DNA of 64,000 bases. It comes from Girardia tigrina. Its lineage: Eukaryota. Positions within the stretch are counted from its first letter, which is position 1; every line of letters starts with the position of its first letter. The DNA lies in the NCBI GenBank assembly GCA_001938485.1, contig MQRK01216436.1:1-64000 (forward strand). Direction: 5' to 3'. This document shows, piece after piece, positions 1 to 64,000 of this stretch. The position numbers and the translations under genes are program-made. The notes under the pieces are model-generated. The model did no database searches. It saw only the letters and a program-made list of their open reading frames with translations, and was not told where the DNA came from.

Positions 1-941
1 AGAAAATATACAATTGGAAAAGGACCTCGAAAAATTTCTGAAGAACTTGATTTAAATGAAAATTCCGTCGCTTCTGTCATAAGGCTATATGAAAAAACCG
101 GGCGAATATATACAAAAATACACGACCAGGCCGGGAGAAGAAAGTCACTGAAGCTACGCAGCAAGTGATGATTGATGCTATGAGTGAAGATGTTAGTGTG
201 CTATTGCATGTTTTACAAAAGAAGTTATATGAAGATTTGCATATAACAGCAAGTCTTACAACAATAAATAGCTCCTTAAAGGACATGAACTACTCTCTTA
301 AGAGAATTGCTTTTGTTCCAGAAAGAAGAAACGCACTTGATGTAATAAACACTCGAGAATCTTATTGCATTGACTACATGCTTCAGAACGAAGAAAAGCT
401 AATATTTTTTATGACTTTGGAGTAAGCTGCAGCACAAGAGTTGCATACGGAAGAAGTCTTGTAGGCACCCCAGTAAGAAAACCAATCCGTTCTATAAGAT
501 CAAAAAATATTTCTGTCTGTTCAGCTGTTATGAAGTCTGGTGAGAAATATTTTAAAATCAGGGAGACTGCATACAACTCGGTTTCTTTCCTTGAGTTTTT
601 AAGTGGATTGATAAGCAGTTTGCGTGATGGTGGTGTAATTTCAGGAACAGTTATAATGGATAATGCCACTATACATAAAAATACTGTTCAGATGAGTTTT
701 TTTTATGTCAAATGGCTTTGACCTTGTGTTTCTTCCTGCATATACACCTCAATTAAATCCTATTGAGGAGTTGTTTAGCAAATGGAAACATTACATTGCG
801 CGCCTTAATCCAAGAACACTTGATGATCTTTATAACAATATAAATGAGGCGGCTGGTTTGATAACACCCAAAGATTGTAACGGTTTTTATCATCACGTAA
901 CAGAGTTTGCATTGAAAGGAATAAGAAGAGAAGAATTTTAA
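1..941 (+). pseudogene. IS630/Tc1 DD34E transposase, frameshifted, 5' end outside window
   Basis: Fragments in three frames: HTH-like N-terminus, MDNATIHK and LPAYTPQLNPIEELFSKWK. Joining across the T-run at ~687-694 gives 34 residues between the second D and the E. Confidence 0.9.
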
Positions 942-998
942 TAAAGTGTTGTTTTTGTGCTTTTAATTTATCATATTATGTTTGTATAAATCATATTT

Positions 999-1821
999 TG
1001 TTGGGGTATAAAGGTGATTAAAGAACAATTATAAAACGAAATAAAACAAGGATATTCTTTTTAAATATATTTATTTCTTATGTACAGGGTTACAGAAATT
1101 GATTTCAAAATATTTAAAAGATCCTATTCTATTTAATGAATTTGTATTTTGGGTAAAGCGAGAAAAGATAATTCTTTTGCCCGCAAATCAGTTTGATAAA
1201 AATAATATATAAAGATATATTACTAAAGAAAATATATAAATTATATTCAGGATTTGATCCGTACTTTTTTCTTATAATTCGTAACTTCTATGAGACTTTT
1301 CCGTCCAAATTAATTCTCTCTAGATCACAATTTGATCGTCGCCTTTTTATATAGATTGGTATGAATTCAATTATCTCCGCGTGAGATAATTTATACAAAA
1401 ATAATAAATTCCTTTGACGTTCTTGTATAATTATTCCGACCTTTAAAACCTTTAATTAAAATGTAATTAAGGTTTCTTTCAAATAACTTTCTTTTCAAAT
1501 ACAACTCTTTTCTTTTAAAACTCTTGTCTTTAAAATATAATTAAGGGCGCTTTCTTTATAAAATCTCTCTTTTTATACTACTTCTTTTATTTTAAATTCT
1601 TTCTATTTATCTTTAATAATAATCTGTTTATCTTTTCTATAAAAATACCTGTTATTCCTTTCTAAATTAAATTTGTACTTTGTTTATTTAAATTCATTTA
1701 TTTATATTTAATATAATAAAAAGGTAAATAATTTTTATTGTACCTATTTAATTAAAACAAATATCTAATTTTTTAATATTTATATTTTATATACTAAAAT
1801 TTATATTTTATATACTTAACA
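999..1821. mobile_element. Solo LTR (823 bp) inserted in the 3' part of the Tc1 element
   Basis: TGTTGGGGTATA...TATACTTAACA termini; 4-bp TSD ATTT at 995-998 and 1822-1825; similar to 31965-32741. Confidence 0.85.
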
Positions 1822-1839
1822 ATTTGTTTGCGTATCTAA

Positions 1840-1990
1840 AATCGTTAATTTAAATTGGAAAATCGTTAATTTAAATTTGATAGTCGTTAAATTAAATTTG
1901 ATAGTCGTTAAATTAAATTTGATAGTCGTTAAATTAAATTGGATATTCGTTATTTAAAGTTTTAAACTCGTTAATTAATGGTGTAAACCC
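1840..1990. repeat. ~21-bp tandem repeat (about 6-7 units), probable subterminal array at the right end of the Tc1 element
   Basis: Repeats of (A/G)TCGTTAA(A/T)TTAAATT(T/G)GATA, ending GGTGTAAACCC followed by TA. Confidence 0.65.
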
Positions 1991-2376
1991 TATATTATCA
2001 ATTGACATTTTCATACTTTTATTGATTAACCAAATTGGTGCATTTTTTTATCTGTTAAATAATCACGGAGTTCGATCAATGTTACCGTTGACTAATGAAA
2101 CTGTACAAAATTAATATATTCATTTCGTAAAGAGGAATTTGTAAAATTTCAATGATTTTTGCTATTTCGGAGTTTTATTTCCTATTTTATGCAGCTTTTC
2201 TGAATAATTTTGCCAGCAATTTTCAATTGAAAATATTTTTATGTAAATTTGTGATTTATCATGCAGCGATGTTACCATTCTCAATTCCTTCATTTGCTCT
2301 CACACTATTCCCAAAAACCGACGCGGCAACACGAAGACGAGAATATCGGACCACTTGATTGAAACAAAGTGTTTAA

Positions 2377-2496
2377 GGAGTGTCGAAATTAAATACATTA
2401 TATTTAATAAGTGACATAATCCGAGATAATCTTAATATTCCATGTATAGCTCTCATAGGAGCCAATTTGGGAGATGAAGTTTCCAATGAATTTTAT
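2377..2496 (+). pseudogene. GPD1: Isolated fragment of NAD-dependent glycerol-3-phosphate dehydrogenase
   Basis: GVSKLNTLYLISDIIRDNLNIPCIALIGANLGDEVSNEFY resembles the GPD1 segment LISE(V/I)I...LGIP..VLMGANIA.EV. No other GPD1 exons were seen. Confidence 0.75.
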
Positions 2497-4212
2497 CCTC
2501 TCGGGAACGAGATTGATGAGCAGCAGGCAGATTCCGGTGAAATCAGTCTTTCCTTCCCCCTTGTTCTGGAAACACCGAATACCCAATTCTGGGACCCGCG
2601 CCCACTCGTGTACCTAAAACATATTAAAGAATAAACGTTTTGACTTCTTTTTAATAAATTCATCAATCACTTAGATACGCCAACAAAAGGTATTCAAAAA
2701 AGGGTTAAAAATTACATAGATACAAAGAAAGTAAGCTAATATAAAGAATGGAAAAATCATAATAATATGATACAAGAGCGTGCAAAGCGCGGCTGCAGCA
2801 CCTTGTAGTTTGGTGGCGGTGGTGGGGTTGGAAGACTAAAAAACTATCTCTTTTGATAAATTCTCTGTTGATGATCGATTCACTTCTCCTTCACATTCAC
2901 AATAGACCCATATTTGATCGGGAATTCCATTCTGCGTCCACCATACTGGAGCTCAAATAATCGATGCCTGTTATTTCTCGATCCCGCACGAATCACAATA
3001 TTCAGCATTACTATTATTTGCCTTGCCACATAACTCGTATGAACAAAGTCAATCACTCCATCTAGTATTGAAACAATCCACATACATGTCGCCATTCATG
3101 GAATTGAGAACGGTTACATCGCTGCATGGATAGGTGTCGGCTAATCAATGATACGTCATCTGAGATCACTCTATTTGTTCCTTCAAACTCAACTGTCATT
3201 TGGGGTGTGTCGGCTCCCTCTAAAAAATCTCTGAAGATCACAATTCGATTTTTTTAATCACAAAAAATAATAAGCGCCTAAAATACTGATTGTTAGGAAT
3301 TAAAAATTCTAAGAGAATTTTTGAAAGAACGTTATATTAAATATGTACAAATTAAATTTTTTATATAATTAAATATGTAACGTTTGAAAAAATAAAATTA
3401 CTAAAATTAAGAAGATCAATTAAATTGCTAATAATAAAAAAAAATTTTGAGAGTTTTTAATATAATATAAAAAGTAAAATGTATAATTTTTATGTATGAC
3501 GAGTTGGAAATGGGTAAATCGATAGGATCTATACCCATATTTGGAATATTGCAAGTTAACAAATCCAACATAAGACCGATCTTTGATTTTAGGAAATTGA
3601 ACAATTATGTAGACGTGTACAGTGATTCAGCAGACAGTGTTTGGAAAAAATTCGTACCTGGCTGCGAAAAATATCAAGATTTTCCATGCTTGATTTATCA
3701 GAGGCGAATATGCAGTTCAAGTTCACAAGGAAATGTGGCGTTATCAATCATATATCATTAATGGGAAAAAGTACATTCTAACCAGGATGGGCTTTGGTTT
3801 AAATATCGCTCCAACCATTATGACTAAAATTGTCAAGAGGATTTTAAATTTTAATCCCAGAGTACGTGAAAACACCGACTCTTACATCGATAACATTTAC
3901 GTTGATGAAATTACAAACACAGTTGACGAAGTTAGAATGTTGTTCTAGAAATTTTGTCTTAAATGCAAAAAAAAGAAAATCTCTCAATGGATAAAGAGAT
4001 GTGAGTGTTGGGAGTTAGTCTTTAAAGATAAGAATTCGATGAGATCGATGAGAGATAATCCTTTCAAGGACGAAATAGTTGCCGAATCAATATCGCGTCG
4101 TGAGTTATATTCGCTGTGTGGTCAATTAGTATGAATCCACCCTGTTGCTGGTTGGCTACGTACATAATGTTCCTACATGAAAAGGCTCAGTGAAAGAAAA
4201 TGGGATGAGAAA

Positions 4213-5567
4213 TGTTACGATCGACACTTTTATTTAATTCATCAAATTTTATTTAATTTAATTTTGTATGAGAAGAAAGAAGCGATTACCAATGGTTGAG
4301 AGTTTTACACATGTTTAGGGCTCGAGGAAGAAGCATGTTGATCTTTAGGGGAAGATAGCTGGGTGAGAGAGGGAGACCCATGTACAGGTTGTAAATAGTG
4401 ATAATTAAATAGTAATTGATAATGGACTCAAAACAAATAATGTATATTGATTTTTAAATAAATTTAATAAAATTTTCATAAGATGGTGAAAAATAATATT
4501 TATCTTTTTTTTGTAATATGAATTAATTATATTATTAACTTTCTTCAGTAAATATGGTTCAAGCAATAATAAACAATTCAATTTATTAATCAGTATGTAT
4601 AACCATAATGAATTTCATCAAAAATTGAATTTAAAATTCGAACCCAAAATACTTAAAGAGTATTAAATGATATAAAGTATTTTGTGACGTGAATATAAAT
4701 GAAATTTAATGGCATTTAGAATAAATATAGTGAATAAAGTTGCGTAATCATATAATTAACGATAGTAAATCAATTAATATTGAGGAATATCAAATAATAA
4801 TAAATATTAAATGATAATGATAACATTCATAGAGTTAAAAACGAATATGATTAAATATAAATATAATCAAGTGTATATATATGTATATATTGCTTAAAAA
4901 CAAAATATTTCTAATCACATTTGCTTATTTTAGTAAAGAATTAACGAAATTTGGAATTAGACGTATTCAGGCGCTAAGAATTATACAGATTGTATATTAA
5001 ATTTTCTAGTTTCAACTTGATGTTTATGTCATTATCTGATTTTATTAACGTTTTTTCCGTTTTCAAACAATATGAATTTCAATGTTTATCCAACGATCAT
5101 TATTGTTGAGAAAATAATTTTCAGAAATTTATATCGATAGATTTGGTGTGTGACGGTAACTAGGATTGTGATAACGAGTTTTCATCGAGGCAAAGAACCT
5201 TTTGGAGGTGACGCAGGCCGGCCGCAGAATGCAAGGGGCACGTGGACGGACCGTCGTTTATCTCCTTGGAGCTCTCTTTGTCTTACCTTAATAATTCATC
5301 AGTGTAATTTAAAATGCAGGCTTTAGTAATATCAACCCCTCCAGAAGCTGAGCTGCCAGTCAGGCCATACTCGATACTAGTAGAGAACCTGAAGGCGCTC
5401 CGAAGCACATACAACTTGTTGATGTGCGTGGAGGAAACGCGTCTGTTTCCCATGAGTGTAGTTTTAAGATATAGGAGCGTAAATTGTGTGATATAGTTGC
5501 CGTTTAAATAAAAAGCGGATGGGGGCTCTGAGCTTACAAAAATATTGAAAAAAGGGGGAACACGACA
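4213..5567 (+). mobile_element. Family A solo LTR, internally deleted (1355 bp), inserted in Gypsy pol
   Basis: TGTTACGATCGACACTTT...GGGGGAACACGACA termini identical to 19380-25572; TSD GAAA at 4209-4212 and 5568-5571; pol reading resumes after it. Confidence 0.9.
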
Positions 5568-7190
5568 GAAAATATATGTCGAATTATTCGAGAAATCAAA
5601 TTTGTTTTGAAAAAAGTTAAGGAGGAAAATCCTTGTAGAGGACTATGGAGTTTTGAGGATTGTAAGGACGGCATCATATGGTGTGATGCCAGTTCAATAG
5701 CCATTGGGGCAGCATTGAAAGTTAAAGGAAATATTATAGAAGACGCATCGTGGTTAAAGAAAACTGACGATTCTAGGCACATAAACGTAGCAAAACTAGA
5801 AGCAGTTGTAAAAGGTCGAAATTTGTCTATTAAATGGGGACTAACGAATGTTGTAGTAAAATCAGATAAAAAATCAGTAGTTTCTTGGATAACTGAAACA
5901 CTATCAGAGCAAACTAAATTACACACAAAAGGCTCTTCCGTGCTTTTGATAAAGCGCTGATTGTCAATGATTAAGGAATTGTGTCAGGAATACGAAATAA
6001 TTTTGAAAATTGAGTTTGTTCATAGTGAAGACAACAAGGCTGATGAACTGACAAGAATACCAAAACAATTAAAACGAAGCAGTTACCTTTTGCCTGTAAC
6101 AGATGACCTATTCAAACTACAGAAATTTCATGAAAAATGTCACTTAGGTGCAAAGAGAATGCGATATCTGTGCGATAAGTTGGAAATAAATGTGTCAAAT
6201 ACGGATATAAAGGATTTGATCTCGAAGTGTCAAAGTTGCCAATCTATTGATCCGGTGNCAATAAAATGAGAAACTGGCAAATTAGCCGTCAATGAAAACT
6301 GGACAAGACTTGTAGCGGATGTCACAAAATTTGATCAACGAAAATTCTTAAGTATCATTGATTGGGGACACTCTCAATTTGCTGAATGGAAACTAATCAA
6401 GTCTGAGGACGTCAAATCGATTGTTACAGAGTTTTCAAATTTGATCTGCGAGCGTGGATCTCCCAAAGAGTTGATTATTGACAATTATACGACATTTCAT
6501 TCATCCGAATTCAGCAAGTTGATGGATAAGTGAAATGTACATGTTTTATATTGAGCTATTAATCGACAAAATTGCGACGGAATAATAGAGATTAATTATA
6601 AGACAATCAAGAAAATCGCGTCTAGATCGAATATGAGTATCATGGGAGCCTTATGGTGGTATAACAATATACCGCCCGACGGAAAGGAGACACCTATTTC
6701 AGTACTTTACAAGTACGTTCCAGTCGGTTTGGAGATAATTGAAAGAATTGAAAAGGAGCCGGTTTACAATAAGGTAAAGATAGACTTTGTAGAGCAACAG
6801 TTAGTCTAGGTAAAGCCTGAAAATAATATGCCATGTACAAAGCAATGGGCAAGAGCCGTTTTCGTTAGGAAATTATATCAAATAAAATGCTTAATAAATT
6901 GTGATGGTTTTTGCGGTTCACGGTATATAGCAGATATTCGACCAAGACAATCAGATCTTCCGCGAAACTCTTACTCGGATTACATGTTGGAAAATAACAA
7001 AGAATCAGCTTTGAGTGTCAGTCAAAATGAATCGGGAATCAGCAACAGACCCTGAAGAGAAAGACGAAAGCCGAATTATTTATCGAGTATTTAGTGGATA
7101 TAGAATCTTGTGACGAAGAATCTGGGGGGGGGAGTGTTACACGTTAAATTTATTTATTAAATGAAATATTTAGTAAGAGAAAATATGGAT

Positions 7191-7694
7191 CAGGGTTCGT
7201 TCATAACTAATTCACGCACTAAGGGAGGAGGGGGTTCATTTGACTGTGATGATGTGTGGTGATATGGAAGGGAGGGTATTCTGAAATGTGACGTCACATT
7301 CAAAAAATCATAAAGTATCAACAAATCATCTCCTGATGCGCTTACAATAAAATTAATAAATTGATAGTGAAAAATTTTGTTTTGAGATATAGCACAACCA
7401 GTGAATTATATTTAATTAAGAAGACCAATAATGTTTATTATATTTTTTAACTATGTCTAATGTCTCAGTAGGGTTTTGTTTTGTCCTTTGTTTTATATCA
7501 ATTAAGATATATATTTTTTACCTGAATTAAATTGAAATGTTTTTGTTTAAATATTTTTTATTTAAAAAGAGGGTGTGCTCCGAAATTTGTGGCGTAGTTT
7601 TATAGGGGGTATAATATTTTGTGACGAGTTCTGACGACGGTGGAGGGGTATGAAAACGGAAAAATCGATTGACGTTGTTTATGAACAATCCCTA
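7191..7694. mobile_element. MITE, probably hAT-derived
   Basis: Imperfect TIRs CAGGGTTCGTTCATAA / TTATGAACAATCCCTA; no ORF; TSD not recovered. Confidence 0.55.
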
Positions 7695-7807
7695 GTTATT
7701 TGTTTAAATAATATCTATTAAAAAGTATTTGTGTTGAAAAATAAATTTTATAGATTTTTTATTCGTTGTTACAGGATTTTTTCATTTTATATAAGTGATT
7801 TTGGCTA

Positions 7808-8193
7808 TGTAAGGAATGTTTTGAATTGTTTGTTGATATTGTGCATGTTGTATGTTTTTTTTCGGATTGTGTCTCTCCTACCCAGATGGATGATTGATAT
7901 TTTCTTTGATCCCTACTAATTAAAAATTATTTAATATAATTTTAAAGTAAAAAGATTTAAAATCACTTTTGAATGTATTATTTAATTTTTAATGTAATTT
8001 AAAATTTTAATATATTATTTTATATGCAATTTTTAAAAAAAATGTTTAGATTTAATTTTAACCAATTAGAATCTTTAAAATTAATAATTTTTATTAAAAA
8101 ATAGTATGAATTTAGAAATCTATTAATTAAGAAAAATGTCAAATAGATATGATGTTAATAAATGTTTGAAAACTCCTATTGATGTTGTTAATA
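7808..8193 (+). mobile_element. Solo LTR, Gypsy family B (386 bp)
   Basis: Starts TGTAAGGAAT; shares TGTGTCTCTCCTACCCAGATGGATGATT with the LTR at 23756-24196; 5-bp TSD GGCTA at 7803-7807 and 8194-8198. Confidence 0.85.
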
Positions 8194-8463
8194 GGCTAAT
8201 TTACGAAAAGTTTGAGAACTTAGTAAACAACTGACGAAAAAGTTTCACATGTAACGATAAAGGAATTTTAGATTATAAAAATCATAAAAAATTCAGTTAA
8301 GAAATATAATTAGATAATTTTAAATCGTTGAATTTCAGTCTAAATTGAAAATATCTTTGCAAAATAATTAATTCGTGATTTTCTATATATAACACAATAA
8401 TTATCCACTCGTAATAATTTTTGTTTTAATAATATTTGAATTCAATTTAAAAAATCGAACTCG

Positions 8464-11400
8464 ATGTCTTCTAATACAATTTTGAAAGTCGTTTTTGGAA
8501 GTTTATTTGGGTTTATTTTTGGATATAGTGTGAAAAAATTTCTGGCAAAAAAGTGAGAATTAAGATTGCAAGGCCAATAATAAAAAAATTTTGAAGAACA
8601 TCAAACCGAGTAATTATGTTCCCCGATACACGAATTCCGTGCAAAGAGTTAATAAAATCCATTAAAAAATGGGAAAGTGAAGGAAAAAAAATTATCGATT
8701 ATAATTGGTATTCATTTGAATCGGTATTCGTGTAAATGTTCTTTTCGAGAAATTAACGTTTTGAAAATACTTTAAGCGCGAAATTATCGTCCAATGTTAC
8801 AATCCCCATTGTAAATTCTATCATTCCATGGATTCTCCTTACGCTCAGCTATTGTTGCTGATGAGCAGTGCCCAGAAGTCTCTCGACGTGTGCATGTACA
8901 GCTTCTCGGAGAGACATTTTGTAGATATAATCATTTATTTACACAAGATAAAATGTGTAAATATTCGAGTGATTACCGATGAAGTGATTAATTATTATTT
9001 TTACTTAATTATTGATTATTCTATCTACTATTAGTATTAATTTTAATAATATTTATTAACTATTGGTTTCATGATCGATAATTGCATTAATAAAAACGCA
9101 AAACTTTATTTCTAAAACAATTAACCATTATTCAAACAAGCTCATTTCCTTTTATTGTGACCATATCGATGTTATTTCTTTATCTTCCTTCTGTTAATAT
9201 TAATATATTTATTATTAAATAAATAAAATTATTTTATTTGTATCGAATTCAATTTATATAAATAAAAGTGAGTTCAAAGATCCCTCCATTACATTAAGTC
9301 ATTTTTTAGCTCATATTATATTAATAAAGAAGTGTACTTGTTTACAGGGTTTTTCATTAACAAATGTTTTTGCCCAATCCGTCTCCAATTTCCAATCACG
9401 AATTTTGGCCCTGAAGAGGGCCGTATGTCTTTCGCAATTCTTAGAAGCACTTGAGAAACCTCCGATGAAATAATCGGGTTGAAAAGAATTTCCCAAGGTT
9501 CGAATTCAGTACATAATCGAGAGTGGTACTATTCAATTCAACCATGACGCTGATTGGCACACATTTTCCATGAATTCCAGAAGTAAAGTAAACGTAAATT
9601 CTCGGTAATTGCAAATCACTGTCGCCTTCGTAAACACCAGTGGTCGGTTTGATTCCGTGTTCATTGGGGATTATTTTCCAAAACATCGTTCCAATATTGT
9701 TTCCACAACTTTGAAATATTCTCATCAATTCATACCATGGTTCATAAATGCCTCCACATGTCTTGATAAAATATTCCACATTAAAAACATAGCCAAAAGG
9801 CAAAGTTATCAGTTCTTTTAAATTACACATTAAATCTCAAAATAATGGCAAGAAATCGATATTGATCAGTAAACTTTATTTAGCTATCACAGAACTAACA
9901 ATAATAATTCGTTTAAACAAACGAATTTCTGACAATAATTTTTTAATTATTGATATTTTAATATAGATGTTGTATTAATATTTTTTTATTAAACATATTT
10001 TTTTACATGAATCCAATTTTATTTATTTTTCAATTTTGATAATTTTTTTAATTCATTCTGAAACAACAAAGATCCGGTTTCCAAAAAATATTATTTATTA
10101 TTTAATATACAAAAATATCTTTCAAAATCTACGTTTATTTTGTAATAGAAATTCTGTATAAATACAGAAGATTATGGGAAAGTTTCATTAATAAACATTA
10201 ATAAACTTGTATTGTATTAATAATTGAATTAGTATGCAACAAAAGTCAAGGATGGTGATGAACGAGGAAAAATTTAATGCCATCAAGAGATCGCACAGTA
10301 CAGTTAAGTTAAAAGATCTAATGAAAATCACTCTATTAGGAATAAGTGTAATTAATAAAGCAATCAAAAAAATTTTTAGAATGTGGAGATCCAGATCCGA
10401 CTTTTCAGACATATAAAAAACCCGGAAGAAAAATGGTGGATAAAACTCAATTGCATATGACTATAAGAAACATCTTTGGATGTGATAATACACTTACACT
10501 CCAAGGTTGTCGAGAAGCCTTTAATACGAACATTTCTATTCCACAGCTATACAGAGAAGTCAAGTCAGCGAATATTTTGAATTTTTGTATGTATGTAATA
10601 TTTGTTACATAATAAATAATATTTTTTTTGAAAACCGGCTCTTTGTTAATGAAAAACCCTGAAATAGAAAAAAATAAAAATCTTTATATTGATAAGTTCA
10701 TTTCTTTCTTCGCGACATACGCTTGGCATTTATTCTTACATTTCGTCACATAACATTTGTTGGATTAATAATTGAACTCATAAGAACGCAAAACTTTATT
10801 TCAATAACAATTATTCAAGCAATTTTTGTCGAGGAACTTTTCTTTTCGACCAGATTCATTATACGTAAAAATACTGAATTATAAACACTGATATCTTATT
10901 TATTAAACTTATTATTTTTACAATTACATTAATTTTACAGAATTACTTTTCAATATTTTATCTGATTTAGTTTAAAAACAAATTTTGAGTTTCTGTCTTT
11001 TATCTATGTATCTATTTTTATGCTCTTTGAATAGGATCTAGGCTTTATTCATTTAGACTTTAAACACTTAGCATTAATTAAATAAAATGAAAAATTAGCA
11101 TTTTATTAAAATACTTAGCAAAAATACAAGCTTTTAAAATAATAATAATAATGAAATTGATTAATATTAGGTCGTCAAATATGAAATTTGTAGAACTTAA
11201 GTCAGTTTATTGATAATTTACCAATACAAATATTTATATCATTCCTGAAAGTATGCACCCATATTATCGACACACTTTCATGACAAATTCATATTTAGAT
11301 TTCGAGATTATTTATTTTTACTATTTGATTCCGGTCATATTAAAGATACTTGGAACTTAAAACAATCTTTGTGGTCTTAGGGACATACCTTTCTTTGGTG

Positions 11401-14400
11401 ATCACTGGTATGCTGATGGAACATTTAAGGTAGTTCCATTATTATTCTGGAAAATTTCTACAATCCATATGATAAAAATGGTACATCGTTACCATTAATT
11501 TATGCTCTTCTGACAGAAAAGAGCTGAGTTGTTGCTCAGGTCTGAAGCGTCTTCTTTTTCGTCAGCAATGATGTCCGCCTTTTTAAATCCATTCCGGATA
11601 ATAACTGGAGAGATTTTGTTCCACGCATTAAGTACCAAACTGTATGCATCTGCATGAGTTGTACGACTGTTCAGTTTCTTTTTAACGTTTTCGTACTTGT
11701 GTGCTGCCATGCTGTCAAATATCACCAATGATTTGTTCGAGAAGAGTCCACCCAGTCTGGTTCGAAAACGTATATCAATTCATAACTGGACGACTTCATT
11801 GTCCATCCAGCCTTTTTTGTTGCAGTGTACGAATACACTGGGTATAAACTTTTCGCGGACATCGTTTTTCGTATAAATATAACCATTAGTTTTAGTTTTA
11901 TTCCGTTTGCGGTACATGCCAGAACAACAGTACAATCGGAAACCAGTACATCCCTAATGAGGAGTTAATTTAAATTTGCATCTCGCCAAAATAGTTTATT
12001 ATTTTTTTAATTTGAAAGTTTTTAAAAAAGTAAATAAATACAAAAGTTTTAAAATTAAAAATGATTTAATAAAGAAAACCATCAAAAATTAAATACTTAT
12101 TGTTTGATTGAAAAATGAGGAGGGTGATGCTTTACCGGCATCGGAAGATGAAAATAACGAGACCAATCACCGCCAACAATGGGAACGTGGAGAGATCGAT
12201 TATATGGGAAAAGACTGTTTTCAAAATATTCTGTCGAAATTAAATTCCACTTTAAGTGAAACGAGTGATTCAAATGTCAGCAACGAAGAATAATAAATTC
12301 CAGTTTTTGAAAATGAGCTCATAATCAAAATTCCATTAATGCTTAAATTGCCAGAAAATTAGTTCTTTTGTCAATTTTATGTTTTTGATAATTAGTTTCG
12401 TTACAGAAAATTTGTAGAATATTTGATTATATTTGTGCAATTTTTAATAAACAATTTCGATAAACAATTTTTTAAGGTTTTATTATTGTTTTCGAACTCA
12501 AAAAATTGTATTTTTCGATTTTATAATTTTCGATTTGTTTAAAGCGATCAGGATTGTAAATTGTGGCGCGAAAAAACAATTTGTTAATAAATAAAGTTTT
12601 GGGTGATTAGAATATTTATTCATTTGATTAGAATATTTAAAAAAAAGAGAAAAAAATGAAACGACAATTGATGGAGAATTTTAAATTGAGTTGTGACGAT
12701 CTGGGAAATTTAAATTGTATTTCGGCCAAAAATTCCATGAAATTATTATAGATGGGCGAAAATTTTCCTATTTTAATCGAGTTATTGAATCAGATTTCGG
12801 GAATTTTGTCATTGGAATTGAGAAGTAGAGAAAGAAGTTCTGACAATAAATTCGATTTGTTATTTCGCTTTCTTTCAATTCTGATCAATCACCAATATGA
12901 TCGAATTTTTCCGGTCCGTTGCCAATCTGAAACTCAAGTCTGGATTCGGAATCTCAGACAGTTTACCGCAGTTGATTTATGCTAAAGATTCATTGAAACA
13001 GGAAATCGATTCCGATAAAATAGAAATATTCTATCCAAATTTGTTGGTCATCACACTCGAGATCGATTGTCTGATCACTTCTATAATGACTCATAATGAC
13101 CGCAGTTGATTTATGTTAAAGATTCATTGAAACAGGAAATCGATTCCGATAAAACAGAAATATTCTATCCAAATTTGTTGGCCATCACACTGGAGATCGA
13201 TTGTCTGATCACTTCTATAATGACTCATGATAAATTCACCGAGGATCTAAAAATCGATGTCGCTAGAGAGAATAAAATCGATATCGGGCGGATTCTTGAC
13301 CGGTTGAGTGAAATTGAGAATTTAAGCCCCCCGCGTCCCGCAGTCCACCCCCCAGCGCAAGGACGCCGCGGCCACCAAGCTGCGCTCGCTCTCGCATCTC
13401 CACTTATTTAAAAATAAAAAATGTTTACAGTTATAACAATTGATATATTTTAATAGAAGTTATGAAATAATTTTAAATAAATTTTAAAATAAATAATGAA
13501 CGGATTAAACTTATAATTAGGGAAAATCAAAAGTTGCAATTAAAAAAAATTAAAATTGCGCTTAAAGTTGCACTCAAGTAGCATTAAAAATCACTAAAGT
13601 TGCAATTAAAGTTGCAGTAAAAAATCATAAATACAAATATTCAAATATATTTTATTGAAAAAATCATTCATAGCACATAAGAAATAACTCTTTATGTTTT
13701 CCGGTTTAAAATTCCTTTCTTTGGATAAAATTTTCCCTAAAATTGAAAAACTTCGTTCAATTGATGCCGATGTTGCCTGACATCTAAATAGATGTGAATA
13801 CTCTTCCGGAAAAATAGTTGCATTATTCATCTTTAAAATTGAAAAATATCATTTTTCTCTAATCTCTTTTGAAGATAATCATTAATCTGTCATGGATCAG
13901 TTGAAAAATCACCTTGGAGCACTTTGTATGCTTGCTCTAGTTCTAAGTCTGAAGACTCAAGTTGTTTAATTATTGAAGTAATGTTTGAATAGCACTGAGA
14001 AATAATGATTAGCTGATTTCTTATAAGTTCATTGTTGACAGCTTCCTTAGCTTTTTGGACAATTATCCTAGAGTCATTCTAAGAATTAACTATTGCAAAT
14101 ACATCTGGAAAATGAGCGCTATAAAAGGAGCATGATTCAAGTCAAGATCCCCATCGTGTCACTATTGGAATAGGAGGTTTTCCGATACCTGCAAAATCTG
14201 ATTCACGTGTCTTATTTTTTATTGTGGCTGCTTTCACCGTTGCAATAAGCTCATCGACTTACTTGAAATTTGTTTTTATCTTTATAATGCAGTTGTGCAA
14301 TAGGTGAGGAAGACGAAGTAGATGAAATAGCTTAGGATAAAAATTCTTGAGCATTTTACCAGCCAAAATCATGTAGGGAGCAGCATCTGATATCACTAAG

Positions 14401-17400
14401 AGGAAATGGTTTCGATTTGCTCCAATATTTTTGATTGTTTCATCTACGAGCTGGGATATAAGAGGAGCATTTGGGGAACTAACGATTGGCTCACAGTCAA
14501 TCAAATAGGTTTTTGAAGGCTCAGTCAATAATCCTGCCAATATGTTTACAAATTTATTACCATTTATATCAGTCTCGTCTACCACAAGGAAAAAATTTTG
14601 GTCTCTGAGAATTGAGTGCACTTTTTCTTCAACTGATTTTGCATTATCAGCAACTGCTCGTCAGCAGGTTGACTCAGATGGTAGTGGATTACTTATTTCA
14701 ACGAAGAGCCTTCTTATTGATTGATGGTTAAGTTTATAAAGTGGAATATTTGCAGTGATGAAGGCTTTAGTAACTTGGGTTGTGAATGAATCATGTGTCA
14801 GCTTGAAATTCTCAATTGGTTGCTGATTCTGAATAACTGTTGCTGCTTTTTTGTGATTTAAACCGTCTGTGTTTATCCACAGAAAATTTGCGTTCACAGG
14901 AGACATTTTTTCGGCAACATTTACATCACAAAGTTTTATACGCTGAAATCATGAATTCTTTAGGATATTGCTTAACATAATTGGCAGTTTTCGCTACCTC
15001 GCTTAGCTTAGCCTTCGGCATGCTATAGATAAAAATTAAATTTATACATGCATAAAAAATTTTAATTACTGAACTTAGTCGGAAGAGTATATTGAAATCT
15101 AAGCAAATGAAATATGAACATTACCAAAGAAAAATAAAACAAAACATACTGAAATCAAAAGTGCAAATTTTGTAGTCCTTTAGGAAATTAAACTGTACAG
15201 AGAATGATTAAATTAACGCGTTTAAACAAAAATAATATTAAGAACATTTATTTTTAATATAAATATATTTTTATTTACAATTTCAATATATAATTTTTAA
15301 TATTTCTTGTTTATAATCGTGTCCAGGGGGCACGACATTTTAGTCTCGGAAATTAAAATTTTAAAAAATGAAAAAGTCGGGTAAATTTCAGAAAAAAATG
15401 AAAAATTCAAGTAAATTTTAGAAAAAAATAAAAAATTTGAGTAAATTCTACAAGAAATGAAAAATTTTAGTAAATTTTTAAGAAAATTAAAAATTCAAAA
15501 AATCAAAAAGACAACAAATTGGAAAAATACTATCTTTCAGCTAAAGTTGCACTTAAAGTTGCATTTATGAGCATTTTTTAAAAAAAGTTGCAATATTGCA
15601 TTAAAAAAAAACCAACAAATAGATACTTTTACCTAATGAAAAGCTTGTAAAAGAATTTAAAACTAATCTAGAGTGCATTCAAGAGAGTTGCAAAAAGTTG
15701 CAATGATTTGCCCTTATAATATGATTTACTTATAATATTCTAAGAAATAATTTTATTAAATAAAAGGCTTAAGGTAAATTTAAATAAATTAGTTTTAGGA
15801 TAAAATTTTTAGTTTTAATTTAAAAATTATTTTATTAATTTAAAGTTTTAAAATTAATTAAATTTTAAAAATGGAATTCGAAGAAAAATTTAATAGATTA
15901 ATTTTGGTGAAATAAGTGAATTAAAAAGAAATTTGTTTAATTATGTGAATTATTGTCAGTAATAACATTTTGGTATTAAATTATGAATCCTGATTCTAAT
16001 GATAATGAAAGTGGCATAAACTGTGCTTATAATATCATTTGGAGGATAAGATCGAAGAAGTACTAAAAAACCTATAAGAAAACAAAATAATAGAATGCTG
16101 CAATTTCCCTTTGTATAAGTCTGTCATGTATAAAATATTTACGGAGTTTCCTCGGTTTTGCAATTATTACAGGAAATTTATTAAGGACTGCGCTAAATAT
16201 GTTTAAGTTTTGGAAGGCCTTTGACAAGATAAAGAAAAGAAACTGTTCTGGACCAAAGAATTTAAAATGTCTTTGATAAGTTAAAAGAGGAAATTATGAA
16301 GACAACCATTTTAGCATACCCAGACTTTGAAAACAATTTATTCTAGATACAGATGCTAGTTTTGATACCATTGGTGCAGTATTTTCTAAAAAATGAATTT
16401 GATTATGAACATGTTATAGTTAATGGATCCCACAAAATGAAAAAAAGAACTGTTAGATATATTCTACTTCACTCAACACTAAATATTTTATATATGGAAA
16501 GACATTTAATACGGTAATTACATTTTTACTTACGACCAAAAAACCAATAACGCCTCAATTCAAATCGTGGATATTTTTAAGTAGCTTAGAAATGGAATAT
16601 AGCATACTGTATGTGTGAGTAAAGATGTTATCAAGATCGAAAAGCTTTTCCATCTCTATCAGATTTTTCATTATCATAAAACATAAATGTCTGCTTCAGA
16701 TTAATTAAATATGTATAGGGCGTTTGCAAAACTTCATGAACCCGTAGTTGTTGTTTACAAGTTGTATAAAAGTTGTTGTTTACAAGTTTATGAATAAAGA
16801 CATGTATAAGACGAGTATTTTCAACAAACATTTATTTACATATGTACAATATATATATCATTCACAAAAAATAATGTCCATGACGTAATGTACTTATTCT
16901 ATCTGTCAAAATATGTCGTTTATCGTCAAACCAGTTTAGGCTTTTTTTCCGCATCATTACTGTGGAGACTTGATGTTCTCTTGATTGGATCCTTCGCATT
17001 TCAGAAATTATATTGATTTGTTCCCGCAGCACTCTCATATAATCATGGAATCCGATTTGGTTTGCTAACGTTGCCCGTTGAACTCCCTTTGCCCTCTTTT
17101 TGATCTTGCCATCCACATCAATGGCATACATCTTAGATCGTAGTGCCACGAATCTAGAGATGATTTGACCATTGACTTAATCCTTAAACTTTCCAAGGAC
17201 CTTTTTATTTGATGTTGAATTATTTGGATGGTCCTTTGGATAGTCTGAGGTATCCATATGGTGAGCCATTTGAAAAAACTTCGCAAACAGATCTGTATGA
17301 ATCTGATAGACAAAGCTATCAGTATCCATATATATTTGCTGTAAATCCCGGAATTTAGGGACCATGATGTCATAGTGGAAGTCGTACATCAAGGGGGTTG

Positions 17401-17956
17401 TGGTCAGAATGCCAATTTTCCCCCTACTATAGAATTTTGTTGAAGAACATAAAATTATTCAAATATATTTTTGATACAAAAAGTATCGGGAGATTTTTTA
17501 ACACCCTAATAACGATATAATGATATTTATTATCCGTGAGATTCAATCTGAAATAATGAAAAGCCTAAATAATCTTCTCCAAACAATCGTCAATGTAAAA
17601 TTAAAATTTGTGTATATCAGTTAAAGTATGTATCATTTAAGGTGCAAGAAACTGGTGAGAATAGCTGCATCAATTATCTATATGAAGAAGGAGTTCCGGT
17701 TATTTTCGAAAATCGTTACCCGCGATCAGCATATTTTATGCACCACAAATTTTTCATTGTCGATAATGAAATTTTAATGGTCGGATCGCTGAATTTAACA
17801 CGAACGGCACTCGTGGGCAACAATGAATCAGTAATATGCACAGCCGATCTATCCATTGTTGAGCCGTTTATAACAGAGTTTAATAAACTTTGGACAAATG
17901 ATATGTACGATAAATGTCCTGTCGGAGGGAAAAGCTATAAACCGCTTTTACTATAA
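8464..17956 (+). CDS. PLD6: Mitochondrial phospholipase D / Zucchini endonuclease; exons 8464-8552, 8597-8723, 8777-8983, 17642-17956 (~245 aa)
   Basis: Frame is open across three GT-AG introns (44, 53 and 8658 nt). N-terminal hydrophobic anchor, VIMFPD..PC...CYNPHCKFYH (CCCH zinc wing), SAQKSLDVCMY, IRVITD, single HKD motif MHHKFFIVD and GSLNLT...GNNES. Confidence 0.9.
9365..10065. mobile_element. TGTTT...AAACA element (701 bp, probable solo LTR) inserted in the Tc1 TIR
   Basis: 5-bp TSD ACAAA at 9360-9364 and 10066-10070; removing it restores the TIR. Confidence 0.8.
9441..9830 (-). CDS. Unknown 129-aa ORF wholly inside the 9365-10065 element
   Basis: ATG start and globular-like composition, unlike the AT-rich noise ORFs nearby. 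No recognised domain. Confidence 0.4.
   Translation of the reverse strand: MCNLKELITLPFGYVFNVEYFIKTCGGIYEPWYELMRIFQSCGNNIGTMFWKIIPNEHGIKPTTGVYEGDSDLQLPRIYVYFTSGIHGKCVPISVMVELNSTTLDYVLNSNLGKFFSTRLFHRRFLKCF
11495..11940 (-). pseudogene. pogo/Tigger DDE_1 transposase remnant
   Basis: TVVLACTANG.KLKLMVI, KKGWMDNEV and VIFDSMAAH motifs. Confidence 0.75.
12657..13325 (+). pseudogene. Degraded unidentified protein-coding fragment with a 134-bp tandem duplication (from 12965 and 13099)
   Basis: Overlapping ORFs 12752-12985, 12897-13109 and 13106-13411 with host-like codon use; the peptide KDSLKQEIDSDK.EIFYPNLL.ITLEIDCLITSIMTH occurs twice. Confidence 0.5.
13518..15712 (-). mobile_element. hAT transposon with decayed transposase (~15021 to ~13670)
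   Basis: TIR TAGGGAAAATCA / TGATTTGCC; 8-bp duplication CTTATAAT at 13510-13517 and 15713-15720; AAGTTGCA subterminal repeats at both ends; VVDETD, SDAAPYM, TRWGS and ATSASIERSFS motifs. Confidence 0.9.
16020..16600 (+). pseudogene. Gypsy RT-connection/RNase H fragment
   Basis: LRSFLGFCNYYRKFI, ILAYPDF and FILDTDASFDTIGAV motifs, with stops and frameshifts. Confidence 0.8.
16862..17392 (-). pseudogene. Polinton/Maverick (adintovirus-like) protein-primed DNA polymerase B, C-terminal fragment
   Basis: MYDFHY, YMDTDSF, NKKVLGKFKD, LRSKMYA, KRAKGV and DDKR motifs; one internal stop. Confidence 0.85.
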
Positions 17957-19556
17957 ATTAACAAAAAATAATGAGATTGTTTCTCAAATTTTTCATTCAT
18001 ATAAATAAATGTATTTTCTCTTATTTTTTATTTAACTAAGGTTGTACATGACACGAAAGAAAACGTAATTTGTAAACTAACACGTTAAAACCCAAAAGAA
18101 ATTATTTTTACTTATGAAACATAAATATTGATCACAGGGGTCTACTTATATTACTTATAATTCAATATAGTGCTTTATGCAGCGACAAGGTTTTTTTAAA
18201 GCAGTCTTAAAGTTCACATCTAGTTCTTTAGACACATGGGCTGCACTATTTACCATTTTTACAGTTTGATGTAAAATAAACAATACATTCAGCAAAAAAG
18301 CATAAATTTCCAAATGTTTTGCAATCATAAGTAAATTTTAATCTGCACTTGATAAAAATCTGACTGGAGCAGATGTTCAAACCTTGAAATGTATTCGATT
18401 AGTAGACATTTGATGAACATTAAATCTTTATGTTTCAATGGATAGTCATCGAATGTATTTGCTTCTTTAATTTTTTCAGAAGTACTGCCTCTCGATTTCT
18501 AACTTGTTTTTCTGGAAAGATGAAACACACTGCCAGTTAGGAGCAGTTTGTTGCATTCATACTATGACTCTACCATACTTATGTGTTATATCTATACTTT
18601 AACCTTTTATAGATTCATTCATACCTCAACCTTTTATCGAAATGAGTGTCCAACTGTGTTGGGATTTTAAAACCAAAATATAAATGATTTAATAATTAGA
18701 CAATTAGACTCCCGATAGAGTTTACGATTTTTGCCCGATGCTCGAGTCCCAACTAAAAATTAATTGAAAATAACGATTACCAATTTGTGTAAAAACACCA
18801 AATATTTCAATGATTTATTTGATTCAATTCAAAATGTACAAAGAATCCAATTATAAATACACCGCTCTAATGATTGGAGATTATTAAAATAAAATATTTT
18901 TTTGAATAGTATTCCTTAAATATTCTCAAATACTTTTCTTATTCAATGATATTTTTTGGTTTAAATAAAAATTTTCTTTTTTGTTTTATGTGTGTGACTT
19001 TAACTAAAAATTTGTGAGTATTTAAACCCAAATTATAATTTTAAAAATTTAAAGAATTTTAAAAATATTTTCTTTATTGGAGATTAAATCTCCTTTTTGA
19101 ATTTTTGTTATTTTTTATTTCTCCCTTAAAAAAATCCTTAGTTGGTGCGCGCTACATGAATGCACCCGAGATTATGCAATCAGGTTCAAGTACTTTCAGG
19201 TAGGTTTTCCCCAATATTTCATTTTTAATTGTGACCGAAAAATGTAAGTTCTTTTACACTCTTTTATAATAATGTCAATAATAATACTCATATTAAGAAT
19301 GATAAATGTAATAACAAAAATGTTATATAGCATTAATACTAATTATAATAATATTTTAGAAATGACAATAATAATAATATGTTACGATCGACACTTTCAA
19401 CCCCATATTTGACCCCTTCCATTCATTGCACCACCCCGTGAGCACAGAATTTTGGTGGAGTTCGGGAATAGTCAAACTCGACTATTCCCGGTTGCGTTTA
19501 AATGTTTTCCGTGCGTCAACAGGGCGGTGAATTCCGAAAGGGATCTGTAAGTAGGC

Positions 19557-20249
19557 CTAATAGTGATTAAGGGCCGGAGAGGTTGAGACTGACCGTGAGC
19601 TGAGAAAAACAAATTAATTAAAACCAAAAATCCCAAGAAGACCATACAAGCTCACCTGAGGGCAATAGAGACCGGAAAAGGGATACAGACGAAGATCATA
19701 AACAAGGAAGCGCCATAGTCTTGAGAAGAATCGAAAAAACGTCCCGGAAAACCCTGAGAAGCCCTCAAAAAGATCTAAAAAAATTAAAAACAAAGTTAAA
19801 TTAATTAAGAAAATTAATTAAAAACAAACCATCATCCAATTGCCAGACAGCTGTGAAGGTGGATTCCGGGTCATCCTGAATGAGAGATAATTAAATCAGA
19901 ATATCTCTATTAAATGTTTACCCGAACTGCACAGTCCACTTGAATGCCGGTACAGTCGCGGAGATAGGGAGGCCAGCGGTATTAATTATCTAAAATATAA
20001 AATAATCCGGTAAACAGATGTCAGATAAACATACATCAATAATTACCTTACCATAATGATTCCCCCACTTCTTCTATTCTGGCGCTGAACCAGATACCGC
20101 AGTGCAGACATCGCGAACAAATGCACAACCATCCTGTCCTTAGATAATTTCGACAAAACAGATGGTCGCCGGGTAGAGAGGACATCCTGAGATAACGATA
20201 GTTTAAAAAAAACGATTAAGTAAGAGGACAGGCAGGATAACACAATCAT
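19557..20249 (-). CDS. Predicted antisense spliced ORF in family A U3 (157 aa; exons 20249-20052, 19989-19922, 19875-19830, 19774-19656, 19599-19557)
   Basis: Four GT-AG introns of 62, 46, 55 and 56 nt; the frame stays open to TAG at 19557; contains RASQGFPGR. The start codon is uncertain. Confidence 0.55.
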
Positions 20250-21361
20250 GTTTCTCCCCCCTCTTTTAATCCTGTCGAATAAACAAAATTCACATAACAA
20301 ACATGCATGCAGACCTCCCGAGAACGTCGGACTGGGTGTGCAACCAATCAGGTATATATACCTTGCACATCCTGACGGCAAACACACACTTTTCACTATA
20401 CATCATTTGCGCACTTTGATTACACGCAAATTTATATACACTTTTATATTGAAGTAAGCTCAACACTATTTCACGATATTCTGCGAAAGCTAGAACAATT
20501 CCCTCACGCAATTGAAATAAGAATCTGGTTGAATTTTAATTTAATTTAATTTTATTATTTCACTGTATTGGTAACGTCAATGAATATTTTACTTGGGTAG
20601 CTCACTTTTATTCAATATATTTTTATTATTATCATTTGTTGGTTTTATTCATTTCTTCAACTTTATTTTCTGTCGATAGTATTTCATCATAAAGGGTAGA
20701 ACTGAGGGGTCGATCCCCAAATACCAACCAAGCGAGAGTGCAACGGGAGGTAATTAAGACAGTCGGGGATGACGAGAGAAGTGTGGGGAGATCTTGTGTA
20801 AGAGTTAGGATGGTATTTGTAAATATTGTAGATAAGGATCGGTCGCGATTAGTAAGGGTAGTTAGTAAGTAGATGGTGGAGTCGTTCAAAGTGATTAAAA
20901 AAATGGAAAACTGGCTGAGATTTATAAATAATTTATGTATAAATATATCAAAATTCGAAAACCAATTGAAAATATTTATTAATTTCGACGGTTTAACCGT
21001 CATCGTCAGAACAAATGATTTTTCAAACGAAATTTATTTATATAATGCAGTTAATGATTATGCAATCAATGCGTAATCAGTGCATCATTTAAAAACTCTC
21101 AACAAAGTTGTAGAGAGTGCAGTTTGAACGTTAATTTTAGGATCCAAAGATCTTATATATAACGCTTCACATGTCACTCTCTCCCAATAATTTTTAAATA
21201 TATCTTAAATATAAATATATATAAATATATCTTAAAGTGATAAATATATAAATATATCTTAAGTGATTTACTAAGAAATTGTTATATTATTGCTTTCTCA
21301 ACTAAGATTTATAAATAATTTATGTATAAATATATTTTAAGTGTATTTTAACAATTGTAAT

Positions 21362-24196
21362 TGTGAGGAATATTTTGAATGTTTGATGTTTTGTGTTTGA
21401 ATGTGTTTGAATTTGAAAATGAATAAGCATGAACTAGACTATTGCATTACAAGGAAAGAACTACTTGCAATTTATTATTTCACATAGCATTTTAAACATT
21501 TCTTATATGGAAAAAGATTTTTGTTGCGAACAGATCATAAAGCTATTACGTTTATGATGACTACAAAGAACCCTATCACACCACAGTTCCAAACATGGAT
21601 AAATTTTCTGAATAGTCTTGACATGAAAATGGAATATTGAAAAGGTGAAAAACATTCAAATGCTGATGCAATGTCAAGAAATTCGTGCGAACTATGCAAT
21701 CAGTGTCAAACAATGCATGAAGAGGCCAAGAAAGGAAAGATTAAAACAAGAATACTGGCATTAAGTGAAGAATCAGATGGTTTTAAATGGCAGAAGAATA
21801 ATAATGAAATAAAACAAATAATCGAGGACATAAGTAAAGGTAAAACAAGAAAATGGGCATTAAGGAATGATATTTGTAAAAATAGATATTAGAACACGAT
21901 GGTAAATATCTATTTTTACGATAGAATAGATATAAAAAATATATAATGTAAAAATATATAATTTCAATTAAATAACGGATGGATAAAATTTATAACAGAA
22001 ATAGTGATAATTGTTCCACGAATATTTAACGAAATAAATTAATGTTACGCAATGGATCTTCTCAAAATATCTGGAAATGAAGTGAGAAGGAATTTCTTTT
22101 CTTTTGTAATACGGTAATCTAGGTAGACGATGATTTTCCAAGTATATAATATAGATATTGATAATATTGATAATGTTAATGTGTTGATACGAATAAATGA
22201 TAAATCTTCTTACTCGTTGAATATTTGGACCGATATCAGGATATTCAAGGTATTTAGGTAAATATAGTCAACGAAAATATTATTAATTCTGCTGATATAG
22301 CAATATTGATTTTGTGATCGATTTGCATATTTGGTAAGTTATTTTGATAAATTATTATTTTATTGTTGATTGGGGAATTAATTATTTCTGCTTTGATTTT
22401 GACTTTCTTTCTTTCTTTTACATTCTTTTAAATTTTCTTTATTTGATCTTTTAATTTTTTAACTTGCGCTAAAAAAAAATAAATCACTTTCTGGACTTGA
22501 CAACAAAAAATAAATAACATGCTGTTTTACATGGTCGAACTAAAAAATTATATTTGTACATTTAACCAGGAATGAAATTTATCACAAAAATAAAAAACAT
22601 AAAAAATAACAAAAATCGCATGCCATAAAGGCAAATAAAAAATACATATATATTGAAAAGCTTTAAAAATTATTACATAACCAAAAGGTATTAAAAAAGA
22701 AATGAAAGCGTAGGAAATCTGTAGAAGTAGAACAAAACTTTGTCACTCACGAAATAAGTAGGGCACTACAATATCGTCATAAATCAAGAAAATAAATACT
22801 GGATCCCAAAGGCAGAACGAGCAAATTTTATTGAAGAAATGCACAAATTGTTGTGTCATGCATGTTGTAAAAAGGTCTATAACTACCTCTGAGATGATTT
22901 CGACATGGAAAATATAAGAGCATTTATAAAAGAAATAGTTCAAAGTTGCATAAATTGTCAGAAAAGGAAGACACTAACAACCAAAACAAAAGAAAAGCAT
23001 ATAAAGCAATTAGCGGATGAACCTTTCCAGAAAATATACATTGATTTTTGTGGACCATTCAAAAGAAATATAAATGGATGTCAATATATATTTACAATAA
23101 TTGACCAGTTTAGTAGATATATTAGCTTGAATGCAGCAGCTAGTCAAGATGAAAAAACAGTTAGAAAATTATTATTTGACAGATGAATATGGAAATTCGG
23201 ACCACCAAAAGAAATCCACGTAGACAGAGGAAAAACATTTGAATCGGCTTTGTTCAAGGACATGGCGAAAAAATTTAAAATTGAGGTGTTTTATTCGAGT
23301 CCATATCATCATAACACAAATGGAATCGTGGAAAGACAGTTTCGCACGATTAGAGATGCTTTCAATATTAGAATGAAGGATGGAGATCATAAAGATTGGA
23401 CAGAAGTCTTATCAGAAGTCAAGTTTATGTTAAATAGTACTGTACAAGCTCCGACAGGCATGTCNNNNNCCGAGATAGTATTTGGAAGAAAACTGAGACA
23501 TTGGTGGAAGAACAATTACGAAGATAACAAAAATTTGAAAGCAGTTGAACAAAAAACAGAGACAAGAAGAATTTTTGAAGTCGGAGACAAAGTATTAATT
23601 AAGAAGGAAAATGTCTCAAAAGAAGATGACCGTTACATGGGTCCCGCAACAGTGGTGAAAAGAAATCATGAAAGAAGTTACGAGTTACAGCTTGAAGATG
23701 GAAGAAGTTTTATTAGAAATGTTGAATGGGTAAAGCAATTTAAATCGAGGGGGATGTGAGGAATATTTTGAATGTTTGATGTTTTGTGCTTGAATGTGTA
23801 TGTTGATTTGGAAATGTGTCTCTCCTACCCAGATGGATGATTAATGTTTTAATTCTTATTATCTAAAAATATGTAATGTTTAAATTTATTTCTAATTTCA
23901 AATAATTTTAAAATTTTAAGTAAGTTAATTAATTTTTATAATATTTAATAAATAAGTCAAATTAATATTTTTTAAATAATTAATTATCATTTTGATTATT
24001 ATCCAATAAGTTTTGAGTGAATATTTTATTAAAATATTTATTTCCCCATTTTCTAAAAAAAGTAATGAGAATTAAACCATCAATCAATTTTCGCTTTGAA
24101 TGCAAATGTACGAAAGTTTTGACAAAGATTGTTTTGAGGACAATCAAAATTGTTGTTTAAATAAAAATATAAAAAATCAAATTGTTGTTCTTAATA
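21362..24196 (+). mobile_element. Deleted Gypsy family B provirus (truncated 5' LTR, RNase H, integrase, PPT, 3' LTR 23756-24196)
   Basis: TGTGAGGAATATTTTG at 21362 and 23756; RKELLAI, LRTDHKA, YIDFCGP, SPYHHNTNGIVER and GPATV motifs; PPT GAGGGGGA; 5-bp TSD GTAAT. Confidence 0.9.
21875..22770. mobile_element. Solo LTR (896 bp) nested in Gypsy B pol
   Basis: TGTA...TACA termini; TSD ATAT(T/C); pol reads ...RNDI|VINQENKYW across the insertion. Confidence 0.75.
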
Positions 24197-26005
24197 GTAA
24201 TATTATCGGTTTCTCAACTAAGATTTATAAACAATTTATGTATATATAATTCTCGAGTGATTTATAAGTAATTGTAATATTATTAACTTCTATACTAAAA
24301 GGTATCAAATATTATTAACTTCTTAACTTCCTAAGTGATTATAAATATGAATGCGATCCAAGGTAACTAATTGATCGAAAATTGTTTAAGAATTCCAAGT
24401 TTACTTCGGTCATCTTAAAGAATATTTTACCAGATCAAGTAAAGCTTTGTGAAGCACAGTGTCTAATACGAACAAGATCGAATGAGTCAACAAAGTAATT
24501 GAGCATCTTTCTATGAAATCGTGTATCGGATTACAGAAATGCGTCGATCACATTCTTGAAAACGATTGTGGAGTTTCAGGCCATCTACTTAGAAATTTTA
24601 AATTTAAAAAAAATCAAGTCAATATCTGAAATAAAATCGAATAAATAAAATAACTTATAACATTAAATCTTCTCGCATTTACAGTTACTTATTCGTAGTC
24701 TACGAAATGAATATTTCATTTAAATTGTTGAGATTTTTAACTCGATAGAGTAATCACTAGCCTGTAGTTAACTGTTCGATAGATCTGAGCGTAAAAATTA
24801 ATTAATCAGAACAAACTCCAAGGGGTGCTAATCTTCATACCCTTAGTTTTCAGAGTTATAATAAAAGCAATCTATTCTGTTAACCTTTTGTAATTAAACT
24901 TAAATAAGAGCATTTCAACCAAAGTGTCCTTTTATCGTTAAATAAAGGTCTTGGCTGTAGGGAGACAATATGAATTTCGAAACAGTGGAAATCATCAAAA
25001 TAAACGTATACTGTATTGATAGTAAGAGACAATCCAACGTACAAAGAGTTAACAGTGAAAGGGTAAATAAAAATTGACCATCCCGTAAACCATTAAATTT
25101 TGTAATAGCTGGAACAAATAATGAATGAGAGAATATAATTTGAAATACTTAGACAAAACTATTAACGAGTCGAAGAACCCTTTGGAGATGACGCAGGTCG
25201 ACCGCAGAATGCATAGGGGCACGCGGTCCGATCGTCGTTTACTTCCTTAAGGCTCTTTTCGTCCAAAGCACGATATATATATATATATAAAAGTATAAAA
25301 TAAATCTGAATGCAAATAACAAAATAAAGTCATCAACCTCTTCAGACATTGAGTTACCAGTCGGGCCATACTCGATACTGGTAGAGAACCCGAAGGCGCT
25401 CCGAAGCACACAAAAACTTATTGATGTGCGTGGAGGTGACGCGTCTGTTCCCCATGAGTGTAGTTTTAAGGTACTGGAGCGTAAATTGCGTGATAGAGTT
25501 GCCGTTGAACTCTAAAAAAACGGATGGGGGTTCTGAACTTACAAAAATGTTAAAAAAGGGGGGAACACGACAAATATAATTGATATAAATAATTACAGTA
25601 ATAATAAAAACATTACTAATAATACAATTTAATAATAGATAAGTAATAATAAATAAATAATACTAATAAATAAGAATAATATTCATTATTGACATAATCA
25701 TAACGTATTGTTAATAATAATATCAATTTATATAGTAATATTATTAATAATTTATTGATTTACTATTATATTTTTTTATATATCCATCTCTGTACCGACA
25801 TCATGGTGAGTTTTAATATTAATAATAGTAACGATGATTTATAATAATAATAATAATACTATTTTAGATTTTATTTTATGTATAGGTAAGATCTATTTGA
25901 TTACTTATTTTATATAATAATTATTATAAATTAAATAAATAATGATAATAATAGTATTAAAATTAAACGATAATATTTTTTTAATTATAAATACTTGGAA
26001 CCCTA

Positions 26006-29000
26006 TATCACGACCCCTTCGAGTGGGAACATTTTTGCAAGCTCATGAGCCCCCAGTGGTTGTTCAGGGTCAACCACGACCCGATATAATTCGCATTTAA
26101 CTATAATACATTTATTTTGTTAGGCGGTCAGACACATCTCCCACACCTGACATCTAACGGGTAGTGCCAGGTTTGGAGTACCATTGGGTTCAACTCAGTT
26201 AGAAAAGGCTATAGGCGCCCTAACTAGCTCAGCGCCGCTCAGGGCTGATTTTAACGTTAGTATTAATCATTTGTGTATCCTTTCTATGCGTGTCTCGCTC
26301 ATGTTTTGGTATATGAGCCCTGATTCTCTTTGAATAATTTCTCCTTGCGCACTCTGTTTGTACCCCTTAATAACTTGTGTATTGAATATGTATCAACGGA
26401 ATGTTTATTTGATTTTCTGATTTCCTAAATGATAAATTATTAGACACTTGAAATCAGTCACCGAAATTCATATTTTCGCTTTCAATCATAGATATTAACC
26501 ATTAAGAATTAATTATTAAATTAACTTTTAACCGTAGATATTAATCATTAATTTCAATTCACTGATTTTAGACATTTAGTTTTGAGTAGATCCTAAAAGA
26601 ATTCTTACCATAAAATTGTCAACTAAATTTTATTCATTCTATTGTCAACTAAAATTTATTCGCAAGAATCAAACTCCAATCTGGTCAATAACTAAATTTC
26701 ACTCATTAAATTTTATTTTCTCAAAACAAATATTTGTCTCGTTAAAAGAGAACTCGACTGTCTTTTTGGTAATTTCAGTCGGGAGACACATTAGTCACCG
26801 TTGCTTTTATTCACAGACATAAGCAATGACATATATTCACTAGCCAGAGAAACCAGTCAATCGCATTGATTATCTATTGACTTCATATCGATTTCTGTTC
26901 CTTACTACACCTATTCTTGCTTTACTATGCCAACAAGGCATTTATATATGTCAGATGACTGATGTATTATGTGTTTTCATCCATTTTTTATCGAATTAAT
27001 GGAAATTTTAATTTTATAAAGCAAATTTTATGCAAAGTTAGATTATTTTATATAATAATTTTTATATCAATTATATAAATTTTTTTAAAGATTTTAAAAT
27101 TTAAATAATAAGACCTTTTTAAAATAAATAACATTTATTAAATAAAATAACATTTATTCTAACACATCCTCTTTTAAAAGGGACTCCGGAAAAAATGTCT
27201 TGATATGCTTAAAATACTTCGATAAATTCGAGTATTCCTCTTTCGCAACCTCAGTTGTAATAAGGTTGACCAAGTACTCCACTTTCTGATGCTGAGAAAT
27301 ATCAGAAAATGCCGTTCTTGTGACACTCTTCCGGACGCTTTGTTTGACCTTGCTGAAAACCGCTTCGATCGGATTCAGGAAAGGGGAGTACGGAGGAAGT
27401 TGCATAATTTCCAAGTGATTTGGGGTTGTTATTCCCAGATGTATGGAAGCATTATCGTGGATAATGTAATGCTTACTTTCGGGCAATTTCGCGATGAGTT
27501 CGCTAATGAAGGTTTGATAAACCTCCCGATTAACGGAACCACTTACCACTTTGTAATGGACGGGTCCTTTCTTCGATATTGCCATGATTAAACTCTGGTT
27601 CCTCCCTCTATTAGATGGAACTGTCGCGTAGATCCTGGTTCCCTTTCTTGACCGTCCAGTGGTTTTTCGAGTCCAGAGGCCCATCTTGTCCACATAAATA
27701 CATTCTTTCGAAGAAATTGCTTTCTTCAAAAATTGATGGACATATTGTGACCGTAGGTCCTTCACCCGATCACTATTGCGCTGCTCCACAATATTTCTCA
27801 CCTTATTCACCGTATAAAATCTTCCATCCAAGAATCTGGCGATTGTTGAGGTGGAACAGGAAACTTCAACACTGTCGATTAAATATTGCTGAATTTCTTT
27901 TAATGTAACTTCTGGATGCTCTTCTATATAATCCATGATTTTTGTTGCTGCATCCTCCTTGATGATACATTTCTTGGGGCCACCGATATGCCCAGTTGAT
28001 AATTGTCCTGTTTTTCGGAACCTGTAAATGATTACGCGTACGGTGCGCCGTTTTAACCCCAATTGATTACCCAAGAGGTAATAATCTTCATCCATTTCGA
28101 AGGCGTTGATTATCCTTCTTTTATCCACCTCAGATACCCTAATAATTAATTCAAACTTGATCATAATTGAAAAAATACATTTTTCGGTCTCTCTTCTTGC
28201 TCGGTTCGGTATTCTCCGATGCGGTCGATGTGCTGTAAATAATATATTGATAATTATTATCTAAAAAACCTTTTATTTACCTTTCTTCGCGACATCTTTC
28301 GGTTTCCGAGCTTGCGCTACTTATGTCAGAGTAGACTGCATTCATAATTTTACAAATTAATTGTAAAATTTTTAAAATGTATATGTAATAATGATTATGA
28401 ATATATAATAATGCTTATAAAGAAGGTGTGTTTGTTGGTATGTATGGTTTTTGTGTGTGTGTCTAGTGTGTTTGTATTGAGTTTGCATGCCACTTTTTTT
28501 GTAACCTACTTATTTACATATATTTTAGACATAGTCACTTGGTCCGAGCCTTATGCAAATGACTGTCAAATCAATTTTGATTGGTGAGGTTATTTTTATT
28601 CAATAATTACATATTAAGTTCTTTACAGGAATATAACCAAATGCTTTCCTGACATTTTCAAACGAGAACAGGTGTAGTGATATAATATAATTACATATCG
28701 ATTTTCATTCTCTGTTGGGTATTTAACAAGCTCGCAATTCTTTTTCCGGATTATTGGAAATCTATTCTGACACGGCGACATCTCGCTCTTTCTCATGATC
28801 CGGATTATGACTATCAGCATCTGAATTAATGGTATATAACCGGATTATTTTCAATGCCCTTGGCTTTAGGACATGTCGAATTCGTTAAAGAAGGGAGGGA
28901 CTATGACGACACTTAACTTGGTGGCTCTAAATTAACTCACCAACGGCGAGATCACACGAATCTAAAAGTGAAACTATTTATATAAATATGTATTTCAAAT

Positions 29001-30002
29001 ATAACACGAATTCTGATAAAATATATTCAACGAATCAAAATAAAGCACATTAAGTAACACGAAATTTACATTATTTCTAATCTTCTTGGATCGGAGGAAA
29101 GTTCGTCTATTGGTTTTCAGATCTCGATTAATTATCTCATGAGTTTTGTTCACTAATTTTCTAATTCTTCCACTTGTAATCCACAAAATTGCGTTATACT
29201 ATGTGGTTCTAATCATATGAAAATCGTCCTAATGGTCTCGAAATGTTGGTTCCAAGTGCTCTCTTCAAAATGCTCTAATAATGTTCTGCAATAAGTGCTG
29301 TTCGAAATGCTATTGTTCTGTTCTAAAACGTTCAAAAATTTTCAAATGTTTTAAATGTTCTGGTTTTTGCTCATCGGGCCACTGTATATATAACAGCATT
29401 TTCTCTTGGTGTTGTGTACACTTCATCGCGTAGTCTTTGATTGGTTGTTACTGCTGATTTTATATTCTATTTATCGAGACATGTGGTTCGTGCGAACTTC
29501 AGTAAGCGAGACGTCATTTCGGATATACCCTGCTACTCTTAGAAAATGTGGTCTGGATTAATCACCGATTATTCATAATGAATAATCGCGTGATTCTTAT
29601 TTTGGACTTGTGGACTTACTCATGGTAATTTTAATTAATCTCTTTTATCTTAATTAATTTTTCATGATATTTCAGGGCTTTATATCTTTTTGCTGGCCGA
29701 CCCAGCTCGGGATTGAAATACAGCCACGGGTAACAGGCGAGAGGGGCTTTCTGGGGATATCTGGTTGACCGATTTCCCCCATCAGGTGAGCTCTGGAGCG
29801 ACATCGCGTATTTTAGCTTATTTATATAACGTTCAGGACCGGAAAACTACTCTCAACTTTCCGCTGGGCCGGGTGACTACCTGAGACTATTTCGATGACT
29901 ACGATGATATATATGACTGATATATAATATCTATTAATATATGTATGACTGCCTTTGCATTATTTTATATACTCTTTAAATGTCTGATTTTCGACGGCAA
30001 CA
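26006..30002 (-). mobile_element. Family A-related 3' LTR (minus orientation) containing a Tc1 insertion
   Basis: U5 end T(A/G)TCACGACCC...GCTCATGAGCCCCCA matches 62954. The 5' end reads TGTTGCCGTCGA on the minus strand, preceded by the purine run AGAGGAA. No TSD. Plus-strand introns at 29625-29675 and 29786-29836. Confidence 0.65.
27154..28345 (-). CDS. IS630/Tc1 transposase, intact frame, two 5' introns (exons 28345-28281, 28232-28179, 28138-27154; 367 aa), DD29E
   Basis: GT-AG introns of 48 and 40 nt join ATG 28345 in frame; paired-like HTH, YVDK, HDNASIH and LPPYSPFLNPIE motifs. Confidence 0.85.
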
Positions 30003-30266
30003 TTCCTCTGGGTACCATTGAAATCTCGACCCGAGATTTTACAACAAAATAAAAGTATAAAATTAAAGATACAGATAAGAACACACAAGATATGGAAAGA
30101 TAAGTGTCAACTAAATTAAAAGCAAGATACTCATTCGAACATTCACATTCAATCATAGTAATAAATATTTCATGCGTAATGTATATTAAGTTCAGTTCAC
30201 CAATGTTAAATATTGATCACGCCATTGTTATATTTACAGTGTTATATCAAATAAATTGTCGTATTG

Positions 30267-31017
30267 TTAGTAGCTGGTGATGCAGTAAGGATCAGCCAGC
30301 ACTCGATTCACTTGAGGTGTAATCGGCCTTATGCTCGTGGTTCGGACTGGTGGTCGAATCTGTGCATAATTAAAACAATTTAGTTCTGTCGTTATTCGTG
30401 GTGGATCAGAGAATTCGCTCGGGTTCGGCACTCTGGCAATGATGTCTTTCAGTTCCCTTCCGATCCGGGCTTGTGTATCGTACTCAATTTTTTGTTCGAT
30501 CGGTTCTGGTATTAAATTATCTGGACCTTTTGGAGTCTCATATTTTCGTCCGCCGGTGAGTATTTTTGTTCTGGCTTCTTTCTTTTGCCGTAAGCGTCGG
30601 TTATAATACAGATGGATGTTGATACAGCTCATAAAGATTATACCGGCAAGTGCAGCTGAAAAAATGATTATTACAATAAGTCTACCTGTCGAGGATGTCA
30701 CTTTTGCAATCTTTTTTATTAACTTTGTAGTGACACCTTCAGTTGATTTTGCCGTTTTTGTCGTAATCCTTTCCGCTCTCTCTGTTATTAGTTCGATAAT
30801 CAGTGGTTTTTCTGGCAGCGCAGGTTGCAATTTTTGGGAACAGGTATTCCATTGGTGTTAAATATTTATGGTTCTGTTGATAAACCTCGTCTTCGTATTG
30901 AGGAGATACGGTTTGTATTTCATCGCCAATTACTAAGTATTCTTGATAATATGCTGCTACATAATCGCCGTAATATTTTGTAGTTCGATAAAATTGTTCG
31001 ATATTGAGCCACATCAA
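30267..31017 (-). pseudogene. Type-I membrane protein ORF (one frameshift near 30835, 5' truncated) in the env position upstream of the family A 3' LTR
   Basis: Thr-rich stalk, TM LIVIIIFSAALAGIIFMSCINIHLYY, basic NRRLRQKK, and a ~110-aa tail with YETP, YDTQ and YAQI. Confidence 0.55.
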
Positions 31018-31232
31018 AAGATGTAAATCTAATGGATCATAATAAAGATTTTAAAGTGATTTTAAATAATTTTGACACAATTTATGAAAGGATTATTGCC
31101 AAAGAATTGTTAATAAAGCATCATAAACCAATGCTTAAACGTGCAATATGATTTACCTAATCATCTTAAAGTTTTTTAACTATTATTAAAATACTTTTTT
31201 AATAAAAAAACATGTTTTTGAGACGTATGATA

Positions 31233-31879
31233 TGTTGGGTATTAAAATCTTTAATCTTAAATATTTACTTTTTAAAACACAAATCTTTAATCTTTAATCG
31301 TTAATCTGACTCCATTTAATCAGTAAGGATTTCCAACATAAATATATAAATAATGAACACAAATTCTTTTATGAAACTTTATTTTCAAAGAACAAAAATT
31401 AACACGTCCCAAATAATAATAATTCAATTCTTTGATGACAGAACACAAACACAAATCAATATTTCGTGTGAGTTAACAGATTACAGTAAAAACTGTGAAT
31501 CTCCAAAACGAATGTTAATTTTTAAATTAATTGAAACCTTTTTCTCCCATACGGGATACTTATGGTTTTATACAAATTAATAAAAATATATTAAAGAACA
31601 ATTAGCAATTTTACTTGACTTCCTTTTTTGTTTAGTTGTTAAAGAATTTTTTTGGGCAAAGTAAACTAAATTTGCTGCTGTTTATATAGTGGTTTTCATC
31701 AGCCTTGAAAATTGATCAGATAAAACAAAGACTAAAATATTTTTAATTTTCAATTCCAAATTTTGTTAAACTAAATATTATTTTGTTTGAAATTAATAAT
31801 TTTACCAAAAGAATTATTTTAAATTTTTTCTACATAAAATTTTGTTAAGTGTTCGTGTGTATTTTTCGAAACCCTAACA
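31233..31879 (-). mobile_element. 3' LTR of another LTR retrotransposon
   Basis: TGTTGGGT...ACCCTAACA termini; on the minus strand it is preceded by PPT AGGGGGAGA and a pol-like end (EDDICPLGG). Confidence 0.7.
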
Positions 31880-31964
31880 AATCTCCCCCTAATGGACAGA
31901 TATCGTCCTCGATATTTAGATTACAGTCAAAGGGATCGATTTGGTATAAAGATAGTGATAATAG

Positions 31965-32741
31965 TGTTGGCGTATCGAGGTGATCATATTAAAACGAAAA
32001 TCAAAAAGAACAAGAGGATCCTTTTTTTATAAAATATTTATAAGCAAATCAAAAATATTTACACTGATTTTCAAAAAGATTATTAACCCTATAAGTCTTA
32101 ATTTATATATTGGGTAGTATGAGGAAACGAGATTTCGTTTGCCTCTAACGGATTTTAAAAATATAAAAATATATTAAATGAAATATATAAATTATATGGT
32201 TATGAGCAAATTCGCACTTCCGCTTCTTGCAAATCCTTGATTTCTCTGATTCAATTTTCACTTTTTCACTTTTTCCTTTTCACTTGAGCTCTCTAGTTTA
32301 TATGTCTTAAACGAACCGGCTGTTTGACTTGTTGACGTGGAATATTGATTCAGCTGTTGCTTAGGAGGAAAATAAATCAACTGCTGTTGATCCACGTAGT
32401 CAATTTTGCAGGATATATTTTTTTTGCACTTTTATTTTATTTTGACCTTTGTCTTCTTCTCAATTATATAATTAAGGACTCTTTTCCCCTTAAACCTTCC
32501 TCTTTTTATACTACTTTAATTAATTTAATTTCCTTTTATTTACTTTTAAAAATACTTTATTTATTTTCTTATGATAAATATTATTTTACTCAATCTTGAT
32601 TTACCTTTGTAACTATTTCTAATTAAATTGTTTATATATAAATTATATTTATTATAGTAAACAGATAAATAATATCTTATTTTATCTATTAATTAAAACA
32701 AATTTTTTATGAAATACTTTTAATAAATACTATACTCAACA
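31965..32741. mobile_element. Solo LTR (777 bp), relative of 999-1821
   Basis: TGTTGGCGTAT...TATACTCAACA termini; TSD ATAG at 31961-31964 and 32742-32745. Confidence 0.85.
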
Positions 32742-33959
32742 ATAGCACCATTAAAGGTACAATAATTGTAAAACAACCTGATTATCAACTTAGAAGGTAC
32801 TAAATTAACTTAATCCTTTGATTAGATGAATTTAGTAACTAATTAACAACCAAAACGTTTAATTAAAAATGAATGTTTATTTTTATATATATCAATTAAT
32901 AATTATTAACGAAAGTTTTGAACCCTTTAAAAATGAAAATATGTAATCAATACTATACTTTTGGTCTATGTCAGTCTAAAAGCAAAGGCTACAATATCGG
33001 GATAAAGGCAGACAGCGAATCTGATTAGGATTCGGTATTGATGGATTCGAAATTAATGGCGAAAGGATGACTCAAAAATACTATGATCAGTTGCAGGCGA
33101 TTTAGGTTGTAAATTCAGTAAATATCGGATCTTGTTATCGTCAATAAAAAGCTGGAAATGTCAGAGAGATAGTTTTACCACAATAATATTTTCGTCGTTA
33201 TGAATTTTGAATTTCGGATTGATTTCATAAATTTAAATTTCATATTTGAAATTCTAATTAATAATTACATTATCGTAATTATTATTAACAAAAATAATAA
33301 AAATAACAAAAATCGGCATAAAATAAAAATATCAACCGAAAAACAGACTAAAATTAAACAACAAAAGTAATCAGAGTACATAAAATAACAAAAGTCGTTG
33401 TTTGAAGGTCAACAATTATATTACAGACTGACTCGCGCGACGCCGGAAGACGTTACGCGTTACACTCTCTTTCGTCGAGCTTCGTAATAAAAATGACATA
33501 AAAAATATAAATATATATCACAAGCAGAATCAACCGACCGAATATGCATCACAAAAATAAAAAATGAAAAAATTAACGCTGTTACACGAACTAAAAAATT
33601 CACATTACAATAATAATAATTAGAAGTAATAATATAGATAACGCTAATAATAACCACAATGATAATAATAACAAATAATCGTAACTACGCTAATAAAGGT
33701 GATAATAATAATATTTATGATAATAATATAAATGATACTATAAGTGTTAAAAGACATCCCCCAAAATTTGTAAAACAATAAGGATAAAAGGATAATAATA
33801 ATAATAGTAATAGCAATACTCTATGTAATATTTATTATTCAAAAAATTAAAAAATGATGGCAACTTATTTTTCTTTATTATTATATTATTATATTAAATG
33901 CGTAAATAATACCTTTAATTTAAAAATAATATCAAACATATAAAATCCAAAATGTATTT

Positions 33960-34420
33960 AGTAATAAATCTCCAACCCCATTTGTATTATGTTCGGATCT
34001 CGTATATAAATTTACATGTAATGGGTGTAATGCAACATACATTGGAGAGACGTCCTGTCATCTTTGTAGGAGAATCCAAGAACATGGTTGGAATATAGGT
34101 GGGAGTAATATTGTAGAACACAGACAGGGTTGTAAGTCGAATGAAAACATAAACTTAAATGATTTTAAAATTCTGTGTTCTCGTTTTAAAAACTATTGGG
34201 AGAGGGTGTGAAGCACTTGATATCAGATCTATAGATCCTAAGATTAATGTGCAAACGGCTCTCTCGAAAACCCTATTGAATGTGTTTACATGACATAAAA
34301 TCCGTTGATGACATAATCACTGCTTGCCTATATAAGTAGATTTAAAATTAATTTTTTTTTTGAGACCTGACGATGACGGTTATACCGTCGAAATTCATTG
34401 TCTTAAAAAATAAATGTTTA
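33960..34420 (+). mobile_element. Penelope-like element 3' end: GIY-YIG endonuclease remnant plus pseudo-LTR
   Basis: LVYKFTCNGCNATYIGET...RIQEH...FKIL...PKINVQ, stop at 34291; TATATAA at 34329; hammerhead; AATAAA. Confidence 0.9.
34358..34408 (+). ncRNA. Minimal type I hammerhead ribozyme
   Basis: Stem I TTTTGAGAC/GTCTTAAAA; core CTGACGA at 34367-34373; stem II GACGGT/ACCGTC; GAAA at 34390-34393; very short stem III with predicted AUU cleavage triplet. Confidence 0.8.
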
Positions 34421-34502
34421 TTTAACAAATGATGTATTTTTGTCTTTAATATTAATTATATGAATTCAAAATAATAATATTAACTATAATAATAATTATA
34501 AT

Positions 34503-35544
34503 TGTGAGGATCGATTTAGCAGATACATCAGTTTGAACGCAGTAGCTCACCAAGACAAGAAAACCGTGCGAAAGTTATTACTTGACAAATGGATTCTGAA
34601 ATACGGACCACCAAAAGAAATCCATGTCGATAGAGGAAAAACATTCGAATCAGCCCTTTTTAAAGAAATAGCAAATAGATTTACAGTTGAGATAGTATAT
34701 TCCAGTCCTTACCACCACAATACCAATGGGATTGTTCAGAGAATTTTCAGAACTGTAAGTAGCGTTTATGCCACTTTCATTATTATCACATTCTAAAGCC
34801 ATAATTTAACACCACCAAAAAATTTATTACTATAACAATTCACATTTCTAAAACAAATTTTNCTGTTAATTTAATTTAATTATCTCGACCCAAATTAATC
34901 TATTAAATTCTTTTCGATTTAATTTTTAAAACCCTGAAAATTTATTTCGAAAATTTATTTCAAAAAATTATTTAAACTTTATTTTCAAATCAATTTTTAA
35001 AATTTCTTATTAAAAATATTTTTATTTATAAATAGGAAACTTTCTTTAGAAAAGAATAGGAAAGTTTCTTTATAAATTGTATTAAGAACACCAATTATTG
35101 TATTAAGAACACCAATTTGATTTTTTATATTTTTATTTAAACAACAATTTTGATTGTCCTCAAAACAATCTTTGTCAAAACTTTCGTACGTTTGCATTCA
35201 AAGCGAAAATTGATTANNNNNNNNNNNNNNNNNNNNNNNNNNNNNNNNNNNNNNNNNNNNNNNNNNNNNNNNNNNNNNNNNNNNNNNNNNNNNNNNNNNN
35301 NNNNNNNNNNNNNNNNNNNNNNNNNNNNNNNNNNNNNNNNNNNNNNNNNNNNNNNNNNNNNNNNNNNNNNNNNNNNNNNTTAAAATTTTAAAATTATATG
35401 AAATTAAAAATAAATTTAAACATTACTTATTTTTAGATAATAAGAATTAAAACATTAATCATCCATCTGGGTAGGAGAGACACATTTCCAAATCAACACA
35501 CACATTCAAACACAAAACATCAAACATTCAAAATATTCCTCACA
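34503..35544. mobile_element. Gypsy family B debris: integrase fragment (+) and inverted LTR (-) spanning a gap
   Basis: KYGPPKEIHVDRGKTFES...SPYHHNTNG; 35080-35544 is the reverse complement of LTR 23756-24196. Confidence 0.8.
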
Positions 35545-35916
35545 AATTGGTTTCTCTTTACATAATCCTAACAGTGATAATAAAGATAAATTTTTATTTT
35601 AAAAAATTCATATTTTTATATTTTTTTTAAATATCGCATCTTTTTCGCAACCAATAGATCAAGGGGTTATTTTAGAAAAGTTGGAAAAAAATCATGAAAA
35701 TAAAATTCTAATGGTGCGTAAGTTACACACCTTTTCGTCATTCCCAAACACGATGCCTTCCACTCAACATGCCAAGTCCTCTAAATTTAAAAAAAAACCA
35801 AACTGGAGCTAAATCATGGCTTATCTGCTCATTTACAATTAATTAATTCAAATTTATCAAAAATAAATAACACAAATTGAAAATACATGAAAATATTTTT
35901 TAACTAAAGATTATTG

Positions 35917-37458
35917 TTAAATTCCAAGTCCATCCAGAGTCAATCTCTCCCCTGTCTCCGCTCGATAAATCAACGTCTCCAGGTTGTAAATTTTCCCCAT
36001 TACCTCTATTTGATTCTGAGGGCTTATCCTTGCGACTTGTAACGCTTGTTCGGCCATCATTGGCGTTGAAGTTTGAGTCCCGCGCTCAAAGTGTTTTCCT
36101 CGGTGGGTTTGAGTGCCAACATTGATTAATAAATTCACTTGAGTATTCTCCTTTTCTTCTTCTCGTGATGATTTTATCTCTTCTTCTTGAACGTAAATTC
36201 CCTCCGTCAGCGTCGCAATTAAATCTTTTTCCAATAATTCCACTTCGGGATCGACCAACGGATCCAAATTTTCCTCCAAGATTTCTTTTTCTCCTTTTTT
36301 CCTTGACCACAATTCTACAATCCGGAACTGTTTTCCTTTTTTTGGTATCTACTTCCATGGATTCTCAAATCTTGTGATCGATATAATTTGACTCGATTGC
36401 CTTGTAGATATCCTTGATCGCTATGGCATTCTCCAAAGCGTTGTGGCGTCCCGGTATTTGAATATTTCTCTTGAGAATATTCTTTGCTAATGTTTGAAAC
36501 TTGAAGAGTATACCACCTGCTTTGGGTTGTTGACCCATTTTATATAATGTTCTCATCGCTGATAAATCCCTAATTCACAAAAATCATTTTTTATTTATAT
36601 TTAATACTTTTAATTCTAGTTGGAAGTCATGCCCAACTAGAATTTTTCTGTAACACAGTTGCTGGACCTTTTCGATAACTTCATACTCGTCCCTCTGTTT
36701 TCTCATCATCGGCTCTGAAATGCCGTGATGTCTTTCTCCAGCGCATATAATTTTCTGTCTGGGCGTGGTAAATACATTGATCTGTTCCTCACCCTTGATA
36801 TTTATGATTGCAATGGACATCAAACCTATTGTTTTATCGATTTGTTCCGTTGTGAATTCAGAATCCAAAAATATTAAATTTTTTTGTATTTCTTTCTTCG
36901 ACAAGGGTTTCCTTATAAAATTTTTTCTATGACTGAAGTCCTCCTTTATTGACTCATATAATGAATCTTCCAGTTCTTCTTTATGAACCTTAAATTTTGG
37001 ATTATAATGTGGGTTTACCGGTTTTTTCCATACTCGATGGCCACTTAAGCAGGATCATTGTAGGCTCGCACATAAAGATTTAATTGTTCTTCGTTAAATT
37101 TCCAAATTGTGCGTCACTCTAACACATTTAATTCGTTTTCTGTGCTCGAGATGTTATTGTTTGATCGGCTAAAAATCTCTGGGAATTTGTTGAAACTTCC
37201 ATCCTATGGCTAACAATATGTAATGCCAATTCCCCTGACCATTCCTTTGAAAATATTTCGCGTAGTCATACTGGTTTCATATGGGTTAAAACACGTAAAT
37301 GTATCTCGATTTCTAAATCCGACACTCTAATGCCATTTGGGAATGCAAGATTGTCCGTGAGGGCTCTATTTACACCTATGTTATCTCGACCTAACATTTT
37401 TGAAAAGAGAACATATACTGCATTTTCCCTCACTATTTCTTTCTCTAAGATTACTCTG
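35917..37458 (-). pseudogene. Degraded intronless ORF with a central DEDDh 3'-5' exonuclease (REX4/ISG20-like) domain
   Basis: LIFLDSEF, HGIS, ILVGHD, IRDLS and GRHNALENA motifs; unknown N-terminal region; acidic C-terminal tail; cut at 37459 by an LTR. Confidence 0.75.
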
Positions 37459-38100
37459 TGTTACGAAGAGGCTTTCCATTTGTTTAACAAAGGTAGGGGA
37501 ATAGTCTAACTCGACTATTCCCCAGTGCGTTTAAATATGCCCGTCTGACACAGTGACACCACGAACCTTAGAGATTCAGGAGTACCATGTCAAACAGAGC
37601 CGGATTCTTTGGCCCCCTCGTCTGAAAGAGCCTTGAAGAAACCCTGAAAAGAAAGAATTAAGAATTTTAATTAATTAAGTAACTTACCAAAGATGATTCA
37701 GTATGAATCATGGAAATCCACCGTCTGTTAATCTCCGCGGTAGGTCCCGGGCGAATGACAGCGACTTCTTGTATAAACAACTGTCATAATAATAATTTAA
37801 CTTAAGAATAATTTAATTTACTGAATCTGCAGAAGCGATAAACATCGCGAGTGCCTGTAATTTGCGCGCCGACATTCTGTGCATTTCGACCGGTGGGGTG
37901 ACTGCAGTCTGCAACAATTGCAGATGTAGCATCCGTGAATCGCTGATGCCACAGTGACCTCCCCTCTACCCTGCCTCGATGGTAAACCGACACTACACAG
38001 ATTCTAATAAACATGAATTGAATTTGACAGGAAGCCCGACTGTAATTCAGTACTGTAATGTGTACACGTGGACTATACTACACTGTAATACAGCTCGATA
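37459..38100 (+). mobile_element. Family A LTR, U3 fragment
   Basis: TGTTACG start; GGGAATAGTC-N6-GACTATTCCC hairpin shared with 19463; minus-strand intron at 37687-37644. Confidence 0.7.
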
Positions 38101-38236
38101 AATGGAATTCATCAGTGTCACTTAGTTGTTTAATGTTCAAAACAATATTTTGCCGTTTTTCCGCTTAATATTATCAGCCGGTTTATGTAATCAAATGTAG
38201 GCGACCCAATGTGATCACATAAAGCGGCGCCCACTG

Positions 38237-38282
<46 letters not shown>

Positions 38283-38286
38283 CATA

Positions 38287-38691
38287 CAGTTAGGTGCAAA
38301 AGTTTGTGAACGCTTGTTTCTATACTGCTTTTTGTTGTCGCACTGCACGTTTGTGTATTCCTTTTGTCATGCACATAAATTCCCTGCAGGACATGATCAA
38401 AGCAGTGGAAACTATTTGGACTCAAAAAGTGTCACCAGACTATTGTAAAAAATTATGCCTGATCAAATTCGTTCTGTTCTCAAAAATAAGGGTAAACACA
38501 CAAAATACTAAATATACACTGGTTTTTCGTGGTTTATGTGCCAGTTATGACAAGTTTTGATAAATTTGTGTCTTATGTTTTATTTGCGTCTCATAATGTT
38601 CTAATAAAATCTTTGTATTTTGGTGTGCTTTTGTCAATATAATTGTAGTTGGGTTCAAAAGACAATTTAACAACAAGCGTTCACAAACTTT
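38287..38691 (+). mobile_element. Non-autonomous Tc1 derivative in a (TA)n tract
   Basis: TIR AAAAGTTTGTGAACGCTTGTT and its reverse complement; C-terminal remnant ending NKGKHTKY. Confidence 0.8.
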
Positions 38692-39057
38692 ATATATATA
38701 TATATATATATATATAAAACTTTTTCTGATTTCTCTTTATTTCTTTATTAAATAGTAAATTTCCAACAATGTAATTTGCAAACTTCGACGGGTTATCTTC
38801 TAATACCCAATCACACATACCATTACACACACAATCATATACACCAACTGTAGTGATTTCAAAAAAAATTATTTTTTTTAATTGTAAAATTTTGTAAATT
38901 ATAAATATTTAGAATTATTAATTAAAAAATTTTTTTAGCTTAAAATTTTTATGCGCATAAGTGATTGTGAATAAAATGATCGGTAGTGTGGATTCTGGGA
39001 TTAAAAAAAGAACAAAGATTTGTTTTTCTGATGCAATTTGAAATTTGTCGATGGAAA

Positions 39058-39470
39058 ATGAGTAATTTTCCCGGTCTTAGTCGTTACTTGCTCGTGTTCA
39101 TAACATTCGTTATCGTTTGTTGCTCGTATTATGCGTACTTTATCGAAATGTGTATTTTTTGGTCAGAAAATATTGTTCAACCAATTTTTCATATAATAAT
39201 TTATCATTTATTGGTGATTTTTTTCTTGTATTCTTATTTCAAAGCCGTTATTTCTGAAGCGCCACCAGCTCCATTGGAGTTTTATTTAAACTCCGATGAG
39301 CACGCAGTAGTACTGGGTTTGACTGTAGATAAAGTAAATTGGAGAAAGTATTTGGAGGAATTAGCGGCGACGAAGAATCTCAAAATCTATTCTCGCGACA
39401 TCGGAGAGAACGTGAGATTCTGCACGTTTTGCCAACTTATCGAACTTGATCGAGGGCATCACTGCTCGAC
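39058..39470 (+). pseudogene. ZDHHC2/15/20-like palmitoyltransferase, truncated before the DHHC motif
   Basis: SYYAY TM1, TM2, PP.EFYL and RFC..CQLI..DR.HHCS, followed by unrelated repeat sequence; intronless. Confidence 0.8.
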
Positions 39471-39699
39471 TCGCAATAGTTTGATCAACAACCGCGTCCA
39501 TTCAAACTGCATCGCACGTGGGCTAGATGGCGCCCTATTCCGAATAATATTGTGCCATCTGAACTCGGTAATTTAATTTTTGCTGTATGTAATCTTCTCG
39601 ATTCATTTGAGAGTGAAAGTGCCGTGGTTTCAGGTGCTCGTCTGATCGCCGATTTCAGCCTCTCGCCCGTCCCATTTTACCAACATTTTTACTTTTTAA

Positions 39700-40330
39700 T
39701 GTAAAGCACTGATCATCGTGATTCCTCGTTTCCCTGGTCTTTGTCATATACCAGTCTATTATCTTAAAACATTCCTTGCCTCGAGTTTCTTTCATTTGGT
39801 TTTGTATCTTCATAATCGTTGTAATAGCTGCTATAATGCATTTCAGCAATAGGATATCTTTGATTTTAAGATCTATGTTGATTTCGTATGTTGTTTGTCC
39901 TTTTCCTTTGTTTTTTTCGATATCTTGCGTATTTCTTTAAATCTATCCTTCTTCATGTATCATTGTGTTCTGTGACCACTTCTGTTACAATAAGAACACT
40001 TTATATTCTCACTGTTTCTTTTTATGTGTCCTTCTTCGTTGCATTCCCAACATTTTACAATTTTCGAATAGTAATTTTTGGTTTTAATTAATTAATTTTC
40101 TTTAATTACTGTAGCCATTTCCTAAATGTTTGTTGGGTTCGTTCTATATATTGTGGTTTACGATTAACTATTGTTTTCCATTTTCTTTACTTATAGCATT
40201 GTATGCCGCAACAGTTTCTTCCTTTTCCATTTTGCATAGTTCATACATATTTGAAACTACGTCTTCTATGTCCTTATTTTCAGTAGCTTATCTTGATTTT
40301 ACTTCTCTTTATTTGTTTTAATAAATCACA
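39700..40330 (-). pseudogene. Retrotransposon gag remnant with two zinc knuckles
   Basis: KCWECNEEGHIKG and KCSYCNRSGHRT on the minus strand at ~39965-40065. Confidence 0.7.
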
Positions 40331-41065
40331 GTTAAATTTTTTTTCATCAAAATAAAAATATGTATATATTTTTTTGTGCACACAGTGTTGAAATTTCAAA
40401 TAATGTTTCCAAAAAAAATTAAAAAAAACAATGATGATTTGAACGGCTAACAAATGCCAATGGTCAATTTGTTTTAATGGTGTAATTTGTAAATAAAACA
40501 AATACAAAAATTTTGAATATAAACATTTTTTAATCTTAATCAACTACACAATATTCATTGTCGACAAAAATAATTTCGATTTTGATCCTGCAAATCGGTA
40601 ATTTTGGTGAGGATGGTCGGTATACGTTCTAACTCAATCAACGACCGAACCATTTCAAATTGCATCGCACGTGGGCGAGATGGCGGCCCGATACTGCTTG
40701 ATGATGCGCCTGTTACTCTGTTATCAATGATTATTATTATTATTATTAGCAATAATCATTGATAACAGAGTGGGTGGCGCAGTGGTGTAACTGCGGCGGA
40801 TTGGTGACGGTTGCGACTCTATTGACAGAGGGGAAGAACAAAATAATATCTCACCCAGAAAGAGAGGAAATAAATAGTCATTTTTTGATTTTTAAGGTCA
40901 TCAAATTCCGTGCCCTACTAACAACTTTTTTATAGTAATGGGATAATTTTAGTTCAAAATATTCGTTTTTTTAATATAGCTAATATATTTGATTATGAAT
41001 ATTTATATATTCGAAATTAATTCAATATATTAAGTAATCAATAAATAATCGATATTTCATAATTG

Positions 41066-42517
41066 TGTTACGTTCCACATTTTGTACATCAAACCTAGAC
41101 GCCTTTCACCCATTACATTATCCCGCGCGCATGAAAGTTTGTCAGAGTTGTGGGGATAGTCAAACTCGAATATCAATTTGGCTGAACCAGTACTCATTCC
41201 CAAGGATCCCTCATTTTATTCTTCGTCCAGCGCACATGGAATCATTTAAAACTAACCGGTTAGTTTTAAATGATTCCATGTGCACTGGACGAAGAATAAA
41301 GTGAGGGATCCTTGGGAATGAGTACTGGTTCAGCCAAAACCTTGTAGAAATCCTAAAAAGAGAAACCGAGAAAATTAATTAAGAGTTTTCGATTAATTAA
41401 AATTATTACCCTGATGATTCAGTCTGAACCACAGCATCCTCCAACTGTCTGTTTCTGCGGTAGGTCGGCAGTAGCTAAAACAACGATAAACAGTCAGAAC
41501 GAAAAACCCGAACGCTTACCTCAGATAGAAGTTGACACACTGTGCATTCACAGGCTGGGTCCATTGATAAACAAGCCGGTTTTCGCCGATCGCAGTAGTC
41601 AGGACCGCAGGACAGGTAACATAAACATAGTTCTGAAAATCAAAAATTTACAAAACGAAGATTAAAAATAATAACCTTTCTCCTCGCAATCTGACGTAGA
41701 TCGACAGTTGTTTATCTGTCGATTCGGTTTGACAGGATGTCGCGACATCCTTTGTTGCAGTCAGTCTCGCAGTAATCGGCATACAGAATGCAGAACCAAC
41801 GAGTTTATGTGTATCCGATAGGGGTATAAATACCCGAGGATGTTGTGCTCAATTTGCGAGAAAGTTGATTAATTCACGCAAGCACAAGCGCACACTCAAT
41901 TTTATAACTTTGATAATTACGCCAACAACAACAATAACTTAATTTTTATAACGTAAATAACGTAATTCATAGAAGAGAATAAATTTAAAGAGACAATTTT
42001 AATTAACGACGATAAATCTCGAAAGAAGATTTTCACTGCTACGATTACGATATTTATTGGAATGGAGAAAATATTAGAAAAGGTATCACCCTTGTTTGAA
42101 TTGAGTGGTTATATTTCATTTAATGTTAATTCGCGCATTTTTATAATTGTATCTTTGATCATTAATTTAATAGAATATTTTGCGTTACATCTTTATTATT
42201 TATGCACATCCTTAATGTCGTTCTAATATATATTCAGTTTATTTTGATTTTTATTATCTGATTTAGCCAGTTTAATTATTTTGATTCGGATTCTATTAAA
42301 TAAATTAAATAAATATTTCATTACAATTGAACATTTCACTCCTTTTGATTATTTAATTTGGTTATCAATTTCGACTGGAAATAAATATCGGTTTTCTTTT
42401 ATTGAGTTTTCGAGTCATGTAGAGGGAGATGGAATTAGAGCGAGAGAATAGACGACGGTGGTTCGCTTCCGTACCCAAGAGATCCAGAGTGGGGTTCTTG
42501 GATACCGATGCGTAACA
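41066..42517 (+). mobile_element. Family A-related LTR
   Basis: TGTTACG...CGTAACA termini; degenerate GGGGATAGTCAAACTCGA hairpin; minus-strand splice signals; TATAAATA at 41825; no TSD found. Confidence 0.6.
41177..41338. repeat. 162-bp spacerless palindrome (81-bp arms, 2 mismatches)
   Basis: Centre AACC|GGTT at 41257/41258; arms read directly. Confidence 0.95.
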
Positions 42518-42951
42518 GGGCCGTATGGGCAAACAGGAGATGATTTATTCTAAATACCCTTTATTTAATTTAGAAGTAGATTGTAATTCATTTATAGTAA
42601 ATAACTATGATCAATTTTGAAGTAATATTCGTAATTTAATTTAATAATTATTAACTGTAATTTTTTATGAAATTAAAGAACTTTCTTTTAGTCAATTTTC
42701 TTTTTTTTGTCAGTGAGCAATAGTGCCCGGTTTTTACATAAATAAATTCGCCGCATGCATCAACTTATACGATCGTAATTAATGTAATTGATATTTGATA
42801 ATAAAAAATGTAATTAATTATGTACTTCACTTATCCATTAGTAAATGTAATTGAGTTTATACTATTGAAATTCTTTGAAATAATCTATTGCATATTATTA
42901 TTATTATTTTATTAAAAAAAATAAAAAAAGTAAAAAAATACATATTATTTA

Positions 42952-43955
42952 TGTAACGATGCAAGATGTGGCGATATTAAGTGTTGCGATGGACATGTTA
43001 AGTTCTAATGTGTGCCATTAAACCCCCACAGATACAAAACAATAAATAAGCAATAAGCAAAGCATTAACAAACGAGCTGTAGAGTAAGACGAAACCGCGT
43101 TTGAAAAGGTTTATTACGAAGACATCACATGGTCGTGAAGTTTTATTATCATCACAGACTGTCGAAGTTCTCTCCAAGAGCCGCAGCTAACTGAAAACCA
43201 AATACGATAACCTAGAGCCCCGAAAAAATAATGACGACTTTCAAAAGAGTCAGAGAAAGAATTGTCAGATACCGACACTGTAGAAAGTCCCCTCGAAGTT
43301 GTCTGCCACCGCCACTCCTTCATAATCCTTCCCATAAAGCCTTGAAAAGCTCTTTTACGGTCCTATAAAATAAATGAAAAATTAAAAAAATCCATAATTA
43401 ATTATTAAAAATTAATTATAGAAAAGTCCAAAATAGAACTGCGACATGAATCTCATGCTGATCTTCGAACATCCGCGTCGGTCTGTTGTAAACATAATGA
43501 TGATTATCTAGAAATGAATAAACAAAACATCAACTTACCAGGAAAGACGCACAACGACAGACGGCATAAACAGACGCGAATAAATACCGCCAAGCAATCG
43601 GTTGCGTGGAGTCTTCTGTAACTATGTAAGCGTCGAGAGACGAGGATGACTGCACTAGGAGATAAACAGTTCGCCAGACATCATCCACGTACCGCGCATA
43701 AAAACTGAGAACGACAGCTGTTTAGAAATTGTTTCCCCAGAAACGAATAAACATACCAAAATGAAACCGACATTACACATCACTCACCGTATGCTGTTTC
43801 AGAAATGTGAGTGACAGACCATTTGTATAAACAAAATCATGTTTTCGCAGTCGGTTATCCACTCTGTCACAGGTAATGGCTATAAAAATTAATAATAGTC
43901 AACCAATCGTGTAGGTGTTATGGCAAACCCGATAATCCTGGACTGACCATTGGCG

Positions 43956-43957
<2 letters not shown>
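42952..43957 (+). mobile_element. Family A-related LTR, U3 fragment, cut by (TA)n and hATm
   Basis: TGTAACGAT start; minus-strand acceptor at 43363 followed by DRKRAFQGFMGR; TATAAAA near 43881. Confidence 0.6.
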
Positions 43958-43998
<41 letters not shown>

Positions 43999-44614
43999 GG
44001 TGCATCAAACCCCCTCATAGTTGAGAATTCTATTGTACCTATTCTAATTTTTTAGTAATCATGTAAAAATGTTTCACGTGAAATTTCAGCAAAATTAAAC
44101 ATTGTTTAGGGGGTCCACAGTACAAGTCCAGAATTACATGTAACGTAAAAAAAGTGCGTTTTTTTCAAAATATTGAATATTTTAAGGGCTAATTTTAAAA
44201 CAGTCTAAAATTAGTATTGGTGTACCATAATCAAATTAAAACAGTTTTTCTACATATAAATTTTCTNNNNNNNNNNNNNNNNNNNNNNNNNNNNNNNNNN
44301 NNNNNNNNNNNNNNNNNNNNNNNNNNNNNNNNNNNNNNNNNNNNNNNNNNNNNNNNNNNNNNNNNNNNNNNNNNNNNNNNNNNNNNNNNNNNNNNNNNNN
44401 NNNNNNNNNNNNNNNNNNNNNNNNNNNNNNNNNNNNNNNNNNNNNNNNNNNNNNNNNNNNNNNNNNNNNNNNNNNNNNNNNNNNNNNNNNNNNNNNNNNN
44501 NNNNNNNNNNNNNNNNNNNNNNNNNNNNNNNNNNNNNNNNNNNNNNNNNNNNNNNNNNNNNNNNNNNNNNNNNNNNNNNNNNNNNNNNNNNNNNNNNNNN
44601 NNNNNNNNNNNNNN

Positions 44615-46807
44615 CCCCCCACCTAGCGGAGCGTCGCTCGGGGATGATTTTACTCCAAATTGATTTCTAAGCCTTAGTGTTATGTACATTGTGTAGTGGG
44701 AACTTACGGCGTTGTTGTGTACGTTTATAACTTGTTGCATTTGTCTGTTTATGACGACTTACGGCACTGGATGTGTTGTGTGTTATTAACTTGCGGCATC
44801 GTGTATATCAATGAAGCATTGTCTTAGAGTGCAGCGCATAGGAGCGATCCTGAATGACCGTCATATTATCGGGGAATCAACAGCAGCTTCAATCAATTTT
44901 ACTCCGAATCTATCGCTTTATCAGTCGATTTACCTACTGGGTCGCATTTATTATGAATCTGTACTTTACTCAATTCATAAACTTCTTATATTTTTTAGGC
45001 TTAGTTATTAGATTCGTACCCGTTTCAATAAGAAAATTAAATAGCTAAGAACGTATATAACTAAATCGATATCACTTATCTTACTTAATTGGCTATCGGA
45101 AAATTATTACAAATTGATCGTTTTTCTCATTCTGGATTATGAATTTGAGACGACTCACTATTGCTTTATATTATACGATCTCATTCAGTGTTGCTTCTAT
45201 TCTTAATCGTTTGGTCGATAATAATAAAAAAAATCGGATATTACCTATAACTTAACAAAAAATTCACCCAAATTTCCTGACGTATCTTTCATATAAAGAA
45301 AATATTCAAATGAATAATCAATCTAGATCATAGAAAATTTTAGTGAAACTCGCGAGTCCAAAGAAAATGTTCAAATTAACAATCTACATCATAAGAATAC
45401 CAATAAAATTAATAACTACTATAAATCATAAAAATTTCAGTAAGATTAATAACTAATATAAATCATAAGAATTTTAGTAAGATTAATAATTAATATAAAT
45501 CATAAAAAATTTTAGTAAGATTAATAATTCGCAAAAATCCCAATAAAATTATATTTGTTTTAGTAAATCAATTAGGTGTATTTTTTCTGTCAACAAAACA
45601 AATCGTATGTTCACAGATTGATCACCCTACGTATGTCAGTATTCTCGGTTAGCGCGTTCGGTAAGCGCGTACGGACGGCCCCACCCCGTTAATGTGCGGG
45701 TCGACGTGATGACCGGCCTCGAATTCAGGTCGGATATCGACCGGGTGTCGATGATTATAGGAAGTAATAATTCTTCGTCGCTCACTTGCGGGACCGCTAT
45801 CCAAAACGAGACTTGGGCCATTGAGGGAGCAACGACGGGGACGACGGTCGTTCAATAGGAAATTCTAAACGTAAGTTATGTCGTAATTCTACCTAAAAAT
45901 CAATTTGTTTGTCCCGGTATATCATTATGCAGAATTAAATATGAACAACTATGAGTTAAAATCGAAACAGTGTATAAATATATATTCAAATACTACATAA
46001 ACAAAATTACGTTTCTCTAAATCTGCTACTGACGTATCGGTTNTCCGGAGGAATATTAAAATCGTTGTTTAGTGTTGAGTTGTGGCGTTTTTTTGTTGCG
46101 TTGTTTAAGTGTTGAATGTTTTTTGTGAGTACTTTTGAATGTCATTTCCTTTTATAGGCCTACAGGGACTCACTGGTCCTAAACTTCTCCAATCGGTTCT
46201 TTGTCTAGGATTTTCTGGAATTTTGATTGGGTGGACTTTCAGGTGTGTTCTTCTAAATTTTTAAAAATTTTAATTCAATTCTTTTTATTATAGGATTTGG
46301 CGACTGTGTGTCGGCTCACACACAGCCACGACGAGACTCCGTGTGCGGCCATATGAAGTCGCCGAGTTATTTTTAGATTGTGAGCTGAATCATGTGAGTT
46401 TTTTAATTAATTTCTTTGTTCTCATTAATTAATTTCTTTCAACTTTATAGGGTCATATCTCCGCTGAGGAAGACCGCAATGATTTGCGATCGAGCTCAAT
46501 TTCCCGACCATGTCAAGACCTTCCGCTGAAGGGTCGGCTGGCCCCGAAAGTCCAACGGATTGCCCTACAGGTAACTTATGATTTTTTGTGTCTGGTTTGA
46601 TTTAATTTATTTCTCGTTTTCAGCCCCCAGCCTCCGATCCTTCCGCGGGGTGCACTACGTCTCCAACACTTTGTATGATATATGTGTATTTGTTAATATA
46701 TGTATTTCTTCTTCATGCGTTTTCTTGCTTAATTAAATTTTTTTTTTGTAATTAATTTATATTCATATATAAATATTTGTCTGGTAAAGCGGGTATCGAC
46801 CGTAACA
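44615..46807 (-). mobile_element. Family A LTR (minus orientation) inserted in hATm; left end lies in a gap
   Basis: Minus-strand start TGTTACGGTCGATAC; minus-strand TATAAAAG at ~46156; ATTGCCCT(A)CAG|GT junction shared with 19655. Confidence 0.75.
46139..46755 (+). CDS. Predicted antisense spliced ORF in family A U3 (151 aa; exons 46139-46242, 46294-46393, 46451-46570, 46624-46755)
   Basis: Three GT-AG introns (51, 57 and 53 nt); open from ATG to TAA; hydrophobic segments at both ends. Confidence 0.55.
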
Positions 46808-49800
46808 AATATATATTATATAGTGACCTGTTTTTTGTATTTTTTAATAGAGAAATTAATGAACAACAGCAATTCATCCACACGACAAAGACGCTAAATT
46901 TATGGACTAGGCAGTGGAATCTGTGAAGATGATGCTGAGATTCGTTGTTCTAAGTTGCCTTCGAATCGACAGATAATAAGATGCACAATGCGGCACATAC
47001 AAAACCCTGAGAATTCCAACCAAACAAAGTGGCAGTCTGGCAATTTGGTGTTGCAAAAAATTATTCCATTCTACCAAAAGGCTAATTTGCCTATAATATC
47101 AGACAAAAAATGTATTGAAAAAATATTAAAACTTATTGCAGATAATGNAAAAATGANAGAAATTNCAATGGAAAGAAGAAAAATGCCAAATGCGATGAAA
47201 AAAGTTGAAGTTATGAATAATTACTTGGAAAAGACATTCTGCTTATGGCCAGCTGCTATTACACTAAAAAATCAGGAAGATATGGCATTTCTGAACTCGA
47301 TGAAAACTGACAGAATCGTTACTTTTGGTTCACATGATAAAACTTTCAGTGATAAAATAAACAGAACGACAGAACGTAAAGAGCAAGAGATAAAAAGAAG
47401 GAAAAAACATTTAGCAACACATGAAAGTTTTAGTAATAAAACACTGGACCACATTGAAATTGATTCCAATTCCTCAACAACAAGTTATGAAAATGATCAA
47501 TTATTGGAGCAAAATGATTCTGTACAATCTCACCATCATCATAGATCAAGAACTGGAACGCATGTTTTCATACCTCACGATATCTTAAAACGGGAAAAGG
47601 TGGTATCTATTGCAACAAGTCTTCAAATTACACCCACTCAGCAATCTGCTTTTGTCAATGCATTGATAGAAGAATCAGGTGGAGTTTTGGCACAGTTGTC
47701 CACATCATATTCAACTGCTGATCGATCAAGGAGAAGCAGTACTAAAACGTTGGCTGACAATATCAAAGAAACATGGAAAAGTCCTTCATTAGCAATTGGG
47801 ATTCCAAGTCAGTTTCATCTTTATGCAATAAATATGAAAGTGAGGAGAGATTAGCAGTTCTGGTTGGCAATCAAAATGAAACAAAGCTGCTTGGAACACC
47901 ATCATATAAAACTGGAACAGATCAATCAGCTGGTGACATAGTATCCTCTCTTACAGTCAACTTATTACATTCTTGGCGTTGCACAGAAAACATTGTAAAT
48001 ATGACTTTTGACACCACTGCTTCAAACACTGGGCACATCAGTGCAGCCTGCATCAGTATACAAACCAAGCTTGACAAAGCCTTATTGTGGTCAGGATGTC
48101 GTCATCATATTGGTGAGGTTATATTGAGCCATGTGTTCAGTGCTTTACAAATTGAAAACTCCAAATCACCAGACATTTCTGTGTTTACTAGATTTCGTCA
48201 CTTCTTTTCTAGTATTCCTCACAGCAATATTGATGTCAATAATTTATCATGCTCTGATTACAGTGAACTAAATACTGATGCCAACACTTTTTTGTCGTCC
48301 TTGAGACATTCCTTTCAACAGCTCAATTTATGTTCGCAGAAACAAGTAAGAGATAATTATGAGGAGTTACAGGATTTGAGAAATATATTTTTGGATACAA
48401 ATGATTCATTAAAGAAAATTACATTCAAGAAGCCCGGTGCCTTGCATAAAGCACGCTGGATGGCCAAAATTATCTATTCAATAAAAATGTGCTTGCTACA
48501 GAAAGAAATACTCAATGTGCCTTCAAATCCAATTACTAATTCACATGTTATGGTGAAATTGCAACAATTTTCTACTTTTGTTTCTCATGTATATTGCAGC
48601 TGGTGGTTAAGTTGCTCATCTGCTGTAGATGCCCCGTGGAATGATCTGATGTTTTTAAAAAATTTGAAGAAGTACAAATGCGTCAACAAACTATTATCAA
48701 ATGTTGCAGTCAAAGCATTCAGTCGACATCTATGGTATCTGACATCTGAAATGGTTCCACTCGCGTTATTCAGTTGAAAAACACCAGCACATACTCGCCA
48801 AAATCTAGCACACCAAATCTTGATTAACAAGCCCCATGATGTTCAAATTTGTCAACCAAAATATCGTTTTGGTACAGGATATGGCAAGCCAAAGTTTCCT
48901 GATGTATATGATGCATGTAATCTTGAAGATTTGGTTGGAAGCGATGCTTGGTTCACAATTAAATTGCTGAAGATTGACTCAGCTTTCATGGAATTGGATA
49001 CAAATGAATGGGATAAATCAGATGCATATAATTTGTCAGCTCAAAATATACAATCAATTTCTGTGGTCAATGATACTGCCGAACGCGGAGTGAAATTGAG
49101 CTGTGATTTTGTTGGAACGTCCAGAAGCGAGCATCAATACCAAAATGTGTTACAAGTAGTGGAAGATAACAGAAAACAGTATCCCAATTTGAGAAGAAAA
49201 TTTGAGGTCAATAACGTTAAGGATAGCAATGATATCCATCTCCAGAAGACTAAAACTGCAAAATTGGCACCTGAATCTCCTTTACTGTCAATTGTGAATC
49301 CACAAGACTGGGTGGCTGTTATATACAATGATTGTGTTAATGATCAGTTACATGAGAGAAATATGTGAGAATAAGTAAGTACTTAGTACATAAACATTAA
49401 ACATACCTAATATAAATCTATCTATGTTTTTTTAGTTTTCAGTGGCCCACTTCTAGAGATAATGACAGCATTGAAATGTCCACAATTTTGACTAAAACAA
49501 TTGCACCAGAACTAATGTCTGGCTCATCTTCCTCTTTTCGCTGCCCGAAATATCAGCTTGCTATAGAAGAATACAACCGAATAAAAACATTGAAGATCAT
49601 TTACAAATTCTAAAAAGCGTGAGACATTATCTTCACCTTTAAATATAAGCATGTTTTTGAGACGTATGATGTAATAGTTTTTCAACTATATAAATAGCAA
49701 TTAATCACTTTATTTCATTGCACTGAAGATGCCGAAATGGTGAAACGCGTTTGTATTGGGAATAANNNNNNNNNNNNNNNNNNNNNNNNNNNNNNNNNNN

Positions 49801-49821
49801 NNNNNNNNNNNNNNNCTTTTC

Positions 49822-49866
<45 letters not shown>

Positions 49867-52407
49867 GCACGTTCCACACAATTGAAGCACAATTTTTAAC
49901 AAACTTTATATTGCAACCTCAATTTTATATATACCTGTTAATGTGGTTTAATATATTTTATTTAAATAATTTATTTGTTATTCGTTTATCCTATACTTTA
50001 TCATTTTATTTTATCTTTTATTGAATCCTTTTAGTAATTTTAATTTATCAATAATGCCTATAAAAAAGAAACGTTGTCTGCTTGAAGAGAAGGTCAGAGT
50101 GAGTTCCGACCGTGTCGATTATGATAGCCTAAAGGTTAAGCACGTCAGTATTAGCATGGATAGGGATGAAGTAACGGTTATGAGACTGTGGTATGAGAGA
50201 TAGAACGTTGCATGTAAAGATTGTAAATATTGGTGGTCTGTGTGTAGAGGTCGGATGTTTGATTTCGATGTTGGAGTTACAGGGTCGGTCGATATGGTTG
50301 ACAGACATGATGAGACAATCGTAGTTTTAAGGAGGTTGATGACAGAGTGTAGAGCGTCGATTGCACGTTTGATGTGAAAGAGTGATAGCGACAACTGAAA
50401 AAGCCAGGTGTAAAAATTTCTGAAAAATTGATAAATGAGGGATTCGAAAGAATTTGTCAACCTGTTTCTAAAATAATTGTAAATGGAGTCTCCTTAAGTT
50501 TTACGAATTAATTTTATGTTTATTGTCACTCGGTTTAAATCGAAATGCCAGTAGTATATTATTATAGAGTAAAACAACAAAGCATAAAAGTTTCTAAATA
50601 GGACTCGTTGTGTCTAGCAAATATTCGTCTTTAATTTTATAACTAAAATAATTGAGGAGTTGATTAAATAGAGACAGAACCTCGTTAAAGAGTAATTCCT
50701 GGCTTATTCATATAAATCCAAGTACATAATCAAAATCATAATTATGTGTATAAAATAGAAACCAATAAAAAGATCGAACGTTACTATTAGTAACAGAAAC
50801 AGTTATCGTGATGAAAAATCATAAATGGTAATTAATCCTACTGTATCTATGAATTATTATTTGTAATGTTAGAAGTTTTATAATATAGTTTTATAATATG
50901 TGTATAACCCATCTAGTGTTCTTTCGTATGTCTTACTGGAGTGTGAATTAAACGAGTGTGAATTGATCATTCATTTGTAGGTGTATTTGAGTGAATTAAT
51001 ATTTTTTAGTTAATAACATTATTTCTTTTATCGTGGCAATCCTTATTTATTTTTTATTATTTTTTTCTTTTTTTGATTTAATTAGTTTTGTACTGCCTAG
51101 TAAAATAATTTGGCAATAATAAATTTAGAAATATTGCCGTAAGCAAAATTATGAATTTGAAATTGAATTCAATAAATCAATTACAAATTCAAAAGTTAAA
51201 ATATTGCTAAGTAATAGTCAGACGAATTTTAAAATAAAAAACAGACGAAGTCAAGTTACTGAATAACATCGAGAGCTGTGGGACAGAATTGAAGATATTA
51301 TAGCCAAATTACTAGTTTCCTCAATTGAAATAATCTACAGAAAGTAGAAAACATTATAGTTTGACGAAGTTATTAACCGATTTATTATTCCAAATTTCCG
51401 GTTGACAAAGATTATCTATTTTTTTGTTGTTACCAAAGAGAACATTCACATATTTTTATTCATAGGCACGAATACTCACGCGTGAGAAATATTTACGCAT
51501 AATTATTATTAAAGAAAGAAGTATATGATATAATTTATACGAAAGATTGATAATCTGAACACTTACGATCCTAGTAAAACTATTCATTTTTGTGAAGATC
51601 CAACAAGTACCTTTTTATCATTAAGTTATTGACTCTATTCATATATAGTTATATTTTGTTATTGCAATAGTTATCAATTTATTTTTTTGTACAATAGAGT
51701 TTCGTTACGACATCGAATATTTTTTTATAAATTGCCAAACTAATATTAAGTTATAAAGGGAAGAAAGGTGATTCATTAGAAACACTAAAACTAAACCATT
51801 CGAGTGATATCAACTTTCTTCTTTTTACACAATGTCTCTTTTATTCGATTTCCTTACATTACAATTAATAATGATTATATGATAATAATGAGTGCAATAA
51901 TGAATACGTACGATCGAGATAGAAGTTACAAATCAGTTATAAAATTTTGGAGTGACCGTGGCGTGATGAATATCAAACAGTCTGTTGGGATCCTGAAATA
52001 AAATATATTAAATAATATGTATAAATATTTAAAAAATCAGTAACCATTGTGTATCATTTATTATTAATTATTTATATAATCATTGTTATTACCATCGTAA
52101 TTATTATTTGGATATTCATATTACTATTATTAATATATTAAAGATCAGTATTATTAATAAATGATTATAATTATTATTAATATTATTATTAGTGGTATTA
52201 TTAAAATTATTATTGTTGCTATTATTATAATTATCATAATGATCATTAGTATTATTTGGTGTTGGTTGTTATTATTTAATTAATTATATTAATATTATTA
52301 CTAATATTATTATTATATTTGTTGTTGTTATAATTATTTATATCTTAATTATTATAAAAAGAAAGTGAAAATTTTGTTCAATTTAAGTGGCATTTATGCC
52401 AACTATG

Positions 52408-53082
52408 TAGGTGCAAGTGCACCGTGATAAGAAGAAAATATACGGTGCATGCGCACCTAGTTGTTGACATTTAGGTGCAAGTGCACCAAGCTGATTATAT
52501 GCACCAAGCAGAGTATATGCAGTGCATGCGCACCTAGTGAAAATTGGCATTTTTGCCACTAATTGAGGTGCAAGCGCACCGGGTAGAAAAAATTTTTTTT
52601 AATAAATCAATAATGGGTATAAATACCCTGACTTTTATAAGAAAGTCACAAAAAATAATTGGGAAAAATAGTTGGTAAAAAGTGGTTAAAAAGAAATAAT
52701 TTTTGAAATCCTCAATTGTTTAATAAACTGTTTATTAAAGCCGATTGTAATATTGAAAAATAAAAACAATTGAAACTGTTTGTTCAGTTATTGTGGTTCA
52801 AGTTAATAATAATATTACCATAATAAATTTTGAGGTATCTCTTGAGATAATTGTGAATCAAAAATCGGTAGCATCTCTTGCGAGATAAATTGTTTTATTT
52901 GATTGTCTCTTGTGAGGCAGTATTAAAAGTTGCAAAATATTTAATCTCCTGCGAGATTACATTATATCAAATATTTCTCATTCGAGATAATATTTTAAAT
53001 TTAAATCAACAAAATCTCATTCGAGATTGACATTGTTGACGATCCTCAAGAGAGGAATATTTACTGAACCTCAAGCGAGGAA
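52408..53082. repeat. Two arrays of short palindromes: GGTGC-N4-GCACC (52408-52580) and CTC-N4-GAG (52836-53082)
   Basis: About five and eight copies respectively, read directly from the sequence. Confidence 0.8.
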
Positions 53083-53439
53083 TAACTGTTAAAAGTATAC
53101 AAATAGTTGGAAGAACCTTCTGAACTCAAAGTCAGATTACGTGTCGATAATATAAAACTCAAGAGAGTTAAAAGGTTAATTTCATTGAATACCCAACAAG
53201 TCGTTAGAAATTTAGGTTCTACCGGTCAAGATAGTGTAGGAACTATTGTCAATAATATCGAACTAGCGGTTGTTAGAAGTAGAACGAGGCCTAGAAAAAT
53301 AAGTATTAATTGAGGAATGTATGGTTAATGTAAATATTGACTAAATGTAGGATTCGTGTGTTGAATTTAGAGTTATTTATGTACATATATAACATAAATA
53401 TATTTATATAATTAAAATTACATCGTGAATGGAAGTTTG

Positions 53440-53730
53440 GAGTCAGAGCTGAAAAACCTTCTGGAGGTGACGCATGTCGTTCCATAGCATGCAACGGGGC
53501 ATGCAGTTCGATCGTCGTCTATTTCCTGAAGGCTCTCTTTGCTCAGAATATTTAATAGCTTTGAACTGTAAAGTAACATTTTATATAAATATAAATATTA
53601 TATATAAATATAGCAAGTAAATCAACCCCTCCAGACATTGAAGCTAACCGTCTGAACCCGAAGGCTCTCTGAAGCGCATACAACTTGTTGATATACGTGG
53701 AAGAGACGCGCCCGATCGCCCTATGTAACA
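53440..53730 (+). mobile_element. Family A LTR U5 structured segment
   Basis: Clear similarity to 5187-5460 and 25167-25460. Confidence 0.8.
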
Positions 53731-53741
53731 GTTGTGAAGTA

Positions 53742-55475
53742 CAGGGTATCACAGGGTATTTAGGAAGTTTAGGGTCAATATATTGCATATTGACAATTGA
53801 AATTTTTTTTAATATCATGTAACAAATTACGTAACAAAGTTTTCAGAAGTTTTTGGAAAAACAAGTTAAATAATGACTCATTTATAGATTATTCAATTTG
53901 AAACAACTATTTTGAAGTAAAAATATGCCCTAAATGAACAGTAACAAAATTATTCAATAAAAATCAATATTTATTAATATAAAAGATTTTCAAAGTAAGA
54001 TCCTTCTGAAACAACTACATTTCTTAATCGCTGCTCAAAGTTGTTTACAACTCTTTTTAACATTTCAAGAGTCATCTCTCGAATCCTGGCTTCAATTCAA
54101 TTTTTTAAATCTTCCAAATTAACCACTGGAGTTCTATAAATACCATCCTTTATGAATCCCAAAAAAAAATTATCGCATGGATTCAAATCAGGTGAATAAG
54201 GAGGCCAACATATTCCTTTACTAGTAATTTTCTCTGAATCCAATCCAATTATTCGACCGTCAAAATGTTATGAAAGATAATCGAATACTTTACAGGTTCT
54301 ATGCGGTCTAGCACCATCTTGCATGAAATAAAAGTCGGTTATTTTTCCCAAACCATACAAATAAAGTAGCACTTGTTCTTGAAGAATGTTTAAATAAACC
54401 GTTGATTTAATATTTTCAGAAAAGATAACCGGTCCAATAATCATTTCTGAAGATATACCACACCAGACAGTTAATCTTTTCGGGTTGCAAGGGTTTAAAA
54501 ATGGAATAATGTGGATTTTCTGATCCCCAAATTATACATTTTGCTGATTAACGAATTCTTTTATTTGAAAGTGCGCTTCATCTGAAAACAAAATCTTTCC
54601 GAAATTAATATCGTTATTTTCTGCCATTGTAAACATTTGATTTGCAAATTCAAAACGTCTTTCACAAGAAAGTTGATTTATGGGTTGATTGATTTGAATC
54701 TTGTATGGAAATAACGACAATTATTTCTTGATAATTCTTTGTACCGATGATTTGCTGATGTCCAGTTGCTTGCTTGCCATTCTAATAGATGTTGAAGGGC
54801 TTTGCGTGATCAATTCCTAAACTTTCTTAACCTATTCTTCGAGAACAACCATATTTTTCTTTGTTTACATCCCTTCTTTATCGTCCATAATGCAAACAGT
54901 AGTCATAAATTTGTCAAATACTCTAAAATAATGATAAAAATAGTTTAATTCCTTTTAAGTGCCTTTACTAACCTTTTAATTGTCTTTGGATATATATTGT
55001 GGTGATTTCTAAACTTTTGAATAATTTAATCGCTTCTGGTGATGCGTTCGTATCCTGATAAAATAAAACCATAAAACATCATTGTTCTGTAGAATATCGG
55101 TTCATTTTCGCTGAATAAAGATGAAACTTGAGCACTGTCGAAACTAAAACACACTCTACATAAACAATATGGATTCTAGCGATCAAAATCTAATTACAAA
55201 TTGATCGATTTATTGTTTTAATCAATAAAATTAATTTAAATATCGATAAATCAAAATTTTTAAGATTTATAATTTTGTTAAAATTCATTTTAGGGCATAT
55301 GTTTACTTCAAAAAAGTTGTTTAAAATTGAATAATCTATAAAAGGGTTAGGTTATTTTGTTTATCCAAAATTTTTTGAAAACTTTGTTACGTAATTTGTT
55401 ATATGATGCTAGATTTTTAAAAAATTTTTAATAAAATTCAATATATACTATATATAAATAAACCTTAAACCTATA
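53742..55475 (-). mobile_element. Mariner-like (DD41D/rosa-related) element with long TIRs; decayed transposase 55105 to ~53960
   Basis: ~120-200-bp inverted repeats (53814-53938 vs 55283-55408); LFSDEAHF, FMQDGARPH and WPPYSPDLNPCD motifs; internal stops. Confidence 0.9.
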
Positions 55476-55489
55476 TTTAACAATAAAAT

Positions 55490-56465
55490 TAAGATTATGC
55501 ATTACGCATAAAATTTATTACACAAACTTAATTTAGCATAAAGTTTATTTAGCATCAATTTACATTATATTTATTAAGCCTAAAATTTATTTAGCATCAA
55601 TTTACATAAAATTTATTAAGCATAAAATTTAATTCAAAATAAATTAATTCAATAAAGAAAAAATTATTTAGCATCAATTTACATAAAATTTAATAAGCAT
55701 AAAGTTTATTTAGCATCAATTTACATAAAATGTATTAAGCGTAAAGTTTATTTAGCATCAATTTACATAAAATTTATTAAGCATAAAATTTATTTAGCAT
55801 AAAATTTATTTTGTTTTATTATATATAAAATTATTTATTTTCATTAATTATTTTATTTCATTATTTAATTATGGTCATTATTTCAAACTAGAAGAGGCAA
55901 GCCTTTGCTTATAGACGGAGAATTTCAATACCATTTGAATTAAAAAAACTCGCAGGTACAAAGATGTACTGGCTTTGCACAAAGAGGGAGGTTTGCAAAG
56001 TCAGGTTTGTTACAAATGTTGGTGTTTTATAAATTTATTGCTGGGTAAAGATAATTGAATTGTCATAGAATAATTCTGTTCAAAGAAAATATATTGTTGT
56101 AAATTGAATCAACTTAATTCTAAGGCTGTGTTGCTTGTTCGTAGCTCGAACCCAGCTCAAAATTGATACTGTGAAATTTATTTCAATTGAGATCAACAAC
56201 GAATATCATAGGAATTTATATTTCATAATCACAAGATATACTCTTCAAAATATTGCACATGGATAATTAAGGCCGAATAAAAATTTATTAAAAATTAACT
56301 TGAATTTTTATGTTTTTGTCTTTGATTATTAAGTTTTTTTTGCATCCCTTTAAAAATTTTTGTAGGATATTTATACCAAATTTTTGCTTATATATAACAA
56401 TATATATATATATATNNNNNNNNNNNNNNNNNNNNNNNNNNNNNNNNNNNNNNNNNNNNNNNNNN

Positions 56466-56503
<38 letters not shown>

Positions 56504-57640
56504 TAAATTATTTATTTTCAAAATTGATGATTTTTAGAAATTCAATTATCTGATGATTTTGAGCAATCCAATTATTTGATGATTTTGTCAGAAATTGTTA
56601 ATTGCGGATTTGTCAGTTGGATTTAATTTTGAAATTAAATTCCCATTTTTTACAATTTTCCATTCTGGGAAGTGTTATATGATTTTTATACGATTTTTTT
56701 ATAATAATAATACTATTTTTATAATTACAATAATTTAAAAATACAATAATAATAATAAATTTTTATTAAAAGGTAAACCTTTGGCGAACTTTTCCGCCAA
56801 AATCAGGAGTACCCTCATAATGAATGGGTCCCTGAGGAGAAAGGAGAAACTCGCCGAAAAGGAATATAATAATATTAATTCCAATAGTAAAAATAATTAT
56901 GATAATGATAAAATTAATGACAATAATTATAATAACAATTATACTAATAATAATAATAATTAAAATGATTAATATTAATAATAGTTATAAAGATATTAAT
57001 TATAGCAACATTATTGATATTATTTTATTTTTTTATATTTTAAAAGTTATTTCCATGATATTTTAATATTAAAAGTTAATTATTAGTTTAGGGAACCCCA
57101 ACACAAATGCAGATCTTGAACATGGTGAATTTATAGACTTCTATGGGAGAACTTATATAGGGCTGATTAAACAGGAAAATAGTTGGATTATTGTGACTAG
57201 GTTCGAGAACACCACTTGGAGTTGTTATAATTCCGTACTCTCTGGATGTCGACGAACTAATAATGCTGTTGAAGGATGGCATTCTCGTTTTCAAATCCAA
57301 TCGCATCCTGCCACTATTTGGAAATTTCTGGCTTTTATTAGAAAAGATGAGGCGGACAACAAAGTTTTGATTGAGTAATTGTTTGGAGGGCACAGAAAGA
57401 TTAGGCATCCCATAAAACGCGTTTATCTTATTAATAATTCGCGAATCTATGAACTTGTCCGATCATATAATGAATTTAAAAATACTGGTATGACAAAGGT
57501 CTACTTGCATAGAATAGGAAGATTGCTGAAGAACAACTTTGTTTATATTCCAGAGTAAAATGATTACCAACCTAGTTGAATTTTATTAAAAATATTGATT
57601 TTATGTTTAATAAATTTTTGTGTAATAAATTTTACGTGTA
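55490..57640 (+). mobile_element. Degenerate Mutator (MULE) element with a subterminal tandem array at 55500-55810
   Basis: FLYWCH-like TRRGKPLLIDGEFQY...YWLC....C at 55880-56005; RTNNAVEGWH and HPATIWKFL at 57250-57335. Confidence 0.8.
56017..57103. mobile_element. Solo LTR inserted in the MULE transposase
   Basis: TGTTGGTG...CCCCAACA termini; TSD CAAA. Confidence 0.8.
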
Positions 57641-58139
57641 ATTTCTAGGTACCAAAATTAGCGACGACATACCCTGTATATCGATAGTGTATAGATAATG
57701 AAATAAAGAAATATTATGAGTTGTCGTTAATCTCAGAAAGCGACTGGGGGCTCAGAGCTCACAAAAATATTGTCAAGAGAGGGGAACGCGAAATATATTT
57801 ATAAAATTGTGTGTTGTTTGTGTAAAAAAATTTAAAATAATTAAATTTTTGTTAATGTTGATATCTGGAAAATACCAGTTTTTGCGTTGTTTAAATAATA
57901 TTCTCGTCGCGATTTACAACGATCTGTCGGTTTGGTTAATCGAGATAGCCATCGATTGTTGCGCGATCCCACTTTACTCCGCGTGTTGAAATTGTCAAAA
58001 AAGAGCCCTTTTCTATTGTTTACTGGTACGTCGAGCAGCTTCCGTTATTGACGGTTCTCAATATTTACTCAAAAACAAAATAATCTCGAACAATTTTAAA
58101 TCTCAAAATCAAATTTTCACAATTTTATTCAATATTATT

Positions 58140-58664
58140 TAAACAACCCAAAAACTGGAATTTGGTCGGCTGACAGTCAATGAATCCGATCGTTATCTCA
58201 TGTCCCTTGCTCGTTTGCCCTGATATCAGGTTCTGTGACTTGATTCCTGAATCAATTCTGTCGACTTGTAAATTAGCGCGCGAATTGAAACACATAAATC
58301 TCGAGGGAGTTTCGATCGTGCACGAATCGATCGATTTGATTTGTACTACTTACCGCAACTGGAGATTCTCAACTTGTCTCACTGTGTCTCATTGACTGAT
58401 CAATCGATTCTGTCGATCTCGGAATCGTTGAAGATCATCTCGAAAATCAATCTTGACGGTATTCAGGACATCACGGATTACGGATCGATTAATTTGTGTC
58501 GACGACATTCCGAAAATTTATCGGCGATTTGGATCAATGAATACAAGTTGACAGAAATCGGATTTGCGGCGTTGACCAATTGTCGATCGTTGCCGACTTT
58601 ATCGATCAGATACGTGGAATCACTGTCCGATCAGATCATCCGGTCGTTAGTCTGTGGTCGTTGA
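58140..58664 (+). pseudogene. Cysteine-containing leucine-rich-repeat (FBXL-like) fragment, frameshifted
   Basis: LEILNLSHCVSLTDQSI, INLDGIQDITDYG and LSIRYVESLSD repeats. Confidence 0.7.
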
Positions 58665-58918
58665 CAATTCACATGGCGGTGTTGTTGAAATCATAATATA
58701 TCATAAATAGACAGAAAAGTACAGAAATGTCAAGCCATGCATAACATTCTGAGAGCAGATCGTGATTGCCTCATCTGCCGGTACCGGAGGAGAACCTTAT
58801 TATATGTTTATGTGATTTTTGGTGTATTATAAATATTTATATCAATTTAAAATAATTTTTATATATTAATAAATTAATAGACCTAAATTTGGGACATTCT
58901 CCATCTTCTTTACTGTGT

Positions 58919-59057
58919 CAAGAGAGAGAGGGGATCCCATCTGATCAACAACGATTGATGTTCGTCAACAAACAATTGATGGATGGGACGAACGTTGAAG
59001 AACTACAAAATCCAGAAAGACTCCACATTACAAGTGCTACTCCGACTCCAAGGAGGA
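58919..59057 (+). pseudogene. Ubiquitin residues ~31-76, in frame with the downstream BEL gag
   Basis: QEREGIPSDQQRLMF..KQL / GRTLKNYKIQKDSTLQVLLRLQGG, with one frameshift. Confidence 0.85.
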
Positions 59058-60620
59058 ATGGAGTCGGACGATCTGGAGATGAAATTTTCAAACAGATTTA
59101 GGCGGAAAAGATTTGAAAAAGGAGTCCTCACCAGATTTCCTAATAATCTATTTTATGCTGAGACAAATACAGAGAAAAAAGATGCTAGACGACAGTACGA
59201 GGAGAAATACCTTCAAGTGATAGAAGAACTGTGCTCGGCATAAAATTGGAAAAAGATCAGGTTCAAGAAAAAAGATCTCAAAGATCTAGAGTTGAAATAT
59301 GAGGATATTGCACATTTAATGCAAGCAAGGGAGGATAAAAAGTTGATTAATGCTGCAGGTGTGAGAAATAACAATGGGAACGCAACAGAAAAACGAACTT
59401 TGTCTTGGTGAAGGAAACTTTCGATTCCAACGTTTTCTGGAAACGTGAAGGAATATGAAAGTTGGAGAGCAGCGTTCAAGCATTGCATCAAACAGGCGAG
59501 TGCATCCATGGAGGAAAACTTCTTCACCTGAGGAATTATTTGAGTGGGACAGCCTTGAAACTGATCGAGTTTAGGCTTTGGGATTCCGCCTTCGATAAAG
59601 TGTTGCGACGTTTGAAGGAGCTAGACGGCTGTATCTTTCAGTCTTGGAAGATATAGACAATTTCCGGGCCGTCAAAGAGGAATCATTCCGGGAAATCGAA
59701 AAAAATTGCCAAACTGATCGAAAATGTGGTGGTGATACTGAAGTAGATTAACAAGTAGCCGGAGCTGCATGACGTGGTTCTGTTTCAGACATTGTTGAAG
59801 AAGCTCCCATCAAAGATGTTATTGAAGTACGAAAATGGATTCGCAACCAATTGAAGGAGAGAAGCGTAGAGAAGTTGCACGAGTGGATACAGGAAGAAGC
59901 GAGTTTGAGGAGGGGTGTTCAGGAAACACTATTCTGAGTGAAACCACCTCAAAAAATAGAAAGTGACTTCCTATGTAACCCATGGCAACAACAGTGAATT
60001 GAGATCTAAGAGAGTTGGAGAAAATATGTAAAATGTCTTATGGATCATTCATTGGATAAGTGTGATGATTTCCAAGAGCTGACTGTTGCGGCACTGAGTG
60101 ACATTGTGAAAAAGGAGAAATTGTGCTTCAACTGCCTCAGAGGAAATCATCAAATGAAGGATTGCAGATTCACAAGTTGTGCTCAGTGTGGTAAAAAGCA
60201 TCACTCATTACTTCATTATGACCAAGGAGAAAACTTTGAAAAGAAAACCGATTTAAATTTAATCGCTCCGCTTAGGTGGAGTTAAATGAAATCCTTTGTA
60301 ACGCAAGAGTCTGCAACTATTATTAAAAATGGATAAGTGGCATTAAGGACTGTTGCAGTTAACACAGATGGAAAAGTGTGAAAATTAATGCGCTTCTGGA
60401 CGATGCAAGTACTGGGACGTACATAACAGAAACGGTAGTTAAGGAGGTGGTACTAAATGGAGAGAATCGGAGTCTATCAGTTGGGATCATCGGAGGAACC
60501 ATGCATCTATTAAAAGTAAAGGAAATATAAGTTACTTTAAGCAGCATCCACAAACATTTCCAAAAGAAAATAAATGCGCTTGCAATGACAACCATTGTTG
60601 GTGATATGAAAGATTAGGAC
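59058..60620 (+). mobile_element. Degenerate BEL/Pao gag-protease
   Basis: IPTFSGNVKEYESW...KLLHLRNYLSG.A (DUF1759-like); LCFNCLRGNH..KDC...CAQCGKKHHSLLH; protease ALLDDASTGTYI. Confidence 0.9.
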
Positions 60621-60639
60621 TCGAGAAAATTAGGTTCTC

Positions 60640-60800
60640 TTTCCATCATTTATATCTCAAGTTCCTGGAGCAAAGGAAAAGACTTGAAGAGATTGCAAAG
60701 TGTGCTCGTCAATACGAAATCGCCAGAAAAACCATTTTTATGTAATGACTGTAAAATTGTTCGATATGTTGCACCTTGCTTCAATGATTATCATTCTTCT
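60640..60800 (+). pseudogene. piggyBac C-terminal cysteine-rich domain remnant
   Basis: CKVCS.....KT.F.CNDC.......PCFNDYH after correcting one frameshift. Confidence 0.6.
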
Positions 60801-61159
60801 CTTCATCAAATACCTTTATTATGCTTTTTTAAGAAAATTTAAATATCTTCTGTTCATAGACCTGTACCTAGTACACACATATATACCTCTACACCTAACC
60901 ACGAATATTTGGCTCACGCAAGTACCGAGAATACCTGACAAACAGACTTAGAAAAATGAATAAATTTCTAAAAAAAACATCAACAATTAATAGCATGAAA
61001 GTTATATTAAAGCACATAAATAAATTAAAAAAGATTTATTAAAATTAGGTTTATTAGTCACCTTAGAGCGATAATAAATCCAAACGAAATAAATAATCCT
61101 AAGCGCGGAAATAATCACGTCCGATGTCATTAGTCATGTCGATCCCCTGAATGAATTCC

Positions 61160-61803
61160 TCGACAACCCAAAAAGAAGCAATAAAAATTAAAGACCACTA
61201 ACAATAAATTAAAAAACTTCAGTTTTTCCAAAAACAAAAATTCGACTATTATTCGCTGAACAGGAGGCCGTGTCTCCATGTTTTGGAAAGAGAACTGTCT
61301 GTCAAGTTATCATTTAAAGCACTCAGAAATTATCCTCGTTGAATTACATCGTCAATGTTTTTCACTATAATTCTTTGAACGTTTAAATTAGAATTAATTT
61401 GAGGAAAAGTTATTGGTGTTCGGGTGACTGTATATTCCGTTTGTGAATTTTGAATATCTTTATCGAATTCAATAAGTGCATACGGTCTCAATGCAATTTC
61501 AAATTTACTTCCATATTTATTATGAAATTCAGCTATAATATCAATCAAAAATGCAAATGCCACATTTTTAGAAAATTCCTTTATAGTTAAGATGATACAA
61601 CAAATTTCTCTATCAATTAAATCATGAAACATATACAGATCACTTTCTATGGAACAAATTGAATAATATAAATTAGTCATTTTATTAAACAATGGTTTCG
61701 CTTGATTTTGATGATTATTTAAACTTTTAATATTTTTATCTTCTTGCATTGAAGACGCTAACACCAGTCCATCGTTTATTTTTAAATTTATCAGCAAGAT
61801 CAT
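61160..61803 (-). pseudogene. SEC22: SEC22-like longin R-SNARE, intronless, with a premature stop after the NIDDVIQRG motif
   Basis: DGLVLASSMQED, QNQAK.LF.K, AFAFL, RPYALIEFD and NVQRIIVKNIDDVIQRG*; degraded TM-like sequence follows. Confidence 0.85.
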
Positions 61804-62953
61804 TTTTAAGTTTACGTGGAATTATTTCACAAATTGCCAAAGATACTGGAGAGCAAAAAAGAACGAAATTTTTATTGTTCTCTATCGAAAACCCCCAACC
61901 GATTGAATACAGACGTATTCTAATTCAAACTCTTTTTAAATTGTTTTTTAAAAGAAATAAAGACAGACGAGAAAGTTATTATTATTTTTTTCCAGACTAA
62001 TTGTGACAAAAATTCACATTTGAACAAAAGCATTCCTCGCACACACACAACACACACACTCAACCAATCAATTATTTACATTCACATATCAAAGTAACAA
62101 TACACACTGCATTCAGACATTCAATAAAAAAAAGAGGCTCACCATTTGTTTTTCTACTCCAATGAAATGACACACATACATTGATCGATTAAATCTCTGG
62201 TGATTACTATTTCTATTACCATTACTCAAATTATTATTACTCAAATTACTATTACTATATATGTGGTGAGAGAAGAACAAATTTGTCAAGTTGAAAAACT
62301 TGTTTATATAAAAGAGAACTTAAGACAGATGAAGAACATGAATAATGTGCCTTTTATAGTTTGATTCAATTTTACAAAAATAAATTTGAAATATTCTTGT
62401 TTTCTTTTTTGTAAATTTTCTTTGTCATTATTGTAGCACAATAGCAAATATCAATGAGCAAATAAAAGTTTAAGTTTGCATTTAGCTGCTTTATATTTAA
62501 ATGTTATTTTTCGATGCAGGCGTTTGATACATCGTTGCTCCATAGTACATGTCTGTACGATGATCTCGGGTGTGGTACAGAAAATATTTAATATACACAT
62601 GAGTATAATTCACTCAAAACGCACACAAACTCTATAATCTGAAAGCGTCACACATTTTACACGAATATTCCGTTTTCATTCTATTGGTTGTAATTCTATA
62701 CAACTCGAATTTATGGATTCGAAACTTATTTTGCCGAGACCCAACGTGGTCGGGAATGAATAACCTGGTAGATCTCAGTTTATTAGTTCAGGAACTAGCT
62801 TTCAGCTCGCCTCCGAGCTCAAGAGCCCACCTCTTGCACTTTGACGCGTGATCGAGACGGGATTCTGCTTCTGTAAATAGACTAAATGTGGAGTTTTTAT
62901 AAGTTGATTATAGTCGAGCTTTATATAATAGTTTGAGCTATAATTATTGTGTA

Positions 62954-64000
62954 TGTCACGACCCTTTCGAGTGCAAACATTTTTAAAAGCTCGCGAGCCC
63001 CCAGTGGTTGTCAAGGGTCAACCACAACCCATAACAAACTTATGTGATTTTATCGTCATGATAAGTTGGGTCGGACGCCTCCTATCTTGCCTGACATCTG
63101 CTCAGCAGTGCCAGACTCAAGGGGCCTTCGGGTTCAGTTAAAGGTAGGATAGGCTGTGGGCCCCCCACCTGGGTCAGTATCAATAGGAGATGATCATATC
63201 TCATGAAACTGTGTTCCCCTTATCAACATTTACAGTAGACTATCTACCTAAACGATCAATTTCTATAGTCTTATCGCTAATGGAAGTCAGGTGCCTCCCA
63301 TAGCAGAGTTATTGCTATCCAGTAATTTAGGTAAATCATCTCTATATTAGCGTAGCGGTATCGCATACTACAAACGTACTTTAATTCAAAAGCCATTTTC
63401 CAAGTTCTTTTATTATTATAAGTTCGTTATAACCGTCCATTAGAAAATTTAACTTATGAACGATTTTATCCCATTAAAAGAATTATTGTTAAAAGCTATC
63501 GCAGAAGAACTATCATAAATGATTATTACCGAAAATTATCAAATCAAAGAAAATTGGTTCTAATTCGTATTCGAATTAGGAATTGCAGTATATTTCAATT
63601 TTAATTTCTATTCACGTGCCGTAAAAGGTGTTCCTAAAAATTATGTCCCACTAAACCCAATTTCGACTATTCAGAGCAAAGTTAGGACCTAGGATTTACA
63701 AAATAAAATATAGAATTATAATAGCCAAAAAAAATCATTTTTAACCATTTAAAATCATCTATAATTAAAAAAATCAATTACTCACTCTACAATTTACTAA
63801 GAAAAGGTTTCATTTACAAGCGATTATACAAAATCTCCCTTTCTAAAATTTATATTTCACCTAAAATTTATTTCGACCAAAATTTCATTATTTGTGAATT
63901 TCTTTTCTTAATTACGATTAATATTCAAATAAAATTTGATTTTTTCATAAGACGAAGGAATATTTCCTATAAGATTCATAATAAGATTATCGAATAAAAC
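62954..64000 (-). mobile_element. Family A-related LTR, U5 end; probably runs off the window
   Basis: TGTCACGACCCTTTCGAGTG...GCTCGCGAGCCCCCAGTGGTTG closely matches 26006. Confidence 0.7.

What the first reader, a model, noticed from the sequence alone, without database searches (positions are those of the whole stretch)
19380..46807. Giant-LTR family carrying an antisense, multi-intron gene inside U3
Seen in sequence: six family A LTR copies (19380, 30002, 37459, 41066, 42952, 46807) have GC-rich exons separated by short AT-rich GT-AG introns (mostly 44-62 nt). In the five copies where a TATA box is visible, the introns lie on the strand opposite it. Splicing gives a stop-free 157-aa frame in the 19380 copy (4 introns) and a 151-aa frame in the 46807 copy (3 introns); these two share the IAL|intron junction and a TSP(A/T)L motif. 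The 19380 and 42952 copies start the homologous exon in the same phase and encode RASQGFPGR vs RAFQGFMGR, with four synonymous codon differences (AGG/AGA, CAG/CAA, GGT/GGC, CGT/AGG). The 30002 copy has stops. Inference: the LTR is a bidirectional promoter expressing its own small accessory protein or spliced regulatory RNA, so even solo LTRs carry a gene. Antisense transcription from an LTR is established for HTLV-1 HBZ, but I do not recognise a multi-exon gene wholly inside an invertebrate retrotransposon U3.
Basis: partly seen in the sequence, partly recalled or inferred. Interest (0 to 1): 0.9.

Follow-up and report, generated by a model that had tools for sequence, protein, structure and literature searches.

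The report
LTR-like repeats carrying short introns
A family of old, much-diverged mobile-element ends (probably solo LTRs) in an AT-rich animal-type genome carries short intron-like segments on one strand, but the "gene" they would splice together shows no sign of encoding a conserved protein.

Summary
The six places are real members of one very diverged repeat family. Each ends in the same 12-13 nt terminus (...ACA). Five of six are re-found by leave-one-out profile search.

The family is mobile. Two units (4213-5567 and 19380-25572) have identical 14-nt ends (TGTTACG... / ...CACGACA) and 4-bp target duplications. Family A is one end of a longer unit, and a better-conserved "family B" block is the other end. 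No copy flanks gag-pol in this window, so "LTR" is likely but not proven.

The intron-like segments are well beyond chance. There are 10 loci with good donor and acceptor consensus against 2.7 expected from composition-preserving shuffles, all on one strand.

The 157-aa and 151-aa spliced frames exist. They are only marginally unusual once the choice among candidate introns is allowed for (p about 0.02 each). They share no protein similarity, lack the codon-position bias of real genes in the window, and have no homologues or domains. The other four copies have no long frame.

The best reading is a spliced, probably non-coding transcription unit in the variable (U3-like) part of an LTR. It resembles the multi-intron antisense RNAs of HeT-A and TART. 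It is not an accessory-protein gene. No RNA data were available.

The parts
19380..20420 (-). Family A copy 'c19380' (intron strand = minus). Candidate introns 20051-19990, 19921-19876, 19829-19775 (the shared central intron, with two TTAATTAAT motifs) and 19655-19600. 11-bp hairpin at 19463-19490. Terminus at 19380.
19380..25572 (-). Whole unit to which c19380 belongs. A end at 19380 and B end at 25572, with the same 14-nt termini as the 4213-5567 unit. Flanked by AATA/AATA. Contains a nested gypsy-like remnant.
25132..25572 (-). Family B block (R-U5-like, better conserved) of the c19380 unit.
21362..24300 (+). Nested gypsy-like remnant, not part of family A. RNase H tail and integrase domains, then a G-rich polypurine tract and its own LTR type. 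5'-truncated (gag, protease and RT absent). The frame is interrupted at least three times and holds one short N run.
4213..5567 (-). Seventh family unit, outside the finding. Short A terminus (4213-4390), AT-rich middle, B block (5151-5567). Flanked by GAAA/GAAA. Sits immediately upstream of an RNase H-like open frame that is open from the first base after the insertion. Lacks the exon-intron module.
29330..30002 (+). Family A copy 'c30002'. Central intron 29625-29675 and last intron 29786-29836. Terminus at 30002. No long open frame.
26007..26297 (+). Diverged family B block, probably the other end of the c30002 unit, with a Tc1-type transposon nested between them. No matching target duplication was seen.
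37459..38230 (-). Family A copy 'c37459'. Central intron 37687-37644 and a weak candidate 37821-37781. 11-bp hairpin at 37496-37523. The last-intron region is missing.
41066..41900 (-). Family A copy 'c41066'. Candidate introns 41675-41633, 41519-41475 and 41409-41353 (central). A 162-nt perfect palindrome at 41177-41338.
42952..43950 (-). Weakest member, 'c42952'. It has the terminal motif (also at 42982-42993), the shared AT-rich block without a GT donor, one 31-nt candidate intron (43538-43508), and an 82-codon open frame at 43117-43362.
45950..46807 (+). Family A copy 'c46807'. Introns 46243-46293, 46394-46450 (central) and 46571-46623 (last). Terminus at 46807. Spliced frame of 151 aa.
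53428..53763 (-). Further family B block. Its 5' tip lies apart at 57708-57793 (minus).
62954..63246 (+). Further family B block, close to the one at 26007. The unit runs toward the window end.

Best explanation
The six places are old, strongly diverged copies of one end of a long TG...CA mobile unit. They are most likely solo or fragmentary LTRs of an LTR retrotransposon family whose internal part is not in this window. The unit has a variable part (family A, U3-like) and a better-conserved part (family B, R-U5-like).

Inside the variable part, on the strand that is probably antisense to the element, lies a small transcription unit of about 0.7-0.9 kb with one to four minimal spliceosomal introns. 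I think this unit is transcribed and spliced into a non-coding RNA, or one carrying only non-conserved ORFs. That would be comparable to the multi-intron antisense RNAs of the HeT-A and TART retroelements. It is not an accessory-protein gene.

Shown: the family, its ends, the target duplications, the splice-signal enrichment and its strand bias, and the lack of coding signal. Inferred: LTR status, orientation relative to the element, transcription and splicing in vivo, and any role such as antisense regulation or small-RNA precursor.
For: Family and mobility:
- Shared terminus.
- Identical 14-nt ends and 4-bp duplications in two units.
- One unit sits directly against an RNase H-like frame that is open for 130 codons from the first base after it.
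- Family B copies occur at five places.

Introns:
- 10 loci against 2.7 +/- 1.5 in local shuffles, none on the other strand.
- 7 of the 9 strict intron-like segments in the whole window lie in the family.
- The central intron position is shared by five copies and the last intron by three.

Non-coding:
- No protein similarity between the two long frames.
- Random identity in the equal-length exon.
- No first-position purine bias.
- No domains and no homologues.
- Gaps in matching stretches are mostly 1-2 nt.
- Four copies have no long frame.

Orientation: B is 78% conserved while A is barely alignable.

Precedent: multi-intron, non-coding antisense transcripts of HeT-A and TART (PMC2615633, PMC1636488).
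Against: - There is no RNA evidence at all.
- No copy is attached to gag-pol, a PBS or a PPT, so LTR status and orientation rest on inference.
- The unit with the cleaner target duplication (4213-5567) lacks the exon-intron module.
- The AATA duplication of the 19380 unit lies in low-complexity DNA, so its chance probability is about 0.06.
- The two long spliced frames are still somewhat unusual (p = 0.025 and 0.015), and both end in the last exon. That is what a translated mRNA would look like.
- Only six or seven degenerate copies were available.
- No further copies were found in the public collections reachable here.
Confidence: 0.5

Rival explanations
1. One reading: the LTR carries an antisense, multi-exon gene that encodes a small accessory protein.
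For: - Splicing restores frames of 157 and 151 aa in the two copies with the most introns.
- Dinucleotide-shuffle p = 0.001-0.004, and p = 0.025 and 0.015 after allowing for intron choice.
- Both stops lie in the last exon.
- A 9-codon stretch shared by two copies has four synonymous codon differences.
- The IAL junction and TSPxL are read in the same frame in two copies.
Against: - No similarity between the two peptides.
- The exon body is random at nucleotide level.
- No codon-position bias.
- No Pfam hit for any exon.
- No homologue among 5.8 and 1.8 billion proteins.
- Four copies lack a frame.
- A homologous motif is non-coding in one model and coding in the other.
- The tail of the 151-aa frame is a translated T-rich spacer.
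Confidence: 0.1
2. The introns are in sense. The intron strand is the element's own strand, so the introns lie in a long leader (R-U5 or 5' UTR), and unspliced RNA is the copy that propagates.
For: - TATA-like and CCAAT-like strings lie upstream of the exons on the intron strand.
- Block B read on that strand also has a TATA-like string near its start in one copy.
- Retroelements do keep sense splice sites in RNA that is propagated unspliced (PMC10309623).
Against: - The TATA-like strings are palindromic or not conserved between B copies.
- The conserved block would then be U3 and the variable block R-U5, the reverse of the usual pattern.
- The intron strand is the T-rich strand in all six copies.
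- Another element in the window begins its 3' LTR with TGTTAC right after a G-rich polypurine tract.
Confidence: 0.2
3. The exon-intron module is a fragment of a host gene that the element picked up in reverse orientation, so its introns survived, and it is now decaying.
For: - The module is absent from one otherwise close unit, 4213-5567.
- The exons are GC-rich islands unlike the rest of the unit.
- Gene capture by LTR elements is known (PMC7264820).
Against: - No exon matches any protein family or protein.
- The splice signals are kept in copies whose exons are diverged beyond alignment, which is not what plain decay predicts.
Confidence: 0.12
4. It is not a mobile element but a local cluster of a fast-evolving small host gene or lncRNA family.
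For: - All six intron-bearing copies lie within 28 kb of a 64-kb window.
- Each has upstream TATA-like strings.
Against: - A sharp shared 12-13 nt terminus followed by unrelated DNA.
- Identical unit ends plus 4-bp duplications.
- One unit lies inside another element's pol region.
- Further ends of the family lie at 4213, 53-58 kb and 63 kb.
Confidence: 0.05
5. The intron look is a by-product of alternating GC-rich and T-rich blocks and means nothing.
For: With lenient criteria, local shuffles give 6.7-7.4 intron-like loci against 10 observed (p = 0.07-0.12).
Against: With a proper donor consensus the excess is clear: 10 against 2.7, and 7 against 0.8, with 0 of 400 shuffles reaching the observed number. 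All loci are on one strand. The positions are shared between copies.
Confidence: 0.05

Closest known systems
Antisense transcripts of the Drosophila telomeric retroelements HeT-A and TART (PMC2615633, PMC1636488)
   Same: An invertebrate retroelement with transcription opposite to the element from its promoter-bearing, polymorphic end region. Several short introns with good consensus sites. No long conserved ORF. Intron sizes vary between copies.
   Different: Those are non-LTR elements and their RNAs were shown by RACE and ESTs. Here the unit lies in an LTR-like repeat, the orientation is inferred, and no RNA data exist.
HTLV-1 HBZ and other retroviral antisense genes (reviewed in PMC8622228 and cited in PMC7264820)
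   Same: An antisense, spliced transcript that starts in an LTR.
   Different: HBZ encodes a conserved bZIP protein whose coding part lies mostly outside the LTR. Here no exon hits any domain, the frames are not conserved, and the whole unit lies inside the repeat. I compared no HBZ sequence. This comparison rests on the literature only.
Antisense additional ORFs of plant Ty3/gypsy elements: Grande gene23, RIRE2, Retand, PvRetro13 (PMC7264820, PMC11963269)
   Same: An extra antisense transcription unit with its own promoter in an LTR retrotransposon, and products without database homologues.
   Different: Those lie between pol and the 3' LTR, not in the LTR, and are conserved within families. 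The frames here are not.
Drosophila hydei micropia antisense RNAs (cited in PMC7264820)
   Same: Non-coding antisense RNA from an invertebrate LTR retrotransposon.
   Different: It is complementary to the RT region and is not a multi-intron unit inside the LTR.
Ginger-type cut-and-paste transposons (from my own knowledge, not tested against sequences)
   Same: Termini of the TGTNR type and 4-bp target duplications.
   Different: The two ends of the units here are not long inverted repeats (6 of 11 terminal bases match, by eye), and no integrase-like transposase lies inside.

Membership tests
LTR of an LTR retrotransposon (solo LTR) | Ends 5'-TG...CA-3' | tested here: met
   Two units read TGTTACG...CACGACA. 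The A terminus is shared by all six copies plus 4213.
LTR of an LTR retrotransposon (solo LTR) | 4-6 bp target-site duplication | tested here: met
   GAAA/GAAA at 4213-5567 and AATA/AATA at 19380-25572. The second lies in low-complexity DNA. None was seen for the 26007-30002 pairing.
LTR of an LTR retrotransposon (solo LTR) | Two copies in direct orientation flanking gag-pol, with a PBS after the 5' LTR and a PPT before the 3' LTR | tested here: not met
   No such pair exists in the window. The pol remnants present have other LTR types. This does not exclude solo LTRs.
LTR of an LTR retrotransposon (solo LTR) | U3-R-U5 signals (TATA, poly(A) signal) in one orientation | tested here: inconclusive
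   The TATA-like strings are palindromic. AATAAA near the B end occurs in one copy only.
Protein-coding accessory gene (HBZ-like) | An open frame conserved between copies | tested here: not met
   Two of six copies have a long frame, and those two share no similarity.
Protein-coding accessory gene (HBZ-like) | A recognisable domain or homologues | tested here: not met
   Pfam exon by exon gave none. Protein searches gave none or only low-complexity matches. The joined peptide was not searched.
Protein-coding accessory gene (HBZ-like) | Codon-position composition like real genes of the same genome | tested here: not met
   Purine share at position 1 is 0.46 and 0.43, against 0.55-0.71 in six reference ORFs.
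Spliced non-coding antisense RNA of a retroelement (HeT-A/TART type) | Several introns with consensus splice sites on one strand | tested here: met
   (in silico only).
Spliced non-coding antisense RNA of a retroelement (HeT-A/TART type) | The strand is opposite to the element's own transcript | tested here: inconclusive
   Inferred from the conservation pattern and strand composition. No full-length element was available.
Spliced non-coding antisense RNA of a retroelement (HeT-A/TART type) | The transcript and its junctions are seen in RNA | not testable with these tools
   No transcript data were reachable. The source genome seems absent from the protein collections.
Known RNA families (Rfam) | A match at the gathering score | tested here: not met
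   None in the window. Sub-threshold matches are (TA)n and AT palindromes only.
Ginger-type DNA transposon | Terminal inverted repeats of tens of bases and an internal integrase-like transposase | tested here: not met
   The ends of the two units are unrelated beyond TGT. No such ORF lies inside 4213-5567.

The most novel reading that the evidence does not exclude
An invertebrate LTR family carries, wholly inside its repeat, a self-contained antisense gene with up to four introns. Splicing of it is maintained by selection, and its fast-evolving small ORF is translated, so every solo LTR remains a potential gene.
Probability: 0.08. Interest if true: 0.8.

Novelty: new variant of a known kind. 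Interest (0 to 1): 0.4.

Why it matters
Suppose RNA data confirm the junctions. This would then be an LTR-type element whose repeat itself holds a multi-intron transcription unit, so hundreds of solo LTRs could each emit a spliced RNA.

That would extend the multi-intron antisense transcription known from HeT-A, TART and L1 to LTR elements. It would also give a simple system for asking why antisense retroelement RNAs are spliced: for export, for small-RNA production, or to escape decay.

As it stands this is an in-silico pattern in seven degenerate copies. The more striking claim, an accessory protein, is not supported.

Tried and rejected
- Plain self-comparison (repeat finder, blastn at 1e-10) does not see the family. 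Only sensitive settings do.
- The Tc1 ORF as an exact look-up to name the source genome is not on record.
- Protein search with the first-exon ORF of the 19380 copy found nothing.
- The Sec22-like ORF used to place the organism gave one hit at 48%, so the organism was not identified.
- The profile-free search of 1.8 billion proteins with the 82-aa frame of the 42952 copy gave three weak multi-stretch matches in long proteins, which I read as low complexity.
- I read an RT by eye at 3471-3945. Pfam and PDB sequence searches did not confirm it, so I claim only the RNase H-like and integrase parts.
- The match of the terminal motif at 6417-6428 lies inside integrase coding sequence and is chance.
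- No terminal inverted repeats were found around the transposase-like gene.
- No telomere-type repeats were found.
- Two metagenome scans, with a conserved B stretch and with the conserved hairpin, found nothing.
- My first lenient intron test was not significant. The stricter one is.
- I considered the 19380 copy as the 5' LTR of the gypsy-like pol to its right. I rejected this because that pol has its own polypurine tract and a different LTR.
Full report
SETTING. The window is AT-rich (31% G+C) draft eukaryotic DNA with eleven N runs. It is a patchwork of transposon remains and gene fragments:
- an intact Tc1-type ORF;
- gypsy-like and BEL-like pol pieces;
- a hAT fragment, plus tubulin, PLD, exonuclease, DHHC, Sec22-like, NEDD8-like and LRR pieces.
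No tRNA or Rfam family is present. I could not name the organism. Exact look-up failed, and the best database relatives of window proteins are only 48-54% identical. The source genome therefore seems absent from the protein collections, and blank searches for family A carry little weight.

GAPS. The two gaps inside the finding's range lie between copies, not in them. The flanks of 35217-35379 are colinear with a paralogous LTR copy at matching spacing. Continuity across 44267-44614 is unknown. Nothing below depends on either gap, and I filled nothing.

IS THE FAMILY REAL? Ordinary repeat finding misses it. Sensitive blastn gives short patches of 65-90% identity in a consistent orientation. On the intron strand every copy ends in the same 12-13 nt...ACA, followed by unrelated DNA. 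Leave-one-out profile searches re-find five of six cores at E between 1e-3 and 3e-13. The 42952 copy is not significant on its core. I call the strand with the GT-AG segments the intron strand. It is minus for 19380, 37459, 41066 and 42952, and plus for 30002 and 46807.

WHAT THE FAMILY IS.
- Searching the terminal motif found an exact seventh terminus at 4213.
- That terminus belongs to a 1355-bp unit (4213-5567). Its other end is a GC-rich block, here called family B, that recurs at 25132-25572, 53428-53763 (with its tip at 57708-57793), 26007-26297 and 62954-63246.
- The units 4213-5567 and 19380-25572 have identical 14-nt ends (TGTTACG... and ...CACGACA on the plus strand) and perfect 4-bp flanking duplications, GAAA and AATA. 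Chance is about 0.007 for the first and about 0.06 for the second, which lies in low-complexity DNA.
- The first unit lies directly against an RNase H-like frame that is open for 130 codons from the first base after it.
- So family A is one end of a longer mobile unit with LTR-type ends.
- The 19380 unit also contains a nested, 5'-truncated gypsy-like remnant that has its own polypurine tract and a different LTR.
- No family A/B pair flanks gag-pol, a PBS or a PPT in the window. "Solo LTR" is therefore the likeliest label, but it is an inference.

ORIENTATION. Block B is well conserved (78% and 64%). Block A is barely alignable even between units with identical termini. In LTRs, R-U5 is usually conserved and U3 variable. 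The TATA-like strings are palindromic and settle nothing. The AATAAA near the B end occurs in one copy only.

THE INTRONS.
- The named segments are GT-AG, 43-62 nt long and AT-rich. They have pyrimidine tracts and YAG acceptors.
- A whole-window scan with strict flank criteria finds nine such segments, seven of them in the family and all on the intron strand.
- A lenient test against shuffles that keep the local block composition was not significant.
- With a nine-position donor consensus the excess is clear: 10 loci against 2.7 +/- 1.5, and 7 against 0.8. No shuffle out of 400 reaches the observed number, and there are none on the opposite strand.
- The central intron, which holds two TTAATTAAT motifs, is shared in position by five copies. 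The 42952 copy has the AT block but no donor. The last intron is shared by three copies.
- I conclude that these are very probably real spliceosomal introns, or were when the copies were young.

CODING?
- The 157-aa and 151-aa spliced frames exist. I joined only script-predicted or shared introns, as they stand, to test the model.
- Against plain shuffles they are rare (p = 0.001-0.004).
- Allowing for the free choice among 324 and 80 intron subsets gives p = 0.025 and 0.015.
- The other four copies reach only 58-92 open codons.
- The two peptides are not similar: Smith-Waterman score 24 against 28 +/- 4.6 for shuffles.
- The exon between the central and last introns has nearly the same length in three copies (119, 120 and 110 nt). 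It is only 24.8% identical between the two framed copies, which equals random.
- Matching stretches between copies lie in the AT-rich intron, the intron junctions and the non-coding terminus, not in the GC-rich exons. Their gaps are mostly 1-2 nt.
- The frames lack the first-position purine excess that six real ORFs of the window show.
- A CCAAT-like 10-mer shared by four copies lies upstream of one frame and inside the other.
- Exon-wise Pfam, the word-based protein search and the full HMMER search gave nothing credible.
- The RASQGFPGR/RAFQGFMGR pair is real. It is a 27-nt conserved nucleotide motif that also occurs, with 1-nt indels and different distances from the acceptor, in two other copies.
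- I therefore reject a conserved protein.
- One idea would explain why the frames end in the last exon. A spliced RNA with an early stop is exposed to nonsense-mediated decay, so openness might be favoured without any protein function. This is speculation.

OTHER CONSERVED PIECES. An 11-bp hairpin near the terminus is kept in two copies, with one compensatory change of the outer pair. It folds at -19 and -20 kcal/mol, z about -5. It is lost in a third copy.

COMPARISON WITH WHAT IS KNOWN.
- Multi-intron, non-coding antisense transcripts from the promoter-bearing end of a retroelement are established for HeT-A and TART (PMC2615633, PMC1636488).
- Antisense genes are known in HTLV-1 and, between pol and the 3' LTR, in plant Tat-type elements (PMC7264820, PMC8622228).
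- I found no report of a multi-intron unit lying wholly inside an LTR.
- If confirmed by RNA data, this would be a new variant of a known kind, not a new kind.

STEPS LEFT OUT AND SLIPS.
- The joined peptides were not submitted to any search or folding tool.
- The short patterns given to the DNA search were copied from the window.
The generic splice, TATA, CCAAT and poly(A) consensus strings used in scripts and by eye are also from general knowledge. None of this was used as evidence or sent to a database tool.
- One search failed on a coordinate slip of mine and was corrected.

Noticed in passing
41177-41338: A perfect 162-nt palindrome (81-nt arms, 98% complementary; RNA fold -141 kcal/mol, z = -27) inside the 41066 copy, right after its central intron. 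It is a recent inverted duplication in an old copy. If transcribed it would be a long hairpin RNA.
   Followed up: partly
19463-19490 and 37496-37523: An 11-bp stem with a 6-nt loop, conserved in two diverged copies. The outer pair changes from C-G to G-C (one compensatory change). It is lost in the 41066 copy.
   Followed up: partly
46955-49368 (+): A transposase-like gene with no Pfam family. Its relatives (45-54% identity) occur in fishes, a spider, a shrimp and many metagenome contigs. Here it is in three reading-frame pieces (two frame breaks) with three single Ns. No terminal inverted repeats were found.
   Followed up: partly
27154-28164 (-): An intact 336-aa Tc1/mariner-type ORF (DDE_3 with paired-box-like HTH), probably nested in the 26007-30002 unit.
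   Followed up: no
5568-7135 (+), LTR from about 7136: A BEL- or gypsy-like pol remnant (RNase H-like, integrase) interrupted at least four times. It is followed by a G-rich polypurine tract and an LTR that starts with TGTTAC but is otherwise unrelated to family A. RT-like motifs to the left (3471-3945) were not confirmed.
   Followed up: partly
7790-7903, 21240-21421, 23755-24300, 35066-35544: A third LTR type (start TGTGAGG/TGTAAGG). One copy is inverted around the N gap 35217-35379, next to a second integrase fragment (34533-34796). This suggests a rearrangement or an assembly problem there.
   Followed up: partly
60040-60530 (+): A zinc-knuckle gag-like piece and an aspartic-protease-like piece of BEL/Pao type, judged by eye only.
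   Followed up: no
38986-39470 (+); 39484-39556 and 40637-40710: A DHHC palmitoyltransferase exon that breaks off just after the HHCS motif. It is followed by a short repeat that recurs 1.1 kb downstream, so the gene is probably cut by an insertion.
   Followed up: no
40705-40781: A 38-nt-arm AT-rich palindrome. It gives only sub-threshold miRNA-model matches.
   Followed up: no
61330-61803 (-), 58889-59243 (+), 58180-58664 (+): An intronless, very diverged Sec22-like ORF (best database hit 48%), a frameshifted NEDD8-like sequence and an LRR piece. These may be processed copies.
   Followed up: no
12965-13231: A tandem duplication of a 134-bp unit (96% identical).
   Followed up: no
30270-31017 (-): An open frame with one transmembrane helix and a basic tail, directly beyond the terminus of the 30002 copy. 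It has no family match. It could be a host exon or the tail of an element's extra gene.
   Followed up: partly
45377-45527 and 55518-55808: Tandem arrays of 37-nt and 42-nt AT-rich units.
   Followed up: no

Follow-up and report, generated by a model that had tools for sequence, protein, structure and literature searches.

A ubiquitin domain ending in Gly-Gly directly precedes Gag in a clade of BEL/Pao retrotransposons in the genome of Girardia tigrina, and this ubiquitin–Gag junction is genuine and shared across the clade rather than an isolated event. We propose that host deubiquitinases (DUBs) probably cut after the Gly-Gly, freeing Gag from a variable leader captured from host genes.

Structure of the window copy

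The window, the whole 64,000-nucleotide stretch that was analysed (contig MQRK01216436.1, assembly GCA_001938485.1), contains a dead, truncated remnant of this BEL/Pao clade with the following features.

57831..58746, + strand: 5′ LTR remnant that ends in CA, with 57831 a provisional start; matches the LTR copy L129
57887..58726, + strand: captured host-gene fragment lying within the LTR and covering parent residues about 56-311; identity up to 79-80% in tblastn
58750..58759, + strand: decayed primer-binding site (TGGTAGCAGA in other copies); comparison with family copies
58760..58918, + strand: AT-rich leader, joined by a deletion to ubiquitin codon 31; alignment with copy L007
58919..59057, + strand: ubiquitin remnant, residues about 31-76, ending LRLQGG; Pfam, tblastn and alignment
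59058..60290, + strand: BEL/Pao Gag with helical N-terminus, DUF1759 region and zinc knuckle, broken; Pfam and tblastn, DUF1759 in family copies
60384..60663, + strand: aspartic protease stretch where the element is truncated; tblastn to P0121 and end of homology

The junction letters, CTC CAA GGA GGA followed by ATG GAG TCG, bear out the original prediction of a ubiquitin ending LRLQGG that is joined without a linker to the Gag ATG at 59058. In tblastn with the host's own ubiquitin, two ubiquitin-like pieces lie 5′ of Gag; residues 53-76 (58986-59057) share the Gag frame, as had been claimed for all of residues 31-76, but residues ~30-51 (from 58916/58919) lie in another. A frameshift near 58980 splits the domain and leaves only ~25 codons in the Gag frame; PF00240 of Pfam matches one piece at E=2e-4 and the other at 0.055, neither reaching the curated cut-off. 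The Gag–protease expected after the junction was recognised by a zinc knuckle (PF14392, E=0.012, below cut-off) and by a protease stretch at 60384-60635 that matches residues 600-683 of the metagenome protein P0121 in tblastn. Decay of the copy is equally evident: Gag has several stops and frameshifts, homology to other copies stops at 60651-60663, and the RT, integrase and 3′ LTR are absent from the window copy. The ubiquitin N-terminus is missing here as described, but this does not hold for the family; in pairwise alignment with L007, residues 1-30 were lost through a deletion private to the window copy with GTC (3 nt) at both ends, and the same deletion took an Hsp90- or eEF2-like piece, both being present in other copies.

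The LTR copy L129 aligns to window positions 57831-58740 at 83-90%, and the LTR end directly adjoins the primer-binding site, an arrangement shared by other copies of the family. The primer-binding site of those copies, TGGTAGCAGA, presumably matches initiator tRNA-Met; ARAGORN found no tRNA within the 64-kb window. The parent of the LTR-captured fragment, present as an intact 457-codon ORF on another contig (L130), is taken by us to be an F-box/leucine-rich-repeat gene; Pfam LRR matches to the fragment are weak. An inverted 100-bp piece lies within the fragment at 58063-58163, and a 33-bp inverted repeat (57870-57902 / 58131-58163) borders this inverted segment. Elsewhere in the window are an intronless Longin-domain ORF (61330-61821, − strand; PF13774, E=5e-16) and two stretches (57073-57540 and 60690-60800, both + strand) that we take to be DNA-transposase-like remnants with MULE-like and piggyBac-like motifs; Pfam gave no match on either stretch.

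Recurrence of the ubiquitin–Gag junction

The junction was found again throughout the genome. A DNA search with window positions 58860-59260 returned at least 41 matches (40 scored among 184 candidates), including the window's own sequence; the remainder mostly cross the junction, at 78-87% identity. An exact 17-mer spanning the junction occurs at 31 genomic places, against 0 for the reversed control, and proteins from other assemblies share the layout. For sampling independent of ubiquitin, a Gag query from residue 62 onward gave 145 matches, from which 40 further loci were taken; 7 stop short of the Gag start, and a ubiquitin tail lies ahead of Gag in all 33 others.

A Gag match was present in 88 loci. 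After 8 that do not cover the junction and L025, which is truncated inside Gag, were set aside, 79 copies remained, including the window and the duplicate pair L004/L005. All 79, each with an intact Gag start, carry the ubiquitin tail (L080 when read in the adjacent register), and the Gly-Gly is kept in 71 of 79, the remaining 8 each having a private single-base change; as the copies are related, these counts are not independent. Ubiquitin before Gag is thus a trait of a retrotransposon lineage, as had been suggested, and copies without ubiquitin, the case named at the outset as speaking against it, are absent among the copies examined that keep the Gag start. Because families C and D were detected by way of ubiquitin, they are unable to reveal ubiquitin-less copies. 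Identity as a polyubiquitin gene or pseudogene was rejected, since Gag and not a tandem ubiquitin unit follows the window ATG and since two families have Gly-Gly then Ser.

Families and relatives

At least five diverged BEL/Pao families in the genome share the ubiquitin–Gag layout, with these junctions.

Family A: LRLQGG, then M
Family B1: LRIRGG, then M
Family B2: LRLRGG, then M
Family C: LRLCGG, then S
Family D: LRLRGG, then S
L102: a single further type

The Gly-Gly codons vary by family (GGAGGA, GGTGGA, GGCGGT, GGAGGT), and the residue that follows is M, S, I or G, never Pro. Ser follows in families C and D and in P0123 and P0245, so that no Gag start codon is present there; the first Met of families C and D lies >40 residues inside the Gag helices.

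The same layout is found in P0121, an independent metagenome protein of 1709 aa in a single open frame, whose order is Hsp90 piece, ubiquitin, DUF1759, protease (599-651), RT (916-1040), RNase H and integrase (1497-1679), with PF05380 (Peptidase_A17) at 1101-1260. Its Gag is 95% identical to that of family A and is matched by the window Gag, and DUF1759 (PF03564) is found both in P0121 (E=7e-18) and in family copies. P0123 and P0124 (about 42% identical) have a diverged ubiquitin ending in Gly-Gly then Ser and Gly-Gly then Gly, respectively, and Gly-Gly likewise precedes Gag in P0242, P0244, P0245 and P0248, from outside the assembly. Among 121 related proteins, only P0121, P0123 and P0124 carry ubiquitin. 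The initial protein search was dominated by polyubiquitins (at least 120 matches, none informative), and the ESM Atlas gave only DUF1759 clusters, at 0.80, which are uninformative either way on ubiquitin.

A 28-row tree of protease-RT-RNase H (689 columns) placed the 7 ubiquitin-bearing rows in one group with the N-truncated P0138 (SH-aLRT 89.7, bootstrap 90), and a quick 63-row tree gave the ubiquitin-bearing group a support of 84. These trees lend moderate support to a single RT clade for the ubiquitin-bearing elements. LTRs (TG...CA), a primer-binding site and a polypurine tract are present in family copies; common LTR ends were found in L026 (90 nt at 98.9%) and L027 (154 nt at 93.6%), and a full LTR pair was not recovered among the family copies.

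Conservation, selection and fold of the ubiquitin domain

Across 8 representatives, 25-74 of the 76 residues match host ubiquitin, the lowest identity being 33%. G75 and G76 are kept in 8/8, versus 4/8 for K48, 4/8 for K63 and 3/8 for R74, and only K11, V17, K27, L43, L50, G75 and G76 are invariant; the lineages are not independent, and part of the Gly-Gly signal may be general since the internal glycines G10, G35 and G47 are also kept in 7/8. The I44-H68-V70 patch varies and is replaced in most of the diverged families while the Gly-Gly stays. The LRLRGG tail is kept in B2, D and P0245, and R74 is altered in A (Q), C (C), P0123 and P0124.

Pairwise ω for the ubiquitin of family A (27 copies) was 0.27, or 0.21 with single-copy bases masked, with a 95% range below 1; these values show purifying selection as far as sequence pairs can, the pairs not being independent as the copies are related. 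In the same family, ω was 0.37 (0.26 masked) for Gag and 0.67 (0.47 masked) for the Hsp90-derived leader, the range of the latter including 1. For the other ubiquitins, ω was 0.56 (0.35 masked) in B2, 0.35 (0.33 masked, range reaching 1.25) in C and 0.87 (0.78 masked) in B1, which is no different from neutral; the dN/dS of the ubiquitin part, which had been proposed as a check, thus supports selection in family A and not in B1. The B2 domain, at 47% identity, is predicted to adopt a β-grasp fold (pLDDT 89, TM 0.96 to ubiquitin), followed by a low-confidence flexible tail and then the Gag helices.

Upstream leader and captured cargo

The ubiquitin had been predicted to act as a leader; it does stand directly before Gag, but it is not the protein N-terminus, as a host-derived leader precedes it. 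In young copies, a single frame stays open from the end of the LTR across the primer-binding site and a host-derived piece into ubiquitin–Gag. Of 12 Hsp90-type family-A copies, 7 have an AT-rich leader that is free of stops in the ubiquitin frame, where 3-4 stops are expected (chance of openness P0 0.015-0.03 per copy, copies not independent), and in 6 family-A copies the frame is unbroken all the way between primer-binding site and junction. The long upstream open frames of family C are a biased sample, those loci having been chosen for long ORFs. An in-frame ATG at the LTR end is present in 8/8 unbroken copies, a weak observation as there are two ATGs in different frames and two length classes. 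The ubiquitins of A, B1 and B2 have lost Met1, and those of C and D keep it; the ubiquitin is therefore internal and not N-terminal where Met1 is lost and the frame is open upstream.

By Pfam, the upstream cargo includes Hsp90, PRMT, Hsp70, LSM and RPB10-family pieces, and a further piece is presumably eEF2. In-frame cargo was identified at L050 (RNA_pol_N with its Met), L054 (PRMT_C), L063 (LSM) and L067 (HSP70), and P0124 carries zf-TRAF cargo. With the frame open through such varied cargo, Gag would follow 130 to several hundred foreign residues. An intronless 517-codon ORF at L020:4433-5983 (− strand) is, we assume, TRAF-like.

The family-A stretch is partly present in 6 of the 9 runs listed, none with more than 20% of its words. 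Contig X5 of a metatranscriptome (542 nt, with 26 differences) and two contigs of X1 span the junction, which is only a hint that it is transcribed, as DNA carry-over is possible and the leader 5′ of the Hsp90 piece is uncovered.

Renewal of ubiquitin from a host gene

Compared with 34 host ubiquitin units, the family C ubiquitin is closest to unit 1 of one trimer gene. Codons of L050 match this unit at 35/36 positions in the 5′ half and 26/36 in the 3′ half, versus 22% and 39% for the median host unit against family C, and family C differs from trimer unit 1 by dS 0.35-0.50 and dN 0.02-0.05. The codon matches show that, judged by sequence, family C ubiquitin was recently re-copied from a host polyubiquitin gene; since the family C RT is far from the others, this would have happened long after the families split. 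The route was probably template switching onto co-packaged host mRNA, a known route of capture (PMC5131818). Families A and D also match the same trimer gene best, near saturation. A GC3-rich, three-unit host polyubiquitin gene (L039-L041, L043), whose units are mutually diverged (pS 0.62-0.70), is unlike the AT-rich host polyubiquitin loci; host ubiquitin has Ser19.

Proposed mechanism and alternatives

Under the proposed mechanism, the Gag-Pol frame would be organised as leader–ubiquitin–Gly-Gly–Gag, with ubiquitin seen in frame before Gag in every family of the clade sampled. Translation would start in the LTR or leader, and a cotranslational cut after Gly76 would, by established ubiquitin biochemistry, give Gag a clean Met, Ser or Gly N-terminus and insulate it from whatever cargo sits upstream, the ubiquitin itself being renewable by host-gene capture, as seen in one family. 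When a linear fusion carries ubiquitin with a polypeptide on either side, cleavage after Gly76 takes place during translation whatever residue comes next, Pro excepted (PMC3692480). The binding pockets of DUBs demand specific residues at P1-P2 and accept more at P3-P4, though UCH-L3 favours Arg at P3, and non-canonical tails are cut 20-50-fold slower (PMC7477763). Such tolerance fits the fixed Gly-Gly and the variable residue 74 and allows for slower cutting; DUBs may act poorly on the domains that have diverged furthest (33-47% identity). If the mechanism is true, a cleavage site for a host deubiquitinase has served the clade throughout its deep divergence, and the carriage of long host-gene mosaics without loss of Gag would be explained. 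The polyproteins of retroelements are normally cut by a protease that the element itself encodes.

Cleavage might occur for another benefit, a boost to Gag-Pol expression or folding of the kind proposed for ribosomal-protein ubiquitin fusions, with the captured leader a later by-product. We consider this unlikely: it would account equally for Gly-Gly conservation and the fold, it agrees with the Met1 kept in families C and D, and 118 of the 121 related proteins manage without ubiquitin, but the loss of Met1 in A, B1 and B2 under a frame open upstream makes the ubiquitin internal. It is quite improbable that the ubiquitin is a neutral passenger ahead of a Gag that begins at its own ATG, although the junction ATG of families A and B could start Gag on its own, ω is near 1 in B1, and many host fragments were captured, some with ω overlapping 1. 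The Gly-Gly-then-Ser families have no such ATG and no Met until well into the Gag helices, ω is below 1 in family A, and ubiquitin is retained over RT distances of >1.5 changes per site while other cargo turns over.

Recruitment of ESCRT or other ubiquitin readers by a ubiquitin that stays on Gag, raised in the original prediction, is compatible with the kept fold and with the frequent loss of R74, which could slow cleavage. Replacement of I44, H68 and V70 but not of the Gly-Gly in most of the diverged families argues against it, as does the Pol of L018 (one copy checked), which ends at the polypurine tract with no env; uncleaved N-terminal ubiquitin is moreover a degradation signal (PMC9634822), though the ubiquitin here is internal. 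We therefore regard such recruitment as very improbable. A one-off joining of a BEL fragment to a polyubiquitin pseudogene could appeal to Gly-Gly then Met being the natural repeat junction and to the many host polyubiquitin loci, but the 31 exact junctions, the five or more families and the other assemblies have already refuted it, leaving it a probability close to nil. The release of Gag by host DUBs admits a rather unlikely extension, in which the cassette is the key to host-gene shuffling: cargo would be tolerated since it is cut off, and the freed cargo–ubiquitin, with its free Gly-Gly, would be conjugated to host proteins as an element-encoded modifier.

Comparison with known systems

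In the cytopathic pestiviruses BVDV Osloss, CP1 and CP Rit (PMC8310069), host ubiquitin is part of the viral polyprotein and, as here, lies directly before the protein to be released; in cytopathic pestiviruses a host fragment and an N-truncated ubiquitin release NS3, and in CP Rit the host fragment lies ahead of the N-truncated ubiquitin, again as here. Those insertions are sporadic and in an RNA virus, whereas a deep clade of retrotransposons has the arrangement in fixed form here, with its ubiquitin diverged to 33% identity and, in one family at least, replaced by a fresh copy taken from host mRNA. Linear precursors (polyubiquitin, UBA52/RPS27A) likewise join a GG-ended ubiquitin head-to-tail with a partner, and the laboratory ubiquitin reference technique, as here, sets ubiquitin between an upstream and a downstream partner (PMC3692480); in contrast to the linear precursors, the ubiquitin here is internal, often without Met1, diverged and in a mobile element. 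If the mechanism is true, a device familiar from laboratory constructs and sporadic pestivirus mutants would exist in these elements as a stable natural form. The families form a natural mutational series of ubiquitin in which selection has seemingly kept nothing but fold and tail, so that the sequence a linear fusion needs in order to be cleaved can be tested directly.

With BEL/Pao retrotransposons (PMC3118150) the elements share the DUF1759 Gag, the Peptidase_A17 region, the PR-RT-RH-IN order, LTR, PBS and PPT; they differ from other BEL/Pao relatives in carrying ubiquitin, the three carriers among the related proteins falling in the described clade. LTR-mediated retrocopies (Tan et al. 2016, PMC5131818) likewise contain partial host mRNAs acquired by template switching, in multi-gene chimeras, but they are described as non-autonomous, whereas here the cargo is followed by a Gag-Pol frame that is intact, and selection acts on one of the captured domains. 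Ubiquitin is mentioned 0 times in the main text of the BEL/Pao survey (PMC3118150), in the available text of PMC5131818 and in PMC13524379. No description of ubiquitin–Gag retrotransposons was found in literature titles and the openings of abstracts. The present analysis adds the clade-wide retention, the Gly-Gly-then-Ser junctions, the selection on ubiquitin and the recent re-capture.

Additional features of family copies

In L026, the 90-nt LTR end is shared between 2088-2177 and 6688-6777, and the upstream cargo differs between the two LTRs. The palindrome GTTGCATGGCAAC occurs within the LTR of L018 near position 650 and in the 3′ LTR of L023, and presumably resembles an RFX X-box. The family C Gag of L049 contains CCCH zinc fingers (PF00642, E=1.5e-10) besides DUF1759.
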